Shown: one piece after another, positions 1 through 64,000 of the stretch
Layout of the letters: each line of letters begins with the position of its first letter
Numbering within the stretch: position 1 is the first letter of the stretch
NCBI GenBank assembly: GCA_965649765.1
Contig: OZ287758.1
Coordinates: 39,990,001-40,054,000 of the forward strand
Direction of reading: 5' to 3'
DNA length: 64,000 nt
Source of the DNA: Bispira polyomma
Lineage: Eukaryota
Made by a program: the position numbers and the translations under genes
The notes under the pieces: generated by a model
The model's database searches: none
Told to the model about the DNA's origin: nothing
Seen by the model: only the letters and a program-made list of their open reading frames with translations

Positions 1-361
1 TGATGTAAGAGTAAATTCAGTCTTTTTTGTTGCACTATAATAACTTTATTAATCCTATTATTAGGCAAAAAAAATGTTTGGTTCGGTTATACATTCAAGA
101 ATGTACCACGGATCAGTGAGCGGATACCAAAATCTACGAAAATTGTAATCTGCGCCTATGTTTGTGCCTATAAATGGGGAGGGACATGGGTCAAATTTCT
201 CTGGCCAGAGTGATGTTACGTAAAATCTAACTGCATACCTAAATTATCAATTAAAGCTCTTATAAAGAGTAGCTTGTGGTCTCCCTTAGACTAATGGTAA
301 ATAAATGATAAAAAGCTTCCCAGTAAGAGTCTAGAATTTTTGGAATTTTTTAAAATTGGGA

Positions 362-603
362 TATTTAACGTCCACTCTAGTACCTGTTTAGGTTATATTG
401 GGATGGGTAGTTGAAAACGCTACAGGAAACACTGCAAACAGTTGATCAAGGTTCTGTACTGGAACCACCGGCCCACAGTAAGGAACTACCACCTTTCCCA
501 CTTAGGCATCAATTGGAGTTGAACCCACGACAGCCGATCCTAGAGGTGAGAGAGCAGTGATTGTGAAGCACGGTGCTTGCTAACCACTAGGCCACCGCGG
601 CCA
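362..603 (-). mobile_element. tRNA-derived SINE
   Basis: Minus strand begins GGCCGCGGTGGCCTAGTGGTTAG (A box) with a GGTTCAACTCC B-box-like motif; closely similar copies at 32203-32437 and 61036-61274. Confidence 0.85.
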
Positions 604-924
604 CCTGCAATAAAGTGACAAAATGGGAGGAAAACATGTTTGGGTAACCTGCGAATACACCATTGTCTACTAATGACAACCAATTCTATGTTGTAGGACT
701 ATACTTTATTGGAGAACAAATGTCGTAGACAATGAAATATTAATTCGACTCTCAATAAAACCTTTTCAAAAATGGAACAAGAAAAGGAACTATCATATAT
801 TTTTATACAATTGAATACAATAATATGTTATTGTTATACTAATTATTATTATTTTAATATGAAATGTATTTCGAAAATGTAATTGTGAAACATGCATGTC
901 AACAAGACCTGAGACAGAGACTTG

Positions 925-1398
925 ATTACTGTTTAAATGTGTCTTACATATACACATGTGTTTTAGGGTGGTACCCTTGCAGTGGTTGGTCTTCAAACAT
1001 TTGAATTCTGTTACTGTTACCACTTACTGTTTAAATGTGTCTTATATGTACACCATACAGGTCTGTTTTAGGGTGGTACCCTGGCAGTGGTTGGTCTTCA
1101 AACATCTAAATTCTGTTACTTTTACCAGTTACTGTTTAAATGTGTCTCACATATACAGGTCTGTTTAAGGGTGGTACCTTGGCAGTGGTTGGTTTTCAAA
1201 CATATGAATTCTGTTACTTTTACCAGTTACTGTTTAAATTTATCTTACATACACATGTCTGTTTTAGGGTGGTACCCTGGCAGTGGTCGGTCTTTAAACA
1301 TCTGAATTCTGTTACCAGTTACTGTTTAAACGTGTTTTAAATATACAACACACACACGTTTGTTTTAGGGTGGTACCCTGGCAGTAGTTGGTCTTCAA
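925..1398 (+). repeat. ~100-bp minisatellite (5 units), each containing the ADH splice acceptor and exon start
   Basis: TTT(A)AG|GGTGGTACCCTGGCAGTGGTTGGTCTTCAA recurs with the AG ending at 966, 1071, 1169, 1267 and 1368. Confidence 0.9.
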
Positions 1399-1985
1399 GG
1401 GACTACATTCCCACCTGTTAACCTACAGCAGGTCATCTTTGATAACCTACGTATTTAGGGTATAGCAGTGGGACACAGACACTATGTGGAGGAGCTATTT
1501 AAGCTAATCTCAGATAACAAGGTTTGTAAAAAGAATGGGATTAGATTGGATTTTAGGTTTAAAATCGCTGTCAGCACAATGAACAGGTCATATCATGGCG
1601 GCCAGTTTGAGTGCTGGAACAAACCAGTGCATACTAGTTGGTCAAGATTCTATACTGTAAACCAGCGCTCATTGACAAGTAACTGCCAACTTTCCCCTTT
1701 TGAGCCCTAACTGAGTTTCGAACCAGGACCTTTGAGGTGGGAGGCGAGTGTGTTAGCATTTTGTTTTAACTAAAATATAAATACACATGTATATTATTAT
1801 TGCTCTTTTATTTAATGGGGGTGGTAAATTAATTAGTTTTGTTTTTACTCAATATATACTATATTGTTGTTTAGGTCAAAGGTCCCCCCATTACAACAGT
1901 ACCATTTGAAGAGATTGCATCCATACTGGATAAGATGGTTGCCAGAGAGCTGATTAGTGGACGTTATGTGACCAAGATTGCTTAA
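1369..1985 (+). pseudogene. Zn-dependent alcohol dehydrogenase (MDR) copy 1, last two exons (1369-1521, 1875-1985)
   Basis: Exons read GGTLAVVGLQGTTFPPVNLQQVIFDNLRI*GIAVGHRHYVEELFKLISDNK and VKGPPITTVPFEEIASILDKMVARELISGRYVTKIA*, a typical MDR C-terminus with phase-0 AG/GT junctions. In-frame TAG at 1456-1458; the preceding exon is deleted relative to copy 2. Confidence 0.8.
1555..1760 (-). mobile_element. tRNA-derived SINE fragment
   Basis: Minus strand has a GGTTCGAAACT B box followed by a GGGAAAGTTGGCAGTTACTTG central domain related to other SINEs in the window. Confidence 0.6.
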
Positions 1986-2474
1986 AGTTGATTCAGTTGA
2001 TAGATAGTATCTCAAAATGGTTCTTCATTACAAGGGCACAGCTTACAAACATCACGGCTTCCACAACAGTCATTTGGGTTGTCAATATTCTATACTATTC
2101 GTTAATACCATGTAATCCTTTGTTAGTAGATGCATGTTATAGGCTTTTTATGTCCGGATTCTTAATAGTTAAGCTATTTCTACCTCAGTTTTGCTCAGTT
2201 AAATATTTTTTCAATTTGGTATTCTCAAACACAGTTTTACTAAAGCTCATCTGAGATTTTTTCTTAGCTCAAACACACGTCTAGACATGTTGGCACAGGT
2301 CCAAAATAATAACGGGCCAATCAAATTTACTGTTATATTTGAACTGTGGTCAAATGATCATTTTGTTTATTTTCATTTTAGTGAAAGTCTTATTATAGTT
2401 GAGTCAAGGTACAGCCTTGCTTAACTTTGAGCTTAAGTTGAGCAAAAAATCTCAGCTCAACATATTAGAAAATA

Positions 2475-2692
2475 TGGTAAGCAGGACACCTTTAGGGTAC
2501 TGCTACGTCAGTCCACAACCCAAAGTTTAGGCTATACCTTAAGTTTCATTTTGCTACAACATGTATTATGCTACTTTTCTGTCCATCATTGGATGAGCCA
2601 ATAAAATCACTAGAACCTCACCTTTCTTCCCGCAAACACTTGGGGACACCATATTTAATTTGAACTTGAAGTAACAAGGAGATTTTAAAAAA
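2475..2692 (+). repeat. Split direct repeat A1
   Basis: TGGTAAGCAGGACAC...GGAGATTTTAAAAAA, near-identical to 9105-9325. Confidence 0.9.
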
Positions 2693-2789
2693 AATAAATA
2701 AGAATTTTGTTTTAAAAGACTTTCTTTTACATTGTTTTATTGTTAACGAGTTTTATATATTGTGTCACACTGTCAGTAAATTGTTCACT

Positions 2790-4226
2790 ATGGGAAAAAC
2801 AACAAAGGAACCGCTTCACACGGTTGTAAAAGCAAAGAAACTGCCTACACGTAGGAACAAGGTGTTAAAGATCACAGGGAACACGGTCGCTGATCAGGTA
2901 TCTACTTCTTTCTCTGCAGGCTTACAAAGCCCTTCTGACAACATTACTCCGGAACAGAGCACTACACCTCCCGTTAGTGATAATATCATCCTCGGGCAGT
3001 CCACGACTGATAATTCGGTCTCTAGTGAGATGTTGGCCATACTGAGAAGGTTAGAGTCATCTAATATCTCTTTGTCTCAGCAGATAGAAAGAGTGGAAGC
3101 TAAAACGTCCTCCAGCAAGTCCTCTCTTAACCCCTTTACAGACGCGACATCAGAAACGTATCAACAAATTCACTTGCCAAACAGTGGGTTAGGCACCAGT
3201 CTCAACATGCCAACTACACTTAACACGTCGACGATGCAGCAAGGCTTGGGCGCTATGTGCAACTCCTCGTTACAGTCACAATCTCAGAGCATGAACCAAT
3301 TCAGTTTAGGCGCCATACACAATGCCACGTTACAAAATCACATGCCACAGACACACATGCAGAACCAGCTTGGGTCGAATGTATCACAGACTATTCCAGT
3401 GCCGAACAGCGTACAGAACCAGTTAGCTGTCACTGCATTACATACCACCCCGTCGCACAACCCGCTGGCATTTCCTTCTCAGTCGGGATTGGGGGCGACA
3501 CAGATCCCACAAGCACAGCAACCCGGCATCAACGCGCCATTCCCAGTGTGCAGTCAGCTGTGTCACGACAGTACCATGAATATGAGGCCTTAGCCCAGAG
3601 ACACCTGTTGCAAGGTAAGGTTAAGGTAATCCGGACGTTTCAAAATTACCGAAGTGAGTACAGTTGATGCTCGGTTTCGGTGGCCGAATGAGGGCTGCGT
3701 TGGGGGCTCCGCGCGCAAAAGGCCAACGTACGGCGAACTTACATTACCCCAATGGGCTGCAGGGCAGATTTCTAATGCGATGCAAGTGCAAGATAACTCG
3801 CTCATGAGAAGTATGATGTTACAATTTGTCTACACTCTTTGGGACGCTGCCTCACTGCCATGGCCTGTAGTCAGGACAGCCTGGGCCCTCAATATGCAAG
3901 AGGTCGAGGAGGGTCGGCTGTCCTGGCAAGACACCGCACAATGGGCGCTCAACAGGATGAACGCTTCGCAGCTCGCACTAGCAAATAATGGCCACAGTCA
4001 CATTGCAAACAACAACCAAGGTGGGGGCATGAATGAGTCCAAGGTGATTTGTAAACTCTTTAATAATGGAAAAGGTTCTAGAAAATCAGATCATGATAAC
4101 TACAAACACAATTGTTGGTACTGTAGCAAGGTATTGGGTAAGGAGCAAAACCATCCTGGATTTAAGTGCTATAGAGCTAACGCCAATAAGCAGTGTGAAA
4201 ACCCAGTTAATACAAATAATAAATAG
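2790..4226 (+). pseudogene. gag-like ORF1 of the YR retrotransposon (two apparent frameshifts near 3520-3630)
   Basis: Three overlapping ORFs (2760, 3257, 3654) join into a low-complexity/coiled N-terminus, a ...RWPNEG...LTLPQWAAG core and a Cys/His-rich end (CKLFNNG...HNCWYC...HPGFKC). Confidence 0.75.
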
Positions 4227-6114
4227 GAGGCCATTCGGCTAGCAGAATCACAGCCTGTAAATTGTCAGTTAAATAACAGGGGTATGAATAACAGTCACTT
4301 AAGGCTTTAGTAACGTAAACACATAAACGGGCTGGGGATAAAGCATGCTATTTTCTCATTTCTAGTCATTTCTAGTCTGTATACCAAATATAAGGACTGC
4401 AAAGTACACTTTAGTATGGTTTCTTAACCATTTTTATACATCCAAACTATTTAAAAGGTTAATACTATGCTATAAAACTATAAAAACACCCATACAATGA
4501 TTCCTGTATTGTGACGTCACACAATTTGAAATCTATGGTGGAATGTCATATTTGTAAACATTTTTCGCAGAGAGCCCCTTCTATTGTGACAGAATACAAG
4601 TATTGATCCAGCATAAATGAAGACATTATATAGGCTACACAACTTTAAAAAACGTGTATATTGTTTTCAATGAATTACATTTTTAACTATGTCTCCTTAT
4701 TTTGTATAAACCAAGAAAACTAAGTATCTTTCTATTTAGAACAGTGTAACTTTAAAGTTTTTCCAAAATTATCCAGTTTTTGTGCTTTTCTTAAAAAACA
4801 AATTCATTCAAAATAATGCTGATGTTTTCCTTTTTCTAATCATGTACAATACTTCAGTATTGATCCCGTGTTGGTATATGAATTGTGTCACGTTAGTGAA
4901 GCATGTACTTTGAAAATATTACCCATTTTAGTTACAATATGACACACTGCTATATGTATTGTATGTCTCAAGATTTCTATTAAAATGATACTTAAAATAT
5001 ATGAATTAGTGTATAATTAAAATATAAGTCATTCTTTATTATTTATACTGATGAAAATGTAAATATGTTTAAAACGGGTTTAAGGCCACAAAGAATAGGT
5101 TGTGTAGTTTCTGATAAGCTCGAGCACACATAACGTGGTTATTGGCAATCGTTTTATGTGTTTACCTCACTAAACCCTTATTTGCTATAAAAGATGTAGA
5201 TAATGGTGAAAAACAGCAATTAGCTAACGATATGAACAGCACAATAAGTAAAATAGCTATTGATAAAAACAAGAATTAAACCTAGAACACAGATATCTGT
5301 GAATTGCAATGCAACTGATGTAAAAAATCAAATTAAAATGAATAGTAATGAGTACATTAGAAGTCATAATGTAACCAATGTGAAAGGTAAGACTAATGTG
5401 AATGACAATGTGTACATACAAGATTTTTCAGGTTTGAAGCATAATGTACCGCACTTGGAAAGCTTGTGTGCAGTCCAGGGTCACAAGGGTCAGTATTGTA
5501 AAGTTAACAGTGCTAATGATCCAGAAGTCGACGACTTCATTATGAATAGCAGCAAAACACAAAAAGTGAGGACAGACGTAACTAATTGTAAATTTATAGA
5601 AAAAGTCAGGGGAGCAACATTCCCAATAGTTTATATTTCCAATCATAATGAGCTCATAAAAGGTTTTTTTTACCAGAATTGGGATAATGCTGCTGCTGTT
5701 CATACTTATACTCCAATCGAGTTTAGACGTAATGGTTTATTGCAAATAATACATTCTTTCACAGGAATCATTGATTATTATGAGGAACAAGCCATGGAAA
5801 ATTAAGTAATTGGCAAACCAGTTTCTGCAATGGACAAGAGTCGAGCTAAAGATACCAAAATGTTTCATGATAAAAATGTCAGAAGTTTAAAGTAATATAA
5901 CATTGATTACACTGGTTACATGGAGGAAATCATTGATTCCATGATAAATGATTGTGGGATAACTGCTAATGAAAATTCTAGTATTATTCCTAACATATGT
6001 ATTTAAAATGACAGGAGGACAGTAGACACGACTGACACAACTCATAAAGGTAAGACTCGTCCGCCAAGCGAAACAGTCACCAACCCGTCTTCTTCAGAAC
6101 AACTTAAGGAAAAT

Positions 6115-7907
6115 ATGGCAACTGCCAGTGAACATGTGACAAGGAATCACACTGACTTCAATGACTCCAGTAAAACTATAGAGTTTTTAGCTCTTGCTCC
6201 CACTAAGTTTGAATTTATTGGGCCTGATAAACAGCCCATTAGCATTAAGGAAATTCCAGAAATTTTAAATATAGCTAAGGCTATTAGAGACACAGGTTTA
6301 CCCAACTACAGGCAGGCCAGAATACCAATCAGTTCTGGCCTGCAAGTGGAAGCTTTAAAGAAACTGCTACAAAATTACCCTGATCATTTGCTATTGCAGT
6401 ATATAAAATTTGGTTTTTCTCTATCCTTAAGCCAACCTGATAATATTATAAACAATAAGGTACACAATCATTTCTCAGCTTTACAACACCCACAGGCTGT
6501 AAAGCAATACTTACACAAAGAAAAATCATTGGGAGCCATGTTAGGTCCAGTTAAGGAAATCAAAGAATCACAGTATAACTGCTCACCACTTCTCACGAGG
6601 CCTAAAGATGTCGACAAGCGTCGGGTTATTTGAAATTTATCTCATCTGTACGGTGCTTCATTAAATGATAACGTCAACAGACAGGAATTTGACGGGGTGT
6701 AATTTGCATTAAAATTTCCAAATATTGATCACATTACACAGGCTATTAGGGACACCAGGGACCCAGTATTATTTCAAATTGACGTTGCGCGAACGTTCAG
6801 AAATTTGCGTGTAGACCCAGTGGACGCAGTCAAACTGGGCATTTTCTGGGACAATCAATATTACATTGATCCAGCTATTGCATTTGGCTGGGTACACGGA
6901 AGCGCAGCTTTTCAGCGTTGCACGGATGCAATTACATCACACATGGCAAGTTGAGGCTTCAAAATTTTCGGATACATAGACGATTACGTTTGCATTGTGT
7001 CACGTGAACACACACAACTCGGTTTTGAAATGTTACATGAGTTGATGGAAAAATTGGGCTCACCAATGAATGCAGATAGGCTTACTCCCCCTACTAAGAA
7101 ATTAACGTGTCTTGGCATTGATTTTGACATTATAGCAGGGACCATAAGTATCCAACCTGACAAGGTAGCTGAAATACATAAGACGTGTCTCGAAGTTTAT
7201 AATAAAAAATTAATTTCCAGAACTAAATTTCAATCACTTCTGGGACAACTACTTTACATCCATAAATGTGTTTCTCCTGCACATATTTTCATAAACAGGC
7301 TTTTGGCAGTGTTCAGAAATAATAATACCAGCAAACAGTTTCCGGTTAACACTGAAATGAAGGCGGATATTCAATGGTTCATAAAATTTCTGGAAAGATT
7401 CAACGGAATAACTTTCATTAAGCACAATGCCATACCTCACATTAATGAATTACATTTAGACGTATGCCTCACCAAATTCGGGGGAGTGTGGAGCAATGAA
7501 GTATATATGCTACTTCATTTTATGATATCTTCAACGATGAATTGACAATTGTTCATTTAAAAATGTTGAATATCATTATCGCTTCAAGAATTTGGGCTGA
7601 GAAGTGGAAACATAAGAAACTGAGCGTCAACTGTGACAACATGGGTGTGGTTCTGGTAGTCGAATCACAAAAAACTAGGGATAATTTTTTAGCATTATGC
7701 TTAGGGAACATATGGCTTATTACAGCAGAATATGATATTACCCTTGAGATCAAACACATTCCTGGTAAAAAGAATATAATTGCAGATGCTCTGTCCAGAA
7801 TTTATTCAGTTAAAAGTCCTAGTAGCTACACACTACAAACAATTAGGGATAAATTTACATGGCAACCAGTTCCGATTGAGTACTTTAATTTAAATCTAAC
7901 TATTTAA
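6115..7907 (+). pseudogene. RT/RNase H of the YR retrotransposon, with stops and a frameshift
   Basis: Motifs FQIDVARTFRNL, IAFGWVHGSAAFQR, GYIDDY, LTCLGIDFD, LHLDVC, NCDNMGVV, HIPGKKNIIADALSR; in-frame stops, e.g. 6631-6633. Confidence 0.92.
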
Positions 7908-7913
7908 TTTCAG

Positions 7914-8869
7914 GGTCAACACCTTTTACACAGCAATTCATGGATACAGCATGGACCAGAATGAACACTGCATTAAGACCTAAAACCAACTCAGCTTATG
8001 AGGGACAATTCAAAACTTTCCTTTCATTTTTACAGTTTTCAGGTATTACACATGTGACCATCCATGCTGTTATAGCATTCTTGGAACACTTGGTTTAGAA
8101 CCAGTTATCACCTGGGGCCATAAAAAATTACATGGCTGCCTTGAGATTCTCTGCACACAAATTTAACTGTGATTTGTCTCCTTTCATTCATAATACTGTG
8201 TCACTGTTCTTGAGGAGTCTATCTCACAATTCAAACTTTAGACCTAAACCCAAAGACATTTTTACCATTTACCAAATTTTGCAGATCTCAGTAACATGCG
8301 AGATCTTAGATGATCCTATACTCTACAGAGCAATTGTCCTGGTGGCATTCTTTGGATTTCTTAGACTATCCAACATTGCACCTCATTCCAGGACTGATTT
8401 TGATGCATCCAGGCACTTTCTTATGCAAGATGTAATTTTTGGCCACCCTGGAGCACATATCATCATAAAATGGGCTAAAAACCTACAAAATAGAACAGAT
8501 ACACATATTATACAAATCCCAGTTTTGAAAAACAAATTAATTTGCCCAGTTAATGCACTTAAAGCACTGTTGAATTCCAGAGCATTGGCAGAAGCAAAAA
8601 TACCTCATTTAACAGTGGTTGACTCCCATGTTAGGACGGCTCTGCAAAAGGTTCTTTCCCACATAGGCTTACAATATAGTTCTCACGGATTTCACACATT
8701 TAGAAGGTCAGGAGCTCCTTTTGCCTTTAATAACAATGTATCCTTTCTAAATATTATGTCTCACGGACTTTGGAGATCTTCTGCAGTATGGTCTTATTTA
8801 CAAAATACTTCTCAGGCTGCCTCTGTGGTGCCTCTCACTTTTTCCGCTGCAATTCCCCCTACTTTTTAG
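7914..8869 (+). CDS. Tyrosine recombinase (one in-frame TAG at 8096; ORF track covers 8132-8869)
   Basis: ALRPKTNSAY N-terminal motif and catalytic residues in FGFLRLSNI (R), KWAKN (K), HTFRRSGA (HxxR) and HGLWRSSAVWSY (W, Y). Confidence 0.92.
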
Positions 8870-8878
8870 TTTGGCTTG

Positions 8879-9325
8879 AGGCTCAAAATTTTTACTCGGG
8901 TTTTAAATTTTTTTACCTCTTGTATACTATGTTAAGGTCAATTGTAAAATATACATACTAACATGTAAATAATAAATGCTCAAACCAAATCTTTTACTAC
9001 CTTCTTCATCATAACTAGTAGTTCTTGACCCTAACAACTTACAACTTGACCTTTGGATCTATGACCTTCCATACTATGAATCGAATTACACTAGTTGGGG
9101 ACTGTGGTAAGCAGGACACTTTAGGGTACTGCTACGTCACTCCACAACCCAAAGTTTAGGCTATACCTTAAGTTTAATTTTGCTACAACATGTATTATGC
9201 TACTTTTCTGTCCATCATTGGATGAGCCAATAAAATCACTAGAACCTCACCTTTCTTCCTGCAAAAACTTGGGAACACCATATTTAATTTGAACTTAAAG
9301 TAACAACAAGGAGATTTTAAAAAAC
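8879..9325 (+). repeat. Internal B1-A2 junction repeats
   Basis: ...CTAGTTGGGGACTG|TGGTAAGCAGG at 9104/9105 joins the element's right-end sequence to its left-end sequence. Confidence 0.9.
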
Positions 9326-10241
9326 CCACCACCTCCCCTTTCCCACAGCATAATTTAGAGCTAGTATTTATTAAGGCTGCCTCTCTGTGAGTACTTGTGG
9401 TACACACATGGTAGAGACGTGACAGATATTGACAATGTTACAAAAGTTATTTGACTGTTACTTGAAAACGAGGATGAAGAAATAATTCACTGTCGACTTG
9501 GGGTAGCTGGAACTCACCCACTGTGTGGAGGATCCTGTCTCCTAACCCCCCCTGAGTTCACGCCTAGGGGGCCAGGGTTGAATAGGAGCTCTGGAAGACA
9601 GGACCCTTTGCTAGGCGACTAGGTGCCAGAGGTGCGGGGCTCCCGCCCTCGGGCTGATGGTCGACCATTCTTTTAGACTAAATATAATCAGACATGTAAA
9701 ACAACATATGATGATGTATTGACAGGGCTTATGGCCCATTTATGACAATATTGACAGGACAAATAATGTCCATTTATGTCCCACTTAGGGAACGAGTACA
9801 TGAGGGGTAATTCCGACTAAAGGAGACACAGACGGAAATACAGAACTTGTTGGACATAGCAACATTTGTAACGAGACGCACAGGACAAATTACGGCGACT
9901 TGTTGTTTTTTCACAACAGGAGTGCCTGGACAATAAACGTGTATAAAAAGTATTAGCCCATTTTGTAGGGCATCAAAAAGGCTTTGTTGAATGACCAAAC
10001 GAACACTGGCTTGTGCTGATGCATTAGAACTATTGGAGAATAATGTACCAATATAAATCTTATATGTGAAGTACTAATGTTCTTATATGTTCAATATTAG
10101 ACGCTAGGCCTATGTGATTAGAGTATTGATCCTGTTAAATGTATTAATATATGATAATTTAAACGTTTTAATATTCACTGATAATTCTGTTATATTAATT
10201 TAGTGCCTATATTGGCCTACTTTGTTAATAGCTTCATTATG

Positions 10242-10467
10242 GGGCTAAAAAATTTTACTCAGGTTTTAAAAATTTTTAGCTCTTGTATACTATGTTAAGG
10301 TCAATTGTAAAATATACATACTAACATGTAAATAATAAATGCTCAAACCAAATTTTTTACTACCTTCTTCATCATAACTAGTAGTTCTTGACCCTAACAA
10401 CTTACAACTTGACCTTTGGATCTAGGACCTTCCATACTATGAATTGAATTACACTAGTTGGGGACTG
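10242..10467 (+). repeat. Split direct repeat B2
   Basis: Near-identical to 8879-9104; ends ACACTAGTTGGGGACTG. Confidence 0.9.
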
Positions 10468-10532
10468 CAGACTGATTTGAGATTTTATCTCACCTCAAAT
10501 CTGAGTATGTCACCATAGCAACTGAGCAAAAT

Positions 10533-11535
10533 TCCATGCAGATGATACACAGATCTACTTGCACCTTACTCCGAACACATCAATCGGCGCCCTGGAAGTC
10601 CTTCACAAATGCTTAGCAAATGTTCAAAAGCTAAATCCTGATAAAACCGAATTCATATTGTTTAGCTCAGGCACTCAACGTGCTGAACTGTCAAATTCTT
10701 TTCCAGTAAACATTCTTGGAACACTGTTATCCCCAACTGATAAAGTAAGGAATCTGAGAGTTTTGTTTGACAGTAATTTTTCATCTTCCAATCATATCCA
10801 ATCAGTGTGTAAGTCATGCTTTATGGGTCTTAGAGACGTTAGGAAAATCAAGAGGTACCTTCAAAATCGGTTGTAATAACTGCAGCAAATGCTCTGGTTG
10901 GTAGCAGACTGGACTACTGCAATTCACTGTGTCGTAGTTTGACCAAAAAAGGACCTAAACAATTTGCAATGCATTTAAAATTCATTGGAACATCTGGTCA
11001 GTTGTTCTGCTCTTCTTTTGACATGCTTCACTGATTCTGAAGTCACTACACTGGCTCCCTGTTAGGTATCGGTGTGTTTTTAAAACTGCTACAATAGTAT
11101 ATAAGTTTCTCGATTCAGGTTTGCCTAAATACTTTGAACCACATTTGAGTTACTACAAGTGTAATGTCAATACCAGGAGAGCTGCTTCTAAAAATAGATT
11201 CCTTCTTGTTCCAAAATATAAGTCCAAAGTACACATGTCAAAGGTTCACTTTGATAAAAGTTTTGCAAATGATGCCCCTACCCTATGGAATAGTTTGCCT
11301 CAACACATTAGGACAGCTCCGTTCCTGTATTCCTTCTGGCGCAGTTTAGAGACCTATCTGTTCAATGATGCATTCCCTTCATAGTCTCTTTCCTGTTCTC
11401 AGTGGACACATTGATGACGACTTCCTTCTGTCTATCACCAATGATTTATGGCTTTGGGTGTGTTTTTTTGCGCCTTAGAATTCGTTACCAAGAAAGTAAG
11501 CGCTAAAAAAGTCTGATATATTATTATTATTATTT
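10533..11535 (+). mobile_element. 5'-truncated L2/CR1-group LINE
   Basis: HADDTQIY, KLNPDKTEFILF, SRLDYCNSL, LHWLPV and APTLWNSLP motifs; (ATT)n tail near 11520. Confidence 0.9.
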
Positions 11536-14500
11536 CAACAAAATTGGTCAGTATTTGTCAATTTATTTACATAAACTATTGAATATTAGAAAATTTCATG
11601 TAAATAATCTTAAACTATTGTATATCGAAAAATAAAATATGTTATACACAAAAAAAAATGAAAAAATTGGACCTTAATTATCTTGATTTATTGAGATATT
11701 ATCTCAGCAATTCGAAAAATAAATAAATAAATAGGTTAGCTCTTGCAAAAAAAAATGTTTTTTAATTTTTTTTATGCTGGCCCTTATGTTCTTCCGTAGT
11801 ATATAGTGTTAAACAAAATTTATGTTTGGATGATAGAATTTTTTCACTAAAATACAAGAATGTACATGCTAATGTATATCAAATTAATATATCATATCTA
11901 TATCTAGCATTTCAAATGACAAGAATTCATGAAGTGCACAGACTTTAGTTGAAGTGTTTATCACGATTAATGTAGTTGGGTGACAAACAACATGTTTCTA
12001 ATCAATCTGTACAAAATAGGACAGTACCAATTGTGATTTAATGTGACAAACAATTAATTAACAAGTAAACGAGTGTTAGAATTGTTTTATTTACAAAAAC
12101 AAATTTTATTTTAATTAAAATAATGTAATGAGTCTAGGATATGGGAAGTGTAAGTTTATAACCTTTAAATGTGGTTTAATTCTACTGTGCTACTGTGAAT
12201 GAGTATTCATTACTGTGTATGTACATATAAATATGATATATTCATTTCATTTTCATATTAGCATGTACATTCTATATTTTCATCGAGCATAAATTCATTA
12301 TCACTTGGAGAGGAAAAAAACCCTGACATTGTGTTATTGTATTACACTAGCATTTGTCAACATTAGTGCATAATTTCAAAATTTATAATTTTCTGTATCT
12401 ATGATAATGACGTTCATGCTCTATGAAAATATATATCATTTAGGTTTATAGAGTTCAGGCTCCATAAAAGTAGATATCATTATATTGTGCCCCTGTCCGG
12501 GTATTTTCCTATAGATGTAACCTCAACATGATTCTTATTAAGAAAACATAAAATTACCTAAATGCACAATTGTTATTATATAATCATATGACATAGAGTT
12601 TATTATTTAGATTAAATCTAAAGACTGCACAATAAAAAAAAAAAAATTTTAAAAATGTGACTTTGTGTCTTTTCTGTAAATATCCTACTTTTAAAGTGTT
12701 GACTGATATTTATTTGTCAATGGTCCATATAGTACATTTTTAATAAACACATTTTTTTGTATGCCCTTCATCACAAGTGTGTCAACATAGTAAGTATTTG
12801 GGACATAAAAAACATGCAGACTATATAAGTGTATACAATTCAAATATCATTTGTTGTGCATGTAGCAACTTTGGTACTTCAATCATGCATATTAAACAGT
12901 ATGAGATGACCATATTTCCATTCTTGTATGTCTCTGTTAAAAATGTAAACCTCTATTTTCCGTATGTATATATATATACATATGACTTCTGTACAATTCT
13001 GTAGTATTCTGCATGCAATGACAACAATAAAATCCTGTAATGCATGTACACTGTTAGGTGTTAACTACACATATATGCTTTGTAATACAATTTGGTTTCC
13101 TAAAAATGCAACCAAAAAAAAGATTAGTGTAAGTGGTTGCGTCTTTTAGGTTAAATAGAAGTTTTATAGTTAGATTGGTGCGCACTCGTGCTTGCGTACT
13201 TGTCCTTACAAAGCTCGGCGGTATATACTCGTGCTTGTATACTCGTCATTACAAAGCTCGTTGGTATACACTCGTGCTTGCATACTCATCCTTACAAAGC
13301 TTGGCAGTATTAAAGTTCTGCTGATTAGATTGTGCCCTTGCCCCATTCATCATACGGTATGAGATCATGCATACACTTTTACTACTATTTAAAGAATGAC
13401 ATCATTTTATATGATAAAGCTGTTCAGACATTTATAAAAACTTGTAACTACGTACTTGTTTACCCACACCGATATAGCCACAACTTGTGATTTTTTTGTA
13501 CTAACTGGTTTCATTAAAATGTTATAGGGCCTTGACATGATCCCAGAGGATCAGAGCTATGCACATTGTTTGATACATCATATATTGATATTTACACATG
13601 TTGGTGTTTCAATGTAAGTATTTAAAAGCAAAGCCTTATTTTTATATAGATGGATCAGTCATCAAATATTAAAACATTAGCGATTGATTTTATTCTGACG
13701 GAATTGATTCAGGACCCTGACATAAAAAAATACTTTTTAAAGATAATATTTTAAATATTATTTGAATTTATATATTTGGATTTATTTTAAGATGCTTACT
13801 GTTGTGTTGAGCTTGACATTACTTCTACAATGGGATTTAAATGGTAAACATTTCATTGAAAAATATATCTTAATTTGAGTGTTTACTGGCTTCAATATTC
13901 TGTCTTTTATTTCACTTATGTTCCATTAATGCAGAAACATTACTACATCAACAAATGATATGTGTTCTATTTACAAGCAGTTTCTAATCTACACACAAAC
14001 ACATAATTACTGGCACTTTATGTTGATTTAATTGCAATGTATAAGATGTATAAGGTATTCATTTAAAAATTATCCACAGTCACATCAGGGGAGGTAGTTT
14101 CATTTTTGATATGTCTCTTATCTATCAAGCTTGGCAAATATAATCTCCTCTTAAGATAATTAATTCAGACTTTTTTAACCTAGCTCGGTAAACTACTGCA
14201 GACGTCAAAATTTTACCTGGATGAAAATTTCACTAATTTACAATATTAAAAAAATTTTTGCCGATATCTTCAGTTTATGCCCAGATGTTAGACGTTAGAA
14301 GATCACACAAGTTCTTGACATCGGGAGTAAACGGCTTTATATATGGAAAGGTGTGAATGTGACATTATAAAATAGTTAAGAAATTACTTACTGGGGAAAA
14401 CTTTCACTAATGCAGTTAGTTGGGACATGTTTCAGATAAACAATTGTGGGATATTTTTCTCTTCTATATTTAGCTTAATCAATCTAATAGTGTAGTTGAA

Positions 14501-14841
14501 TTTAGTGGACCATCGAAGGATTGCAATGATAGTGGAATATTCCATCAGAAAAGAGGAAAAATTAAGGACAGAAATTTCAAGATATTGAAAAATATAACAG
14601 TGGTGGTTGGGATTTGAATGTAAAATACTGCGTCATTTAAAATAAGCACATTTTTGAAAGTGGTGAAAATGGATATTGATTTCTTTTTACTGCCTCAAAA
14701 ATAGCTAGTGGTTACATGCATTCAGAGTCAGGGCAGACAATTACATGAATAACGTGCCACAGATTGACATACAGTTTACAATTACAAAATACGTACTTCA
14801 TGTGAAAGCACATATTATCAGATATATTTTAATGAAACAAA

Positions 14842-17800
14842 ATGGATACCATACTATATTTAGGTAATACTTACTTTGTGATGATGCCATTCAAGTTTGT
14901 ATCAAACAATATTATAATTATTTTATGCATTAAGGAAAACTTAAGATAAGTGTTGTGTAGCCAATATCAACACTCTTAGTATCGAGAAATTACCATTTAA
15001 AGATGGTTTTTCTTTAAGAAAATGGGCACTCTATACTAAGAAAATAAATTTTTTATGCAAAAAATATAGTTTTGATCTGTCCAAACAGGAAATGAAAGTA
15101 TTTGTAAATTAATTTAAATGTGAGTCCAATTGTCTTAAAATCAATTAACAGTAATAATAATAATCCTAAAAATGTATAATTTTCTTGATGTTGACAGTTC
15201 TTAAGATCAACAAATTCTCAATGATGTCATTTTTAATCAAAGACAAATGCAAACATCTGGTAGTTTTTACGCATAAATACAAAGTTATGAAGAGCCTGTT
15301 GTAGTCAAGATTTCCATGGACAAATCAACTTATTTGTCCAATAATTCAACTAATTTGTCTGCAACCACAACAATGTTGATGGTACATTTTATTGTGGCAT
15401 GTTATTATTTTTCAACTTTACAACAGACTGCAGGTATCTTTGAGATTTGACCTAAACAGGTTTTAACTGGGTATGTATATACCAATAAATACTAATTACA
15501 TTTTCTGACTCGAGTTTTGCATTTAATCTTCAACTTTCCCTGGTGAACATAAGGAATGTTATTGTATTTCTAACAAACATATTATCATGGTGATAACATC
15601 CTTGGGCAAGATGTAAACACGCTCTTGCCTAGTGGTCTGGATGACCACTTAAAATTGTGGTCCTCTAACACTGAGTCCTGTCTCCAGTGGCAGGTTAAAG
15701 ATCCTTAGGGGTGTGGATGAATGGTCCTCTTCAAGCCTAGATTGGCTTCCCTAGTGGCTGCCCATGAGCTCGCTATAACAAATATCATATGTTGTGTTAT
15801 GGTTTTTGACTTCAGCTTGCCTGATGCTATTCCTACAAATAGTGGTTGCCATGGTTACCAGCATGAGGTTACCTAACCAAATTGTGTGTGTTCAGACAGA
15901 TAACCCATCAGTAGAACTGCCCTGCGGTGATCTAGTAAATCCCCCACACATCAGAGTGAGGGAATGGGCCAGGTATCTGCCAAATGAAAAAACGTTTATT
16001 ATCATCTTAGGGCCTCCAAATGATCACTATGACAGTGACTATATAACCAAAGTCAAATATGAGATGACTGACACGTTTTCCATGGTTATTTCTCAAGTAC
16101 AGTTGTCTGATGCTGGATTGTACATGTGTCAGTCCATAACTGGTCCCAAACCACAGGCTTACTATGTGATGCTACACGTACTGGGTAAGTGTCTACATGT
16201 GTTTTTGAAATGATTTAAATTTAAGTCAGTTTTTACGTCGCATTCAACAGCTTAGGTCACATCGCGATGGCCAGATTTAATGGTGGAAAAACCAGTGCTG
16301 AAGCACACTGTAAAACACCAACCTACAGCAAGTACCTGACAAACTTTCCCACATGATGGATTAGTGAAAGGCTAGACCAAATAATCTGTCCCTATTTAGT
16401 GAGATTCCTTGATGTTATTTTGATGACAGACTCACGAAAAGGGACAGAACAGCCACCATAAGGAAAACATTGTAAATTTACCCTGACGTAACATGGCCGA
16501 CAGTGTTGTACAAAATGATTTTGGTTTAGTTTTTATATTAATTCATATGTACCAGCGCACAAAGACTAACACCCATTAAGGCCAGGTACCTATTTATACA
16601 CCCGGGTAGAAAGGGACAACTTTGTGTAAAGCACCTTGTCCAAGGGTACAATCTCCGGGCATGCAGCAAGAATCAAACCAGGCCTCTGAGATCACTCAGA
16701 TCCAAAGACTGACATTCTAACAGCTAGACCACGGAGACTAGTTTGCCTTTCAGAATATTCCTCAAATAAAAATGGTATTTCAGTATGAAATATTTGTTTC
16801 TCAGCCAATGATAAAGTCTGCTCCCAGATGACTACCAGTATTCCAGAGACTTTGAACATCCAGCCCAGGGATGGTCAAACCACAGAGAGAGAACTGACTC
16901 AAAGGATATGTAAGTGTTATAAAGAACAGCTCAGGTCGATTGCAAATTTAGTCCCTCTTGAATCTACTAAGCTAGGCTGTAATCGGTTAACACATACGGT
17001 AAAACAGTAAAAGCACAGGGGAGTAGCCAGGATTTTTCATCTGGTACTCCCAAATTAAATCAATATAATATGTTCGTTTTTATGTGCTACCAAAAATTCA
17101 ATTCGTGGGGGAAGGGGTGGGGGGGGGGGGGGGGGGGGGGGGGCATCAAGGTAATATTTTGGTTTAATTGGAGGGTACCAACATTTTTTTTATTTAACAA
17201 CAGGAATCTATGTTACTACTAAAACAAACAGATTAAAACGAATTTTTATTTATTTTTTTTTTTCTTGTCATTAAATTGGTACGCCTGGGCGTACTGGCGT
17301 TAATGGTAGCTACGCCCCTGTAAGCATCCATATTAGAGTGAACACTCGTGGGATCAAGTCAAATTGTCCACTGAAAAGAAGTGTTTCATATTCAGAAGTT
17401 ACTGTACAATTCACTAGTATCAAAACAGAACCATGAATGGAATCGAATTTGGGATCATTGAAGTTATGCTGTATACTTATATACAGATAATCAAAGTATG
17501 GACCACAGAGGCTCTACAGTATACTAAGATAATAGAAGTTTGGATAAGCCTATGGTTCATTTCAGCCGATTTTTGCAAGCCGATGTCGGCCAAATTTATC
17601 GGTCATTACTTGATGTCATGAAGTGCTTCCTTTAATCTGATTCGATCTGACGTCTATTTTACCTTCAGATGTTAAGTGTCTGGGAGCTAAAAAAATCATT
17701 CGGCATGTCGGATGAAAGAATGGTACGTGCTACATCAGCCAACATTGGAACGACTCGAATGTTAATAAATTGGCCAACATCGGGATTAGCTCTCTCTTTA

Positions 17801-20800
17801 CTCTCTTGAGGTTACTGAAGGAAAGACAAGTATTCTGGATAATTATTTGGTCCTACAACTGGTGGGTAAGTGTGTGCAGGTGTTTATGTGATAGAACATA
17901 TAAGTCTTAAATCATTCAATGAAATAAAAAAAATACAGCACATGCAACCTGTTAGATACAAAGGTGTCATAGCCTGGACTTCCATGTTGCTAATCACGAC
18001 GTTGGCCGGTTTTATTTATAAGTGCATTTGGTCAGATGTTGGTCTACAAATGCATTCATGCAGCTGACAACAATATGTCCTGCATGTCGCATTCAATTTG
18101 AATTATATTTTAAAAACACGCCGATCTTTTGCTTCCTGGTCCAAATATCTGAAACTTCTGACAACATTTGATCTCATCCAACATATAATAGTGGCAATAT
18201 TGTAAGAGTATAGGGACAAAATATGTTCAAAATATTTCCGCTGACGTCAGCTGATATATATATATATATATATATATTTATCTGATACATAGAAGTGAAG
18301 GCTAAGGAGAATAAATATATTTGTTTGTAAATGTGTGTGTAGGTTTATAATCTGATAGCCCTCTATTGAGGTCTCAGTCGACTTTACAGTTTACATCCCA
18401 GGCTGGGTTCTTTCACTTGTCAACCAATTGTTTAGTCTCAGATCCCTCAGGAAGCATACCAGCCATGCAGCCACATGCGGCACACACAAACTAACACCCA
18501 TTAGTGACCAGGTACCTATTTATACACCTTAATAGAGAGGGACAACCTTGTGTAAAGCACCTTGTGCAAGGGTACAATCTCCGGGCATGCAGGGAAAATT
18601 GCACCAGAGCTCTGAGATCACTCAGATCCAAAGTGTGACACTCTAACTGCTGGGCCACGGAGACCATTCACTTATTAGAATATTCCTAAAATAGAAGTGG
18701 TATTTCAGTATGAAAGATCTGTTTTTCAGCCAATGATAGAGTCAGCTCCCAGATGACTACCAGTATTCCAGAGACTTTAAGCATTCAGCCCAGCAATGGT
18801 CAAAACATAGACAGAGAACTGGTTCAAGGGACATGTAAGTGTTATAAAGAACAACTCAGATCTATTGCAAATTTAGTCCCTCTTTAATCTACTAACCAAG
18901 GCTGTAATCGGAAATACAGTAACAGCATCCATATTAGAGTGAACACTAGTGGATTCCATTCAAATTGTTCACTCTAAAGAGTTGTTCTCTATAAAGAGTG
19001 AAGGCTAAGGTGAATATATGTATTTGTTTGTAAATGTGTGTGTAGGTTTATAGTGTTACAGTTTACACCCCCAGGCTGGGTTCTTCCACTTGTCAACCAA
19101 TTGTTCGGTCTCATGCGGCTCACCAAAACTAACACCCATTAGTGGCCAGGTACCTCTATATACACCTTGGTAGAGAAGGACAACATTGTGTAAAGCACAT
19201 TGTCCAAGGGTACAATCTCTGGGCATGCAGCAAGAATCGAACCAGAGCATTCAGATCAAAAGTCTGACACTCTAGCCGCTAGGCCACGGAGACCGTTCGC
19301 ATATCAGAATATTCCTAAAATAGAAGTGGTATTTGAGTATGAATTATTTGTTTTTCAGCCAATGATACAGTCAGCTCCCAGATGACTACCAGTATTCCAG
19401 AAACTTTGAGCATCCAGCCGAGTATTCCAGAGACTTTGAACAACCAGCCCAGTTATCGTCAAAACATAGACAGAGAATTGATTCAAGGAACATGTAAGTG
19501 TTTTAAAGAACAGCTTAGATCTATTGTAAATTTAGTCCCTCTTAAATCTACTAACCCAGGCTGTAATCAGTAAACACATACAATAAAAGCATCAATATTA
19601 GTGTGAATACTCGTGGAATCAGTCAAATTAAAGAGGTGTTCTCTATTGAACGGTTACTGTACAATTCACTAGTATCAAAACAGGATTATGAATGGAATCA
19701 AATTTGGGATCATAGAGGCTCTACTGTATACTCAGATAATAAAAGTTTGATTAAGCCTACACTTAGTTTCAGACGATTTTTGCAGACTGATGTCAGCCAA
19801 ATTTATCAGTCACAACTTACGTAAGTCACTGCAGGGCCGGACAGCATGACAAGTCAGTTGACAAAAATTAAGGGTTTACAGTAAAATATCTTAAAATTTG
19901 TTTACTAGCTTGATGACTAATCAGAGGTCACCTAGAAGAAGGTTTTGCCACCTTTCCTATAGAATTATCATATTTAATTTAGAAAGCTAAAGCATCAACA
20001 AGTGGAAAATTTCCCACCCTCCACCCAATTTAAGGGCTTTTAGCTGAGTAACCTTTTAATAAACTTGATTGTTCCATTTAACACGAACTATACGTGTATG
20101 TCCGGTCATTCAATAATGCACCATTATATGTTAATATATCCTTTTTAATAACCTTTACGGTTCTATTTAACACAGACTATATGTGTATGTTGGGTCAATT
20201 AATAATGTGCCCTTATATGTTGATATAATTTGATTGTTTTACTTAAGATATTTTACAGTATTAAAGATGTGTATTATATAGGGTTTTATACTTTTTAGTT
20301 AACCTGTGTATGCTTATTGGCAGTTATAAAAGTTTTTATACTTTAACATTTGTATGTACAGTTGATATAAAATATAATTGAATACTAATAAAATACTCCA
20401 AACTTGATTTAATCCAGTCTTATACCTTGGTTTGACCTACACTAGTCAGAAACTTTTAAGCGACTGATGTTATGAAGTGCTCCCTTTCATGAAATTTTCG
20501 TCAGATTTGATCTGATGTTAGCAGACGTTTTTTGTTTTAAATGTTATCAGTCTGGGAGCGAAAAAATCAAGTTGGCATATCTGATGACAGAAAACGCTAC
20601 ATCGGCCGTCATCGGAATGGCTCGAATGTTAATAAATTGGCCGACATCTGGATCAGCTGAAAGGAAGCGTAGTCTGATGGAGGTACTACTGTATGTGGAT
20701 AATTAAAAGTTGGAAAATAGAGATTCTACTGTATTTGGATAATAAAAAGTCGGAAAATAGATGTTCTACTGTATACTAAGATAATAGAAGTTTGGATAAT

Positions 20801-22844
20801 TGAGGCTGTACTGTATTTTATACCACTGTACCTATCTATTAAAATCTCTCTATTTTGTACTACAGCTAAGCTGGCCAAGGCTGGGTTTATGTGTCTGATA
20901 ATAGTATGTGTATTACTCTTCTGCTTCCTGTTGTTTGTCATCATTCTGTGGATGTCACATAGAAGAAACAAAAGGCATGCCAACAACAGAGGTAAGTCAT
21001 TTAATAATAGCATGTTTCCATACACACGTGTAAAAGTCCATCCGTGTACCCTCCTGTATGCACCTAAAAATCTTTGGCTCCTTATCTTTTTCTTCGTAGT
21101 GTTTCCATGGGTCTTTGTACATCATGCGTATCCAGTCTTGGAACCGACAGATTGTCAACGGCAGATAACTACGCTTTACAGCCAATTGTTCTGGTTCTAA
21201 TAAAATGTCTTAGCTTACAAACATGGCTTTCGTAGGGGTTTTCACACAGTCAACAACTGATTTATTTTCCACCAAGGGCCAGTAGAATTAGTCAGCCTAA
21301 GCTGTTGGAAATGACAAAAAAACTAAATTCTCATTCTACTCAGACGAAGAAGGGAGATTTTGGTCCTATGAGAACAGTCATGTAGTTGTAGGTTTTCAAT
21401 TGTATTTTTGTAAAAAAAGTGGGCTGTCACAAAAGTGTCAGAGGGTTTCTTGATATTTAAATTAAATTAATAATGTTATATAGGTGATAAGCTCCCCTCA
21501 AATTTCTGACCCACAAAGGTCATATGCAAAGTAAGCATTTCACCGAAACTTTGTGAGTATCTTAATATGTTACCAAAAGCAATACCACTAGTAGTACTAC
21601 TATATATTATATTTATTATAGTGACAAGTGTTTTGGTTGACACTCACACACTTAGTATCACACACCATTTTTAACGCATTTAAAAAGTTTCTTTGCATAA
21701 CAAATAAAAATTAGAATGCTAGAAATAATTGTATACATATGGTGTTTTTTTATTCTTTTTAAACACAGGGTCTTGCAGACTAACCAATGAGTTGTCTGTA
21801 AAGTACACTGGATTAGAAAAGAAATCAGCTAAATTTGCTACAGGTAAAATTTAAGTTGAATTTAATTAGTGCTTTTGGAGTGATTTTACTATTTTCGGCC
21901 AATTTACTAAGATGCATCTTCAGAAGCTATTTACTTAAGGGCGTTTTTGTAATGTTCGACCATATTGGATTTAACAGGAAATTACCTAGTTCTTTATTTT
22001 TCAAGATAATAGAAATAAGTAAATTATCTCTCACTAGATACTGCTATTACTGTGGCCAAAGCTCTTCAGAGTAACTGTCTTGACTATTGTAATTCCCTTC
22101 TGTTTGGAACTAATAAGTCACACATAAACAAGTTGAAGTCCATTCAAAACTATCTATGTAAAGTCATCTTTCGTTTGGGAATCCGTACTGATGCAACTCC
22201 ATACCTCCAGCAACTCCATTGGCTTCCAATTCACTATCGAATCCTGTTCAAAATGCACGTAACTACCTTTAAAGCAGTTGTCTCCCAACAGCCTCACTAC
22301 TAACTCTCCTTCAGCAGCCTTAAAAGGGTAAAGAGACTCTCTGTTTCCTCTAAAAAAACCACTAAGAGAGTCCTTCTTGGTCGCCGCTCCTATGCAATGG
22401 AAAAGCCTTCCAGTTAAACTTAGAATGCTTGAAACACTTTCTGGATTTCTGAAAAAACTCAAAACATATATCTTCAGGCTCGCCTTTCCTCTGTAGTCCT
22501 CTCCCCAGGTGGTAATGTATCCATCCTTATGACCTGGCTATTGCTTATTGATTTTTCTATTGGCTAATTGATTCTAATATTGTGCCTTAAAAAGATGCTT
22601 AGCATCAATAAGGCGCGTTAAAAATATACAATACAATAAGGAATAAAACAATAAAGTAGTTAAATAGGACACTGGTGTCTACCAAGTTGCATCCACTAGT
22701 CCCTAGGCCCAAGAGCTTCCGGATAATACAGTTCCTATGAAGTGAATTTGTTCCATTCTAAACTATCCCCTAAGGTGTCTGTATAACTAAGACCTACTTC
22801 TTTTTACAGATAATGATTACGAAACCATCAAGGAAGTACTTTAA
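14842..22844 (+). CDS. IgR-1: single V-type Ig-domain type I membrane receptor with ITIM. Exons: leader 14842-14863 or 15373-15433; V 15843-16184; stalk 16805-16909, 18730-18834, 19359-19493; TM 20866-20991; cytoplasmic 21769-21843 and 22810-22844 (stop)
   Basis: All internal exons are AG/GT bounded and phase 1-1. V-set motifs ELPC, REWAR and SMVISQVQLSDAGLYMC; hydrophobic TM followed by RRNKRH; tail motifs VKYTGL and NDYETI. Confidence 0.85.
15843..16184 (+). CDS. IgR-1 V-type Ig exon
   Basis: CAAATAG| acceptor and CTGG|GTAAGT donor; B-strand Cys, C-strand Trp, DxGxYxC. Confidence 0.92.
16560..19295 (-). mobile_element. Three CORE-type tRNA-SINE copies (~16560-16740, 18360-18665, 19055-19295), one upstream of each stalk exon
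   Basis: Minus strand CTCCGTGG(C/T)C(T/C)AGC A box, GGTTCGATTC-like B box and a GTACCCTTGGACAAGG...GGTGTATAAATAGGTACC CORE-like segment. Confidence 0.7.
17016..17320. mobile_element. MITE (hAT-like termini)
   Basis: Termini CAGGGGAGTAGC / GCTACGCCCCTG; absent from the paralogous stalk repeat near 18925. Confidence 0.75.
20866..20991 (+). CDS. IgR-1 transmembrane exon
   Basis: SKLAKAGFMCLIIVCVLLFCFLLFVIILWMSHRRNKRHANNR; TACAG| acceptor and |GTAAGT donor. Confidence 0.9.
21769..21843 (+). CDS. IgR-1 ITIM exon
   Basis: 75 nt, phase 1-1, strong polypyrimidine tract; reads GSCRLTNELSVKYTGLEKKSAKFAT. Confidence 0.75.
22066..22635 (+). mobile_element. L2-like LINE 3' fragment
   Basis: LDYCNSLL...LHWLPI motifs; 3' end GATGCTTAGCATCAATAAGGCGCGTTAAAAAT. 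Confidence 0.85.
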
Positions 22845-25800
22845 GATGGATCTGAAAGAACAGCAGAATCAGTAGGTAAGTATTTATTTATTTTAATATT
22901 TTATGTTTAACGTCGCTTTCAACAAGGTGACATTTAAGGAACCCAAATTAGACGTGGGAGGGGCGTGTGTTACCACTAAATCACCGAGGCCCCACCACAC
23001 CCCTAACCAATCACCCACTTTCTCTTTAGAGTTAATACAGAAACAATTTATCACCACCTTAAACACATTGTGTAACTTGTAGCATTTTCCCCTTTCATAT
23101 TCGTCAACAAATAGCTATTTAGAGTCAATAAGGAGAAATTTAACGGGACATCAAACACAATTTATGGTTTTTACCAACAACATGTGAGGATAATAAAAGC
23201 ATTGACAATTTTTTATGGATGAAAACCGTTCATATTGATTCTGAGAATGTTTAATTGTATTTTTTTATAATTCCAGTCATGTAGTTAACTACTTAGGTGT
23301 AGAGAAAGACAGACTGGCTGTGTTGACTCTTGGTAGAACAGATGAATTACAAAAGAATGGACTGGACTTAATCACTGTGTATTTTTTGTTTCTTTTTAAA
23401 GGATAAAATTGTAAATTGCTTTCAATGTATTTAACATTCAAAGACAAACTATGACCCATATTCTCCAAAAAAAGTCAAGCTCGAAAATCAGTTTAACTCC
23501 TGTATGTGGAAGTAACCTACACTTGTGACCCTGTTGATTCCTATAGAGCTTCAGTGCTGACATTAATAATTACTGTCAGATTTGATGTTATGCTATCACT
23601 ATAGATAGGGAGATACCTTAGATTAGAGGTTGAGTTTCTGTTGAGTTTGATTTGGTTTGGAGAATACAGTCTCATTTCTAGAAAGCTGCCAAGCTTTGTA
23701 ATGTGTAGTACATTATGTGTATAATAGTATATGTAAAAAACTGATTAAATAACAAACTGTTCTCCACATATGCTATCCATGATTGTATTCTAACATTTAT
23801 ATTTTTACTGACGTAGTTGCTAATATATTATGTTATTGTATATACTATTACGTGAACACAAACATTTTTTCTGTGAAACTATAGGACCTACAGAGGTGCT
23901 GATTTTGGAGAGATAACTTGACATAGTCAGGATCCATGATTGTGAAAATAAGTGATAAACATTGGTTGTTACACAAAAACAGATTTTAAAAGGGGGATCC
24001 CTAATTCCCACCATGGATCAACATATACTTGGGTGTATGGCACCATTAATTGACTAGGTCATCTGGATCTATATGTACATTAACTTACTACACTAAAAGT
24101 GTTCTTGAAGTAGTCTTATCTTTCCTGTACAATCAAGAATGCTTGAAGGGATTAATTAATAATGGTGCAGGTAATTACCTCACTACCTAATTTCTATTTA
24201 TTCTCATTCACAAAGAGATTAGATCCTGAGAATTGCCGTGGAAATTGGATTAAGGTCACTTTAATTACCACAAAAAAAAAAATCATTCCTTAATTTGGCT
24301 CAAGAAATTTAATGGACTGGTCAGATTTGATCTAATCTCCTGGGTTTATGTTCAAGTTGGATATCCTGAGGTCCAAATTGTATGTCAAATTTTGTGTCTT
24401 AATCATTATTCAGATTTGATCTATAATCTTGAGGGCAAGGTCAAAGTGGTCAACTTGTGACACGTTCAAAATAATGTTCAACATAATAGAGGTGTAGTAT
24501 CCAAGTGTAGATTTTGTGTTACCTATAGAATATATTCCACTTTTAAAACCTGCAAGAATCCAGTTTCATAGACCTGCTTTTGTTTTCTTCTTTTTTGAAA
24601 ATATTATTACATTTATTTATTATTTGTATTTTGCTTTTTGCATGATTATGCTTTCCTCTAGATAGGGGGTGTACAGTGGGAGAACCATGGTAACCATGGT
24701 TACATCGTGTTGACTAGGTAATCTCAGAACTTACAAGGATTTCAGCTTTCATATTTGGAATACATATGGAGTCTGTTTCAGTGATGGTCCATTTGTAATT
24801 TGGTATTAATACAGCTAGAAATAAGTGAGAAACAGCCATTTTCTGTTTTGGGGATCGTGAGCTTTCATTGAAGAGTCCATTACCGTCTATTTTCGGTATT
24901 TTGTTTGTAGTCAATTTTCCATCTTCATGGAATAAATTAACTGAGTTCATCAACCGTTTCATTAACAAATAGTTTGGCTGTTTTGGTGAATAAAAGTAGA
25001 ACACAAAGTAAGGTCAAGTGATCTTCCGAACATGTGCATCAATACCCTCATGCTAATTTATTCCCACAAAGACGCAAAATTAATGAGACAGCAATTTTAT
25101 AGCATATGTCTTGACACGGGCCTGTTTTCGACAGAATAATCAGTTCTGTATTTGTATTATTTTGTATTATCGCCCACTGAAGACCACTGTGCTGTACTGT
25201 ACTCGCAAATTTCGGGATATTGTAGGCACATGCACAGTCTTCATAAAGCCATACCAAATAGAAGCAAGTATCCTTTATCTGTTTAATATATAATTTTAAT
25301 GAAAAATATATAAGTAGATATAGTTCTCGAAATCGATTTTGACCGTTAACTAGTGACTGGTCTACTATTTTCGGACTTGTCAGTAACTTGCTTTGTGGTT
25401 GCATTATTATGATATTGCCCCCATGCCATTCTCCTCTTGTTACTTTCTTGTACTTCAGTATTGTTTCTTTTAGAATCTAATATTATTTTTTTTTTCTTTC
25501 ATTAAATGTATTTCTTTCTTTTTTCGACAATTGTATCTTGTTGTGACTTTTAGTATCATATAGTGGAACATGTTATTCTTGAATAAATATAATGCTAAAA
25601 TCTGGTTTTAGTTTAGTTTTGACACAATCTGGTTTTGTTTAAACATATTAACTTGAGATTGAAAATTGGTAACCTTAATTATCTTGTATAACTTACTAGA
25701 AATGTAGACAGACTGTAGGTTAGAAAATATTTTATATTATTTTACAAATAAAGATTGCCTCAAACATGAATAACCCAAAAGCCACATTCAACAGTAGCAG

Positions 25801-27159
25801 AAACCAGTGCTGAGGCAATGTAAACGTTCCACCTGTGGCAAGTACCTGACAAAGTTTTCTGCATAAAGGAAAGAACAGAATCCACATTGGCAAGAGGCCA
25901 GTGATTATTCCCATTCTGTTCCAAAGGTGGTAGCAGTTTTTTATATAACTGACAGCTTCTTCATTTTATTCCAAATTCAATTCATTGAGGGATATAGACT
26001 AAAAATCATAATGCCCTCATGGAAGGACCTTGCACAAGGTCTACCTGAATGCATGAAAACCAAAGGTTTGTGAACCTAACTTTAATCTGGGTGATTACCT
26101 TTTAAGGCCATAAACCGTTGCGAAGTGTCAGTTTCAGGGCTATAGCCTAAAACATTTGACATGTATCTATTGTGGTTATTGTATTGTGAGACGTTGATAA
26201 ATATACAACCCTATAGTACCATATAGACTTCTTTATCAGTGTAAATTTTGTTGTACTTACAATGCACATACACCATAATACACAAGGAGATTGACTCTTT
26301 TTATCAGCAATATATTTACACATATCTTAGTTCAGATCATCTTAAGCACTAGCCTTGCTGAAAGGCTGATGGTTGTTAGAAAGGCTTATTCAATTTGGAA
26401 CTAAATCAAAATTTATAATACTATAATATCCCCTTTTTTCTAAAAGGGTTTGATTCTTAACCATAGGTCAATGTAATGTACACATGCTGATTCACATTCT
26501 TACATTTTCATACAATTACCCAATACAAGTCAGTATTGTTACCATTTTTAAACAAGGCCTCGAGAAGAAGAGGTGTTGTACCAATGTCCAGAATAGTTTA
26601 GTGTAATACCCTGGCATTTAGTGACCTCTTGAAAAAGGGGTGTGAGGCCGAGGGGTTTTATTAAAGTTTTTTTTTAGAAAAATTACAGTGCATATGTTTA
26701 ACATCATGTATTTATATGAGTAACGGCTATTTTTTACTGGCTAAAAGGCGACATTTTACATTAATTTACTTAAAATAAGCACGTTATTATGCTGAAATAA
26801 ATGTATACACATATTTAGAATTAGTTGCACAAAAACAACCCCCGCAAGTTGTTGTGGACAGTTTTATAAAGGATGTCATATACTTGCCTCCCTGCATTAG
26901 ACTTATTTTAAAACAGTTCTATATTTGCCTCTGTACATTGAACTTTTAAGTTTAAAACAGGTGTATTTGTTTGTGTGTTCTATATGTATATTTATATGCA
27001 ATGGATAATACCAATATTACAAACAGAAGACTTGTGGCAGAGACAACTAATCAACTAAAGACAGTTGTAGAAAAGCACCCAGATGTACCTAAAGGGGGTC
27101 TGGTTGTAAAGGTATTGTAAACTATCTGGTATTTTTAGTTATTATTCTACAATTATGAT

Positions 27160-27478
27160 CTTCTACGCGTCTACTCAAAAGCCAGTTAAACAGTTTAGTT
27201 ATAGCTTTGCTTTTGATGCTTCCATTGTTTGGAATGCTCTTCCTGATGTGATTTGTGCATCCCCTCTCTAGCCTCTTTTAGAAAGCAGCTTAAAACCCAC
27301 CTGTACACCAAGGCATATCACCTTAGTCTTAATCATTCCTTGGTGTTCTCTGTGGTGCCAACCTTTTTTCTGTCCTTAGATATTGAAATTAGATCACTCT
27401 CTTGGTGCTGTTGTGCCTTAGAGTCCCCTTCGTAAAGGGGGAGATTAAGTGCTATAACAGTCAAATTACAATTACAAT
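27160..27478 (+). mobile_element. L2-like LINE 3' fragment in ADH-2 intron 1
   Basis: SFAFDASIVWNALP...LASFRKQLKTHLY; (ATTACA)n-like tail. Confidence 0.75.
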
Positions 27479-29342
27479 CTCACTCAAGAGTTTTAATGGG
27501 TTGTGTGTCATAGGCCACTGTTGTTTTTGGTATTGATGGAAAGCTTGGACTTCAGAAATGATAAATCTGATGTGTTTTTTTAAAGCTAGGCGTCATATCT
27601 ATAAATATGTGAATTTTGTCTTGACACAAACAGCATATTCAACTTCTATAATTATAGCTATAGCAACAACAAAATTAGGTGGCATTCAGTTTACCAGACT
27701 TGTCTTTTAAAATCTCAGAAGTAATGAAGATACAACATTAGTTTGGCACAATAAATTTGTTTCGGTCTTTAAATGGGAATTATTATTTAAGCATTGCCTA
27801 AATATTTAATTAGAAATACACTGAATGGGAACGTTGTATGCATACTGGAGATAAATAACTAGTAACTCACTAAAATCAATTTGTGATCAGGCCATCATCT
27901 TGTGCTCATCAAATAATTTAGTTAGGTGCTCAACACTAGATCATTTTGTCATTATCACTTAATATGTTATGCTTACCAATTCATCTGTTAAGCATGACTA
28001 ACTAAAACAAAAAATTGCTGTGTTGACGTTTTTGAAGGTCACGAAGCTGCTGGTATTATTGACCGAATTTCCAATCAGTGTACTGACAGTGAGTGTTTTT
28101 ATAATATTGTTATTTTATGTATACTAATGTTGTTTTTCTGACCTATAATACAACGTCTTAGCTTAATCCAGGACTCGAGTATCAGCTTTCAACAAAAACA
28201 ACAATTTTGATTCTCAGTAATAATTATTGTGAAACACTACAAGGAAACGCAGTAGAAGTTGAACTTAGTTTAGTTATATATGTCGCTTTCAACGGCTCAA
28301 CTAACATTCATATTCTTAAACTTAGAAAATTTTCTTATCTAAGAATTTCTTATTTTTAGAATGAAATCATATTCACAAGTCAATTCTTAGGTGACAATTG
28401 TGAATAGAAATTATAATCATGTGACCACTGTTTACAATACCATCATCTCCAAATATGGAGAATAAGCTTTTAGTGAATACAAAAATTCTTATTCTTTCTA
28501 AAAAATCTGAAATGTAACCTGTTTTAATCCAGAGAGCCTGATAGTGGGAGATAGGGTAGTGATCTACAGCTGGGGCTGGTGTAGAAAATGTTCATACTGC
28601 TTGACTGGTAGTCAGTATTGTCAGGACAGAGCTTCTCCAAACATGCACGTTTATGGCTTAACAAGAGATGGAGGGTGAGTTACAATAATTTTCTTAGTCT
28701 TAGCCAATGAGATTCTTTGAAACAATATTTTGTTGCCAATCAAATTGATTTAGACAAAAATTTAAAAAAAAATTAGAACTTTTGTTTATACCAGCCCTGG
28801 TATATTTAATTGCTACTAGTAAATGTATGGAACCCCTTTTAGGACATATAAATATTTGTTTACTTACATCCTTTATCCCTCGTCATAGCAAGATAAATCT
28901 CATTCTTGCAACTTAATTATCTGAGACGATAGTCTGGAGTAAGTCATTTTGATGAGATAAACGATGCCTCGCATGCAAAACACAATATAATACAAGTAAC
29001 AGCGTAAAAATATGTGCCTCCATAGCAATGCAATAATAGTTCAATGTTGATGTTCAATGTTAATTATATTCAGGTTTTATTTTTTATTTTGGCACGTACT
29101 AGAAATGTCTGAATTGCCATTTAATTCGTCGTTTATTCCAATGATACTGCAATTTTTTTATCCAATACAGATATGTTTTCCAATTGGCCAGGTATTAAAG
29201 TTTGTCCGGGTTAGGTCTTGGAAACTGTGAGACTGTGAAAGTTTATATTTGGTACAAATATTTCTTAGTGGGTTTTTGTGTCACGGGCTGATTTCACCCA
29301 AATGCTGTGGGGTTTTGGCAAAAACTAGGACCTTTTGATCAC

Positions 29343-29456
29343 CAGGGGCCTATTCACAGAGGGACTTAGCCAAGTGTTAGGCTTAAATCAGTATACTATT
29401 GTGCCTAAGATTTAAGCCTAAGACTTGGCTGAGTCCCTTCTTGAATATGGCCCCTG
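29343..29456. mobile_element. Short palindromic MITE
   Basis: CAGGGGCCTATTCACAGAGGGACTTAGCCAAG...CTTGGCTGAGTCCCTTCTTGAATATGGCCCCTG fold-back. Confidence 0.7.
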
Positions 29457-30651
29457 ACCATTTAATTGACCTTATATCTAGTACCAGGATTTATGTACAG
29501 TAGTTTATTTATTGTTTTTGCATGCTCCCTACAGCAAGTTGGACAAGATAATCGGTTGTTTATTTTCCATTGACATAGTTATACATGTACAATATTCACT
29601 CATCACAGAACCACCCTAACATAATTAACATTTTTAACCCCAACAGAAAACTATCACTGGGACCTGAAGCAAATCTTTCGGGTTGTAAGTTACAGATAGC
29701 TGGAGTCACTAAAACACACACCACAGACTACTTCCAGCATTCAATAACAGCCATACATATAATTTTTAAACTAAGGAACTCAACTGTTCCAACAATTTTA
29801 TTTGTGAGGAACTGAAGAAAATTAAAATAACCTTTTGGATGTATTGACTGTTAGGCGACAACATAGAGGTGGAAATAGTTAATTAAAATCTAAATATCTG
29901 TTAAGGTTGGTATTTCTTTCTCTATTCTCTCCTCTTATTAGCCAATTTTATTTTGGTTTTTGGGGTAATAATGAAAGTCAGTGCTTATACAAGTGTGGGA
30001 GATTATAAGTAACTTTAAGTTACAAACAAAAGGTGTATAATTCCCCCGGAAAAAGTAAACTTGGTCCATTTCTATAGCATATGAACACCAATTACTTTAT
30101 ATTGATTAAAAACAATTATTTTCTGGTGAACTTTGTCCTTTTCTATGCAATGACCACCAATTACTATCATGTAGATTCCAGCAGTACACGGCTGTGGCTG
30201 ATCCTTTCTCTGTAGTCAAGGTCCCTGACATCATCACCTTGGAGAGAGCTTGTCTGGTACCTTGTAGTGGTATTACACGTTACAGTGGCCTCCTACAGAG
30301 TAAAGACAGTATAAAGACGGAGATAGGAATTACAGGTACTATAAGGCATTGTAAATAAATATCTAAAGTGAATACAGTCTGCCTAATTTAATACAATTTG
30401 AATATATCTTGACATTTAGTTTCAACTTGCAATTTCAACAAAATAAAATTACAACTGTCTCAAATTAATAACCAGCTTTACAAATTATAAGCATATATTA
30501 TTAACATAATAGAGTATCAATACTGATATACTGTTGTGTAGTAGACAAAATATAAAACTATTGTGTCAGGTCGAGCCAGGATCCTTCTTATGGGTGTAGG
30601 AGGACTCGGTCTTTGGGCCATAGAGTTTGCAAAGATTATGTATGGGGACAA

Positions 30652-30900
30652 ACTACCTGTTTGTGCCGCAGATGTCTTTGTAAGTGATATATCTAGTACT
30701 TGTTTGTACTACAGATGTCTTTGTAAGTGATATATCTATTACTTGTTTGTGCTACAGATGTCTTTGTAAGTGACATGTCTAGTACTTGTTTGTGCTACAG
30801 ATGACTTTGTAAATCATATGTCTATTACTTGTTTGTGCTACAGATGTCATTGTTAGTTATATCTAGTGATTGTTTGTACTTTAGATAGGTTTACAAGTGA
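30652..30900 (+). repeat. ~43-bp minisatellite duplicating an ADH exon end and donor
   Basis: TACTTGTTTGTGCTACAGATGTCTTT|GTAAGTGATATATCTA, about 6 units. Confidence 0.85.
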
Positions 30901-31559
30901 TGTTGCTTGTTTAAAAAATGTGTCCCTTTTAATAGGGAGAAAAATTAGACCAAGCTAAAGCAGCTGGAGCGGACATCTGTGTAAAGACTTCAAAAGAAGG
31001 TAGAGTGCTCGGACCATCGTCTCCAAAACTCTCGGACTAAATCACAACATATAATGTCTCCATATGTTCACAGTTACTGGTTATAGCTTTCTTAGCTAAA
31101 ATATGTATGTATAAGCCTTTTTGGTTTGGTGTAAGAGTAACTTCAGTCTTTTTTGTTGCACTTTTATAACTTTAATAAACCTATTATTAGGTAAAAAATG
31201 TTTGGTCCGGTTATACATTCAAGAATGTACCACGGATCAGTGAGCTAATACCAAAATCTATGTATTGTAATATGTAAATTGTAATATGCGCCTATGCGCC
31301 TTTGCTTGTTCCTATAAATGGGGAGGGACATGGGTCAAAATAAGTGTCAACTGGGGAGGCTTATAAAAGTCATCCATTGGTAAAAAGCATGAGAAGCATA
31401 AAATGTCTCGACTGGAAATAGATCCACAAAGTCTCAAGAAGTATTTGCCTAGAATATTTTATGGTTCTTGATTTGTGCACAACCGCCACTCGGATCAACC
31501 TATGTGTGTCATAAAGGCCATTTGTTTATTGTAAATAACATTTTTAACTACCGCCTCTA

Positions 31560-31838
31560 AACTTGACAGTATAATTAATATGTACGTGTAGGGTCTTCAG
31601 TCATTGTTAATATTTACTTGACAGTATAATTAATATATACATGAAGGGTCTTCAGTAATTGTAAATATTTACTTGACAGTATAATTAATCTATACATGTA
31701 GGCTCTTCAGTTATTGTAATTATTTACTTGACAGTATAATTAATATATATGTGTAGGGTCTTCAGTTACTGTAAACATTTACTTGACAGTATAATTAATA
31801 TATATGTGTAGGGTCTTCAGTTATTGTAAACATTTACA
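31560..31838 (+). repeat. ~55-bp minisatellite abutting an ADH acceptor
   Basis: ACTTGACAGTATAATTAATATATATGTGTAGGGTCTTCAGTTATTGTAAACATTT, 5 units. Confidence 0.9.
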
Positions 31839-32202
31839 GATGATGCCCAAACTGCTGCCTCTAAAATTGTCATTGCAGCTGGAGGAAAGATGACCTCTGC
31901 TATAGACTTCGTCCATTTTCCAGCTACTATGGATACTTGTTTGAAGTCATTGGCTACAGTAAGCTTATTAGTGCATTTCAGTATTCTCTAAACAAGTCTC
32001 AAATTCAGAATAATGAAGTTCTAATTTAACGTCCCATTTCTCAGGCTGGAATGAAGTTACGTAAAATCTAACTGCATAGCTAAAATTAGCAATTAAAGCT
32101 CTTGTAAAGAGTAGCTTGTGGTCTCCCGTAGACTAATGGTAAATAAATGATAAAAAGCTTCCCAATTAGAGTAGAATTTTTGGAATTTTTCAAAATTGGG
32201 AT

Positions 32203-32437
32203 ATTAACGTCCACTCTAGTACCTGTTTAGGTTATATTAGGACGGGTAGTTGGAAACGCTTTAGGAAACACTGCATAAAGTTGATCAAGATTCTGCACTG
32301 AAACTAGCGGCCCACAGTAAGGAAGTGCCACCTTTCCCACATAGGCATTGACGGGATTCAAACTCACGCCGCCCAGAGGTGAGAGACCAGTGATTGTGAA
32401 GCGCAATGCTTGCTAACCACAATGCCACCACGGCCCC
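32203..32437 (-). mobile_element. tRNA-derived SINE (duplicated counterpart of 362-603)
   Basis: Same sequence and same left flank as 362-603. Confidence 0.85.
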
Positions 32438-32440
32438 GGC

Positions 32441-32670
32441 AAGACACAAACAGTCATGGATGTCAAAAGTAGTTAATTAGGGCCAGACACAAACAGTCAT
32501 AGAAGTCAAAAGTAGTTAATTAGGGCCAGACACAAACAGTCATAGAGGTCAAAAGTAGTTAATTAGGGCCAGAGAAAAACAGTCATAGAGGTCAAAAGTA
32601 GTTAATCAGCAAACAGTCATAGGGTCAAACGTAGTTAATCACAGCCAGACACAAACAATCACAGAGGTCA
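32441..32670 (+). repeat. ~43-bp tandem repeat at the ADH-2 deletion breakpoint
   Basis: AGACACAAACAGTCATAGAGGTCAAAAGTAGTTAATTAGGGCC, about 5-6 units. Confidence 0.85.
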
Positions 32671-34033
32671 ATCAGGCTTTCAAAAAAAGTTAGTTTCACC
32701 TACAAATCAGCATATGAAATTGGACCTTAATTATCTCGATTTATTGAGATATTATCTCGGTCATTCAAAAGATAAATAAATAAAAAGGTTGGCCCTTGTA
32801 TAAAAATGTTGAAATTTTTTTTTTAATATTTGCCCTTATGTTTTTCCATAGTATACAGTGTTAAACATAATTAATATATTTGGATGACAGAATTTTTTCA
32901 CTAAAATACAAGAATGTACATGCTAATGTATCAAATTAATATATCATATCTATATCTAGCATTTCAAATGAAGTGCACAGACTTAAGTTGAAGTGTTTAT
33001 CACGATTAATGTAGTTGGGTGGCAAACAACATGTTTCTAATCAATCTGTACAAAATAGGACAGCAGCAATGGTGATTTAATGTGACAAAAAATTAATTAA
33101 CAAGTAAACGAGTGTTAAAATTGTTTTATTTACAAAAACAAATTTTATTTTAATGAAAATAATGTAATGAGTCTAGGGTATGGGAAGTGTAAGTTTTTAA
33201 CCTTTAAATGTGTTTTAATTCTACTGTGCTACTGTGAATGAGTATTCATTACTATGTATGTACATATAAATATGATATATTCATTTCATTTTCATATTTA
33301 CATGTACATTCTATATTTTCATTGAGCATGAATTCATTATCACTTGGAGGGAAAAAAAACCTTACATTGTGTTATTGTATTACACGAGCAATTATTATAT
33401 TGTGCCCCTACCCGGGTATTTTCTTATAGATGTAACCTCAACATGATTCTTATTAAAAAACCCATAAAATTACCTAAATGCACAATTGTTATTATATAAT
33501 CATATGACATAGAGTTTATTATTTAGATTAAATCTAAAAACTGCACAATGATAAAATAAATAAAACATCTTAAAGTGTTGGCTGATATTCATTTTGTCAA
33601 TGGTCTATATAGTACATTTTTAAAAAACGTGTTTTTTTGTATGCCCTTCATCACAAGTGTGTCAACATAATAAGTATTTGGGACATAAAAAACATGCAGC
33701 CTATATAAGTGTATACAATTCAAATATCATTTGTTGTGCATGTAGCAACTTCATCATCTGTTTGGTACTTCAATCATGTATATTAAACAGTATTACATGG
33801 CCATATTTCTATTCTTGTATGTCTGTAAAAATGTAAACCTCTATTATCTGAATAGATATAGCTATAATTATACATATAACTTATGTATAATTCAGTATTA
33901 TTCTGTATGCAATGACCACAACAAAATCCTGTGTTAACTACACATATATGCTTTGTACCTTAATTTGGTTTCATAAAAAATAATACAACAAAAAATAGGT
34001 TATTGCATGTGGTTTCGTATTTTAGGTTAAATA

Positions 34034-34465
34034 CACTGGTCAAAACAAAATAGGACTCAGTCATACAAGAGTAGGTAATTTTAAAAGTGTGGAGAATTTT
34101 AATTATTTTGATATGTATCAGTATTAACATATCCATTTTCCTTATTCTAAGCTCTTGTTGATTTTAATAAAAATTTCCTTAGAACATTACACAGAAAATC
34201 ATGTGATGGGCAAGAAATCTAAAGTCACAAGTACACAGATTTGTTCTTGACATCTGTTGTCCTGTGCTTGTGACTTTAGATTTCTTGCCCATCACATTCT
34301 TTGCTTGGTAATTGCTTAAAGAAATTTGGAGGGGGAAGCAACAATAGCTTGAAATAAGGAAAATAGATGTGTTAATATGAATACATATCAAAATAAATAA
34401 AATTGTCCACACTTTTGAAATTAACAACATTTATTTGTCTGAGTCCTATTTTATTTTAACCAGTG
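34034..34465. mobile_element. Tc1/mariner-type MITE with TA TSD
   Basis: TA|CACTGGTCAAAACAAAATAGGACTCAG ... CTGAGTCCTATTTTATTTTAACCAGTG|TA; the empty site GGTTAAATAGAAG is present in unit 1 at ~13150. Confidence 0.9.
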
Positions 34466-36228
34466 TAGAAGTTTTATGGCTAGATTGAAGTGCACTCATG
34501 CTTGCGTACTCATCCTTACGAAAGCTCGGCAGTATGAAAGTGTTGAGAATGATTTAATTGTACTCTTGCCACTGTGTGCTCATCCTTACAAAGCTTTGTG
34601 GTATACACTCGTGCTTGCGTACTCGTCCTTACAAAGCTTGGCAGTATGAAAGTGTTGATGTGTTAGATCGTGCCCTTGCCCTGAACATTATACAGTATGA
34701 GATCTTGCATACACTCTTACTAGTATTTAAAGAATGACATCATTTTATATGATAAAGCTGTTCATACATTTATAAAAACTTGTAAATACATACTCGTTTA
34801 CCCACACCGATATAACCATAACTTGCGATTTTTTGTACTAACTGCTTTCATTAAAATGTTATAGGGCCCACAGGATCAGAACTATGTAAATTGTTTGATA
34901 CATCATTTATTAATATTTACACACATTAGTGTTTCAATGTAAGGATTTAATGCAAAGCTTTATTTAAATATGATGGATCGGTCATCAAATATTAAAACTT
35001 TAACAATTAATTTTTTTCTGATGGAATTGATTGAAGATCCTGACATAAAAAAAATACTTTTTAAAGATAATATTTAAGTTATTATTTGAATTTATATATT
35101 TGGATTTATTACATGATGCTTACTGTTTTGTTGAGCTTGACATTATTTTTACAATGGCATTTAAATGGTAAACATTCCATTGAAAAATATCAGAGATATC
35201 TTAATTTAAGTTTTCACTGGCTCTTTTATTTCACTTATGTTACATTAATGCCGAAACATTACTACATAAACAAATGATATATGTTCTATTTACAAGCAGT
35301 TTCTATTCTACACACAAGCACATAATTAGTGGCACTTTATGTTGATTTATTTGCAATGTATAAGATGTATAAGGTATTCATTTAAAAATTATCCACAGTC
35401 ACATCAGGGAGGTAGTTTCATTTTCGTTTTTGGTATGTCTCTTATCCATTAAGCTTGGCAAATGTAATCTCCTCTTAAAATAATTAATTCAGACTTTTTT
35501 AACCTAGCTCGGTAAACTATTGCAGACCTCGAAATTTTACCTGGATGAAAATTTCACTAATTTATAATATTAAAAAAATTCTCCCATTTTTGCCGATATC
35601 TCCAGTTTATGCCCAGATGTTAGACGTTAGAAGATCACACAAGTTCTTGCCATCTGGAGTAAACGGCTCTATAAATGGAAAGGTGTGAATGTGACATTAT
35701 AAAATAGTTAAGAAATTACTTACTGGGGAAAACTTTCGCTAATGCAGTTAGTTGGGACACGTTTCAGTTAAACAATTGTGGGATATTTTTCTCTCCTATA
35801 TTTAGCTTGATCAATCTAATAGTGTAGTTGAATTTAGTGGTCCATTGAAGGATTGCAATGATAGTGGAATATTCCATCAGAAAAGAGGAAAAATTAAGGA
35901 CAGAAATTTAATGATATAGAAAAACATAACAGTAGTTGTTGGGGATTTGAATGCAAAATACTGCATCATTTGAAATAAGCACATTTTGAAAGTGGTGAAA
36001 GTTATTTTTAAAGTTACGCTAAAAGGAAATGGATATTGATTTATTTGTATTGCCTTAGAAATAGCTATTGGCCACATGCATTCAGAGCCAGGGCAGACAA
36101 TTACATGAATGACATGACACAGATTGACATAACTGATGTGAATATAGCATTCAATATACAGTTTACAATTACGAAATACGTACTTTATGTAAAAGCACAT
36201 TTTATCAGATATATTGTAATAAAACAAA

Positions 36229-39200
36229 ATGGATACCATACTATATTCAGGTAATACTTACTTTTTGATACTACAATTCAAGTTTTATCATTTGTATTAA
36301 ACATTGTTATAATTATTTTATGCAGTAAGGAAAACTTAATATTGGTAGAAATGTTATTATATTTAATTGGACAAAAAGGAAAAGTGACATCCGATTGAGG
36401 TTTCAATATCATACAGTACTGGCTCTTATGAAATCAGCACTTTTCTTAATATAGAGAAATTAATATTTAAAGATGGTTCCCTTCAAGGAAATGAATACTC
36501 TATATTAAAATGACTTTTCTTTTATGCAAAAAAAATGAATCAATCTGTCCTAGCAGGAAACAAAAATATTCCTAAATAATACCAAAAATATATAAATTCC
36601 TTTATGTTTACTGTTCATAACATCAACAAATTTTCAATAATGTCATTTTTATCAAGGACAAATGCAAACATCTGGTAGTTTTTATGCAAAAATACAAAGT
36701 TATGAAAAGTCTGTTGTCGTCAAGATAAACCGTTCCAGGGAAAAATAATTCAACTTATTTATCTGTCACCACATCAAAATTACTTGGTTTAAATTGGTCA
36801 CAATATCAATAATACTTGGTTTGAATTGGACAAAACATCAAAAATACTTAGTTTAAAACAAAATAATGGCTTGGCAACTTCATAATTTAATAAGGACATT
36901 ATCAGAGAAGTGACAGAAAACCTTGTCCAAAAACACTTCAAACTGGATATAACAACACAAGGCATTTGACATATGTTTTTGGATGTTTTGGGTTGCCGAT
37001 TATTTGATGTTGCCCCCTATTAAAAGGGCCTATGAGATGGCAGAATACATCTGATCATGTGTGTTTCTGCCAAGGCACTGAACCTACGGCTGAGATGACA
37101 TAGGCAGTGAGGTACTATCTCTGCAATTTGACTGCCTCTGTAGCTCGGACTTGGTCCTGTTAGCCCATTTCAGGCAACACCATCCCTTGCCTCCAAGCCT
37201 ACTCAACCACTTGATGGTTTCCACCATCTTCCTCGTTCAGTTGCCCTCCTCCATGCATGCCTAGGTAGCGGATCCTTATATGGTTGTGCAGTGTACAACA
37301 GGCCATCACTATGGTGGTGACTGTGTATGGCTCCTGCCTCGTGGTTGTGAGAAGACAGTTTTAAGCTCTTTAAAGGTGGTCTGATCCTCCAGCTCTAGCT
37401 CGGACATTAAGTTCTCATATTGCCCCTATTGGGACCTCCTTAGCAGCCAGCTCTGCACCCAAACACTCCGCTTTGCCCTTCTCCTATATATTCTCAGATA
37501 ATACCGCTACATGGCTAAGTTCAATTGAGCTCTAAACAACTGTACATGAATTGAAATGAAATAGTACATTTGTTATACTGCACTTATAGAACAGAGCCTC
37601 CCTTCAAATGCGCTTCCTCATGGGCAGCTACTATGACCATTTATCAACCTCTCTAAGGATCTTTAATGTGCCACTGGAGATATTACTCAGTGACAGAGGA
37701 CCGCCATTTTAGTGGTCATCTGAGCCACTAGGCAAACTTGTGTTCACATCTTGCCTAAGGATGTTATCCCACTAAAATGAAACTAGTGGCTGGTACCGGG
37801 ACTTGAACCGGGGACCTTCTGATCATTAGACCAACACCCTAACCACTAGACCACAGGGGATCACAATTGTTGACATACATCCACCAAGATATTTAAAAAT
37901 TTAATTCTTTCAAGAGCCATGACTTAATCAAACAGTTGTACAATGTGTCGCCATCAAAAGCTACCAATAATGAATAGAAGGTCAGTTTTTTGGAGCCTTA
38001 TATAGTGATCTGTCTAGGTTTCCGTATCTTCATCCCCTGCCAGATAAGTCAAGATATGTCATGATCCGGACCAGAAACCCCTCTGATCGGCAAATAGTAT
38101 ATAAGATTGGCTTCCATAGTGCCTGCCCATGAGTGTTGTGTTATGTTTTTTTGTCTTTAGCCTGCCTTGTGCTATTCTTACAAATAGTGGTTTCGATGGT
38201 TACCAGCCTGAGGTTACCTAACCAAACTGTGTGTGTTCAGACAGATACCCCATCAGTAGAACTATCCTGTGGTGATGTAGTAGTTGTAAATCCCCCAGAC
38301 ACCAGAGTGAGGGAATGGGCCAGGTATCTGCCAAATATAAACGAATTTAATGTCATCCTATGGTCTGCTTATGTCAACAATAATAGGGACTATAGAAGTT
38401 CTGTAGTCAAATATCAGATGACTGACACATTTTCCCTGGTTTTTTCTCAAGTACAGCTGTCTGATGCTGGATTGTACATGTGTCTGCCCATAGGTGGGTC
38501 CCAACCACAGGCTTACTACGTGATGCTACACATTCTGGGTAAGTGTGTTCATGCATTTTTGAATTGATTTGAATTAAGTCGTTTTCAACAGCTTAGGTCA
38601 CATCGCGATGGCCAGATTTAATGGTGGAATTAAAAAGTGCTGAAGCACAATGTAAACCACCAACATTCAGCAAGTACCTGACAAACTCTCCCACATGGAG
38701 GACAAACAGGATTAGTGAGAGGCCAGTGATTGTGAAGCATGTAGTCCACCATGGCCCCTGAGTGTACATGTGTTGGTGTGATGATATATACGAGAATTTC
38801 TGTTGTTTTGGGGTTTTCCAAAACCGAGGGTTATTAATGATATTTGGTGGTATAATCTAAAAAAAATCATTGCAATACAGTAAAACCTTCATTATCTGAA
38901 CTCAAAATTCAATTTTTATAAACTCTTTACACTTTTCTATTGCTTTATATTAAAATACCTTTTCTATTTTAGAAAAGTCCAATTATCCAAACAATACTTC
39001 CTGAAGGGGAGTTATAGCAGTTTATATTTGAGTGTAATATCTGCTAATATTTATGCAAGTAGTGATCTAAAAACCTTTTTTTTTGAAAGGGTGGAAGGTG
39101 GTGTGGTTTTAATTAGAGAGGGGTCCTTTATTACAGAAAAATATGGTATATAAGAATTATGTATATACCTGTACCTCCTTTTTACAAGGCCCCTGTTAGG

Positions 39201-39445
39201 ACATAAATATTTTTCAGGACCATGTCTATGAGAATAAAAACCTAGAAGATTTTTTGCCAATTTGGGTATTATGTGATGGAAAAGTGTGCACAGGTGTTTG
39301 TGTAATATTAAATATAAGTTTTAAATTCTTCAATTAAATTCGCAGATCCTGAAATCAGCCGAATTAATAGAAAAGTTTTTTTGTTCTATACTTTTATAAA
39401 GCAGAAAAATATATTTCTATTTGTCACATTTCATTAGAATCCTGT

Positions 39446-39534
<89 letters not shown>

Positions 39535-42500
39535 CACAAAAACGCCCAAAAGTCTGTCACCTCAAAATAATTAGAGCTTTCATTTGATCATTATCTGCAC
39601 ATGAAAGTGGCTGTACTGTAGGTATTAAGAAAAAAAATTTGCTAATGTCGGCTAATGTCGGCCTTTTTATAATACTTGATATGATATGATAGATTTTTAA
39701 CGCGCCTAATTGATGCTAAGAATACTCTAAAGCGCAACATCATTGACAAAGTTGTAAAAATTATAGTCCGTTTCCGAAGCAAATCTGTGATTGGGGTGAT
39801 GTGTAGGGGAAAGATGTCTATAGGGGGTAGGTTAGGGTAATGAGATGGGTCTCAAGGTTACTTCTAAAGCCAGGTAGGGTTTCCTGGTATCGCATATTGG
39901 TTAGTATTATTTCATAGGTTAGGTGCTGCAACAGAGAATGCATAGAATCCAATTAATTTATTAGTCCTTAGTTATGAGACACTGAAATTATGTTTCCCTT
40001 GATAAGCCTGCTAAAAGACAGCAATGAGTCAAGATAGGCGGGCTGACATAGGTATACAGTTTGTATGTAGTAGCATTGGTCTTGAAAATAAGGATATCAG
40101 AAAGGATATCAGAGATATCTTAATTTGAGTGTTGACTGGCTCAAATATTATGTGTTTATTTTACTTATGTTACATTAATGCCAAAACATTACTACATAAA
40201 CAAATTATATATTTTCCATTTACAAGCAGTTTGTATTCTACACACAAACACATAATTAGTGGCAAGGAAATTTTGCAAATAATATTGTTTCAAATTCAAC
40301 ATACAAGATATATAAGCAAGTATATTGAAACGTTTACACAGTAATATCAGGAAAGTAGTTTCATTTTCGTTTTTGGTAGGTAGTTAGTTATACAGTCTTA
40401 CATCATCTTCTTATCCATAAACCATCAAGCTTGACAAATACAATTTCTTTAATAAAATGAATTCAGACTTTTTAAACCTAGCCAGGTAAACTACTGTGGA
40501 CGATAAAATTTTACCTGGATGACAATTTCACTAGTTTACAATATTAAAGAAATTTACTGGATTTATTTTCACTGATTGACCAATTGTTATTTGAAACATA
40601 AAAATACAAATGTATTTTCCATATTGAAAGACAACAGTGAAGCAAGATACAGGGATTGACATAGATTTACAGCTTTATATGTAGTAAAAAAATTATAAAG
40701 TACTTGACAGGTAGTCAATGTAGCCTTATGAGATATGGAGTCGTATTGAGGCGAGATCCCAAATGGCACACAACTTTGCTGTCGAAGAAGCAGAGATTAC
40801 AGTAGGTTAATCGATTACTTATGAGTGCATTTGCTATGACTATGGCGGTTTGATGGGATAGGTGTTTTGTGATTTTCTTGAGGTCGCCAATATAGAGGTA
40901 GCAAGATCGACAAATATTGGAAGAATGAGGATTGAGTTTGAGAGGTGGGAAGGTGTGGTTTGATAAAGTCAGTTGCTCTAAAGGCAGATCTGATCTTGGC
41001 AATATTATCAATAATAAATTCTCCAAATCGATTGGGAAGAAAATTGGTACAACGGTGATCTGGTAGTGAGCTCCCTGATTGACACAATTCCAAACCATAA
41101 AATATTTGTTTGTCTTTCCGAATATTTATAAAAAACAATTGTTATTTAAGTATGATATACATTTTTCAGCAGATCATACAGTTAGTTGCCAAATGTATAC
41201 CAGTGATCCAGAGACTTTGCCCATTAAGCTTAGGCATGGTCAAAACAGAAACAGAAAACTGATTCAACGGGCATGTAAGTGTTATAAAGAACAACTCATA
41301 GCTTTAAAACCTACTAACCTCTATAAGGATAACACTTGCAGTAAAAGCTCCCTACATTGAATGCTCATGAACTGCCAAATTGTCCACTGCAAAGAGGTGC
41401 TCACTTACAATTCACTGGTATCGAAACAGGATCATCAAAGGAATAGAATTTGAGATCATAAAGGTTTTACTGTATTCAAACATTAAAAGTATGGACAATA
41501 AAGCTTCTACTGTATTCAAATAATAAAAGATTGGACAATAAAGCTTCTACTGCACTCAGAGACTAGGTATTTCGAACAATTGAGGTTCTTCTGTATTTAG
41601 ACAATAAAATATTTCAGATAATAACGGTTCTACTGTATAAAACTGATAGAAGTTTGATGATATAGTTAAAGAAAATGAAGAGTGTTGATAATATAGAGTT
41701 ACTATTGTATCTATCTATTAAAAGGCTCTCTATTTTGTACTACAGCTAAGCTGACTAGGGCAGGGGTTGTGTGTCTGATAAGTGTAAGCGTATTACTCTT
41801 CTGTTTCTTGGGGTGTGGCATCATTCTGTGGATGTTACATAGAAGAAACAAAAGGAAAGCCCACAACAACAACAACAGAGGTAAGTCATACAGTAATAGC
41901 ATGTTTCCATACGCACATGTAAATGTCCATCCGTGTACCCTCATATGTACATATATAAAATCTTTGGCTAGTGATCTACTTCTTTATAGTGTTTCCATGG
42001 GTTCAACGTGGGAATTATGCGTATCTGTAATGCTCCGTTCCATGGGTCTGTGTACATTATGCGTATCTTTGATGCTTCATTTCCATGGGTCGGTGTACAT
42101 CATGTGTATCTGTGATGCTTCATTTCTATGGGTCTGTGTACACAATGCGTATCTGTGAAGCTCTGTGTTCAAGGATTTGAGTACATCATGCGTATCTGTG
42201 ATGCTCCGTTTCCATGGGTCTGTTTACATCATACGTATATGTGATGCTCCATTTCTATGGGTCTGTGTACATCATGCGTATCTGTAATGCCTCGTTTCAA
42301 TGGGTCTGTGTAACAATGCGTTGTGGTGCTCTGTTTCCATAGTTCCGCCGTGTACATTATGCGTATCTGTAATGCCCCATGGGTATGTGTACATCAAATG
42401 ACACTGTAATACTCTGTTTCCATTGGTCCGTATACAACATGTGTATTCGTGATGCTCCATTTTCATGGGTCCGTGTACACAATGCGTATTTGTGGTGCTC

Positions 42501-45021
42501 TGTTTCCATGGGTCCGTATACAACATGCGTATCCGTGATGCTCCATTTTCATGGGTCCGTGTACACAATGCGTATCTATGGTGCTCCGTTTCCATGGGTT
42601 CTCTCTGTACATCAGGCATATCCGTGATTCTCCGTTTCCATGGGTGCGTGTACACAATGCGTATCTGTGATGCTCCATTTCCATGTGTCCATGTACATAT
42701 TGCACATCTGCAGAAAAGGCAATCTGGTAATGGACAGATTGTCAACAACAGATGACTGACGCTTCACAGCCGATTGTTTTCGTTCCATGCATGTGATTTT
42801 CTAGGCACATTGTCCTCAGATTAAAATGTCTCAGCTTACAGACATGACTTTCATGGGGTTTTCACACAACTAATTTATTCACCACTAAGGGGCAGTAGAA
42901 TTAAGCAGTGCGTGTCGACTAATAGCTGAATGTGTCGAGTATATGTGAAACATTTAAAAGCTAAGAAACTAATCAAATCAGTGTTTACTGTCCGGTATAT
43001 CGGCTGTTGGCTATAGGCTACATAGGCTATGTTTCCAAAGCTTTGGTCCCTAGATATTATATTTGTCATGGATGGGGTCACGATGTAACCCTTTTATTCA
43101 ATTGAGCAAATAGGTAAGGTAAGGAGAAGGTAATATTTTGTCACTAGTATTATTGTGTTAAAAACCAGCTCAAAAACTACAGACCGGTGTCAAACCTCAG
43201 CTTCGTCTCAAAAGTCATCGAGAAAGCTGTAGCTAAACAAATTTCTGACCACCTTAATAGACAAAACATTGAAAATCTCCATCAGTCTGCTTATAGAAAG
43301 TTTCACTCTACAGAAAGTGCCCTTTTTTCAATTAGCAATGATATCAATCTTGCACTGGACCGCAACGACACAGTGGCCCTCACCCTTCTGGATCTCTCAG
43401 CTGCATTCGACACTATCGATCATGTCCTGCTCTGCGACACTCTCAAGCAGTGGTTCGGTATAAATGGCAGTGTCCTTAAATGGATCAGATCCTACCTTAC
43501 TCTTAGGGCACAAAGAATTAAACTAGATGATCACCTATCATCTTCCATGAAACTTCCATATAGAGTACCCCAAGGATCCGTCCTTGGTCCTCTACTTTTC
43601 ACCCTTTATACACATCCTCTTAGCACTGTCATCAATAAACACAATATAAAACACCACATGTATGCAGACGACACTCAAGTCTATCTCTCCCTCAATCCAC
43701 AAAATGCAGATACTAACATAGACCTACTTGCAGACTGTCTGTCTGATGTCCAGGCGTGGATGAACTACTCCAAACTAAAGCTTAACCCTGACAAAACAGA
43801 ATTCATCCTCATAGGAAACAAGAAAAACAGTGAACTCCTAAAATCTTTGTTTCCCATCTCCCTGCTGGGAAAAGACATACTACCTTCCGAAAATGCTAAA
43901 AACCTGGGTGTCACTTTTGATTCAGCTTTTTCGTTCGATACTCATGTTGCCAACATCTGTCGCTCCTACTATTACCACATACGTGACATCAAAAGAATCA
44001 GAAACCACTTGTCCATGGACACAGCCATAACTGTGGCAAATGCCCTTGTGAGTAGCCGCCTCGACTACTGCAATTCTCTCTTGTACGAAGCAAACAAGTC
44101 AAACATTAAAAAGCTCCAGTCCATCCAAAACTACCTATGTAGGGTCATTTTTCGCCTGGGTTGTCACACAGACGTCACTCCTTACCTCAAAAAATTACAC
44201 TGGTTGCCCATTAAATCTCGAATTTTGTTTAAGATTCACGTTACCACTTTTAAGGCTGTAGTCACTCAACAGCCACCCTACCTTGCCTCCCTTCTTTCCT
44301 TCAGTAACCGCAAGAGAGGCAACAGACTCTCTGTCACTTCGGTCAGACCAATCAGAAAGGCGGGTTTAAGAGCATTCTCCACTGCAGCTCCACGGTTATG
44401 GAACAGTCTCCCAGTTGACCTCAGATCAGTTGATACACTTGTCAGTTTTAGGAAAAAGCTTAAAACCTATCTTTTTAATCTTGCCTACCCACCTTAGCTT
44501 TCCTCGTGCACGCTCCCACTTCCTTCCTTACGACTTTGCAATTTCCATGGACTTAATGATTGGACTAATGATTCTGCTGTTGCGCTTTAGAAGATGCCTA
44601 GCATCAATAAAGCGCGTTAAAAATCTATAATAATAATAATAATAATAACTAGTGTAAAGTTTGATTGAAATAAGGATAGCCCATTATAATCAAGTAGTCA
44701 GTAAAAGTAATTCTTATATTTAAAACATTTAAAATTTAGCTTATCTGTTTCCATATTCCTTTTTATACATTACATCTTACAAACATGTGGATAATAGATT
44801 CTTCTTCTAAGTTACATAGTCTACACTTTGCATTATGCGAGATATTGATTTGTTTCAGAAAACGTTGAAATCCTGGACCATGTGTTAGGATACTGTTTTG
44901 AAGCCAAATAATACGATTATCTATCACATTTCTAAAACAAGTTCCACATGCAAACTTCCAACTATCTATATCAATATTAGGATTCAAATCTGTATTTCAT
45001 TTGTCATTACAGAACACTTTT

Positions 45022-45073
<52 letters not shown>

Positions 45074-46250
45074 GTGTGTAACAAGGAATGAAACAATACA
45101 GTAGTTGAATATGGTACTGGTGTTGGTTTATACCGAGTTGCTAGTCCCCGAGACCAAGAGCTTCCAGATAAAACAATACCCATTAAGTAGAAATAAAAAG
45201 AGGTTGTCTTTGTGTTAGATAGGTAAATTGGCCTTATATATAATTTATTGTATCTATATATTTCGACCTTCTTATGGATTTAAGGTCTCATCAGAGGCTG
45301 AGGTATATTGTCACTGACTCCTTAAGGTATCAAATTTGGATCCGACAAGCTCCTGCTCCTTAAGGTGCATTATTTGGCTCCGGCAAGCTCCTGCAATACA
45401 GTTTATGGCTATATGCTGGATATTGATTTTTGTGATCCAAAACCTATAATTTATGCTATAGTGTGGATTCCCAGTAGGTAGTGGAAATATGTTTTGACCT
45501 TAAGATTAAGTAGATTTGTCCTGTTATAAAACTCTCCCAAGGTGTCTGTATAACCAAGCTCTACTTCTCCTTACAGATAATGTTTATGAAGAAGTTCAAG
45601 ATGGATCAGAAAGAACACCAGAATCAGTGGTAAGTATTTATTTATATTAATTTTTTGTTTCAGCTTTGGTCATATTTTGACGGCCATTATTAGTGGTGGG
45701 TGAAACCGGTGCCGAAGCATTGTAAACCACCGACCTACAGCAAGAACCTGATGAACTTTCTCACATAAAGAAAAAATCTGTGGAACCCCCCCCCCCCCCT
45801 CTATCACCCTTAACCCCCCACTTTCTCTTTAGAGTCAAGACAAAGATCATTTATTCTTACTTTAAACACATTGTATGGCTGATAGCATGTTTCCCCTACA
45901 TAGACTCAGCACAGAGACATTTATTGTTACCTTAAACACATTGTATGGCTTAGAGCATGTTCCCCTTGTATATTTTTGTAAACAAATATCTAATGGCTAT
46001 TTTAGTTTGGATTTAACCTTACTTTAACTATGTTAACACATCTTGCACCATCAACCTCCAGTAAATGTATTGTCAACTTTCCAAAAATACATCACCGACA
46101 GCAATGGTGAAAGGCGAATGTGATATTACTATATCCCCCCCAGATAAGGTAGAAAGCTTATTTGAAGCATTGAAAACATTTTTTCATGAATGAAAGCCAG
46201 TTCATATTGATTGTGATAATTTTAAATTGTATTTATAATTCCAGGCATGA
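36229..46250 (+). CDS. IgR-2: paralogous V-type Ig receptor lacking the ITIM exon. Exons: putative leader 36229-36250; V 38188-38538; stalk 41170-41274; TM 41746-41880; cytoplasmic 45577-45629 and 46245-46250
   Basis: Exons homologous to IgR-1, open and phase-compatible; tail reads DNVYEEVQDGSERTPESVA*. The leader exon is the least certain part. Confidence 0.78.
37655..37862 (-). mobile_element. tRNA-derived SINE
   Basis: Minus strand TGGTCTAGTGG A box and GGTTCAAGTCC B box; body matches a + strand fragment at 15597-15720. Confidence 0.8.
38188..38538 (+). CDS. IgR-2 V-type Ig exon
   Basis: ELSC, REWAR, SLVFSQVQLSDAGLYMC; AG/GT bounded; 351 nt. Confidence 0.92.
39449..39531. repeat. (TA)n microsatellite
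   Basis: Perfect TA run; shorter runs at ~18254, 45026-45070 and 62997-63048. Confidence 0.98.
39683..41070 (-). mobile_element. Interrupted L2-like LINE fragments
   Basis: Minus-strand 3' end (CTTAGCATCAATTAGGCGCGTTAAAAATC) at ~39690 and ICRSCYLYIGDLKKITKHLSHQTAIVIANALISNRLTYCN at ~40790-40920. Confidence 0.75.
41990..42710 (+). repeat. ~43-bp minisatellite, about 16 units
   Basis: GTTTCCATGGGTCTGTGTACATCATGCGTATCTGTGATGCTCC repeated. Confidence 0.95.
43160..44650 (+). mobile_element. 5'-truncated L2-like LINE with an uninterrupted RT frame (43187-44497)
   Basis: NYRPVSNL, QSAYR, LLDLSAAFDT, VPQGSVLGP, YADDTQ and LNPDKTE motifs; short 3' UTR and (TAA)n tail. Confidence 0.95.
44700..45020 (-). 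mobile_element. L1/Tx1-like LINE C-terminal fragment
   Basis: CRLCNLEEESIIHMFVRC CCHC-type motif. Confidence 0.6.
45192..45504 (-). mobile_element. ~313-bp ribozyme-bearing insertion (retrozyme / Penelope-associated non-autonomous type)
   Basis: Flanked by direct repeat ATTAAGTAGA (45182-45191 and 45505-45514); absent from the paralogous intron at ~22740; contains a hammerhead. Confidence 0.8.
45231..45298 (-). ncRNA. Type I hammerhead ribozyme
   Basis: Minus strand: GCCU-CUGAUGA-GACCUU(aaauccauaag)AAGGUC-GAAA-UAUAUA(gauacaauaaau)UAUAUA-UA-AGGC. All core nucleotides and three stems are present. Confidence 0.9.
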
Positions 46251-48132
46251 AGCTGACTTCTGAGGTGTAGAGAAAGACTGTGTCGGTTATTTGGTAGAAC
46301 AGAACAAAGTACCTGCATTTATTCACAATGTACTGTTATGCTTTTTGGCTTTTTAATGGATAAAATGACTATGCCCTAAATTCTCCAATCAAGCCAAGGT
46401 TTTATGTGGTAACTCTTATATGTGTAAGTAACCTGCACTTGTGAGTGTATCGATTTCTATAGAGCTTCAATAATGAAATTAAAACATGCAGCCAGATTTG
46501 ATGGATCTTATGTTATCGTTAGAGAGAGGGAGACACTTTAGATTTAAACTTGAGTCTGAGTTGAGTTTGATTTTTCTTGGATATTATGGCCCAATTTTTC
46601 TGAAACGATGCCAATATTAATGGTGGTCCGGTCCCACAATATGGGGTCTTCATGATTCAAACATTGTTAATAGCAATGTTTATAATGTGTACTATATTCT
46701 AACATGACACGACTGTGTCCGTGATTCTGATTGGTCAAAAGCCTCGATAAAATTCCACATATACTGCAAAATTTAGTAAGATGGAACAGCCAGTGCTTGT
46801 GTGTGTTTATGACTGACATAAATGATTATTTTATACATTTTAGTACATTCCAAACCATGGTATATGTACAATTTTACTATTCTTTAAAGATTAAACCCAC
46901 TCGACTTTCGCCTTTGTAGGCTTAAGCCTTAAATTGTGGTAAAATTTTGCGTATACCATGGTTTGTTGAGTGTTATTCCTATATTGAACATTAACATTTT
47001 TTCCTAGGAATAGTCAGATCCAGGATTCTGTTAAAGGGGGGGAGGAGTCCACTTCGAGAATATACAGCAAACATCAATGTTAAAAATTTGTTCTTACACT
47101 TCTTTTTGCTGCAGCTAAAAATTTTTTAATTTTATAAACAGGGGAGGGGGGTCATCCAGTAGACTGCCTGTATCCCCACCCATGGATCTGCCAATACTAG
47201 GGAATCTCATTAGTTTCTAGTTAGTATGTTCTTTCTTTTTTCTAAAACATTTGACAAAGTACGACCAAATTTGTTAAGCTTCCGTTAGGTCTTAGGTCAC
47301 TTTTAACAGCTTATGTCATGCCATGATGGTCAGATTCACTGGTGGAAGAAACCAGTGTTAAAGCACTTTAAACTTGTTAGAGAATCTCCAAAGAGTTGAA
47401 CAAAGTTACTGGTCACATTTGTCACCTTAGTCACCCCAAAAGAATCACTTCTTATCTTGGCCTAATAACGAGCTGTAAATTATGCTTAAGAATTTTGGCG
47501 GACTTGTCAGATTTGATCTGTTATCATGGGTTTTTGGTCCAGTGAGGTCAATGTGATAAATTCTGGGTACTATTTCAGCTATTAATTCACATTTCATCTG
47601 TAATCTTGCCCGGAAGGTCAAAAAGGTTAACTTCCTAATGTTTCTGACATGTTGAAATGAATATAGAATAGAATAGACGTGTAGTATCCAAGAGTAGATT
47701 TTGTGTTACCTGCAAATATATTTTAGTATCAAAAACCCAAAAGGAGTCAGTTTTATAGACCATACGTGTATATTATTTAAATAAATACATCTTTGCTTAC
47801 TTTTTTTACCCAATCTTCTGCCTATAACAATGTGATCTTCAAATTCTTAAACTTGTGTTTTTTTTTGAAAATGTTATTACATTAATTTTTGTTTGTTGCA
47901 TTACAATATTATTATTTGTCATTTGAATCTGATTTTTGTTTCTGTGCATGCATTTTTCATTTCTTTTCACACAAATGTTTTTCTTAAATGAATCTGAGGC
48001 TAAAATTTGAATTTGATTTTTCACACAATTTGTAAGGTTTATATAAGCATAGTCAAGTACAGTCATAGTATTCATACTCATACAAATAGAGGATCGTCTC
48101 AAAAAGTTGTCAGGTACTTGCCGTAGGTCATG

Positions 48133-63049: not shown

Positions 63050-63524
63050 TTTGAATCACATGTGCCTCACACAATAATTATTCAAAACTAACTTTGTATT
63101 CATTTACAGTGTTCAGGGTAATGTGAAGTATATCACATATTATTTAGCGGAATGTAAATTCAAAATTAGACAGACTGATAAACTATTGTAAAAGTTAATT
63201 TTTACAGTATTACTATATTTTTCTATTATATGTAACAGGGATACTACATTTGTTCTTTATAATCACATGTAACATTTATTAATTTATATCATAGTTAAGA
63301 AAAAAAATAATACAACTAAAATTTTACTGCAAAGTTTCAAATAATTGTTAAAATTGATTGGCTAAATAATTCCAATGATATAGTGATATACATCTATATG
63401 TAGACTTATATATATGTCACATGCAACTAAAAATACATAACAACACTTAACCTCACAATGTATCTACTTCCAGGACATGAAGCTGCTGGTGTAGTACATC
63501 AAGTGTCTGACCAATGTTCTGACA
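61693..63524 (+). CDS. Zn-dependent ADH (MDR) copy 3, first three exons (61693-61803, 62659-62740, 63474-63524); presumably continues past the window
   Basis: MDVEKLKNKKLVAQSTKHLEFVIGEYPEVPTGGLVVK / VLVCGICHTDAHFYAEDSYRRVLPRVLG / HEAAGVVHQVSDQCSD: catalytic Zn Cys and GHE motif, phases consistent. Confidence 0.9.
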
Positions 63525-64000
63525 GTAAGTCTATAAATAGACACTTATGTATGACATCATTTCTCAGGTAAAAGATTACCTATTCAGGCCTTAGTACAGT
63601 AAATGTTATACATTAATAGTGCTAGTACATTTTCATTGTATCTTTTAATGAAATGTACTTCTTTTAGGTTACATATACAGACTTTGTATCCTAATTAAGT
63701 CATTTTACTTCTGTGCTTTTTCATAGTCAATGACCTTTGTAATTACATTAGTCAAGCCGATTTTTTTTGCTTTAGTAACGCTTGTCCGGTTTAATCGTAT
63801 GTTAAAATTTAATTTATTAATGCCATTAACCAGTAGAAACCTTTTTTTCCTGTAACAAAATTACAAGCTGGTGCAATTTGTTTAATTTTGAATTTACTAG
63901 ATATCCAGTGATGTAGTTGCTTTAAACAAGGTTAGCTGGCATGTTATAAATGATATTATAGCCGGACTATTTTTACTTGATATTTAACAACCAGAAACAA

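What the first reader, a model, noticed from the sequence alone, without database searches (positions are those of the whole stretch)
14842..46250. Candidate paired V-type Ig receptor system: an ITIM-bearing and an ITIM-less paralog in tandem
Seen: two spliced single-V-domain membrane proteins built from phase-1 exons. IgR-1 has an exon encoding VKYTGL plus a distal NDYETI; in IgR-2 no such exon is found between the TM exon and the last coding exons, leaving only NVYEEV, with the frame preserved. Known: (S/I/V/L)xYxx(I/V/L) is the ITIM consensus, and inhibitory/non-inhibitory pairs typify the CD300, Siglec, LILR and NITR families. Inference: an invertebrate immune or allorecognition receptor family whose signalling output is changed by whole-exon loss. 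I do not recognise it as a named gene.
Basis: partly seen in the sequence, partly recalled or inferred. Interest (0 to 1): 0.85.

Follow-up and report, generated by a model that had tools for sequence, protein, structure and literature searches.

The report
Worm single-V immune-type receptor cluster
A marine invertebrate, probably a segmented worm, has a small young family of antibody-fold surface receptors whose two-tyrosine signalling tail resembles vertebrate immune on/off switches; one copy lost half of that switch by a clean deletion and is more likely a muted or decoy receptor than an activating partner.

Summary
Observation confirmed. IgR-1 (323 aa) and IgR-2 (232 aa) are intact models: signal peptide, one V-set domain, stalk, uncharged transmembrane helix, short tail, all GT-AG phase-1 exons. 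They belong to a five-gene cluster on one chromosome (three more copies 400-520 kb upstream, one broken, interleaved with two TLRs) in a probable annelid. Four of five keep the exon with V-[KR]-Y-[TS]-[GA]-L; IgR-2 lost it through a 2.3 kb deletion ending at a (TA)n tract, after splitting from its sister copy C. Contigs of three DNA runs show no hidden second copy. Two corrections: (1) the tail is a two-tyrosine module, YTGL-x12-YETI, which also fits the ITAM consensus (FcRγ half-sites, FcγRIIA spacing), so its sign is not settled; (2) IgR-2 has no charged transmembrane residue or activating motif, so this is not a classical paired-receptor system. No RNA data exist here, so expression and splicing are untested. 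No close protein relatives in public collections. Exon-level ITIM switching is known in Botryllus FcoR and fly Draper; I found no annelid paper. The scan noted larger ITIM-IgSF families elsewhere in this genome before.

The parts
14242..14841 (+). IgR-1 proximal upstream region; IgR-2-type (93% to IgR-2, 78% to its 3'-sister B)
14842..14863 (+). IgR-1 first coding exon (ATG, start of signal peptide)
15816..16184 (+). IgR-1 signal-peptide end plus V-set domain exon
16805..16909 (+). IgR-1 stalk exon 1 (35 codons)
18730..18834 (+). IgR-1 stalk exon 2 (35 codons)
19359..19493 (+). IgR-1 stalk exon 3 (45 codons, internal 30-nt duplication); whole stalk 114 aa, 34% S/T/P
20866..20991 (+). IgR-1 transmembrane exon, no charged residue, basic stop-transfer segment
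21769..21843 (+). IgR-1 proximal tyrosine exon (VKYTGL; ITIM consensus, also first half of an ITAM-like pair)
22810..22875 (+). IgR-1 distal tyrosine exon (NDYETI) with stop at 22843-22845
23277..23760 (+). IgR-1 last (untranslated) exon; end approximate, poly(A) signal at 23744
36229..36250 (+). IgR-2 first coding exon
38161..38538 (+). IgR-2 signal-peptide end plus V-set domain exon
41170..41274 (+). IgR-2 single stalk exon
41746..41880 (+). IgR-2 transmembrane exon, no charged residue
43162..44645 (+). 5'-truncated LINE (RT fragment) inserted cleanly in the IgR-2 intron; not the cause of the exon loss
45018..45071 (.). Deletion junction: T6-C joined to the ancestral (TA)n tract; about 2,320 bp of the sister copy C, including the proximal tyrosine exon, are missing here
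45577..45629 (+). IgR-2 distal tyrosine exon (NVYEEV), phase 1 to 0
46245..46250 (+). IgR-2 last coding bases (Ala, stop); 3' UTR follows

Best explanation
A young, lineage-restricted tandem family of single-V-domain type I receptors evolving by birth and death. The V domain on a mucin-like stalk binds a cell-surface or microbial ligand; clustering lets a Src-family kinase phosphorylate two tail tyrosines 15-16 residues apart; the proximal V-x-pY-T-x-L site, helped by the distal pY-E-x-[ILV] site, recruits an SH2 phosphatase (SHP2/Corkscrew or SHIP) and damps an immune-type response. IgR-2 is a derived copy that lost the proximal site by an in-frame exon deletion at a (TA)n tract; it still reaches the surface and keeps one tyrosine, so it would act as a muted competitor or decoy that tunes the intact copies, not as an adaptor-coupled activator. 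Shown: anatomy, fold, paralogs, deletion, motif conservation. Inferred: expression, ligand, phosphorylation, phosphatase binding, immune role, decoy role.
For: V at -2, Y and L at +3 invariant in 4 of 4 exons with synonymous changes at V and L codons, among 6 invariant positions of about 23 (p about 0.011). Distal Y-E-x-[ILV] kept in 5 of 5, even after a 12-nt deletion removed the old +3 residue, while the C-terminus beyond it differs three ways. No conserved acidic residue before the first tyrosine. V framework under purifying selection (pN/pS 0.43), amino-acid variation concentrated in loops (36/51 vs 20/59 columns, Fisher p 1.4e-4). Coding indels among the four intact genes keep the frame, apart from one base at the last junction. 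One pseudogene and one orphan last exon in the cluster. Two TLR genes duplicated beside copies A and B. IgR-2 V exon still constrained (3 synonymous, 3 replacement private changes; dN/dS 0.37 to C). IgR-1 and IgR-2 share a 93% identical upstream region.
Against: No RNA evidence. The tail equally fits the ITAM consensus. No statistically shown positive selection: V dN/dS 0.37-0.81, loops 0.84. Only four intact sequences, so all selection tests are weak. About 110 TIR matches genome-wide, so TLR neighbours may be chance. An in-frame loss is automatic for a symmetric phase-1 exon and does not show selection for it.
Confidence: 0.48

Rival explanations
1. The tail is a long-spacer ITAM, not an ITIM: both tyrosines bind the tandem SH2 domains of Syk/Shark and the intact copies are activating (for example phagocytic) receptors, like FcγRIIA or Draper-I. 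IgR-2 is then the half-ITAM, signalling-dead or dampening copy: the reader's polarity reversed.
For: YTGL-x12-YETI (IgR-1), YTAL-x12-YETI (B), YTGL-x11-YEEL (C) all match YxxL/I(6-12)YxxL/I; shuffled tails do so 0.07-0.18% of the time. FcRγ reads YTGL-x7-YETL and FcγRIIA has a 12-residue spacer (PMC6433993 Table 2). Spacing stays 11-12 in all four copies; +3 is L or I in all copies with both tyrosines and V only in IgR-2.
Against: Invariant Val at -2 is the ITIM mark; no conserved D/E before the first tyrosine; spacer is at the upper limit of the consensus; ITIM plus distal tyrosine is the usual layout of vertebrate inhibitory receptors (own knowledge); spacing is partly fixed by exon structure.
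Confidence: 0.25
2. The exon loss is a neutral accident: IgR-2 is a redundant duplicate on its way to becoming a pseudogene, with no tuned role.
For: Break at a (TA)n tract; the same intron took a LINE and a 313-bp insertion; copy A is already dead (ATG to ATA, 1-nt frameshift in V, TM donor GT to TT); it is a single event in five genes.
Against: IgR-2 frame, start and all splice sites are intact; V and TM exons show dN/dS 0.37 and 0.19 against C and the fewest private replacements. This cannot be dated relative to the deletion.
Confidence: 0.3
3. Non-immune adhesion or guidance receptor family (neural, gamete or epithelial recognition) using the same tyrosine module.
For: The fold matches adhesion proteins (CD166, CAR, nectins) as well as immune receptors; no ligand or tissue data.
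Against: No orthologue of a conserved adhesion gene: no close match among 1.84 billion representatives or in two word-index searches; rapid turnover and loop-focused variation.
Confidence: 0.12
4. Assembly artefact: the exon was dropped at the (TA)n tract, or IgR-1/IgR-2 and B/C are two haplotypes of one locus placed in tandem (then IgR-2 is an exon-less allele of C).
For: The junction is a microsatellite; the junction itself was not displayed in the read tables; the three runs matched copy C without differences, so they are probably the assembled individual.
Against: No N in the window; the left flank joins the TA tract directly although C has unique sequence there; at 85% likeness only C's own contig covers the exon's acceptor bin in all three runs (depth 24.4, 68.5, 17.4, equal to that single contig); the blocks differ by about 8-15% in introns, by several transposon insertions and by a mosaic 5' end.
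Confidence: 0.07

Closest known systems
CD300 / TREM / TIM / PD-1 / TIGIT type single-V receptors of vertebrates
   Same: Signal peptide, one V-set domain, S/T/P-rich stalk, one TM, tyrosine-motif tail, phase-1 exons, tandem cluster (architecture from own knowledge; fold matches 2B4, pIgR, TREM2, PD-1, TIM-3 at 15-24% identity).
   Different: No sequence-level orthology; no charged TM residue in any copy, so no DAP12/FcRγ-coupled activating member; function untested.
Botryllus fester coreceptors, FcoR (PMC12582321)
   Same: Invertebrate IgSF type I receptors in clusters with ITIM, hemITAM and 'core' YxxI/L/V motifs; motifs are gained or lost at exon level; their core-2 motif ([A/D]VYxxV) resembles IgR-2's NVYEEV.
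   Different: FcoR switch by alleles and alternative splicing and are paired with fester-family genes in an allorecognition locus; here it is a genomic deletion in one paralog, the family is small, and no link to allorecognition is shown.
Hydractinia Alr family (PMC9546547)
   Same: Clustered invertebrate V-set IgSF membrane proteins with pseudogenes, ITAM or ITIM tails.
   Different: Alr proteins have one to three Ig domains plus an Fn3-like region and belong to a mapped allorecognition complex of about 41 genes; here one V, a mucin-like stalk, five genes.
Drosophila Draper-I / Draper-II
   Same: Invertebrate receptor whose output is switched by tail exons; ITAM binds Shark, ITIM binds Corkscrew/SHP2 (PMC4503800, PMC8092387).
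   Different: EMI/NIM-EGF ectodomain, alternative splicing of one gene, a true swap of motifs; here an Ig-V ectodomain and loss of one motif in a paralog.
FcRγ and FcγRIIA ITAMs (PMC6433993)
   Same: Half-sites YTGL and YET(L/I) as in FcRγ; 12-residue spacer as in FcγRIIA.
   Different: Short-motif likeness only, most likely convergent; Val at -2 gives ITIM context.

Membership tests
V-set IgSF type I membrane protein | B-strand Cys, C-strand Trp, D-x-G-x-Y-x-C motif, V-type fold | tested here: met
   C, W, D, Y, C invariant; Pfam V-set over cut-off; AlphaFold pLDDT 78 and V-domain matches TM about 0.75
V-set IgSF type I membrane protein | Signal peptide and single TM helix | tested here: met
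   Hydropathy peaks at residues 1-26 and about 250-275 (IgR-1), 170-200 (IgR-2); no dedicated signal-peptide predictor was available
ITIM-bearing inhibitory receptor | Cytoplasmic (I/L/V/S)xYxx(I/L/V), conserved | tested here: met
   VKYTGL, VKYTAL, VRYTGL, VRYSGL in four copies
ITIM-bearing inhibitory receptor | Phospho-motif recruits SHP-1/2 or SHIP and inhibits | not testable with these tools
   needs biochemistry
ITAM-bearing activating receptor | YxxL/I-x(6-12)-YxxL/I | tested here: met
   spacer 12, 12, 11 in IgR-1, B, C against the consensus in PMC6433993; not met by the narrower x(6-9) consensus in PMC9546547
ITAM-bearing activating receptor | Conserved acidic residue just before the first tyrosine | tested here: not met
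   positions -3 to -5 vary, no shared D/E; feature from own knowledge of canonical ITAMs
Paired receptors (CD300, Siglec, LILR, NITR type) | Linked genes with closely similar ectodomains | tested here: met
   V domains about 67-70% identical, 22 kb apart
Paired receptors (CD300, Siglec, LILR, NITR type) | One member inhibitory by motif, the other lacking it | tested here: met
Paired receptors (CD300, Siglec, LILR, NITR type) | Activating member has a charged TM residue for an adaptor, or its own ITAM | tested here: not met
   no K/R/D/E/H in any TM; IgR-2 has no ITAM or hemITAM
Paired receptors (CD300, Siglec, LILR, NITR type) | Ectodomains homogenised between the pair by gene conversion | tested here: inconclusive
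   upstream region is shared (93%, tree support 89) but V exons are only 85% identical, no closer than other pairs
Paired receptors (CD300, Siglec, LILR, NITR type) | Co-expression on immune cells, opposite signalling | not testable with these tools
   no RNA run
Allorecognition receptors (Alr, FcoR type) | High allelic polymorphism linked to fusion/rejection | not testable with these tools
   one assembly, runs from at most two samples of one study
Named vertebrate families (CD300, TIM, TREM, NITR) | Sequence orthology | tested here: not met
   best single-domain matches 26-35% identity, generic Ig

The most novel reading that the evidence does not exclude
An annelid has independently built CD300/FcγRIIA-like single-V receptors with a dual-use tail (ITIM context on an FcRγ-like long-spacer ITAM) that can recruit either SHP2 or Syk/Shark, and uses exon shuffling and exon deletion to make co-regulated intact and half-tail copies that set a self/non-self threshold, in step with linked TLRs.
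Probability: 0.12. Interest if true: 0.78.

Novelty: new member of a known kind. Interest (0 to 1): 0.45.

Why it matters
Tyrosine-motif Ig receptors are documented in cnidarians, tunicates, oysters and flies, but my searches found none described for annelids. A five-gene family with a natural deletion mutant, a sister copy that keeps the exon and 33-59 residue tails is a compact way to test whether lophotrochozoans use ITIM/ITAM logic and which sign this tail has. The deletion is mapped to the base, which is a clear example of how such tails are remodelled. The value is limited by the absence of expression data, by the single event, and by larger families of the same kind noted elsewhere in this genome.

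Tried and rejected
LINE as cause of the exon loss: rejected, it is a clean insertion 380 bp upstream of the deletion. A replacement ITIM exon in the IgR-2 intron: a strict scan found none; a loose scan gave 8 weak-site candidates, none homologous, 5 inside the LINE, and also false hits in C. Homologue searches with V exons: nothing; 67 generic Ig hits only. A GPCR neighbour as taxon marker: no hit at the strict cut-off I set. RNA support: no RNA run. Positive selection: not shown. Papers on hagfish APAR, amphioxus paired receptors and a sponge SAML ITIM: not found or not confirmed in the held library, so not used. The original Draper ITAM paper is not held. Rfam found no hammerhead at 45100-45600. 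The joined spliced proteins were not sent to any database search; they were built inside scripts only, and compared locally with the 67 proteins already returned.
Full report
OBSERVATION. The three motifs lie at the stated places. Exon models built from the sequence have AG/GT ends throughout and phase-1 joins. IgR-1: 14842-14863, V 15816-16184, three stalk exons, TM 20866-20991, proximal tyrosine exon 21769-21843, distal exon 22810-22875 with the stop inside it; 323 aa. IgR-2: 36229-36250, V 38161-38538, one stalk exon, TM 41746-41880, distal exon 45577-45629, last exon from 46245; 232 aa. The V exon passes the Pfam V-set cut-off, has V-set neighbours by language-model features and folds as a V domain with best matches such as 2B4, CD166, DNAM-1 and pIgR at 16-24% identity. 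These are fold-level matches and do not name a family. No RNA run holds the DNA, so splicing is inferred from splice signals and conservation.

ORGANISM AND FAMILY. The window is at 39.99-40.05 Mb of a 57 Mb chromosome in a 1.04 Gb genome. Erythrocruorin-linker exons over the Pfam cut-off point to an annelid; earlier scan notes said the same. Five close V exons exist, all on this chromosome: A (39.484-39.497 Mb), B (39.550-39.559), C (39.586-39.595), IgR-1, IgR-2. B (328 aa) and C (253 aa) are intact; A has ATG changed to ATA, a 1-nt frameshift in V and a broken TM donor. An orphan last exon lies at 39.611 Mb. About fourteen distant V exons (E 1e-8 to 3e-3) lie mostly on chromosome C5; I could not read them. 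No close relative was found among 1.84 billion representative proteins or by word-index searches. Searches were done exon by exon; the joined proteins were not sent to any database.

HISTORY OF THE PAIR. Window 16.5-51 kb is a block duplicate, mostly 85-92% identical, of the B + C segment about 440 kb upstream. For stalk, TM, tail and 3' UTR the tree is (IgR-1, B) against (A, (IgR-2, C)) with 100% support. The proximal tyrosine exon is present in IgR-1, A, B and C, so its absence in IgR-2 is a loss. The long-stalk plus short-stalk pair existed before the loss, with both tails intact. IgR-1 is a mosaic: its upstream 600 bp is 93% like IgR-2 and 78% like B, its stalk-to-3' part 88-97% like B, and its V exon 83-85% from all others. 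That is recombination between paralogs and gives IgR-1 and IgR-2 near-identical proximal upstream regions; co-expression is an inference.

THE LOSS. Against C, the IgR-2 intron has a clean LINE insertion (43162-44645), 378 bp of shared sequence, and then a deletion of about 2,320 bp that joins a T6 run to the ancestral (TA)n tract at 45025-45071. The exon is symmetric phase 1 and 72-78 nt, so the frame survives automatically. To test for an assembly slip I laid three DNA runs on the C segment at 85% likeness: the bin holding the exon's acceptor and first 30 bases is covered only by C's own contig in all three runs, as are two other unique bins of the segment. A retained IgR-2 exon at about 90% identity should have shown. 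Limits: contigs drop rare variants, the runs look like the assembled individual, and the junction itself was not among the rows shown.

THE TAIL. V(-2), Y and L(+3) are invariant in four exons that otherwise diverge strongly (p about 0.011 for all three to fall among six invariant positions). The distal N-x-Y-E-x-[ILV] is kept in all five, and in C and IgR-2 a hydrophobic +3 residue is present again after a 12-nt deletion; beyond it the proteins end in three different ways. So both tyrosine sites are the conserved parts. The first fits the ITIM consensus (PMC9546547). Together they also fit the wider ITAM consensus YxxL/I(6-12)YxxL: FcRγ is YTGL-x7-YETL and FcγRIIA has a 12-residue spacer (PMC6433993); IgR-1 is YTGL-x12-YETI. 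Shuffled tails give an ITIM 2.5-5.6% and such a pair 0.07-0.18% of the time. I favour the inhibitory reading about two to one, because of the invariant Val and the lack of an upstream acidic residue, but sequence cannot decide. On either reading IgR-2 loses bivalent SH2 docking. It has no charged TM residue and no hemITAM, so nothing marks it as an activator.

ECTODOMAIN. V-exon dN/dS is 0.37-0.81; framework pN/pS 0.43, loops 0.84, FG loop 3.6 on very few sites; variable columns are enriched in loops (p 1.4e-4). This fits ligand diversification but does not prove positive selection. IgR-2 shows no sign of decay in V or TM. Two single-exon TLR genes sit upstream of A and B and were duplicated with them; none was found beside the window's pair, and the genome has over 100 TIR matches, so this is a weak hint of immune context.

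MECHANISM. Most likely: ligand binding by the V domain, Src-family phosphorylation, SH2-phosphatase recruitment and damping of an immune-type response by IgR-1, B and C; IgR-2 a muted competitor, or simply a tolerated accident. Shown: structure, conservation, deletion. Inferred: everything from expression onward. Rivals are an ITAM-type activating tail (0.25), neutral decay of IgR-2 (0.3, compatible with either sign), a non-immune role (0.12) and an artefact (0.07).

KNOWN SYSTEMS AND NOVELTY. It is built like CD300/TIM/PD-1-type single-V receptors but is not a member by sequence. It fails the paired-receptor test on the activating member. Invertebrate IgSF receptors with ITIMs or ITAMs are known (Hydractinia Alr, PMC9546547; Botryllus FcoR, which swap motifs by allele and splicing, PMC12582321; oyster NCAM1, abstract of PMC11841013), and Draper switches sign by tail exons (PMC4503800). 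A search for annelid ITIM IgSF receptors returned only two general reviews. The scan has noted larger ITIM-type IgSF clusters on other DNA of this genome (unchecked AI notes). Verdict: a real, undescribed, lineage-specific family; a new member of a known kind; interest 0.45.

NOT DONE. 

Noticed in passing
L006:1-801 and L011:6919-9627 (C11 39.475 and 39.532-39.535 Mb): Two single-exon Toll-like receptor genes (903 and 919 aa open frames, 92% identical TIR region) lie 8-15 kb upstream of receptor copies A and B and were duplicated with them.
   Followed up: partly
L007:7414-7880 (C11 39492414-39492875): In pseudogene A the 3' end of the TM exon with its splice donor is tandemly repeated four times; the first donor is broken (GT to TT), later copies keep GT.
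   Followed up: partly
window 2670-8866: DIRS-like element (gag-like, RT-like and tyrosine-recombinase-like frames, judged by eye; no Pfam hit) with repeats at 2475-2692 and 9105-9324, inserted in the upstream region of IgR-1.
   Followed up: no
window 45182-45514: About 313-bp insertion absent from copy C, flanked by a repeated ATTAAGTAGA; the minus strand has CUGAUGA, a hairpin and GAAA (hammerhead-like core), but Rfam gives no match and the fold z-score is only -1.15.
   Followed up: partly
window 22019-22633: An independent LINE 3' fragment sits in the IgR-1 intron after the proximal tyrosine exon; B has one on the opposite strand at a similar place. This intron has taken several insertions next to its (TA)n tract.
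   Followed up: no
window 42017-42698: 43-bp minisatellite (16 copies) in the IgR-2 TM intron, shared with C and A, a single unit in IgR-1.
   Followed up: no
L021:3780-4658 and L023:3541-4689: Tandemly duplicated single-exon rhodopsin-family GPCR genes just downstream of copy C; no homologue at E 1e-20.
   Followed up: partly
G000 chromosome C5, about 6.5-70 Mb: Most V-set matches of the genome (28 of 36) lie on one chromosome, including distant relatives of this family's V domain.
   Followed up: no
window 62620-62850: Short frame with a VCGICHTD motif like zinc-dependent alcohol dehydrogenases; no Pfam hit at E 0.01.
   Followed up: no

What the first reader, a model, noticed from the sequence alone, without database searches (positions are those of the whole stretch)
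15843..38538. V-domain differences concentrate in CDR1/2/3-equivalent loops
Seen: framework stretches are nearly identical (RVREWARYLPN; MTDTFS; SQVQLSDAGLYMC; PQAYYVMLH) while loops differ strongly: GDLVNPPHI vs GDVVVVNPPDT, EKTFIIILGPPNDHYDSDYITK vs INEFNVILWSAYVNNNRDYRSSV, and QSITGPK vs LPIGGSQ. Indels are frame-preserving overall (342 vs 351 nt). Inference: diversifying selection on a ligand-binding face.
Basis: partly seen in the sequence, partly recalled or inferred. Interest (0 to 1): 0.75.

Follow-up and report, generated by a model that had tools for sequence, protein, structure and literature searches.

The report
Paralogous V-domain receptors differing in loops
Two neighbouring copies of a small animal-specific receptor gene differ mostly in the three loops at the tip of their antibody-like domain, but the loops change at about the neutral rate, so selection for diversity is not shown.

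Summary
The two exons are 342 and 351 nt, phase 1-1, V-set Ig domains. Of 113 aligned residues 34 differ, and these are clustered (permutation P=0.0003): 18 of 32 in the predicted BC, C'-D and FG loops against 16 of 81 elsewhere.

Each V exon is followed by its own transmembrane exon, so these are two tandem genes of a five-member family on one chromosome; one member is frameshifted.

Diversifying selection is not demonstrated.
- Loop dN/dS is 0.36-1.05 pairwise and 0.8-1.3 by likelihood, never significantly above 1. The profile interval is about 0.7-2.0.
- M1a/M2a and M7/M8 find no positively selected class.
- Frameworks run at 0.3-0.4.
- Against this, loop replacement density is 2.5-3.5 times that of adjacent non-coding DNA in pairs that include gene 1, and the gene-1 branch shows omega 1.8-3.75.

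Short patches shared by non-sister copies and a mosaic history also contribute. No RNA or allele data exist.

Verdict: a new member of a known kind, of moderate interest.

The parts
15843..16184 (+).
   Evidence: Open frame 15779-16210; Pfam V-set 29.1 bits, cut-off 26; ag|TGG...CTGG|gtaagt, 342 nt, phase 1-1; conserved pyrimidine tract and AG 27 nt upstream
38188..38538 (+).
   Evidence: Open frame 38133-38564; Pfam V-set 21.6 bits, below the cut-off of 26; 351 nt, phase 1-1; 70% amino-acid identity to g1
15920..15958 (+). g1 BC loop (CDR1-equivalent), exon residues 26-38; g2 counterpart about 38265-38309, 2 residues longer
   Evidence: AF2 strands B 16-19 and C 33-39 in model numbering (= exon residue minus 6); 6-nt indel
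16010..16057 (+). g1 C'-D segment (CDR2-equivalent, no C'' strand predicted), exon residues 56-71; g2 counterpart about 38361-38411
   Evidence: AF2 model: no strand between C' (44-49) and D (66-68), pLDDT block mean 51; most variable stretch; shared patches at 15992-15994 and 16048-16049
16136..16159 (+). g1 FG loop (CDR3-equivalent), exon residues 98-105; g2 counterpart about 38490-38513
   Evidence: AF2 strands F 85-91 and G 100-106; QSITGPK vs LPIGGSQ
20866..20991 (+). Transmembrane exon of g1 (126 nt, phase 1-1): KLAKAG, hydrophobic span, HRRNKRHANNR
   Evidence: cag|CTAAGC...ACAGAG|gtaagt; translation; 41 of 41 residues identical to paralog p4
41746..41880 (+). Transmembrane exon of g2 (135 nt, phase 1-1)
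   Evidence: Same splice signals and homologous translation; 83% nucleotide identity to g1
11664..24574 (+). First unit of the tandem segmental duplication (gene 1 with its flanks)
   Evidence: Collinear self-matches to 32717-47761 at 67-90%
32717..47761 (+). Second unit of the tandem duplication (gene 2 with its flanks)
   Evidence: collinear with the p3 locus at 82-92%

Best explanation
The window holds two tandem paralogs (g1, g2) of a small, lineage-restricted family of type I membrane proteins. Each has one V-set Ig domain joined by a very short linker to a transmembrane helix. The family grew by repeated segmental duplication and recombination, in a birth-and-death pattern. The beta-sandwich framework is kept by moderate purifying selection (omega about 0.3-0.4). 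The BC, C'-D and FG loops are free to change in sequence and, in frame, in length (omega about 1). Differences therefore pile up there. Extra clustering comes from a burst of changes on the g1 lineage and from short patches shared between non-sister copies. Shown: the anatomy, the clustering, the rates. Inferred: that the loops form a binding face and that the paralogs bind different partners. Positive selection is possible but not demonstrated.
For: V-set domain: Pfam, AF2 pLDDT 80.7, Foldseek hits to receptor V domains. Own TM exon behind each V exon, and no other Ig exon in the window. Five paralogs on contig C11; the next relatives in the genome score only E=8.5e-9. No positively selected class in M2a or M8. 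Strictly synonymous divergence is equal in structural loops and framework (0.260 vs 0.264). All exon indels are in frame, against 14-22 gapped positions per 105-172 aligned nt of flank. Mosaic history: g1-p4 non-coding divergence is 0.11-0.17 from 14.0 to 17.8 kb but 0.047-0.09 beyond; the TM exon is 41 of 41 identical while V is 71% identical. 13 of 25 informative sites conflict with the tree implied by the flanks.
Against: Loop replacement density is 2.5-3.5 times that of adjacent non-coding DNA in g1-p4 and g1-g2. A purely neutral loop should not exceed that, unless the exon is older than its flanks or local alignments underestimate flank divergence. An average omega near 1 over about 42 codons can hide a few positively selected sites, and five short sequences give little power. 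There is no expression evidence that any copy is used. The likelihood code was my own re-implementation, not PAML.
Confidence: 0.6

Rival explanations
1. True diversifying (positive) selection on a binding face: replacement changes in the CDR-equivalent loops were driven by selection for new specificities, at least on the g1 lineage.
For: Loop replacement density exceeds non-coding flanks (0.308 vs 0.119, P=6.5e-6; 0.337 vs 0.095, P=7.8e-7). Variation falls on BC, C'-D and FG but not on the DE, EF or AB turns. Loop length varies in frame. g1's 161-nt loop-bearing segment is equidistant (74-77%) from all four other copies, and no donor exists elsewhere in the genome.
Against: Omega in the loops is never significantly above 1. 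M2a and M8 add nothing. The significant branch test uses a partition drawn from the same differences; with structure-defined loops P=0.18. g1 singleton changes in the loops include 5 synonymous against 0 in the framework, which selection on amino acids does not explain. g2-p3 shows no excess.
Confidence: 0.25
2. A mutational origin: the loop differences come mainly from short-tract exchange between paralogs or clustered multi-nucleotide events, with frameworks and flanks partly homogenised. Under this reading the pattern reflects mosaic ancestry rather than selection on residues.
For: 13 of 25 parsimony-informative sites conflict with ((g1,p4),(g2,p3),p5). Three adjacent same-split pairs occur (P=0.0016): g1+p5 at 15992-15994 and g2+p4 at 16048-16049, both in or next to the C'-D region. 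A step in g1-p4 divergence at about 17.8 kb shows recombination within the gene.
Against: A PHI-like test and longest-identical-tract tests are not significant. With structure-defined loops synonymous divergence is not raised (0.260 vs 0.264). No donor was found for g1's loop DNA.
Confidence: 0.12
3. Decaying copies: the genes are no longer used, and the loops are simply the least constrained part of dying sequences.
For: p5 carries a frameshift in the A strand. No RNA run exists. Overall omega is high (0.54-0.60).
Against: Four of five V exons are open over 113-117 codons despite a synonymous p-distance of 0.20-0.35. All their indels are in frame. Framework omega of 0.3-0.4 differs significantly from the loops. 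The TM exon of g1 and p4 has 0 replacements in 97 sites. Splice signals are conserved.
Confidence: 0.03

Closest known systems
Teleost novel immune-type receptors (NITRs)
   Same: Germline-encoded, tandemly clustered multigene family of type I membrane proteins with an N-terminal V domain. V domains diverge strongly between members. The pattern is ascribed to recent birth-and-death evolution (PMC2442602: abstract passage seen and listing).
   Different: NITRs are described from bony fish (listings); this genome was called an invertebrate only by an earlier unchecked note. As I recall, NITR V exons carry a J-like FGxGT motif, and many NITRs have a second Ig domain and an ITIM. Here there is no FGxG, only one Ig exon, and the tail is unknown. 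No sequence relationship beyond generic V-set was found.
Germline V gene segments of immunoglobulins and T-cell receptors
   Same: V-set fold with Cys-Trp-Cys and a DxGxYxC motif. Paralog differences are concentrated in CDR1 and CDR2. A classic report of dN above dS in germline CDRs is recalled here (Tanaka and Nei 1989; from memory, no call).
   Different: No recombination signal heptamer lies within 200-300 nt of the exon end. The G strand lies in the same exon, which ends at a splice donor leading to a TM exon. Hence no rearrangement. Here dN/dS in the loops is about 1, not above it.
[quoted passage not shown]
   Same: V-type domains in a non-vertebrate, polymorphic multigene family regarded as immune-type (PMC2632668: start of abstract seen in the listing).
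   Different: VCBPs have two V domains plus a chitin-binding domain (same listing), and as I recall they are secreted. Here there is one V domain and a transmembrane exon.
Hydractinia Alr family (allorecognition complex)
   Same: Invertebrate cluster of membrane IgSF genes with an N-terminal V-set domain, many paralogs and pseudogenes (PMC9546547: abstract and outline read).
   Different: Alr V-set domains lack the canonical sequence motifs and are followed by I-set domains (abstract). Here the canonical Cys, Trp and DxGxYxC are present and there is no second Ig exon.
Single-V cell-surface receptors such as CAR D1, 2B4/CD244, CD226, TREM2, PD-1
   Same: Best structural matches of the model (Foldseek TM 0.56-0.76, E about 1e-5).
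   Different: Only 15-26% sequence identity. These are generic V-set resemblances, not evidence of orthology.

Membership tests
Pfam V-set (PF07686) / V-type Ig domain | Profile score at or above the curated cut-off (26 bits) | tested here: inconclusive
   g1 scores 29.1 bits (passes); g2 scores 21.6 bits (below). The two are 70% identical.
Pfam V-set (PF07686) / V-type Ig domain | Conserved Cys (B strand), Trp (C strand), DxGxYxC (F strand) | tested here: met
   C27, W41, D89-A-G-L-Y-M-C95 are invariant in all five paralogs.
Pfam V-set (PF07686) / V-type Ig domain | V-type beta sandwich with extra C' and C'' strands | tested here: inconclusive
   AF2 pLDDT 80.7 predicts strands A, B, C, C', D, E, F, G. 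No C'' strand is predicted, and the C'-D segment has low confidence. Foldseek top hits are V domains.
Rearranging antigen-receptor V segments | Recombination signal sequence after the V exon; separate J segment | tested here: not met
   No CACAGTG or CACTGTG in 16100-16400 or 38450-38750. The exon contains the G strand and ends at gtaagt.
NITR | J-like FGxG motif in the V domain (feature recalled, not from a call) | tested here: not met
   No [FW]GxG in either V translation.
NITR | Cytoplasmic ITIM or charged TM residue (feature from the PMC2442602 abstract listing) | not testable with these tools
   The cytoplasmic exons could not be defined without RNA. The TM exon shows no charged residue within the hydrophobic span.
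VCBP | Two V domains plus a chitin-binding domain | tested here: not met
   One Ig-motif exon per gene, followed by a TM exon.
Genes under diversifying selection at a binding site (MHC-like criterion) | dN/dS significantly above 1 at the candidate sites | tested here: not met
   Loop omega 0.69-1.29, not different from 1. The M1a/M2a and M7/M8 likelihood-ratio statistics are 0.
Genes under diversifying selection at a binding site (MHC-like criterion) | Replacement rate above the neutral rate of linked non-coding DNA | tested here: inconclusive
   Met in g1-p4 and g1-g2 (P below 1e-5), not in g2-p3 (P=0.17). Exon synonymous sites also exceed the flanks (0.225 vs 0.119, P=0.015).
Genes under diversifying selection at a binding site (MHC-like criterion) | High allelic polymorphism at the same sites | not testable with these tools
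   Three runs from one study and at most two samples give contigs identical to the g1 exon. The only variant contig is paralog g2.

The most novel reading that the evidence does not exclude
This would be a non-vertebrate, germline-encoded family of single-V membrane receptors whose CDR-equivalent loops are diversified on purpose. Short patches would be swapped between paralogs, and bursts of replacement (as on the g1 lineage) would be fixed by selection. V modules would also be recombined onto conserved transmembrane and signalling modules, as suggested by g1 and p4 having identical TM exons but V domains only 71% identical. That would be a small germline counterpart of an antigen-receptor repertoire outside the jawed vertebrates.
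Probability: 0.15. Interest if true: 0.65.

Novelty: new member of a known kind. Interest (0 to 1): 0.35.

Why it matters
V-type domains with variable CDR-like loops outside the jawed vertebrates bear on how antigen-receptor-like recognition arose. This family has canonical V-set motifs, a minimal architecture (V domain, short linker, TM) and no close relative in very large protein collections. Here, however, the loop-centred variation needs nothing beyond relaxed constraint on loops in a young, recombining gene family. That is the default behaviour of Ig domains. Its value now is as a documented candidate locus with clear tests, not as evidence of adaptive diversification.

Tried and rejected
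Close homologues. The word-indexed search with the g1 V domain found nothing (it sees only proteins of 62-198 aa). The exhaustive profile search returned generic multi-Ig proteins plus five short unnamed ENA proteins that resemble the sister family on other contigs.

Expression and splice proof. No RNA run holds the locus, so the leader exon and the cytoplasmic exons stayed undefined. Conserved blocks downstream of the TM exon gave no convincing frames.

Alleles. The laid contigs were identical to the assembly.

Other readings ruled out or left untested.
- Compensated frameshift as the cause of the loop-2 differences: rejected, the DNA alignment shows point differences.
- Two V exons as alternative exons of one gene: rejected, each has its own TM exon.
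- Long gene-conversion tracts: not significant.
- External donor for g1's loops: none found.

Structure. The first AF2 model (pLDDT 56.3) was too weak and was replaced by a deeper alignment. The PDB sequence search and the ESM Atlas gave only generic V-set neighbours.

Method limits. PAML and HyPhy were not available. I wrote GY94/F3x4 likelihood code for M0, M1a, M2a, M7, M8, M8a, fixed partitions and branch-by-partition models. These results are not cross-checked against standard software. Supplementary files of papers were not consulted.
Full report
WHAT IS THERE

The window has no N and is AT-rich (GC 0.29-0.43). It is G000:C11:39990001-40054000 of a 1.035-Gb, 75-contig genome. An earlier, unchecked note calls the animal an invertebrate.

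All ten peptide strings of the finding are on the + strand at the stated places. The two open frames are 15779-16210 and 38133-38564.

Pfam calls them V-set: 29.1 bits for g1 against a cut-off of 26, and 21.6 bits for g2.

A first AF2 model was poor (pLDDT 56.3). A second, built on 18 sequences, reached pLDDT 80.7 and pTM 0.76 with strands A, B, C, C', D, E, F and G. Its best Foldseek matches are V domains of 2B4, CD166, CD226 and CAR D1 (TM 0.71-0.76, 17-24% identity). A PDB profile search and the ESM Atlas gave only generic Ig and V-set neighbours.

GENE CONTEXT

Self-comparison shows a tandem duplication, about 11.7-24.6 kb against 32.7-47.8 kb.

Each V exon is followed by its own transmembrane exon, both phase 1-1 with cag| and |gtaagt:
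- g1: 20866-20991
- g2: 41746-41880

Both encode a short linker, a hydrophobic span and a basic stop-transfer stretch. A scan of all six frames for Ig signatures found only the two V exons. These are therefore two single-V type I membrane protein genes, not alternative exons of one gene.

I analysed the exons apart and built no joined protein.

The exon therefore more likely starts at 15816 / 38161, which adds the hydrophobic core of a signal peptide.

The leader exon and the cytoplasmic exons could not be defined. No RNA run holds the locus.

THE FAMILY

The genome holds five such V exons, all on C11: g1, g2, p3, p4 and p5, 68-71% identical to g1.

The next best matches score only E=8.5e-9. 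They are a sister family of nine dispersed V exons on C5, C9 and C4, about 30% identical.

p5 has a frameshift in the A strand.

Outside this genome:
- The word-indexed search found nothing (it is length-limited).
- The exhaustive profile search found generic multi-Ig proteins, plus five short unnamed proteins that resemble the sister family.

HISTORY

Flanks show a two-gene block duplication.
- g2's region is collinear with p3's at 82-92%.
- g1's region is collinear with p4's.

With the four intact exons, the tree ((g1,p4),(g2,p3)) is better than either alternative by 13 lnL units.

The history is mosaic. Non-coding divergence between g1 and p4 is 0.11-0.17 from 14.0 to 17.8 kb, but 0.047-0.09 from there on. 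Their TM exons are 41 of 41 residues identical with one synonymous difference, whereas their V domains are 71% identical.

IS THE CLUSTERING REAL?

Yes. 34 of 113 aligned residues differ between g1 and g2. The window-count variance is 4.51 against 1.75 in permutations (P=0.0003).

| Region | Residues differing |
|---|---|
| Structure-defined BC, C'-D and FG loops | 18 of 32 |
| Strands | 9 of 39 |
| Other non-strand segments | 7 of 42 |

The Fisher test of these loops against all the rest gives P=0.00025.

IS IT DIVERSIFYING SELECTION?

Pairwise Nei-Gojobori ratios:
- framework: 0.24-0.51

My own codon-likelihood code gives the following.
- M0 omega is 0.54.
- M1a against M2a, and M7 against M8, both give a likelihood-ratio statistic of 0.
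Loop omega does not differ from 1.
- Four intact paralogs: loops 1.09-1.29, framework 0.29-0.38, and omega=1 is not rejected (P=0.28-0.71).

By the second criterion it partly survives.

| Pair | Loop replacement density | Non-coding density | P |
|---|---|---|---|
| g1-p4 | 0.308 | 0.119 (surrounding HSP) | 6.5e-6 |
| g1-g2 | 0.337 | 0.095 (adjacent flanks) | 7.8e-7 |
| g2-p3 | 0.152 | 0.105 | 0.17 |

However, the exon's synonymous density (0.225) also exceeds the flanks (P=0.015). It does not differ from the loop replacement density (P=0.29).

The excess sits on the g1 lineage. It is 1.78 (P=0.18) with the structural partition. The p5 branch shows 0.09-0.24.

g1's singleton changes are 5 synonymous and 9 replacement in the loops, against 0 and 3 in the framework. 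That points to clustered mutation as much as to selection.

EXCHANGE BETWEEN COPIES

- 13 of 25 informative sites conflict with the flank tree.
- Three adjacent same-split pairs occur (P=0.0016): g1+p5 at 15992-15994 and g2+p4 at 16048-16049.
- PHI-like and longest-tract tests are not significant.
- No other locus in the genome matches g1's loop DNA better than the four paralogs, which match at 74-77%.

ALLELES

Contigs of three runs (one study, at most two samples) match the g1 exon without a difference. The single variant contig carries g2's letters. There is therefore no polymorphism information. The same call shows that 15592-15743 and 16200-16560 are high-copy repeats.

FUNCTIONAL STATE

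Several facts argue that at least four copies encode maintained proteins:
- Four of five exons are open.
- All their indels are in frame, while the flanks are gap-rich.
- The framework is constrained.
- The g1 and p4 TM exons have no replacement.

CONCLUSION

The rates fit loops that are unconstrained (omega about 1) in a young, recombining V-receptor family. A g1-lineage burst and patch sharing are leads towards something more. Diversifying selection is neither shown nor excluded for a minority of sites.

COMPARISON WITH KNOWN SYSTEMS

The locus works most like teleost NITR clusters, which show birth-and-death evolution with highly divergent V domains (PMC2442602: abstract passage, listing). 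It is not a member of that family: there is no J-like motif and only generic sequence similarity.

It lacks recombination signals. It lacks the VCBP architecture (PMC2632668, listing only). It differs from Hydractinia Alr genes, whose V-set domains lack the canonical motifs (PMC9546547: abstract). The Tanaka and Nei report on germline CDRs is recalled, not seen.

One fetched protein (P0124) looked like a vertebrate TCR V region, possibly human, and was set aside unused.

Noticed in passing
window 14001-31000 vs L028-L031: g1 and paralog p4 are about twice as diverged in the 5' part (14.0-17.8 kb, p 0.11-0.17) as in the 3' part (p 0.047-0.09). Their TM exons encode identical peptides while the V domains are 71% identical. 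This suggests a recombination breakpoint, or V-module exchange, between the V and TM exons.
   Followed up: partly
L005 / L022 (G000:C11 about 39487500): Paralog p5 has a frameshift in the A-strand part of its V exon. Its TM-exon region appears partly triplicated in L023 (matches at 2414-2586, 2580-2671, 2750-2875).
   Followed up: partly
L007-L015, L037-L043 (contigs C5, C9, C4): A sister family of nine dispersed V exons, 60-84% identical to one another and about 30% to the C11 family. It has the same hydrophobic leader-like stretch in the same open frame. Five unnamed proteins from other assemblies resemble it.
   Followed up: partly
window 41990-42710 (short remnant at 21098-21135): A tandem repeat array lies just downstream of the g2 TM exon, with self-matches offset by about 88 and 171 nt. 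It is also present behind p3 and p5, and much shorter behind g1.
   Followed up: no
window 16555-16986, 18480-18911, 19118-19588, 41108-41298: Three copies of a roughly 430-nt non-coding repeat lie in the g1 V-TM intron (79-86% alike), and one partial copy lies in g2. The repeat is also present in the introns of p3, p4 and p5.
   Followed up: no
window 15592-15743 and 16200-16560: Sequences directly flanking the g1 V exon are very high-copy repeats in the sequencing runs (summed contig depth in the tens of thousands against about 10-80 for the exon).
   Followed up: no
window 43187-44497 (also 10535-11153, 22022-22637): An open 436-aa reverse-transcriptase frame (Pfam RVT_1, E=2.3e-30) lies inside the g2 gene. 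Older related fragments lie upstream of g1 and in g1's 3' part.
   Followed up: no
window 39449-39531 and 45025-45071: A dinucleotide (TA-type) microsatellite matches itself in both orientations in the self-comparison.
   Followed up: no
window 15953-15985: The 33 nt encoding RVREWARYLPN are identical in g1 and g2 and nearly invariant in all five paralogs. That is fewer synonymous changes than the exon average would predict. Possible causes are constraint at the nucleotide level or homogenisation.
   Followed up: no

What the first reader, a model, noticed from the sequence alone, without database searches (positions are those of the whole stretch)
45182..45514. Hammerhead ribozyme in a ~313-bp TSD-flanked insertion (retrozyme-like) within an IgR-2 intron
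Seen: an intact type I core (CUGAUGA, GAAA, UA) with stems of 4, 6 and 6-7 bp on the minus strand and predicted cleavage after AUA between 45235 and 45234; a 10-bp TSD ATTAAGTAGA; an empty site in the paralog (~22740); and an internal 38-bp duplication (CTCCTTAAGGT...CAAGCTCCTG at 45318 and 45356). Known: metazoan type I hammerheads occur in Penelope-like elements and in small non-LTR retrozymes that yield circular RNAs. Inference: a non-coding element mobilised in trans after the duplication. It is antisense to the host gene, so it should not cut the pre-mRNA.
Basis: partly seen in the sequence, partly recalled or inferred. Interest (0 to 1): 0.8.

Follow-up and report, generated by a model that had tools for sequence, protein, structure and literature searches.

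The report
Truncated Penelope-like retroelement carrying a hammerhead
The 313-bp insert is the broken-off tail end of a Penelope-like jumping gene, a class already known to carry a hammerhead ribozyme there, so it is a real but ordinary example; related copies suggest the ribozyme does cut in the animal.

Summary
On the minus strand there is an intact type I hammerhead (45298-45231), with helices of 4, 6 and 8 bp and a predicted cut between 45235 and 45234. It sits in a 313-bp insert flanked by a 10-bp target duplication. The paralogous intron lacks the insert, and the 38-bp internal duplication is present.

The insert is not a complete retrozyme. It is a 5'-truncated copy of the 3' end of a Penelope-like element (PLE) family. 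Longer copies carry remnants of reverse transcriptase, a CX5CxxC linker, a GIY-YIG endonuclease and a downstream C2H2 zinc-finger ORF. The hammerhead follows, then a roughly 44-nt tail. Other copies show variable duplications (9-15 bp), different truncation points, partial tandems and inverted arms, all typical of PLEs.

At least five sequence families share this hammerhead type: 291 exact pattern matches genome-wide and none in controls, with compensatory changes in helix II. In a sister family, insertions that are not tandem begin at the base after the predicted cut, which suggests cleavage in vivo. Rfam models do not reach threshold, probably because helix III is long.

No RNA runs were available. 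This scan had already noted the same PLE family elsewhere in this genome. Verdict: a new member of a known kind, of modest interest.

The parts
45182..45191 (.). left copy of the 10-bp target-site duplication ATTAAGTAGA
45192..45504 (-). 313-bp insertion: 5'-truncated 3' end of a Penelope-like element family; its sense strand is the window's minus strand
   Evidence: 49 genomic matches. Other copies continue upstream in the sense direction. The truncation lies at reference position about 608 of a 924-bp derivative.
45505..45514 (.). right copy of the target-site duplication
45231..45298 (-). type I hammerhead ribozyme motif: helix I 4 bp, helix II 6 bp, helix III 8 bp, intact core
   Evidence: the hammerhead fold lies within 0.6 kcal/mol of the MFE. 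It is conserved in 25 distinct copies.
45234..45235 (-). predicted self-cleavage site: after A17 (45235) and before A1.1 (45234). Most other copies have C17.
45192..45234 (-). 43-nt tail between the cut site and the 3' end of the element. The same sequence heads full-length units.
   Evidence: PLE tail as described in PMC8557442 and PMC11167929
45318..45393 (.). two 38-bp tandem units inside the element's 3' UTR (31/38 identical)
   Evidence: the unit number varies between copies
22737..22746 (.). empty target site in the paralogous intron

Best explanation
The insert is a dead-on-arrival, 5'-truncated copy of the 3' end of an endonuclease-positive Penelope-like element (PLE), or of one of its protein-less deletion derivatives. 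It was inserted by target-primed reverse transcription into an intron, after the host gene duplicated.

The hammerhead is the family's own ribozyme. In the parent element it lies about 44 nt before the 3' end, inside the region that becomes the pseudo-LTR when units sit in tandem. In multi-unit transcripts it most likely cuts after position 17. The unit RNA then starts with the tail sequence, and reverse transcription starts at the end of the next tail, which explains why the tail appears at both ends of a full unit.

The window copy keeps an intact core. It could cut an antisense read-through transcript once, but it cannot make a circle or move again.

Shown: the motif, the duplication, the empty site, the truncation, the family relationship, conservation and covariation of the ribozyme, and unit 5' ends at the cut site in relatives. 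Inferred: catalysis itself, the order of RNA processing and priming, and which active element supplied the enzymes.
For: Family and truncation:
- The insert has 49 genomic matches, and other copies extend upstream in the sense direction.
- Independent truncated copies have different 5' end points and duplications of 10, 15, 10, about 12 and 9 bp.

PLE identity of longer copies:
- An RT fragment with an FIDD motif runs on into a CX5CxxC linker and a GIY-YIG domain.
- The protein atlas places these pieces among HTH_animal/RVT_1 and GIY-YIG clusters, with scores of 0.96-0.97.
- The roughly 924-bp derivative is assembled from the end of the EN gene, the sequence after it, and the last roughly 517 bp of the long element.
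- Partial tandems, inverted 5'-truncated arms and a tail are present, as described for PLEs in PMC8557442.

Ribozyme:
- The hammerhead is one of only two conserved islands in about 1.2 kb of otherwise diverged 3' UTR between two families.
- Across 25 distinct copies, 92% of cells pair, against 26-45% when the partners are slid.
- Helix II differs between families while mostly staying paired.
- A 3-nt deletion subfamily gains a 7-bp helix II.
- There are 291 exact pattern matches and 0 in reversed-pattern controls.

Unit 5' ends:
- In family 2, the junctions that are not tandem start at position 0 or +1 after the predicted cut in 5 loci. The others lie at +2/+3, +4, +10 and +17, and none lies upstream of the cut.
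- The family 1 copy L033 starts at the cut site and is flanked by a 9-bp duplication.
Against: - No Rfam hammerhead model reaches its threshold.
- No RNA run was available, so neither cleavage nor expression was seen.
- The Pfam hits for RT and GIY-YIG are below the curated cut-offs, and the long family 1 copies are decayed.
- Two family 1 junctions lie 12 and 24 nt upstream of the cut site, so uncleaved templates are also used or those copies were rearranged.
- Helix I has only 4 bp and helix III is all A-U/G-U, so activity may be low.
- The window copy has A17 where most copies have C17.
- A transcription start at the same base would also explain the 5' ends.
Confidence: 0.87

Rival explanations
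1. The insert is a complete animal non-LTR retrozyme unit that is transcribed, self-cleaved and circularised into a roughly 300-nt RNA, which is then copied back into DNA by a PLE.
For: It has a type I hammerhead, is non-coding and is flanked by a duplication. Animal retrozymes are proposed to be PLE derivatives (bioRxiv 10.64898/2026.07.22.740005; PMC7229834). Tandem arrays of hammerhead units exist in this genome.
Against: Other copies run on upstream for 170 bp to several kb from the insert's 5' edge, so 313 bp is a truncation and not a unit. It has a single hammerhead and no tandem partner here. The tandem arrays have units of 1.0-2.1 kb, not 170-400 bp.
Confidence: 0.05
2. The hammerhead-like motif is a conserved piece of the element's 3' UTR with another role, such as an RT binding site, and does not cleave.
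For: Rfam models do not reach threshold. Helix I is short. PMC11167929 reports that hammerhead mutants did not affect insertion in vitro for an Anolis PLE, and that no RNA-seq reads ended at the cut site.
Against: All core positions are invariant or nearly so across families, while loops and helix II sequences change with pairing kept. Unit 5' ends pile up exactly at the predicted cut.
Confidence: 0.06
3. It is a SINE or MITE unrelated to PLEs that carries the motif by chance.
For: It is small, dispersed, non-coding and flanked by a duplication.
Against: There are no tRNA, 5S or 7SL matches, no poly(A) or microsatellite tail, and no terminal inverted repeats. The duplications vary in length. 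The sequence is continuous with RT/GIY-YIG-bearing copies.
Confidence: 0.02

Closest known systems
Hammerhead ribozymes in the pseudo-LTRs of EN+ Penelope-like elements (Cervera and de la Pena 2014, PMC4209133; Craig et al. 2021, PMC8557442)
   Same: A type I motif near the 3' end of an RT/GIY-YIG element. Helix I is short (4-5 bp) and helix II rather long. Copies form partial tandems and inverted 5'-truncated arms, carry a short tail, and have variable duplications.
   Different: Most metazoan PLE hammerheads are described as minimal, with little or no helix III, and are thought to act as dimers. This one has an 8-bp A-U-rich helix III with a 10-13-nt loop, so it could fold as a monomer. The family also carries a C2H2 zinc-finger ORF between the EN gene and the ribozyme. 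The tail is 43-44 nt (63 nt in the sister family) against the reported 30-40 bp.
Animal non-LTR retrozymes (Cervera and de la Pena 2020, PMC7229834; Li et al. 2026 preprint)
   Same: Non-coding, type I hammerhead, likely PLE-dependent, with duplications longer than 4 bp.
   Different: Retrozymes are 170-400-bp units in tandem that yield circular RNAs. The window insert is a single truncated fragment, and the tandem derivatives in this genome have units of 1.0-2.1 kb.
Poseidon PLE of Anolis carolinensis (Frangieh et al. 2024, PMC11167929)
   Same: Tandem units, internal start of reverse transcription that leaves a tail, and a hammerhead at the pLTR-ORF junction.
   Different: There the cut site lies inside the ORF start, and no reads or insertions ending at the cut site were found. 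Here the cut lies 44-63 nt before the unit's 3' end, and unit 5' ends coincide with it.

Membership tests
Hammerhead ribozyme, type I | Conserved core: C3 U4 G5 A6 N7 G8 A9, G12 A13 A14, A15.1-U16.1, H17 | tested here: met
   H17 = A in the window and C in most copies
Hammerhead ribozyme, type I | Three helices around the core, with helix I open and helices II and III capped by loops | tested here: met
   Helices of 4, 6 and 8 bp. The fold is within 0.5-1 kcal/mol of the MFE in the three family-1 copies tested and 3.7 kcal/mol above it in the family-2 copy L047.
Hammerhead ribozyme, type I | Match to an Rfam hammerhead covariance model at its gathering score | tested here: not met
   The whole-genome RF00163 search was uninformative because only 73 of 99183 candidates were scored.
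Hammerhead ribozyme, type I | Helices supported by compensatory change | tested here: met
   The third pair of helix II is C-G, U-A or A-U in three families. Two further families have a mismatch there but 7-8-bp helices with different sequences. One helix III pair changes from G-U to U-A. The independent events are few.
Hammerhead ribozyme, type I | Self-cleavage at the predicted bond | not testable with these tools
   Only indirect evidence: unit 5' ends at the cut site. No RNA runs were available.
Penelope-like element (EN+) | [quoted passage not shown] | tested here: met
   Met in longer relatives, not in the window copy. The Pfam scores are below the curated cut-offs; the atlas scores are 0.96-0.97.
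Penelope-like element (EN+) | Partial tandems forming pseudo-LTRs, inverted 5'-truncated arms, and a short tail | tested here: met
   description in PMC8557442
Penelope-like element (EN+) | Hammerhead within the pLTR near the 3' end | tested here: met
Animal non-LTR retrozyme | Small (170-400 bp) units in tandem, each with a type I hammerhead | tested here: not met
   The window copy is single and truncated. Arrays elsewhere have periods of 1.0-2.1 kb.
Animal non-LTR retrozyme | Expressed as circular RNA | not testable with these tools
   No RNA runs were found.
SINE | Pol III head derived from tRNA, 5S or 7SL, and a LINE-type tail | tested here: not met
   No such Rfam matches. The 3' end is shared with the PLE.

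The most novel reading that the evidence does not exclude
In this PLE lineage the hammerhead cuts in vivo, and its cut sets the 5' end of the RNA that is reverse-transcribed. Unit-length and head-to-head insertions begin at the base after position 17, while the 3' end lies one tail further on. This would be direct genomic footprint evidence for a role of the ribozyme in EN+ PLEs, which recent papers still call unclear (PMC8557442) or not required in vitro (PMC11167929).
Probability: 0.5. Interest if true: 0.6.

Novelty: new member of a known kind. Interest (0 to 1): 0.35.

Why it matters
For the window itself it matters little. It is one more truncated retroelement fragment in an intron, antisense to the gene, possibly still segregating as present or absent.

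For the class it is a useful data set. The genome holds several related PLE families with a monomer-type hammerhead, many young copies, and tandem arrays of protein-less derivatives. Insertion 5' ends map to the predicted cleavage site.

That makes the open question of what the ribozyme does for EN+ PLEs testable in this species, using simple RNA end mapping and cleavage assays.

Tried and rejected
- Rfam at gathering and at E-value thresholds, on the window, on the region and on ten related loci, gave no hammerhead family above noise. RF00163 over the whole genome was uninformative because few candidates were scored.
- I first suspected that a 2.8-kb tandem repeat sharing the tail (L031) was the autonomous partner. 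It has no long ORF.
- SINE and MITE readings were rejected (see the rival explanations).
- The search for RNA runs found none. The three runs that hold the sequence are contigs of unknown library type, so expression, read starts and circles could not be examined.
I did not try another route. Later surveys used only the 80-letter text that pattern searches print.
- A further independent family 1 full-length 5' end (C5:77462555-77463004) could therefore not be read.
- Family 1 gave only ten 5' junctions, all already seen.

Full report
**Observation**

The minus strand of 45298-45231 reads as a textbook type I hammerhead:
- Helix I: GCCU paired with AGGC.
- Core: CUGAUGA.
- Helix II: 6 bp with an 11-nt loop.
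- GAAA.
- Helix III: 8 bp, A-U-rich, with a 10-nt loop.
- U16.1 at 45236 and A17 at 45235, so the cut would fall between 45235 and 45234.

My descriptor scan finds this one site in the window. Simulated 64-kb sequences of the same dinucleotide make-up gave 0.002 sites with looser limits and none as strict as the observed one. The hammerhead fold is within 0.6 kcal/mol of the minimum-energy fold.

The 10-bp duplication ATTAAGTAGA brackets 313 bp (45192-45504). The paralogous intron aligns on both sides and lacks the insert, and the 38-bp internal duplication is real. Rfam does not recognise the motif. Nothing reaches gathering scores, and the only trace is RAGATH-1-hammerhead at 19 bits.

**What the insert is**

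The insert has 49 matches in its own genome. When these are aligned with their flanks, the end next to the ribozyme is a fixed terminus. At the other end, most copies run on into shared sequence. The window copy is therefore truncated at its 5' end in the ribozyme's sense.

Independent truncated copies stop at different points and carry duplications of different lengths:

| Copy | Target duplication |
|---|---|
| window | 10 bp |
| L014 | 15 bp |
| L015 | 10 bp |
| L029 | 11-13 bp |
| L002 | 12 bp |
| L033 | 9 bp |

Several of these contain a CTTAA-like core. Variable truncation and variable duplications are the signature of target-primed reverse transcription.

**The parent element**

An older subfamily extends 2.5-3 kb upstream. 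Its open frames include:
- a reverse-transcriptase fragment with an FIDD motif;
- a piece that continues into a CX5CxxC linker and a GIY-YIG domain;
- further downstream, a C2H2 zinc-finger ORF.

The Pfam scores are weak. The protein atlas, however, places the two enzyme pieces among HTH_animal/RVT_1 and GIY-YIG clusters at 0.96-0.97. RT followed by a GIY-YIG endonuclease defines EN+ Penelope-like elements (PMC8557442).

The younger subfamily to which the window copy belongs is a deletion derivative of roughly 924 bp. It is made of the end of the EN gene, the stretch after it, and the last roughly 517 bp of the long element. Copies occur as partial tandems and with inverted 5'-truncated arms. 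The 43-44 nt between the cut site and the 3' end also head the next unit. This matches the published PLE layout of pseudo-LTRs, inverted arms and a tail.

**Is the ribozyme functional?**

A sister PLE family (L047, L048) has about 37% protein identity in the zinc-finger ORF and the same gene order. It has a homologous hammerhead, which is one of only two conserved islands in about 1.2 kb of 3' UTR.

On 25 distinct copies the proposed pairs hold in 92% of cells, against 26-45% when the partners are slid. Two pairs change on both sides.

Pattern searches that fix only the core, the first two pairs of helix II and the start of helix III gave 291 matches and none in reversed controls. They reveal at least five helix II versions:

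| Family | 5' strand / 3' strand | Note |
|---|---|---|
| 1 | GACCUU / AAGGUC | |
| 2 | GAUCU / AGAUC | |
| 3 | GAAC / GUUC | |
| 4 | GAUAAUC / GAUUUUC | U-U at the third position |
| 5 | GAACAACU / AGUUGAUC | A-A at the third position |

A family 1 subfamily with a 3-nt deletion gains a 7-bp helix II. The core never varies between families. This is the pattern expected of a selected ribozyme, although the number of independent changes is small.

**A footprint of cleavage**

In family 2, I listed the 96 nt upstream of the unit's 5' region for 97 sites. About 80 have a complete hammerhead upstream, meaning they are tandem units, many in arrays with periods near 1670, 2065 and 2079 bp.

The sites that are not tandem begin as follows, counting from the base after the predicted cut:
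- Position 0 on both arms of a perfect head-to-head junction (C2:2818509).
- Position 0 (C2:94046964, C9:39021821).
- Position 0 or +1 (C5:42918202).
- Positions 0 and +1 (C8:18551772).
- Positions +2 and +3 (C5:53855654).
- Position +4 (C3:37380720).
- Position +10 (C5:22880465).
- Position +17 (C3:40281936).

None begins in the 30 nt upstream of the cut. In family 1, the copy L033 starts at the cut site and is bracketed by a 9-bp duplication. Four other family 1 junctions lie at -24, -12, +5 and +8.

The simplest reading is that many templates have a physical 5' end at the cleavage site. A transcription start at the same base is the alternative, and sequence alone cannot exclude it.

The literature retrieved here treats the role of the hammerhead in EN+ PLEs as unresolved (PMC8557442). 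For an Anolis element it reports no reads ending at the cut site and no need for cleavage in vitro (PMC11167929).

**The window copy itself**

It keeps every core base but has A17 where most copies have C17. It lies antisense to the host gene as far as I can judge. A transmembrane-like frame at about 41.8 kb and the splice signals are on the + strand, so it would not cut the pre-mRNA.

With one ribozyme and no tandem partner, it could at most cut an antisense read-through transcript once.

Contigs of public runs from the same species include one that bridges the filled right junction. They also include one, in two runs, that joins 45141 to 45514 with 52 other letters in between. That is what an empty allele would look like, so the insertion may still be polymorphic. 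I could not read the 52 letters, so this is not proven.

**Comparison and novelty**

This is a member of a known kind: hammerheads in PLE pseudo-LTRs have been known since 2014 (PMC4209133). It differs in three ways:
- The long helix III departs from the minimal, dimer-dependent metazoan PLE motifs described there. It probably also explains the Rfam miss.
- The family has an extra zinc-finger ORF.
- The tail is longer than reported.

The retrozyme label fits the genome's 1.0-2.1-kb tandem derivatives better than it fits this fragment.

Earlier notes of this scan on other parts of the same genome describe the same PLE family, with its zinc-finger gene and its inverted-arm insertions. I reached the same structure independently before reading them.

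**Limits**

- No RNA data were available.
- The long family 1 copies are decayed.
- I built no consensus and repaired no frame.

Noticed in passing
L047:1393-2367 (+), L048:925-2148 (-); decayed in L033:7782-8877: A 325-417-aa ORF with a C2H2 zinc finger lies between the GIY-YIG gene and the hammerhead in two PLE families. About 18 genomic copies show a 417-aa open frame without stops. An extra 3' gene is unusual for PLEs.
   Followed up: partly
G000 C6:738675-762325; C9:46436134-46455143; C13:2183684-2205487; C5:18755303-18761535; C10:43295805-43303092: Tandem arrays of family 2 hammerhead units with periods of about 2079, 1670, 1670, 2065 and 2084 bp. These units are too short to hold the enzyme gene. 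Some arrays meet head to head. They are candidates for large retrozyme-like circular RNAs.
   Followed up: no
G000 C13:2190362-2203817: In eight of the ten units listed across this stretch of one array, the base after the cut is G instead of A. This turns the first helix I pair from U-A into U-G and keeps it paired.
   Followed up: no
L032:8822-8890 and L047:2899-2967: This is the second conserved island (71 nt, 79% identity) in the otherwise diverged 3' UTR of the two PLE families, about 210 nt upstream of the hammerhead. Its function is unknown; it may be a protein-binding or promoter element.
   Followed up: no
window 43187-44497 (+): A 436-aa ORF with a strong RVT_1 match (106 bits) lies in the same intron, from an unrelated LINE-type element.
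   Followed up: partly
window 45012-45084: A (TA)n microsatellite about 100 bp from the insertion produces spurious microRNA-like Rfam hits.
   Followed up: no
L031 (G000 C5:68409000-68418999): A tandem repeat with a 2801-bp period contains the tail, the first roughly 57 nt of the unit and the 177-bp end of the EN gene. It has no hammerhead core and no long ORF.
   Followed up: partly
target duplications of window, L014, L015, L029: Four independent duplications contain a CTTAA or TTAA core, and the window's truncation point shares CTTAA with its target. This suggests a target preference and microhomology at the 5' join.
   Followed up: no
window 45141-45514, runs X2 and X3: A 226-nt contig joins the two flanks of the insert with 52 other letters in between, while another contig in X1 bridges the filled junction. 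This may be a present/absent polymorphism.
   Followed up: partly
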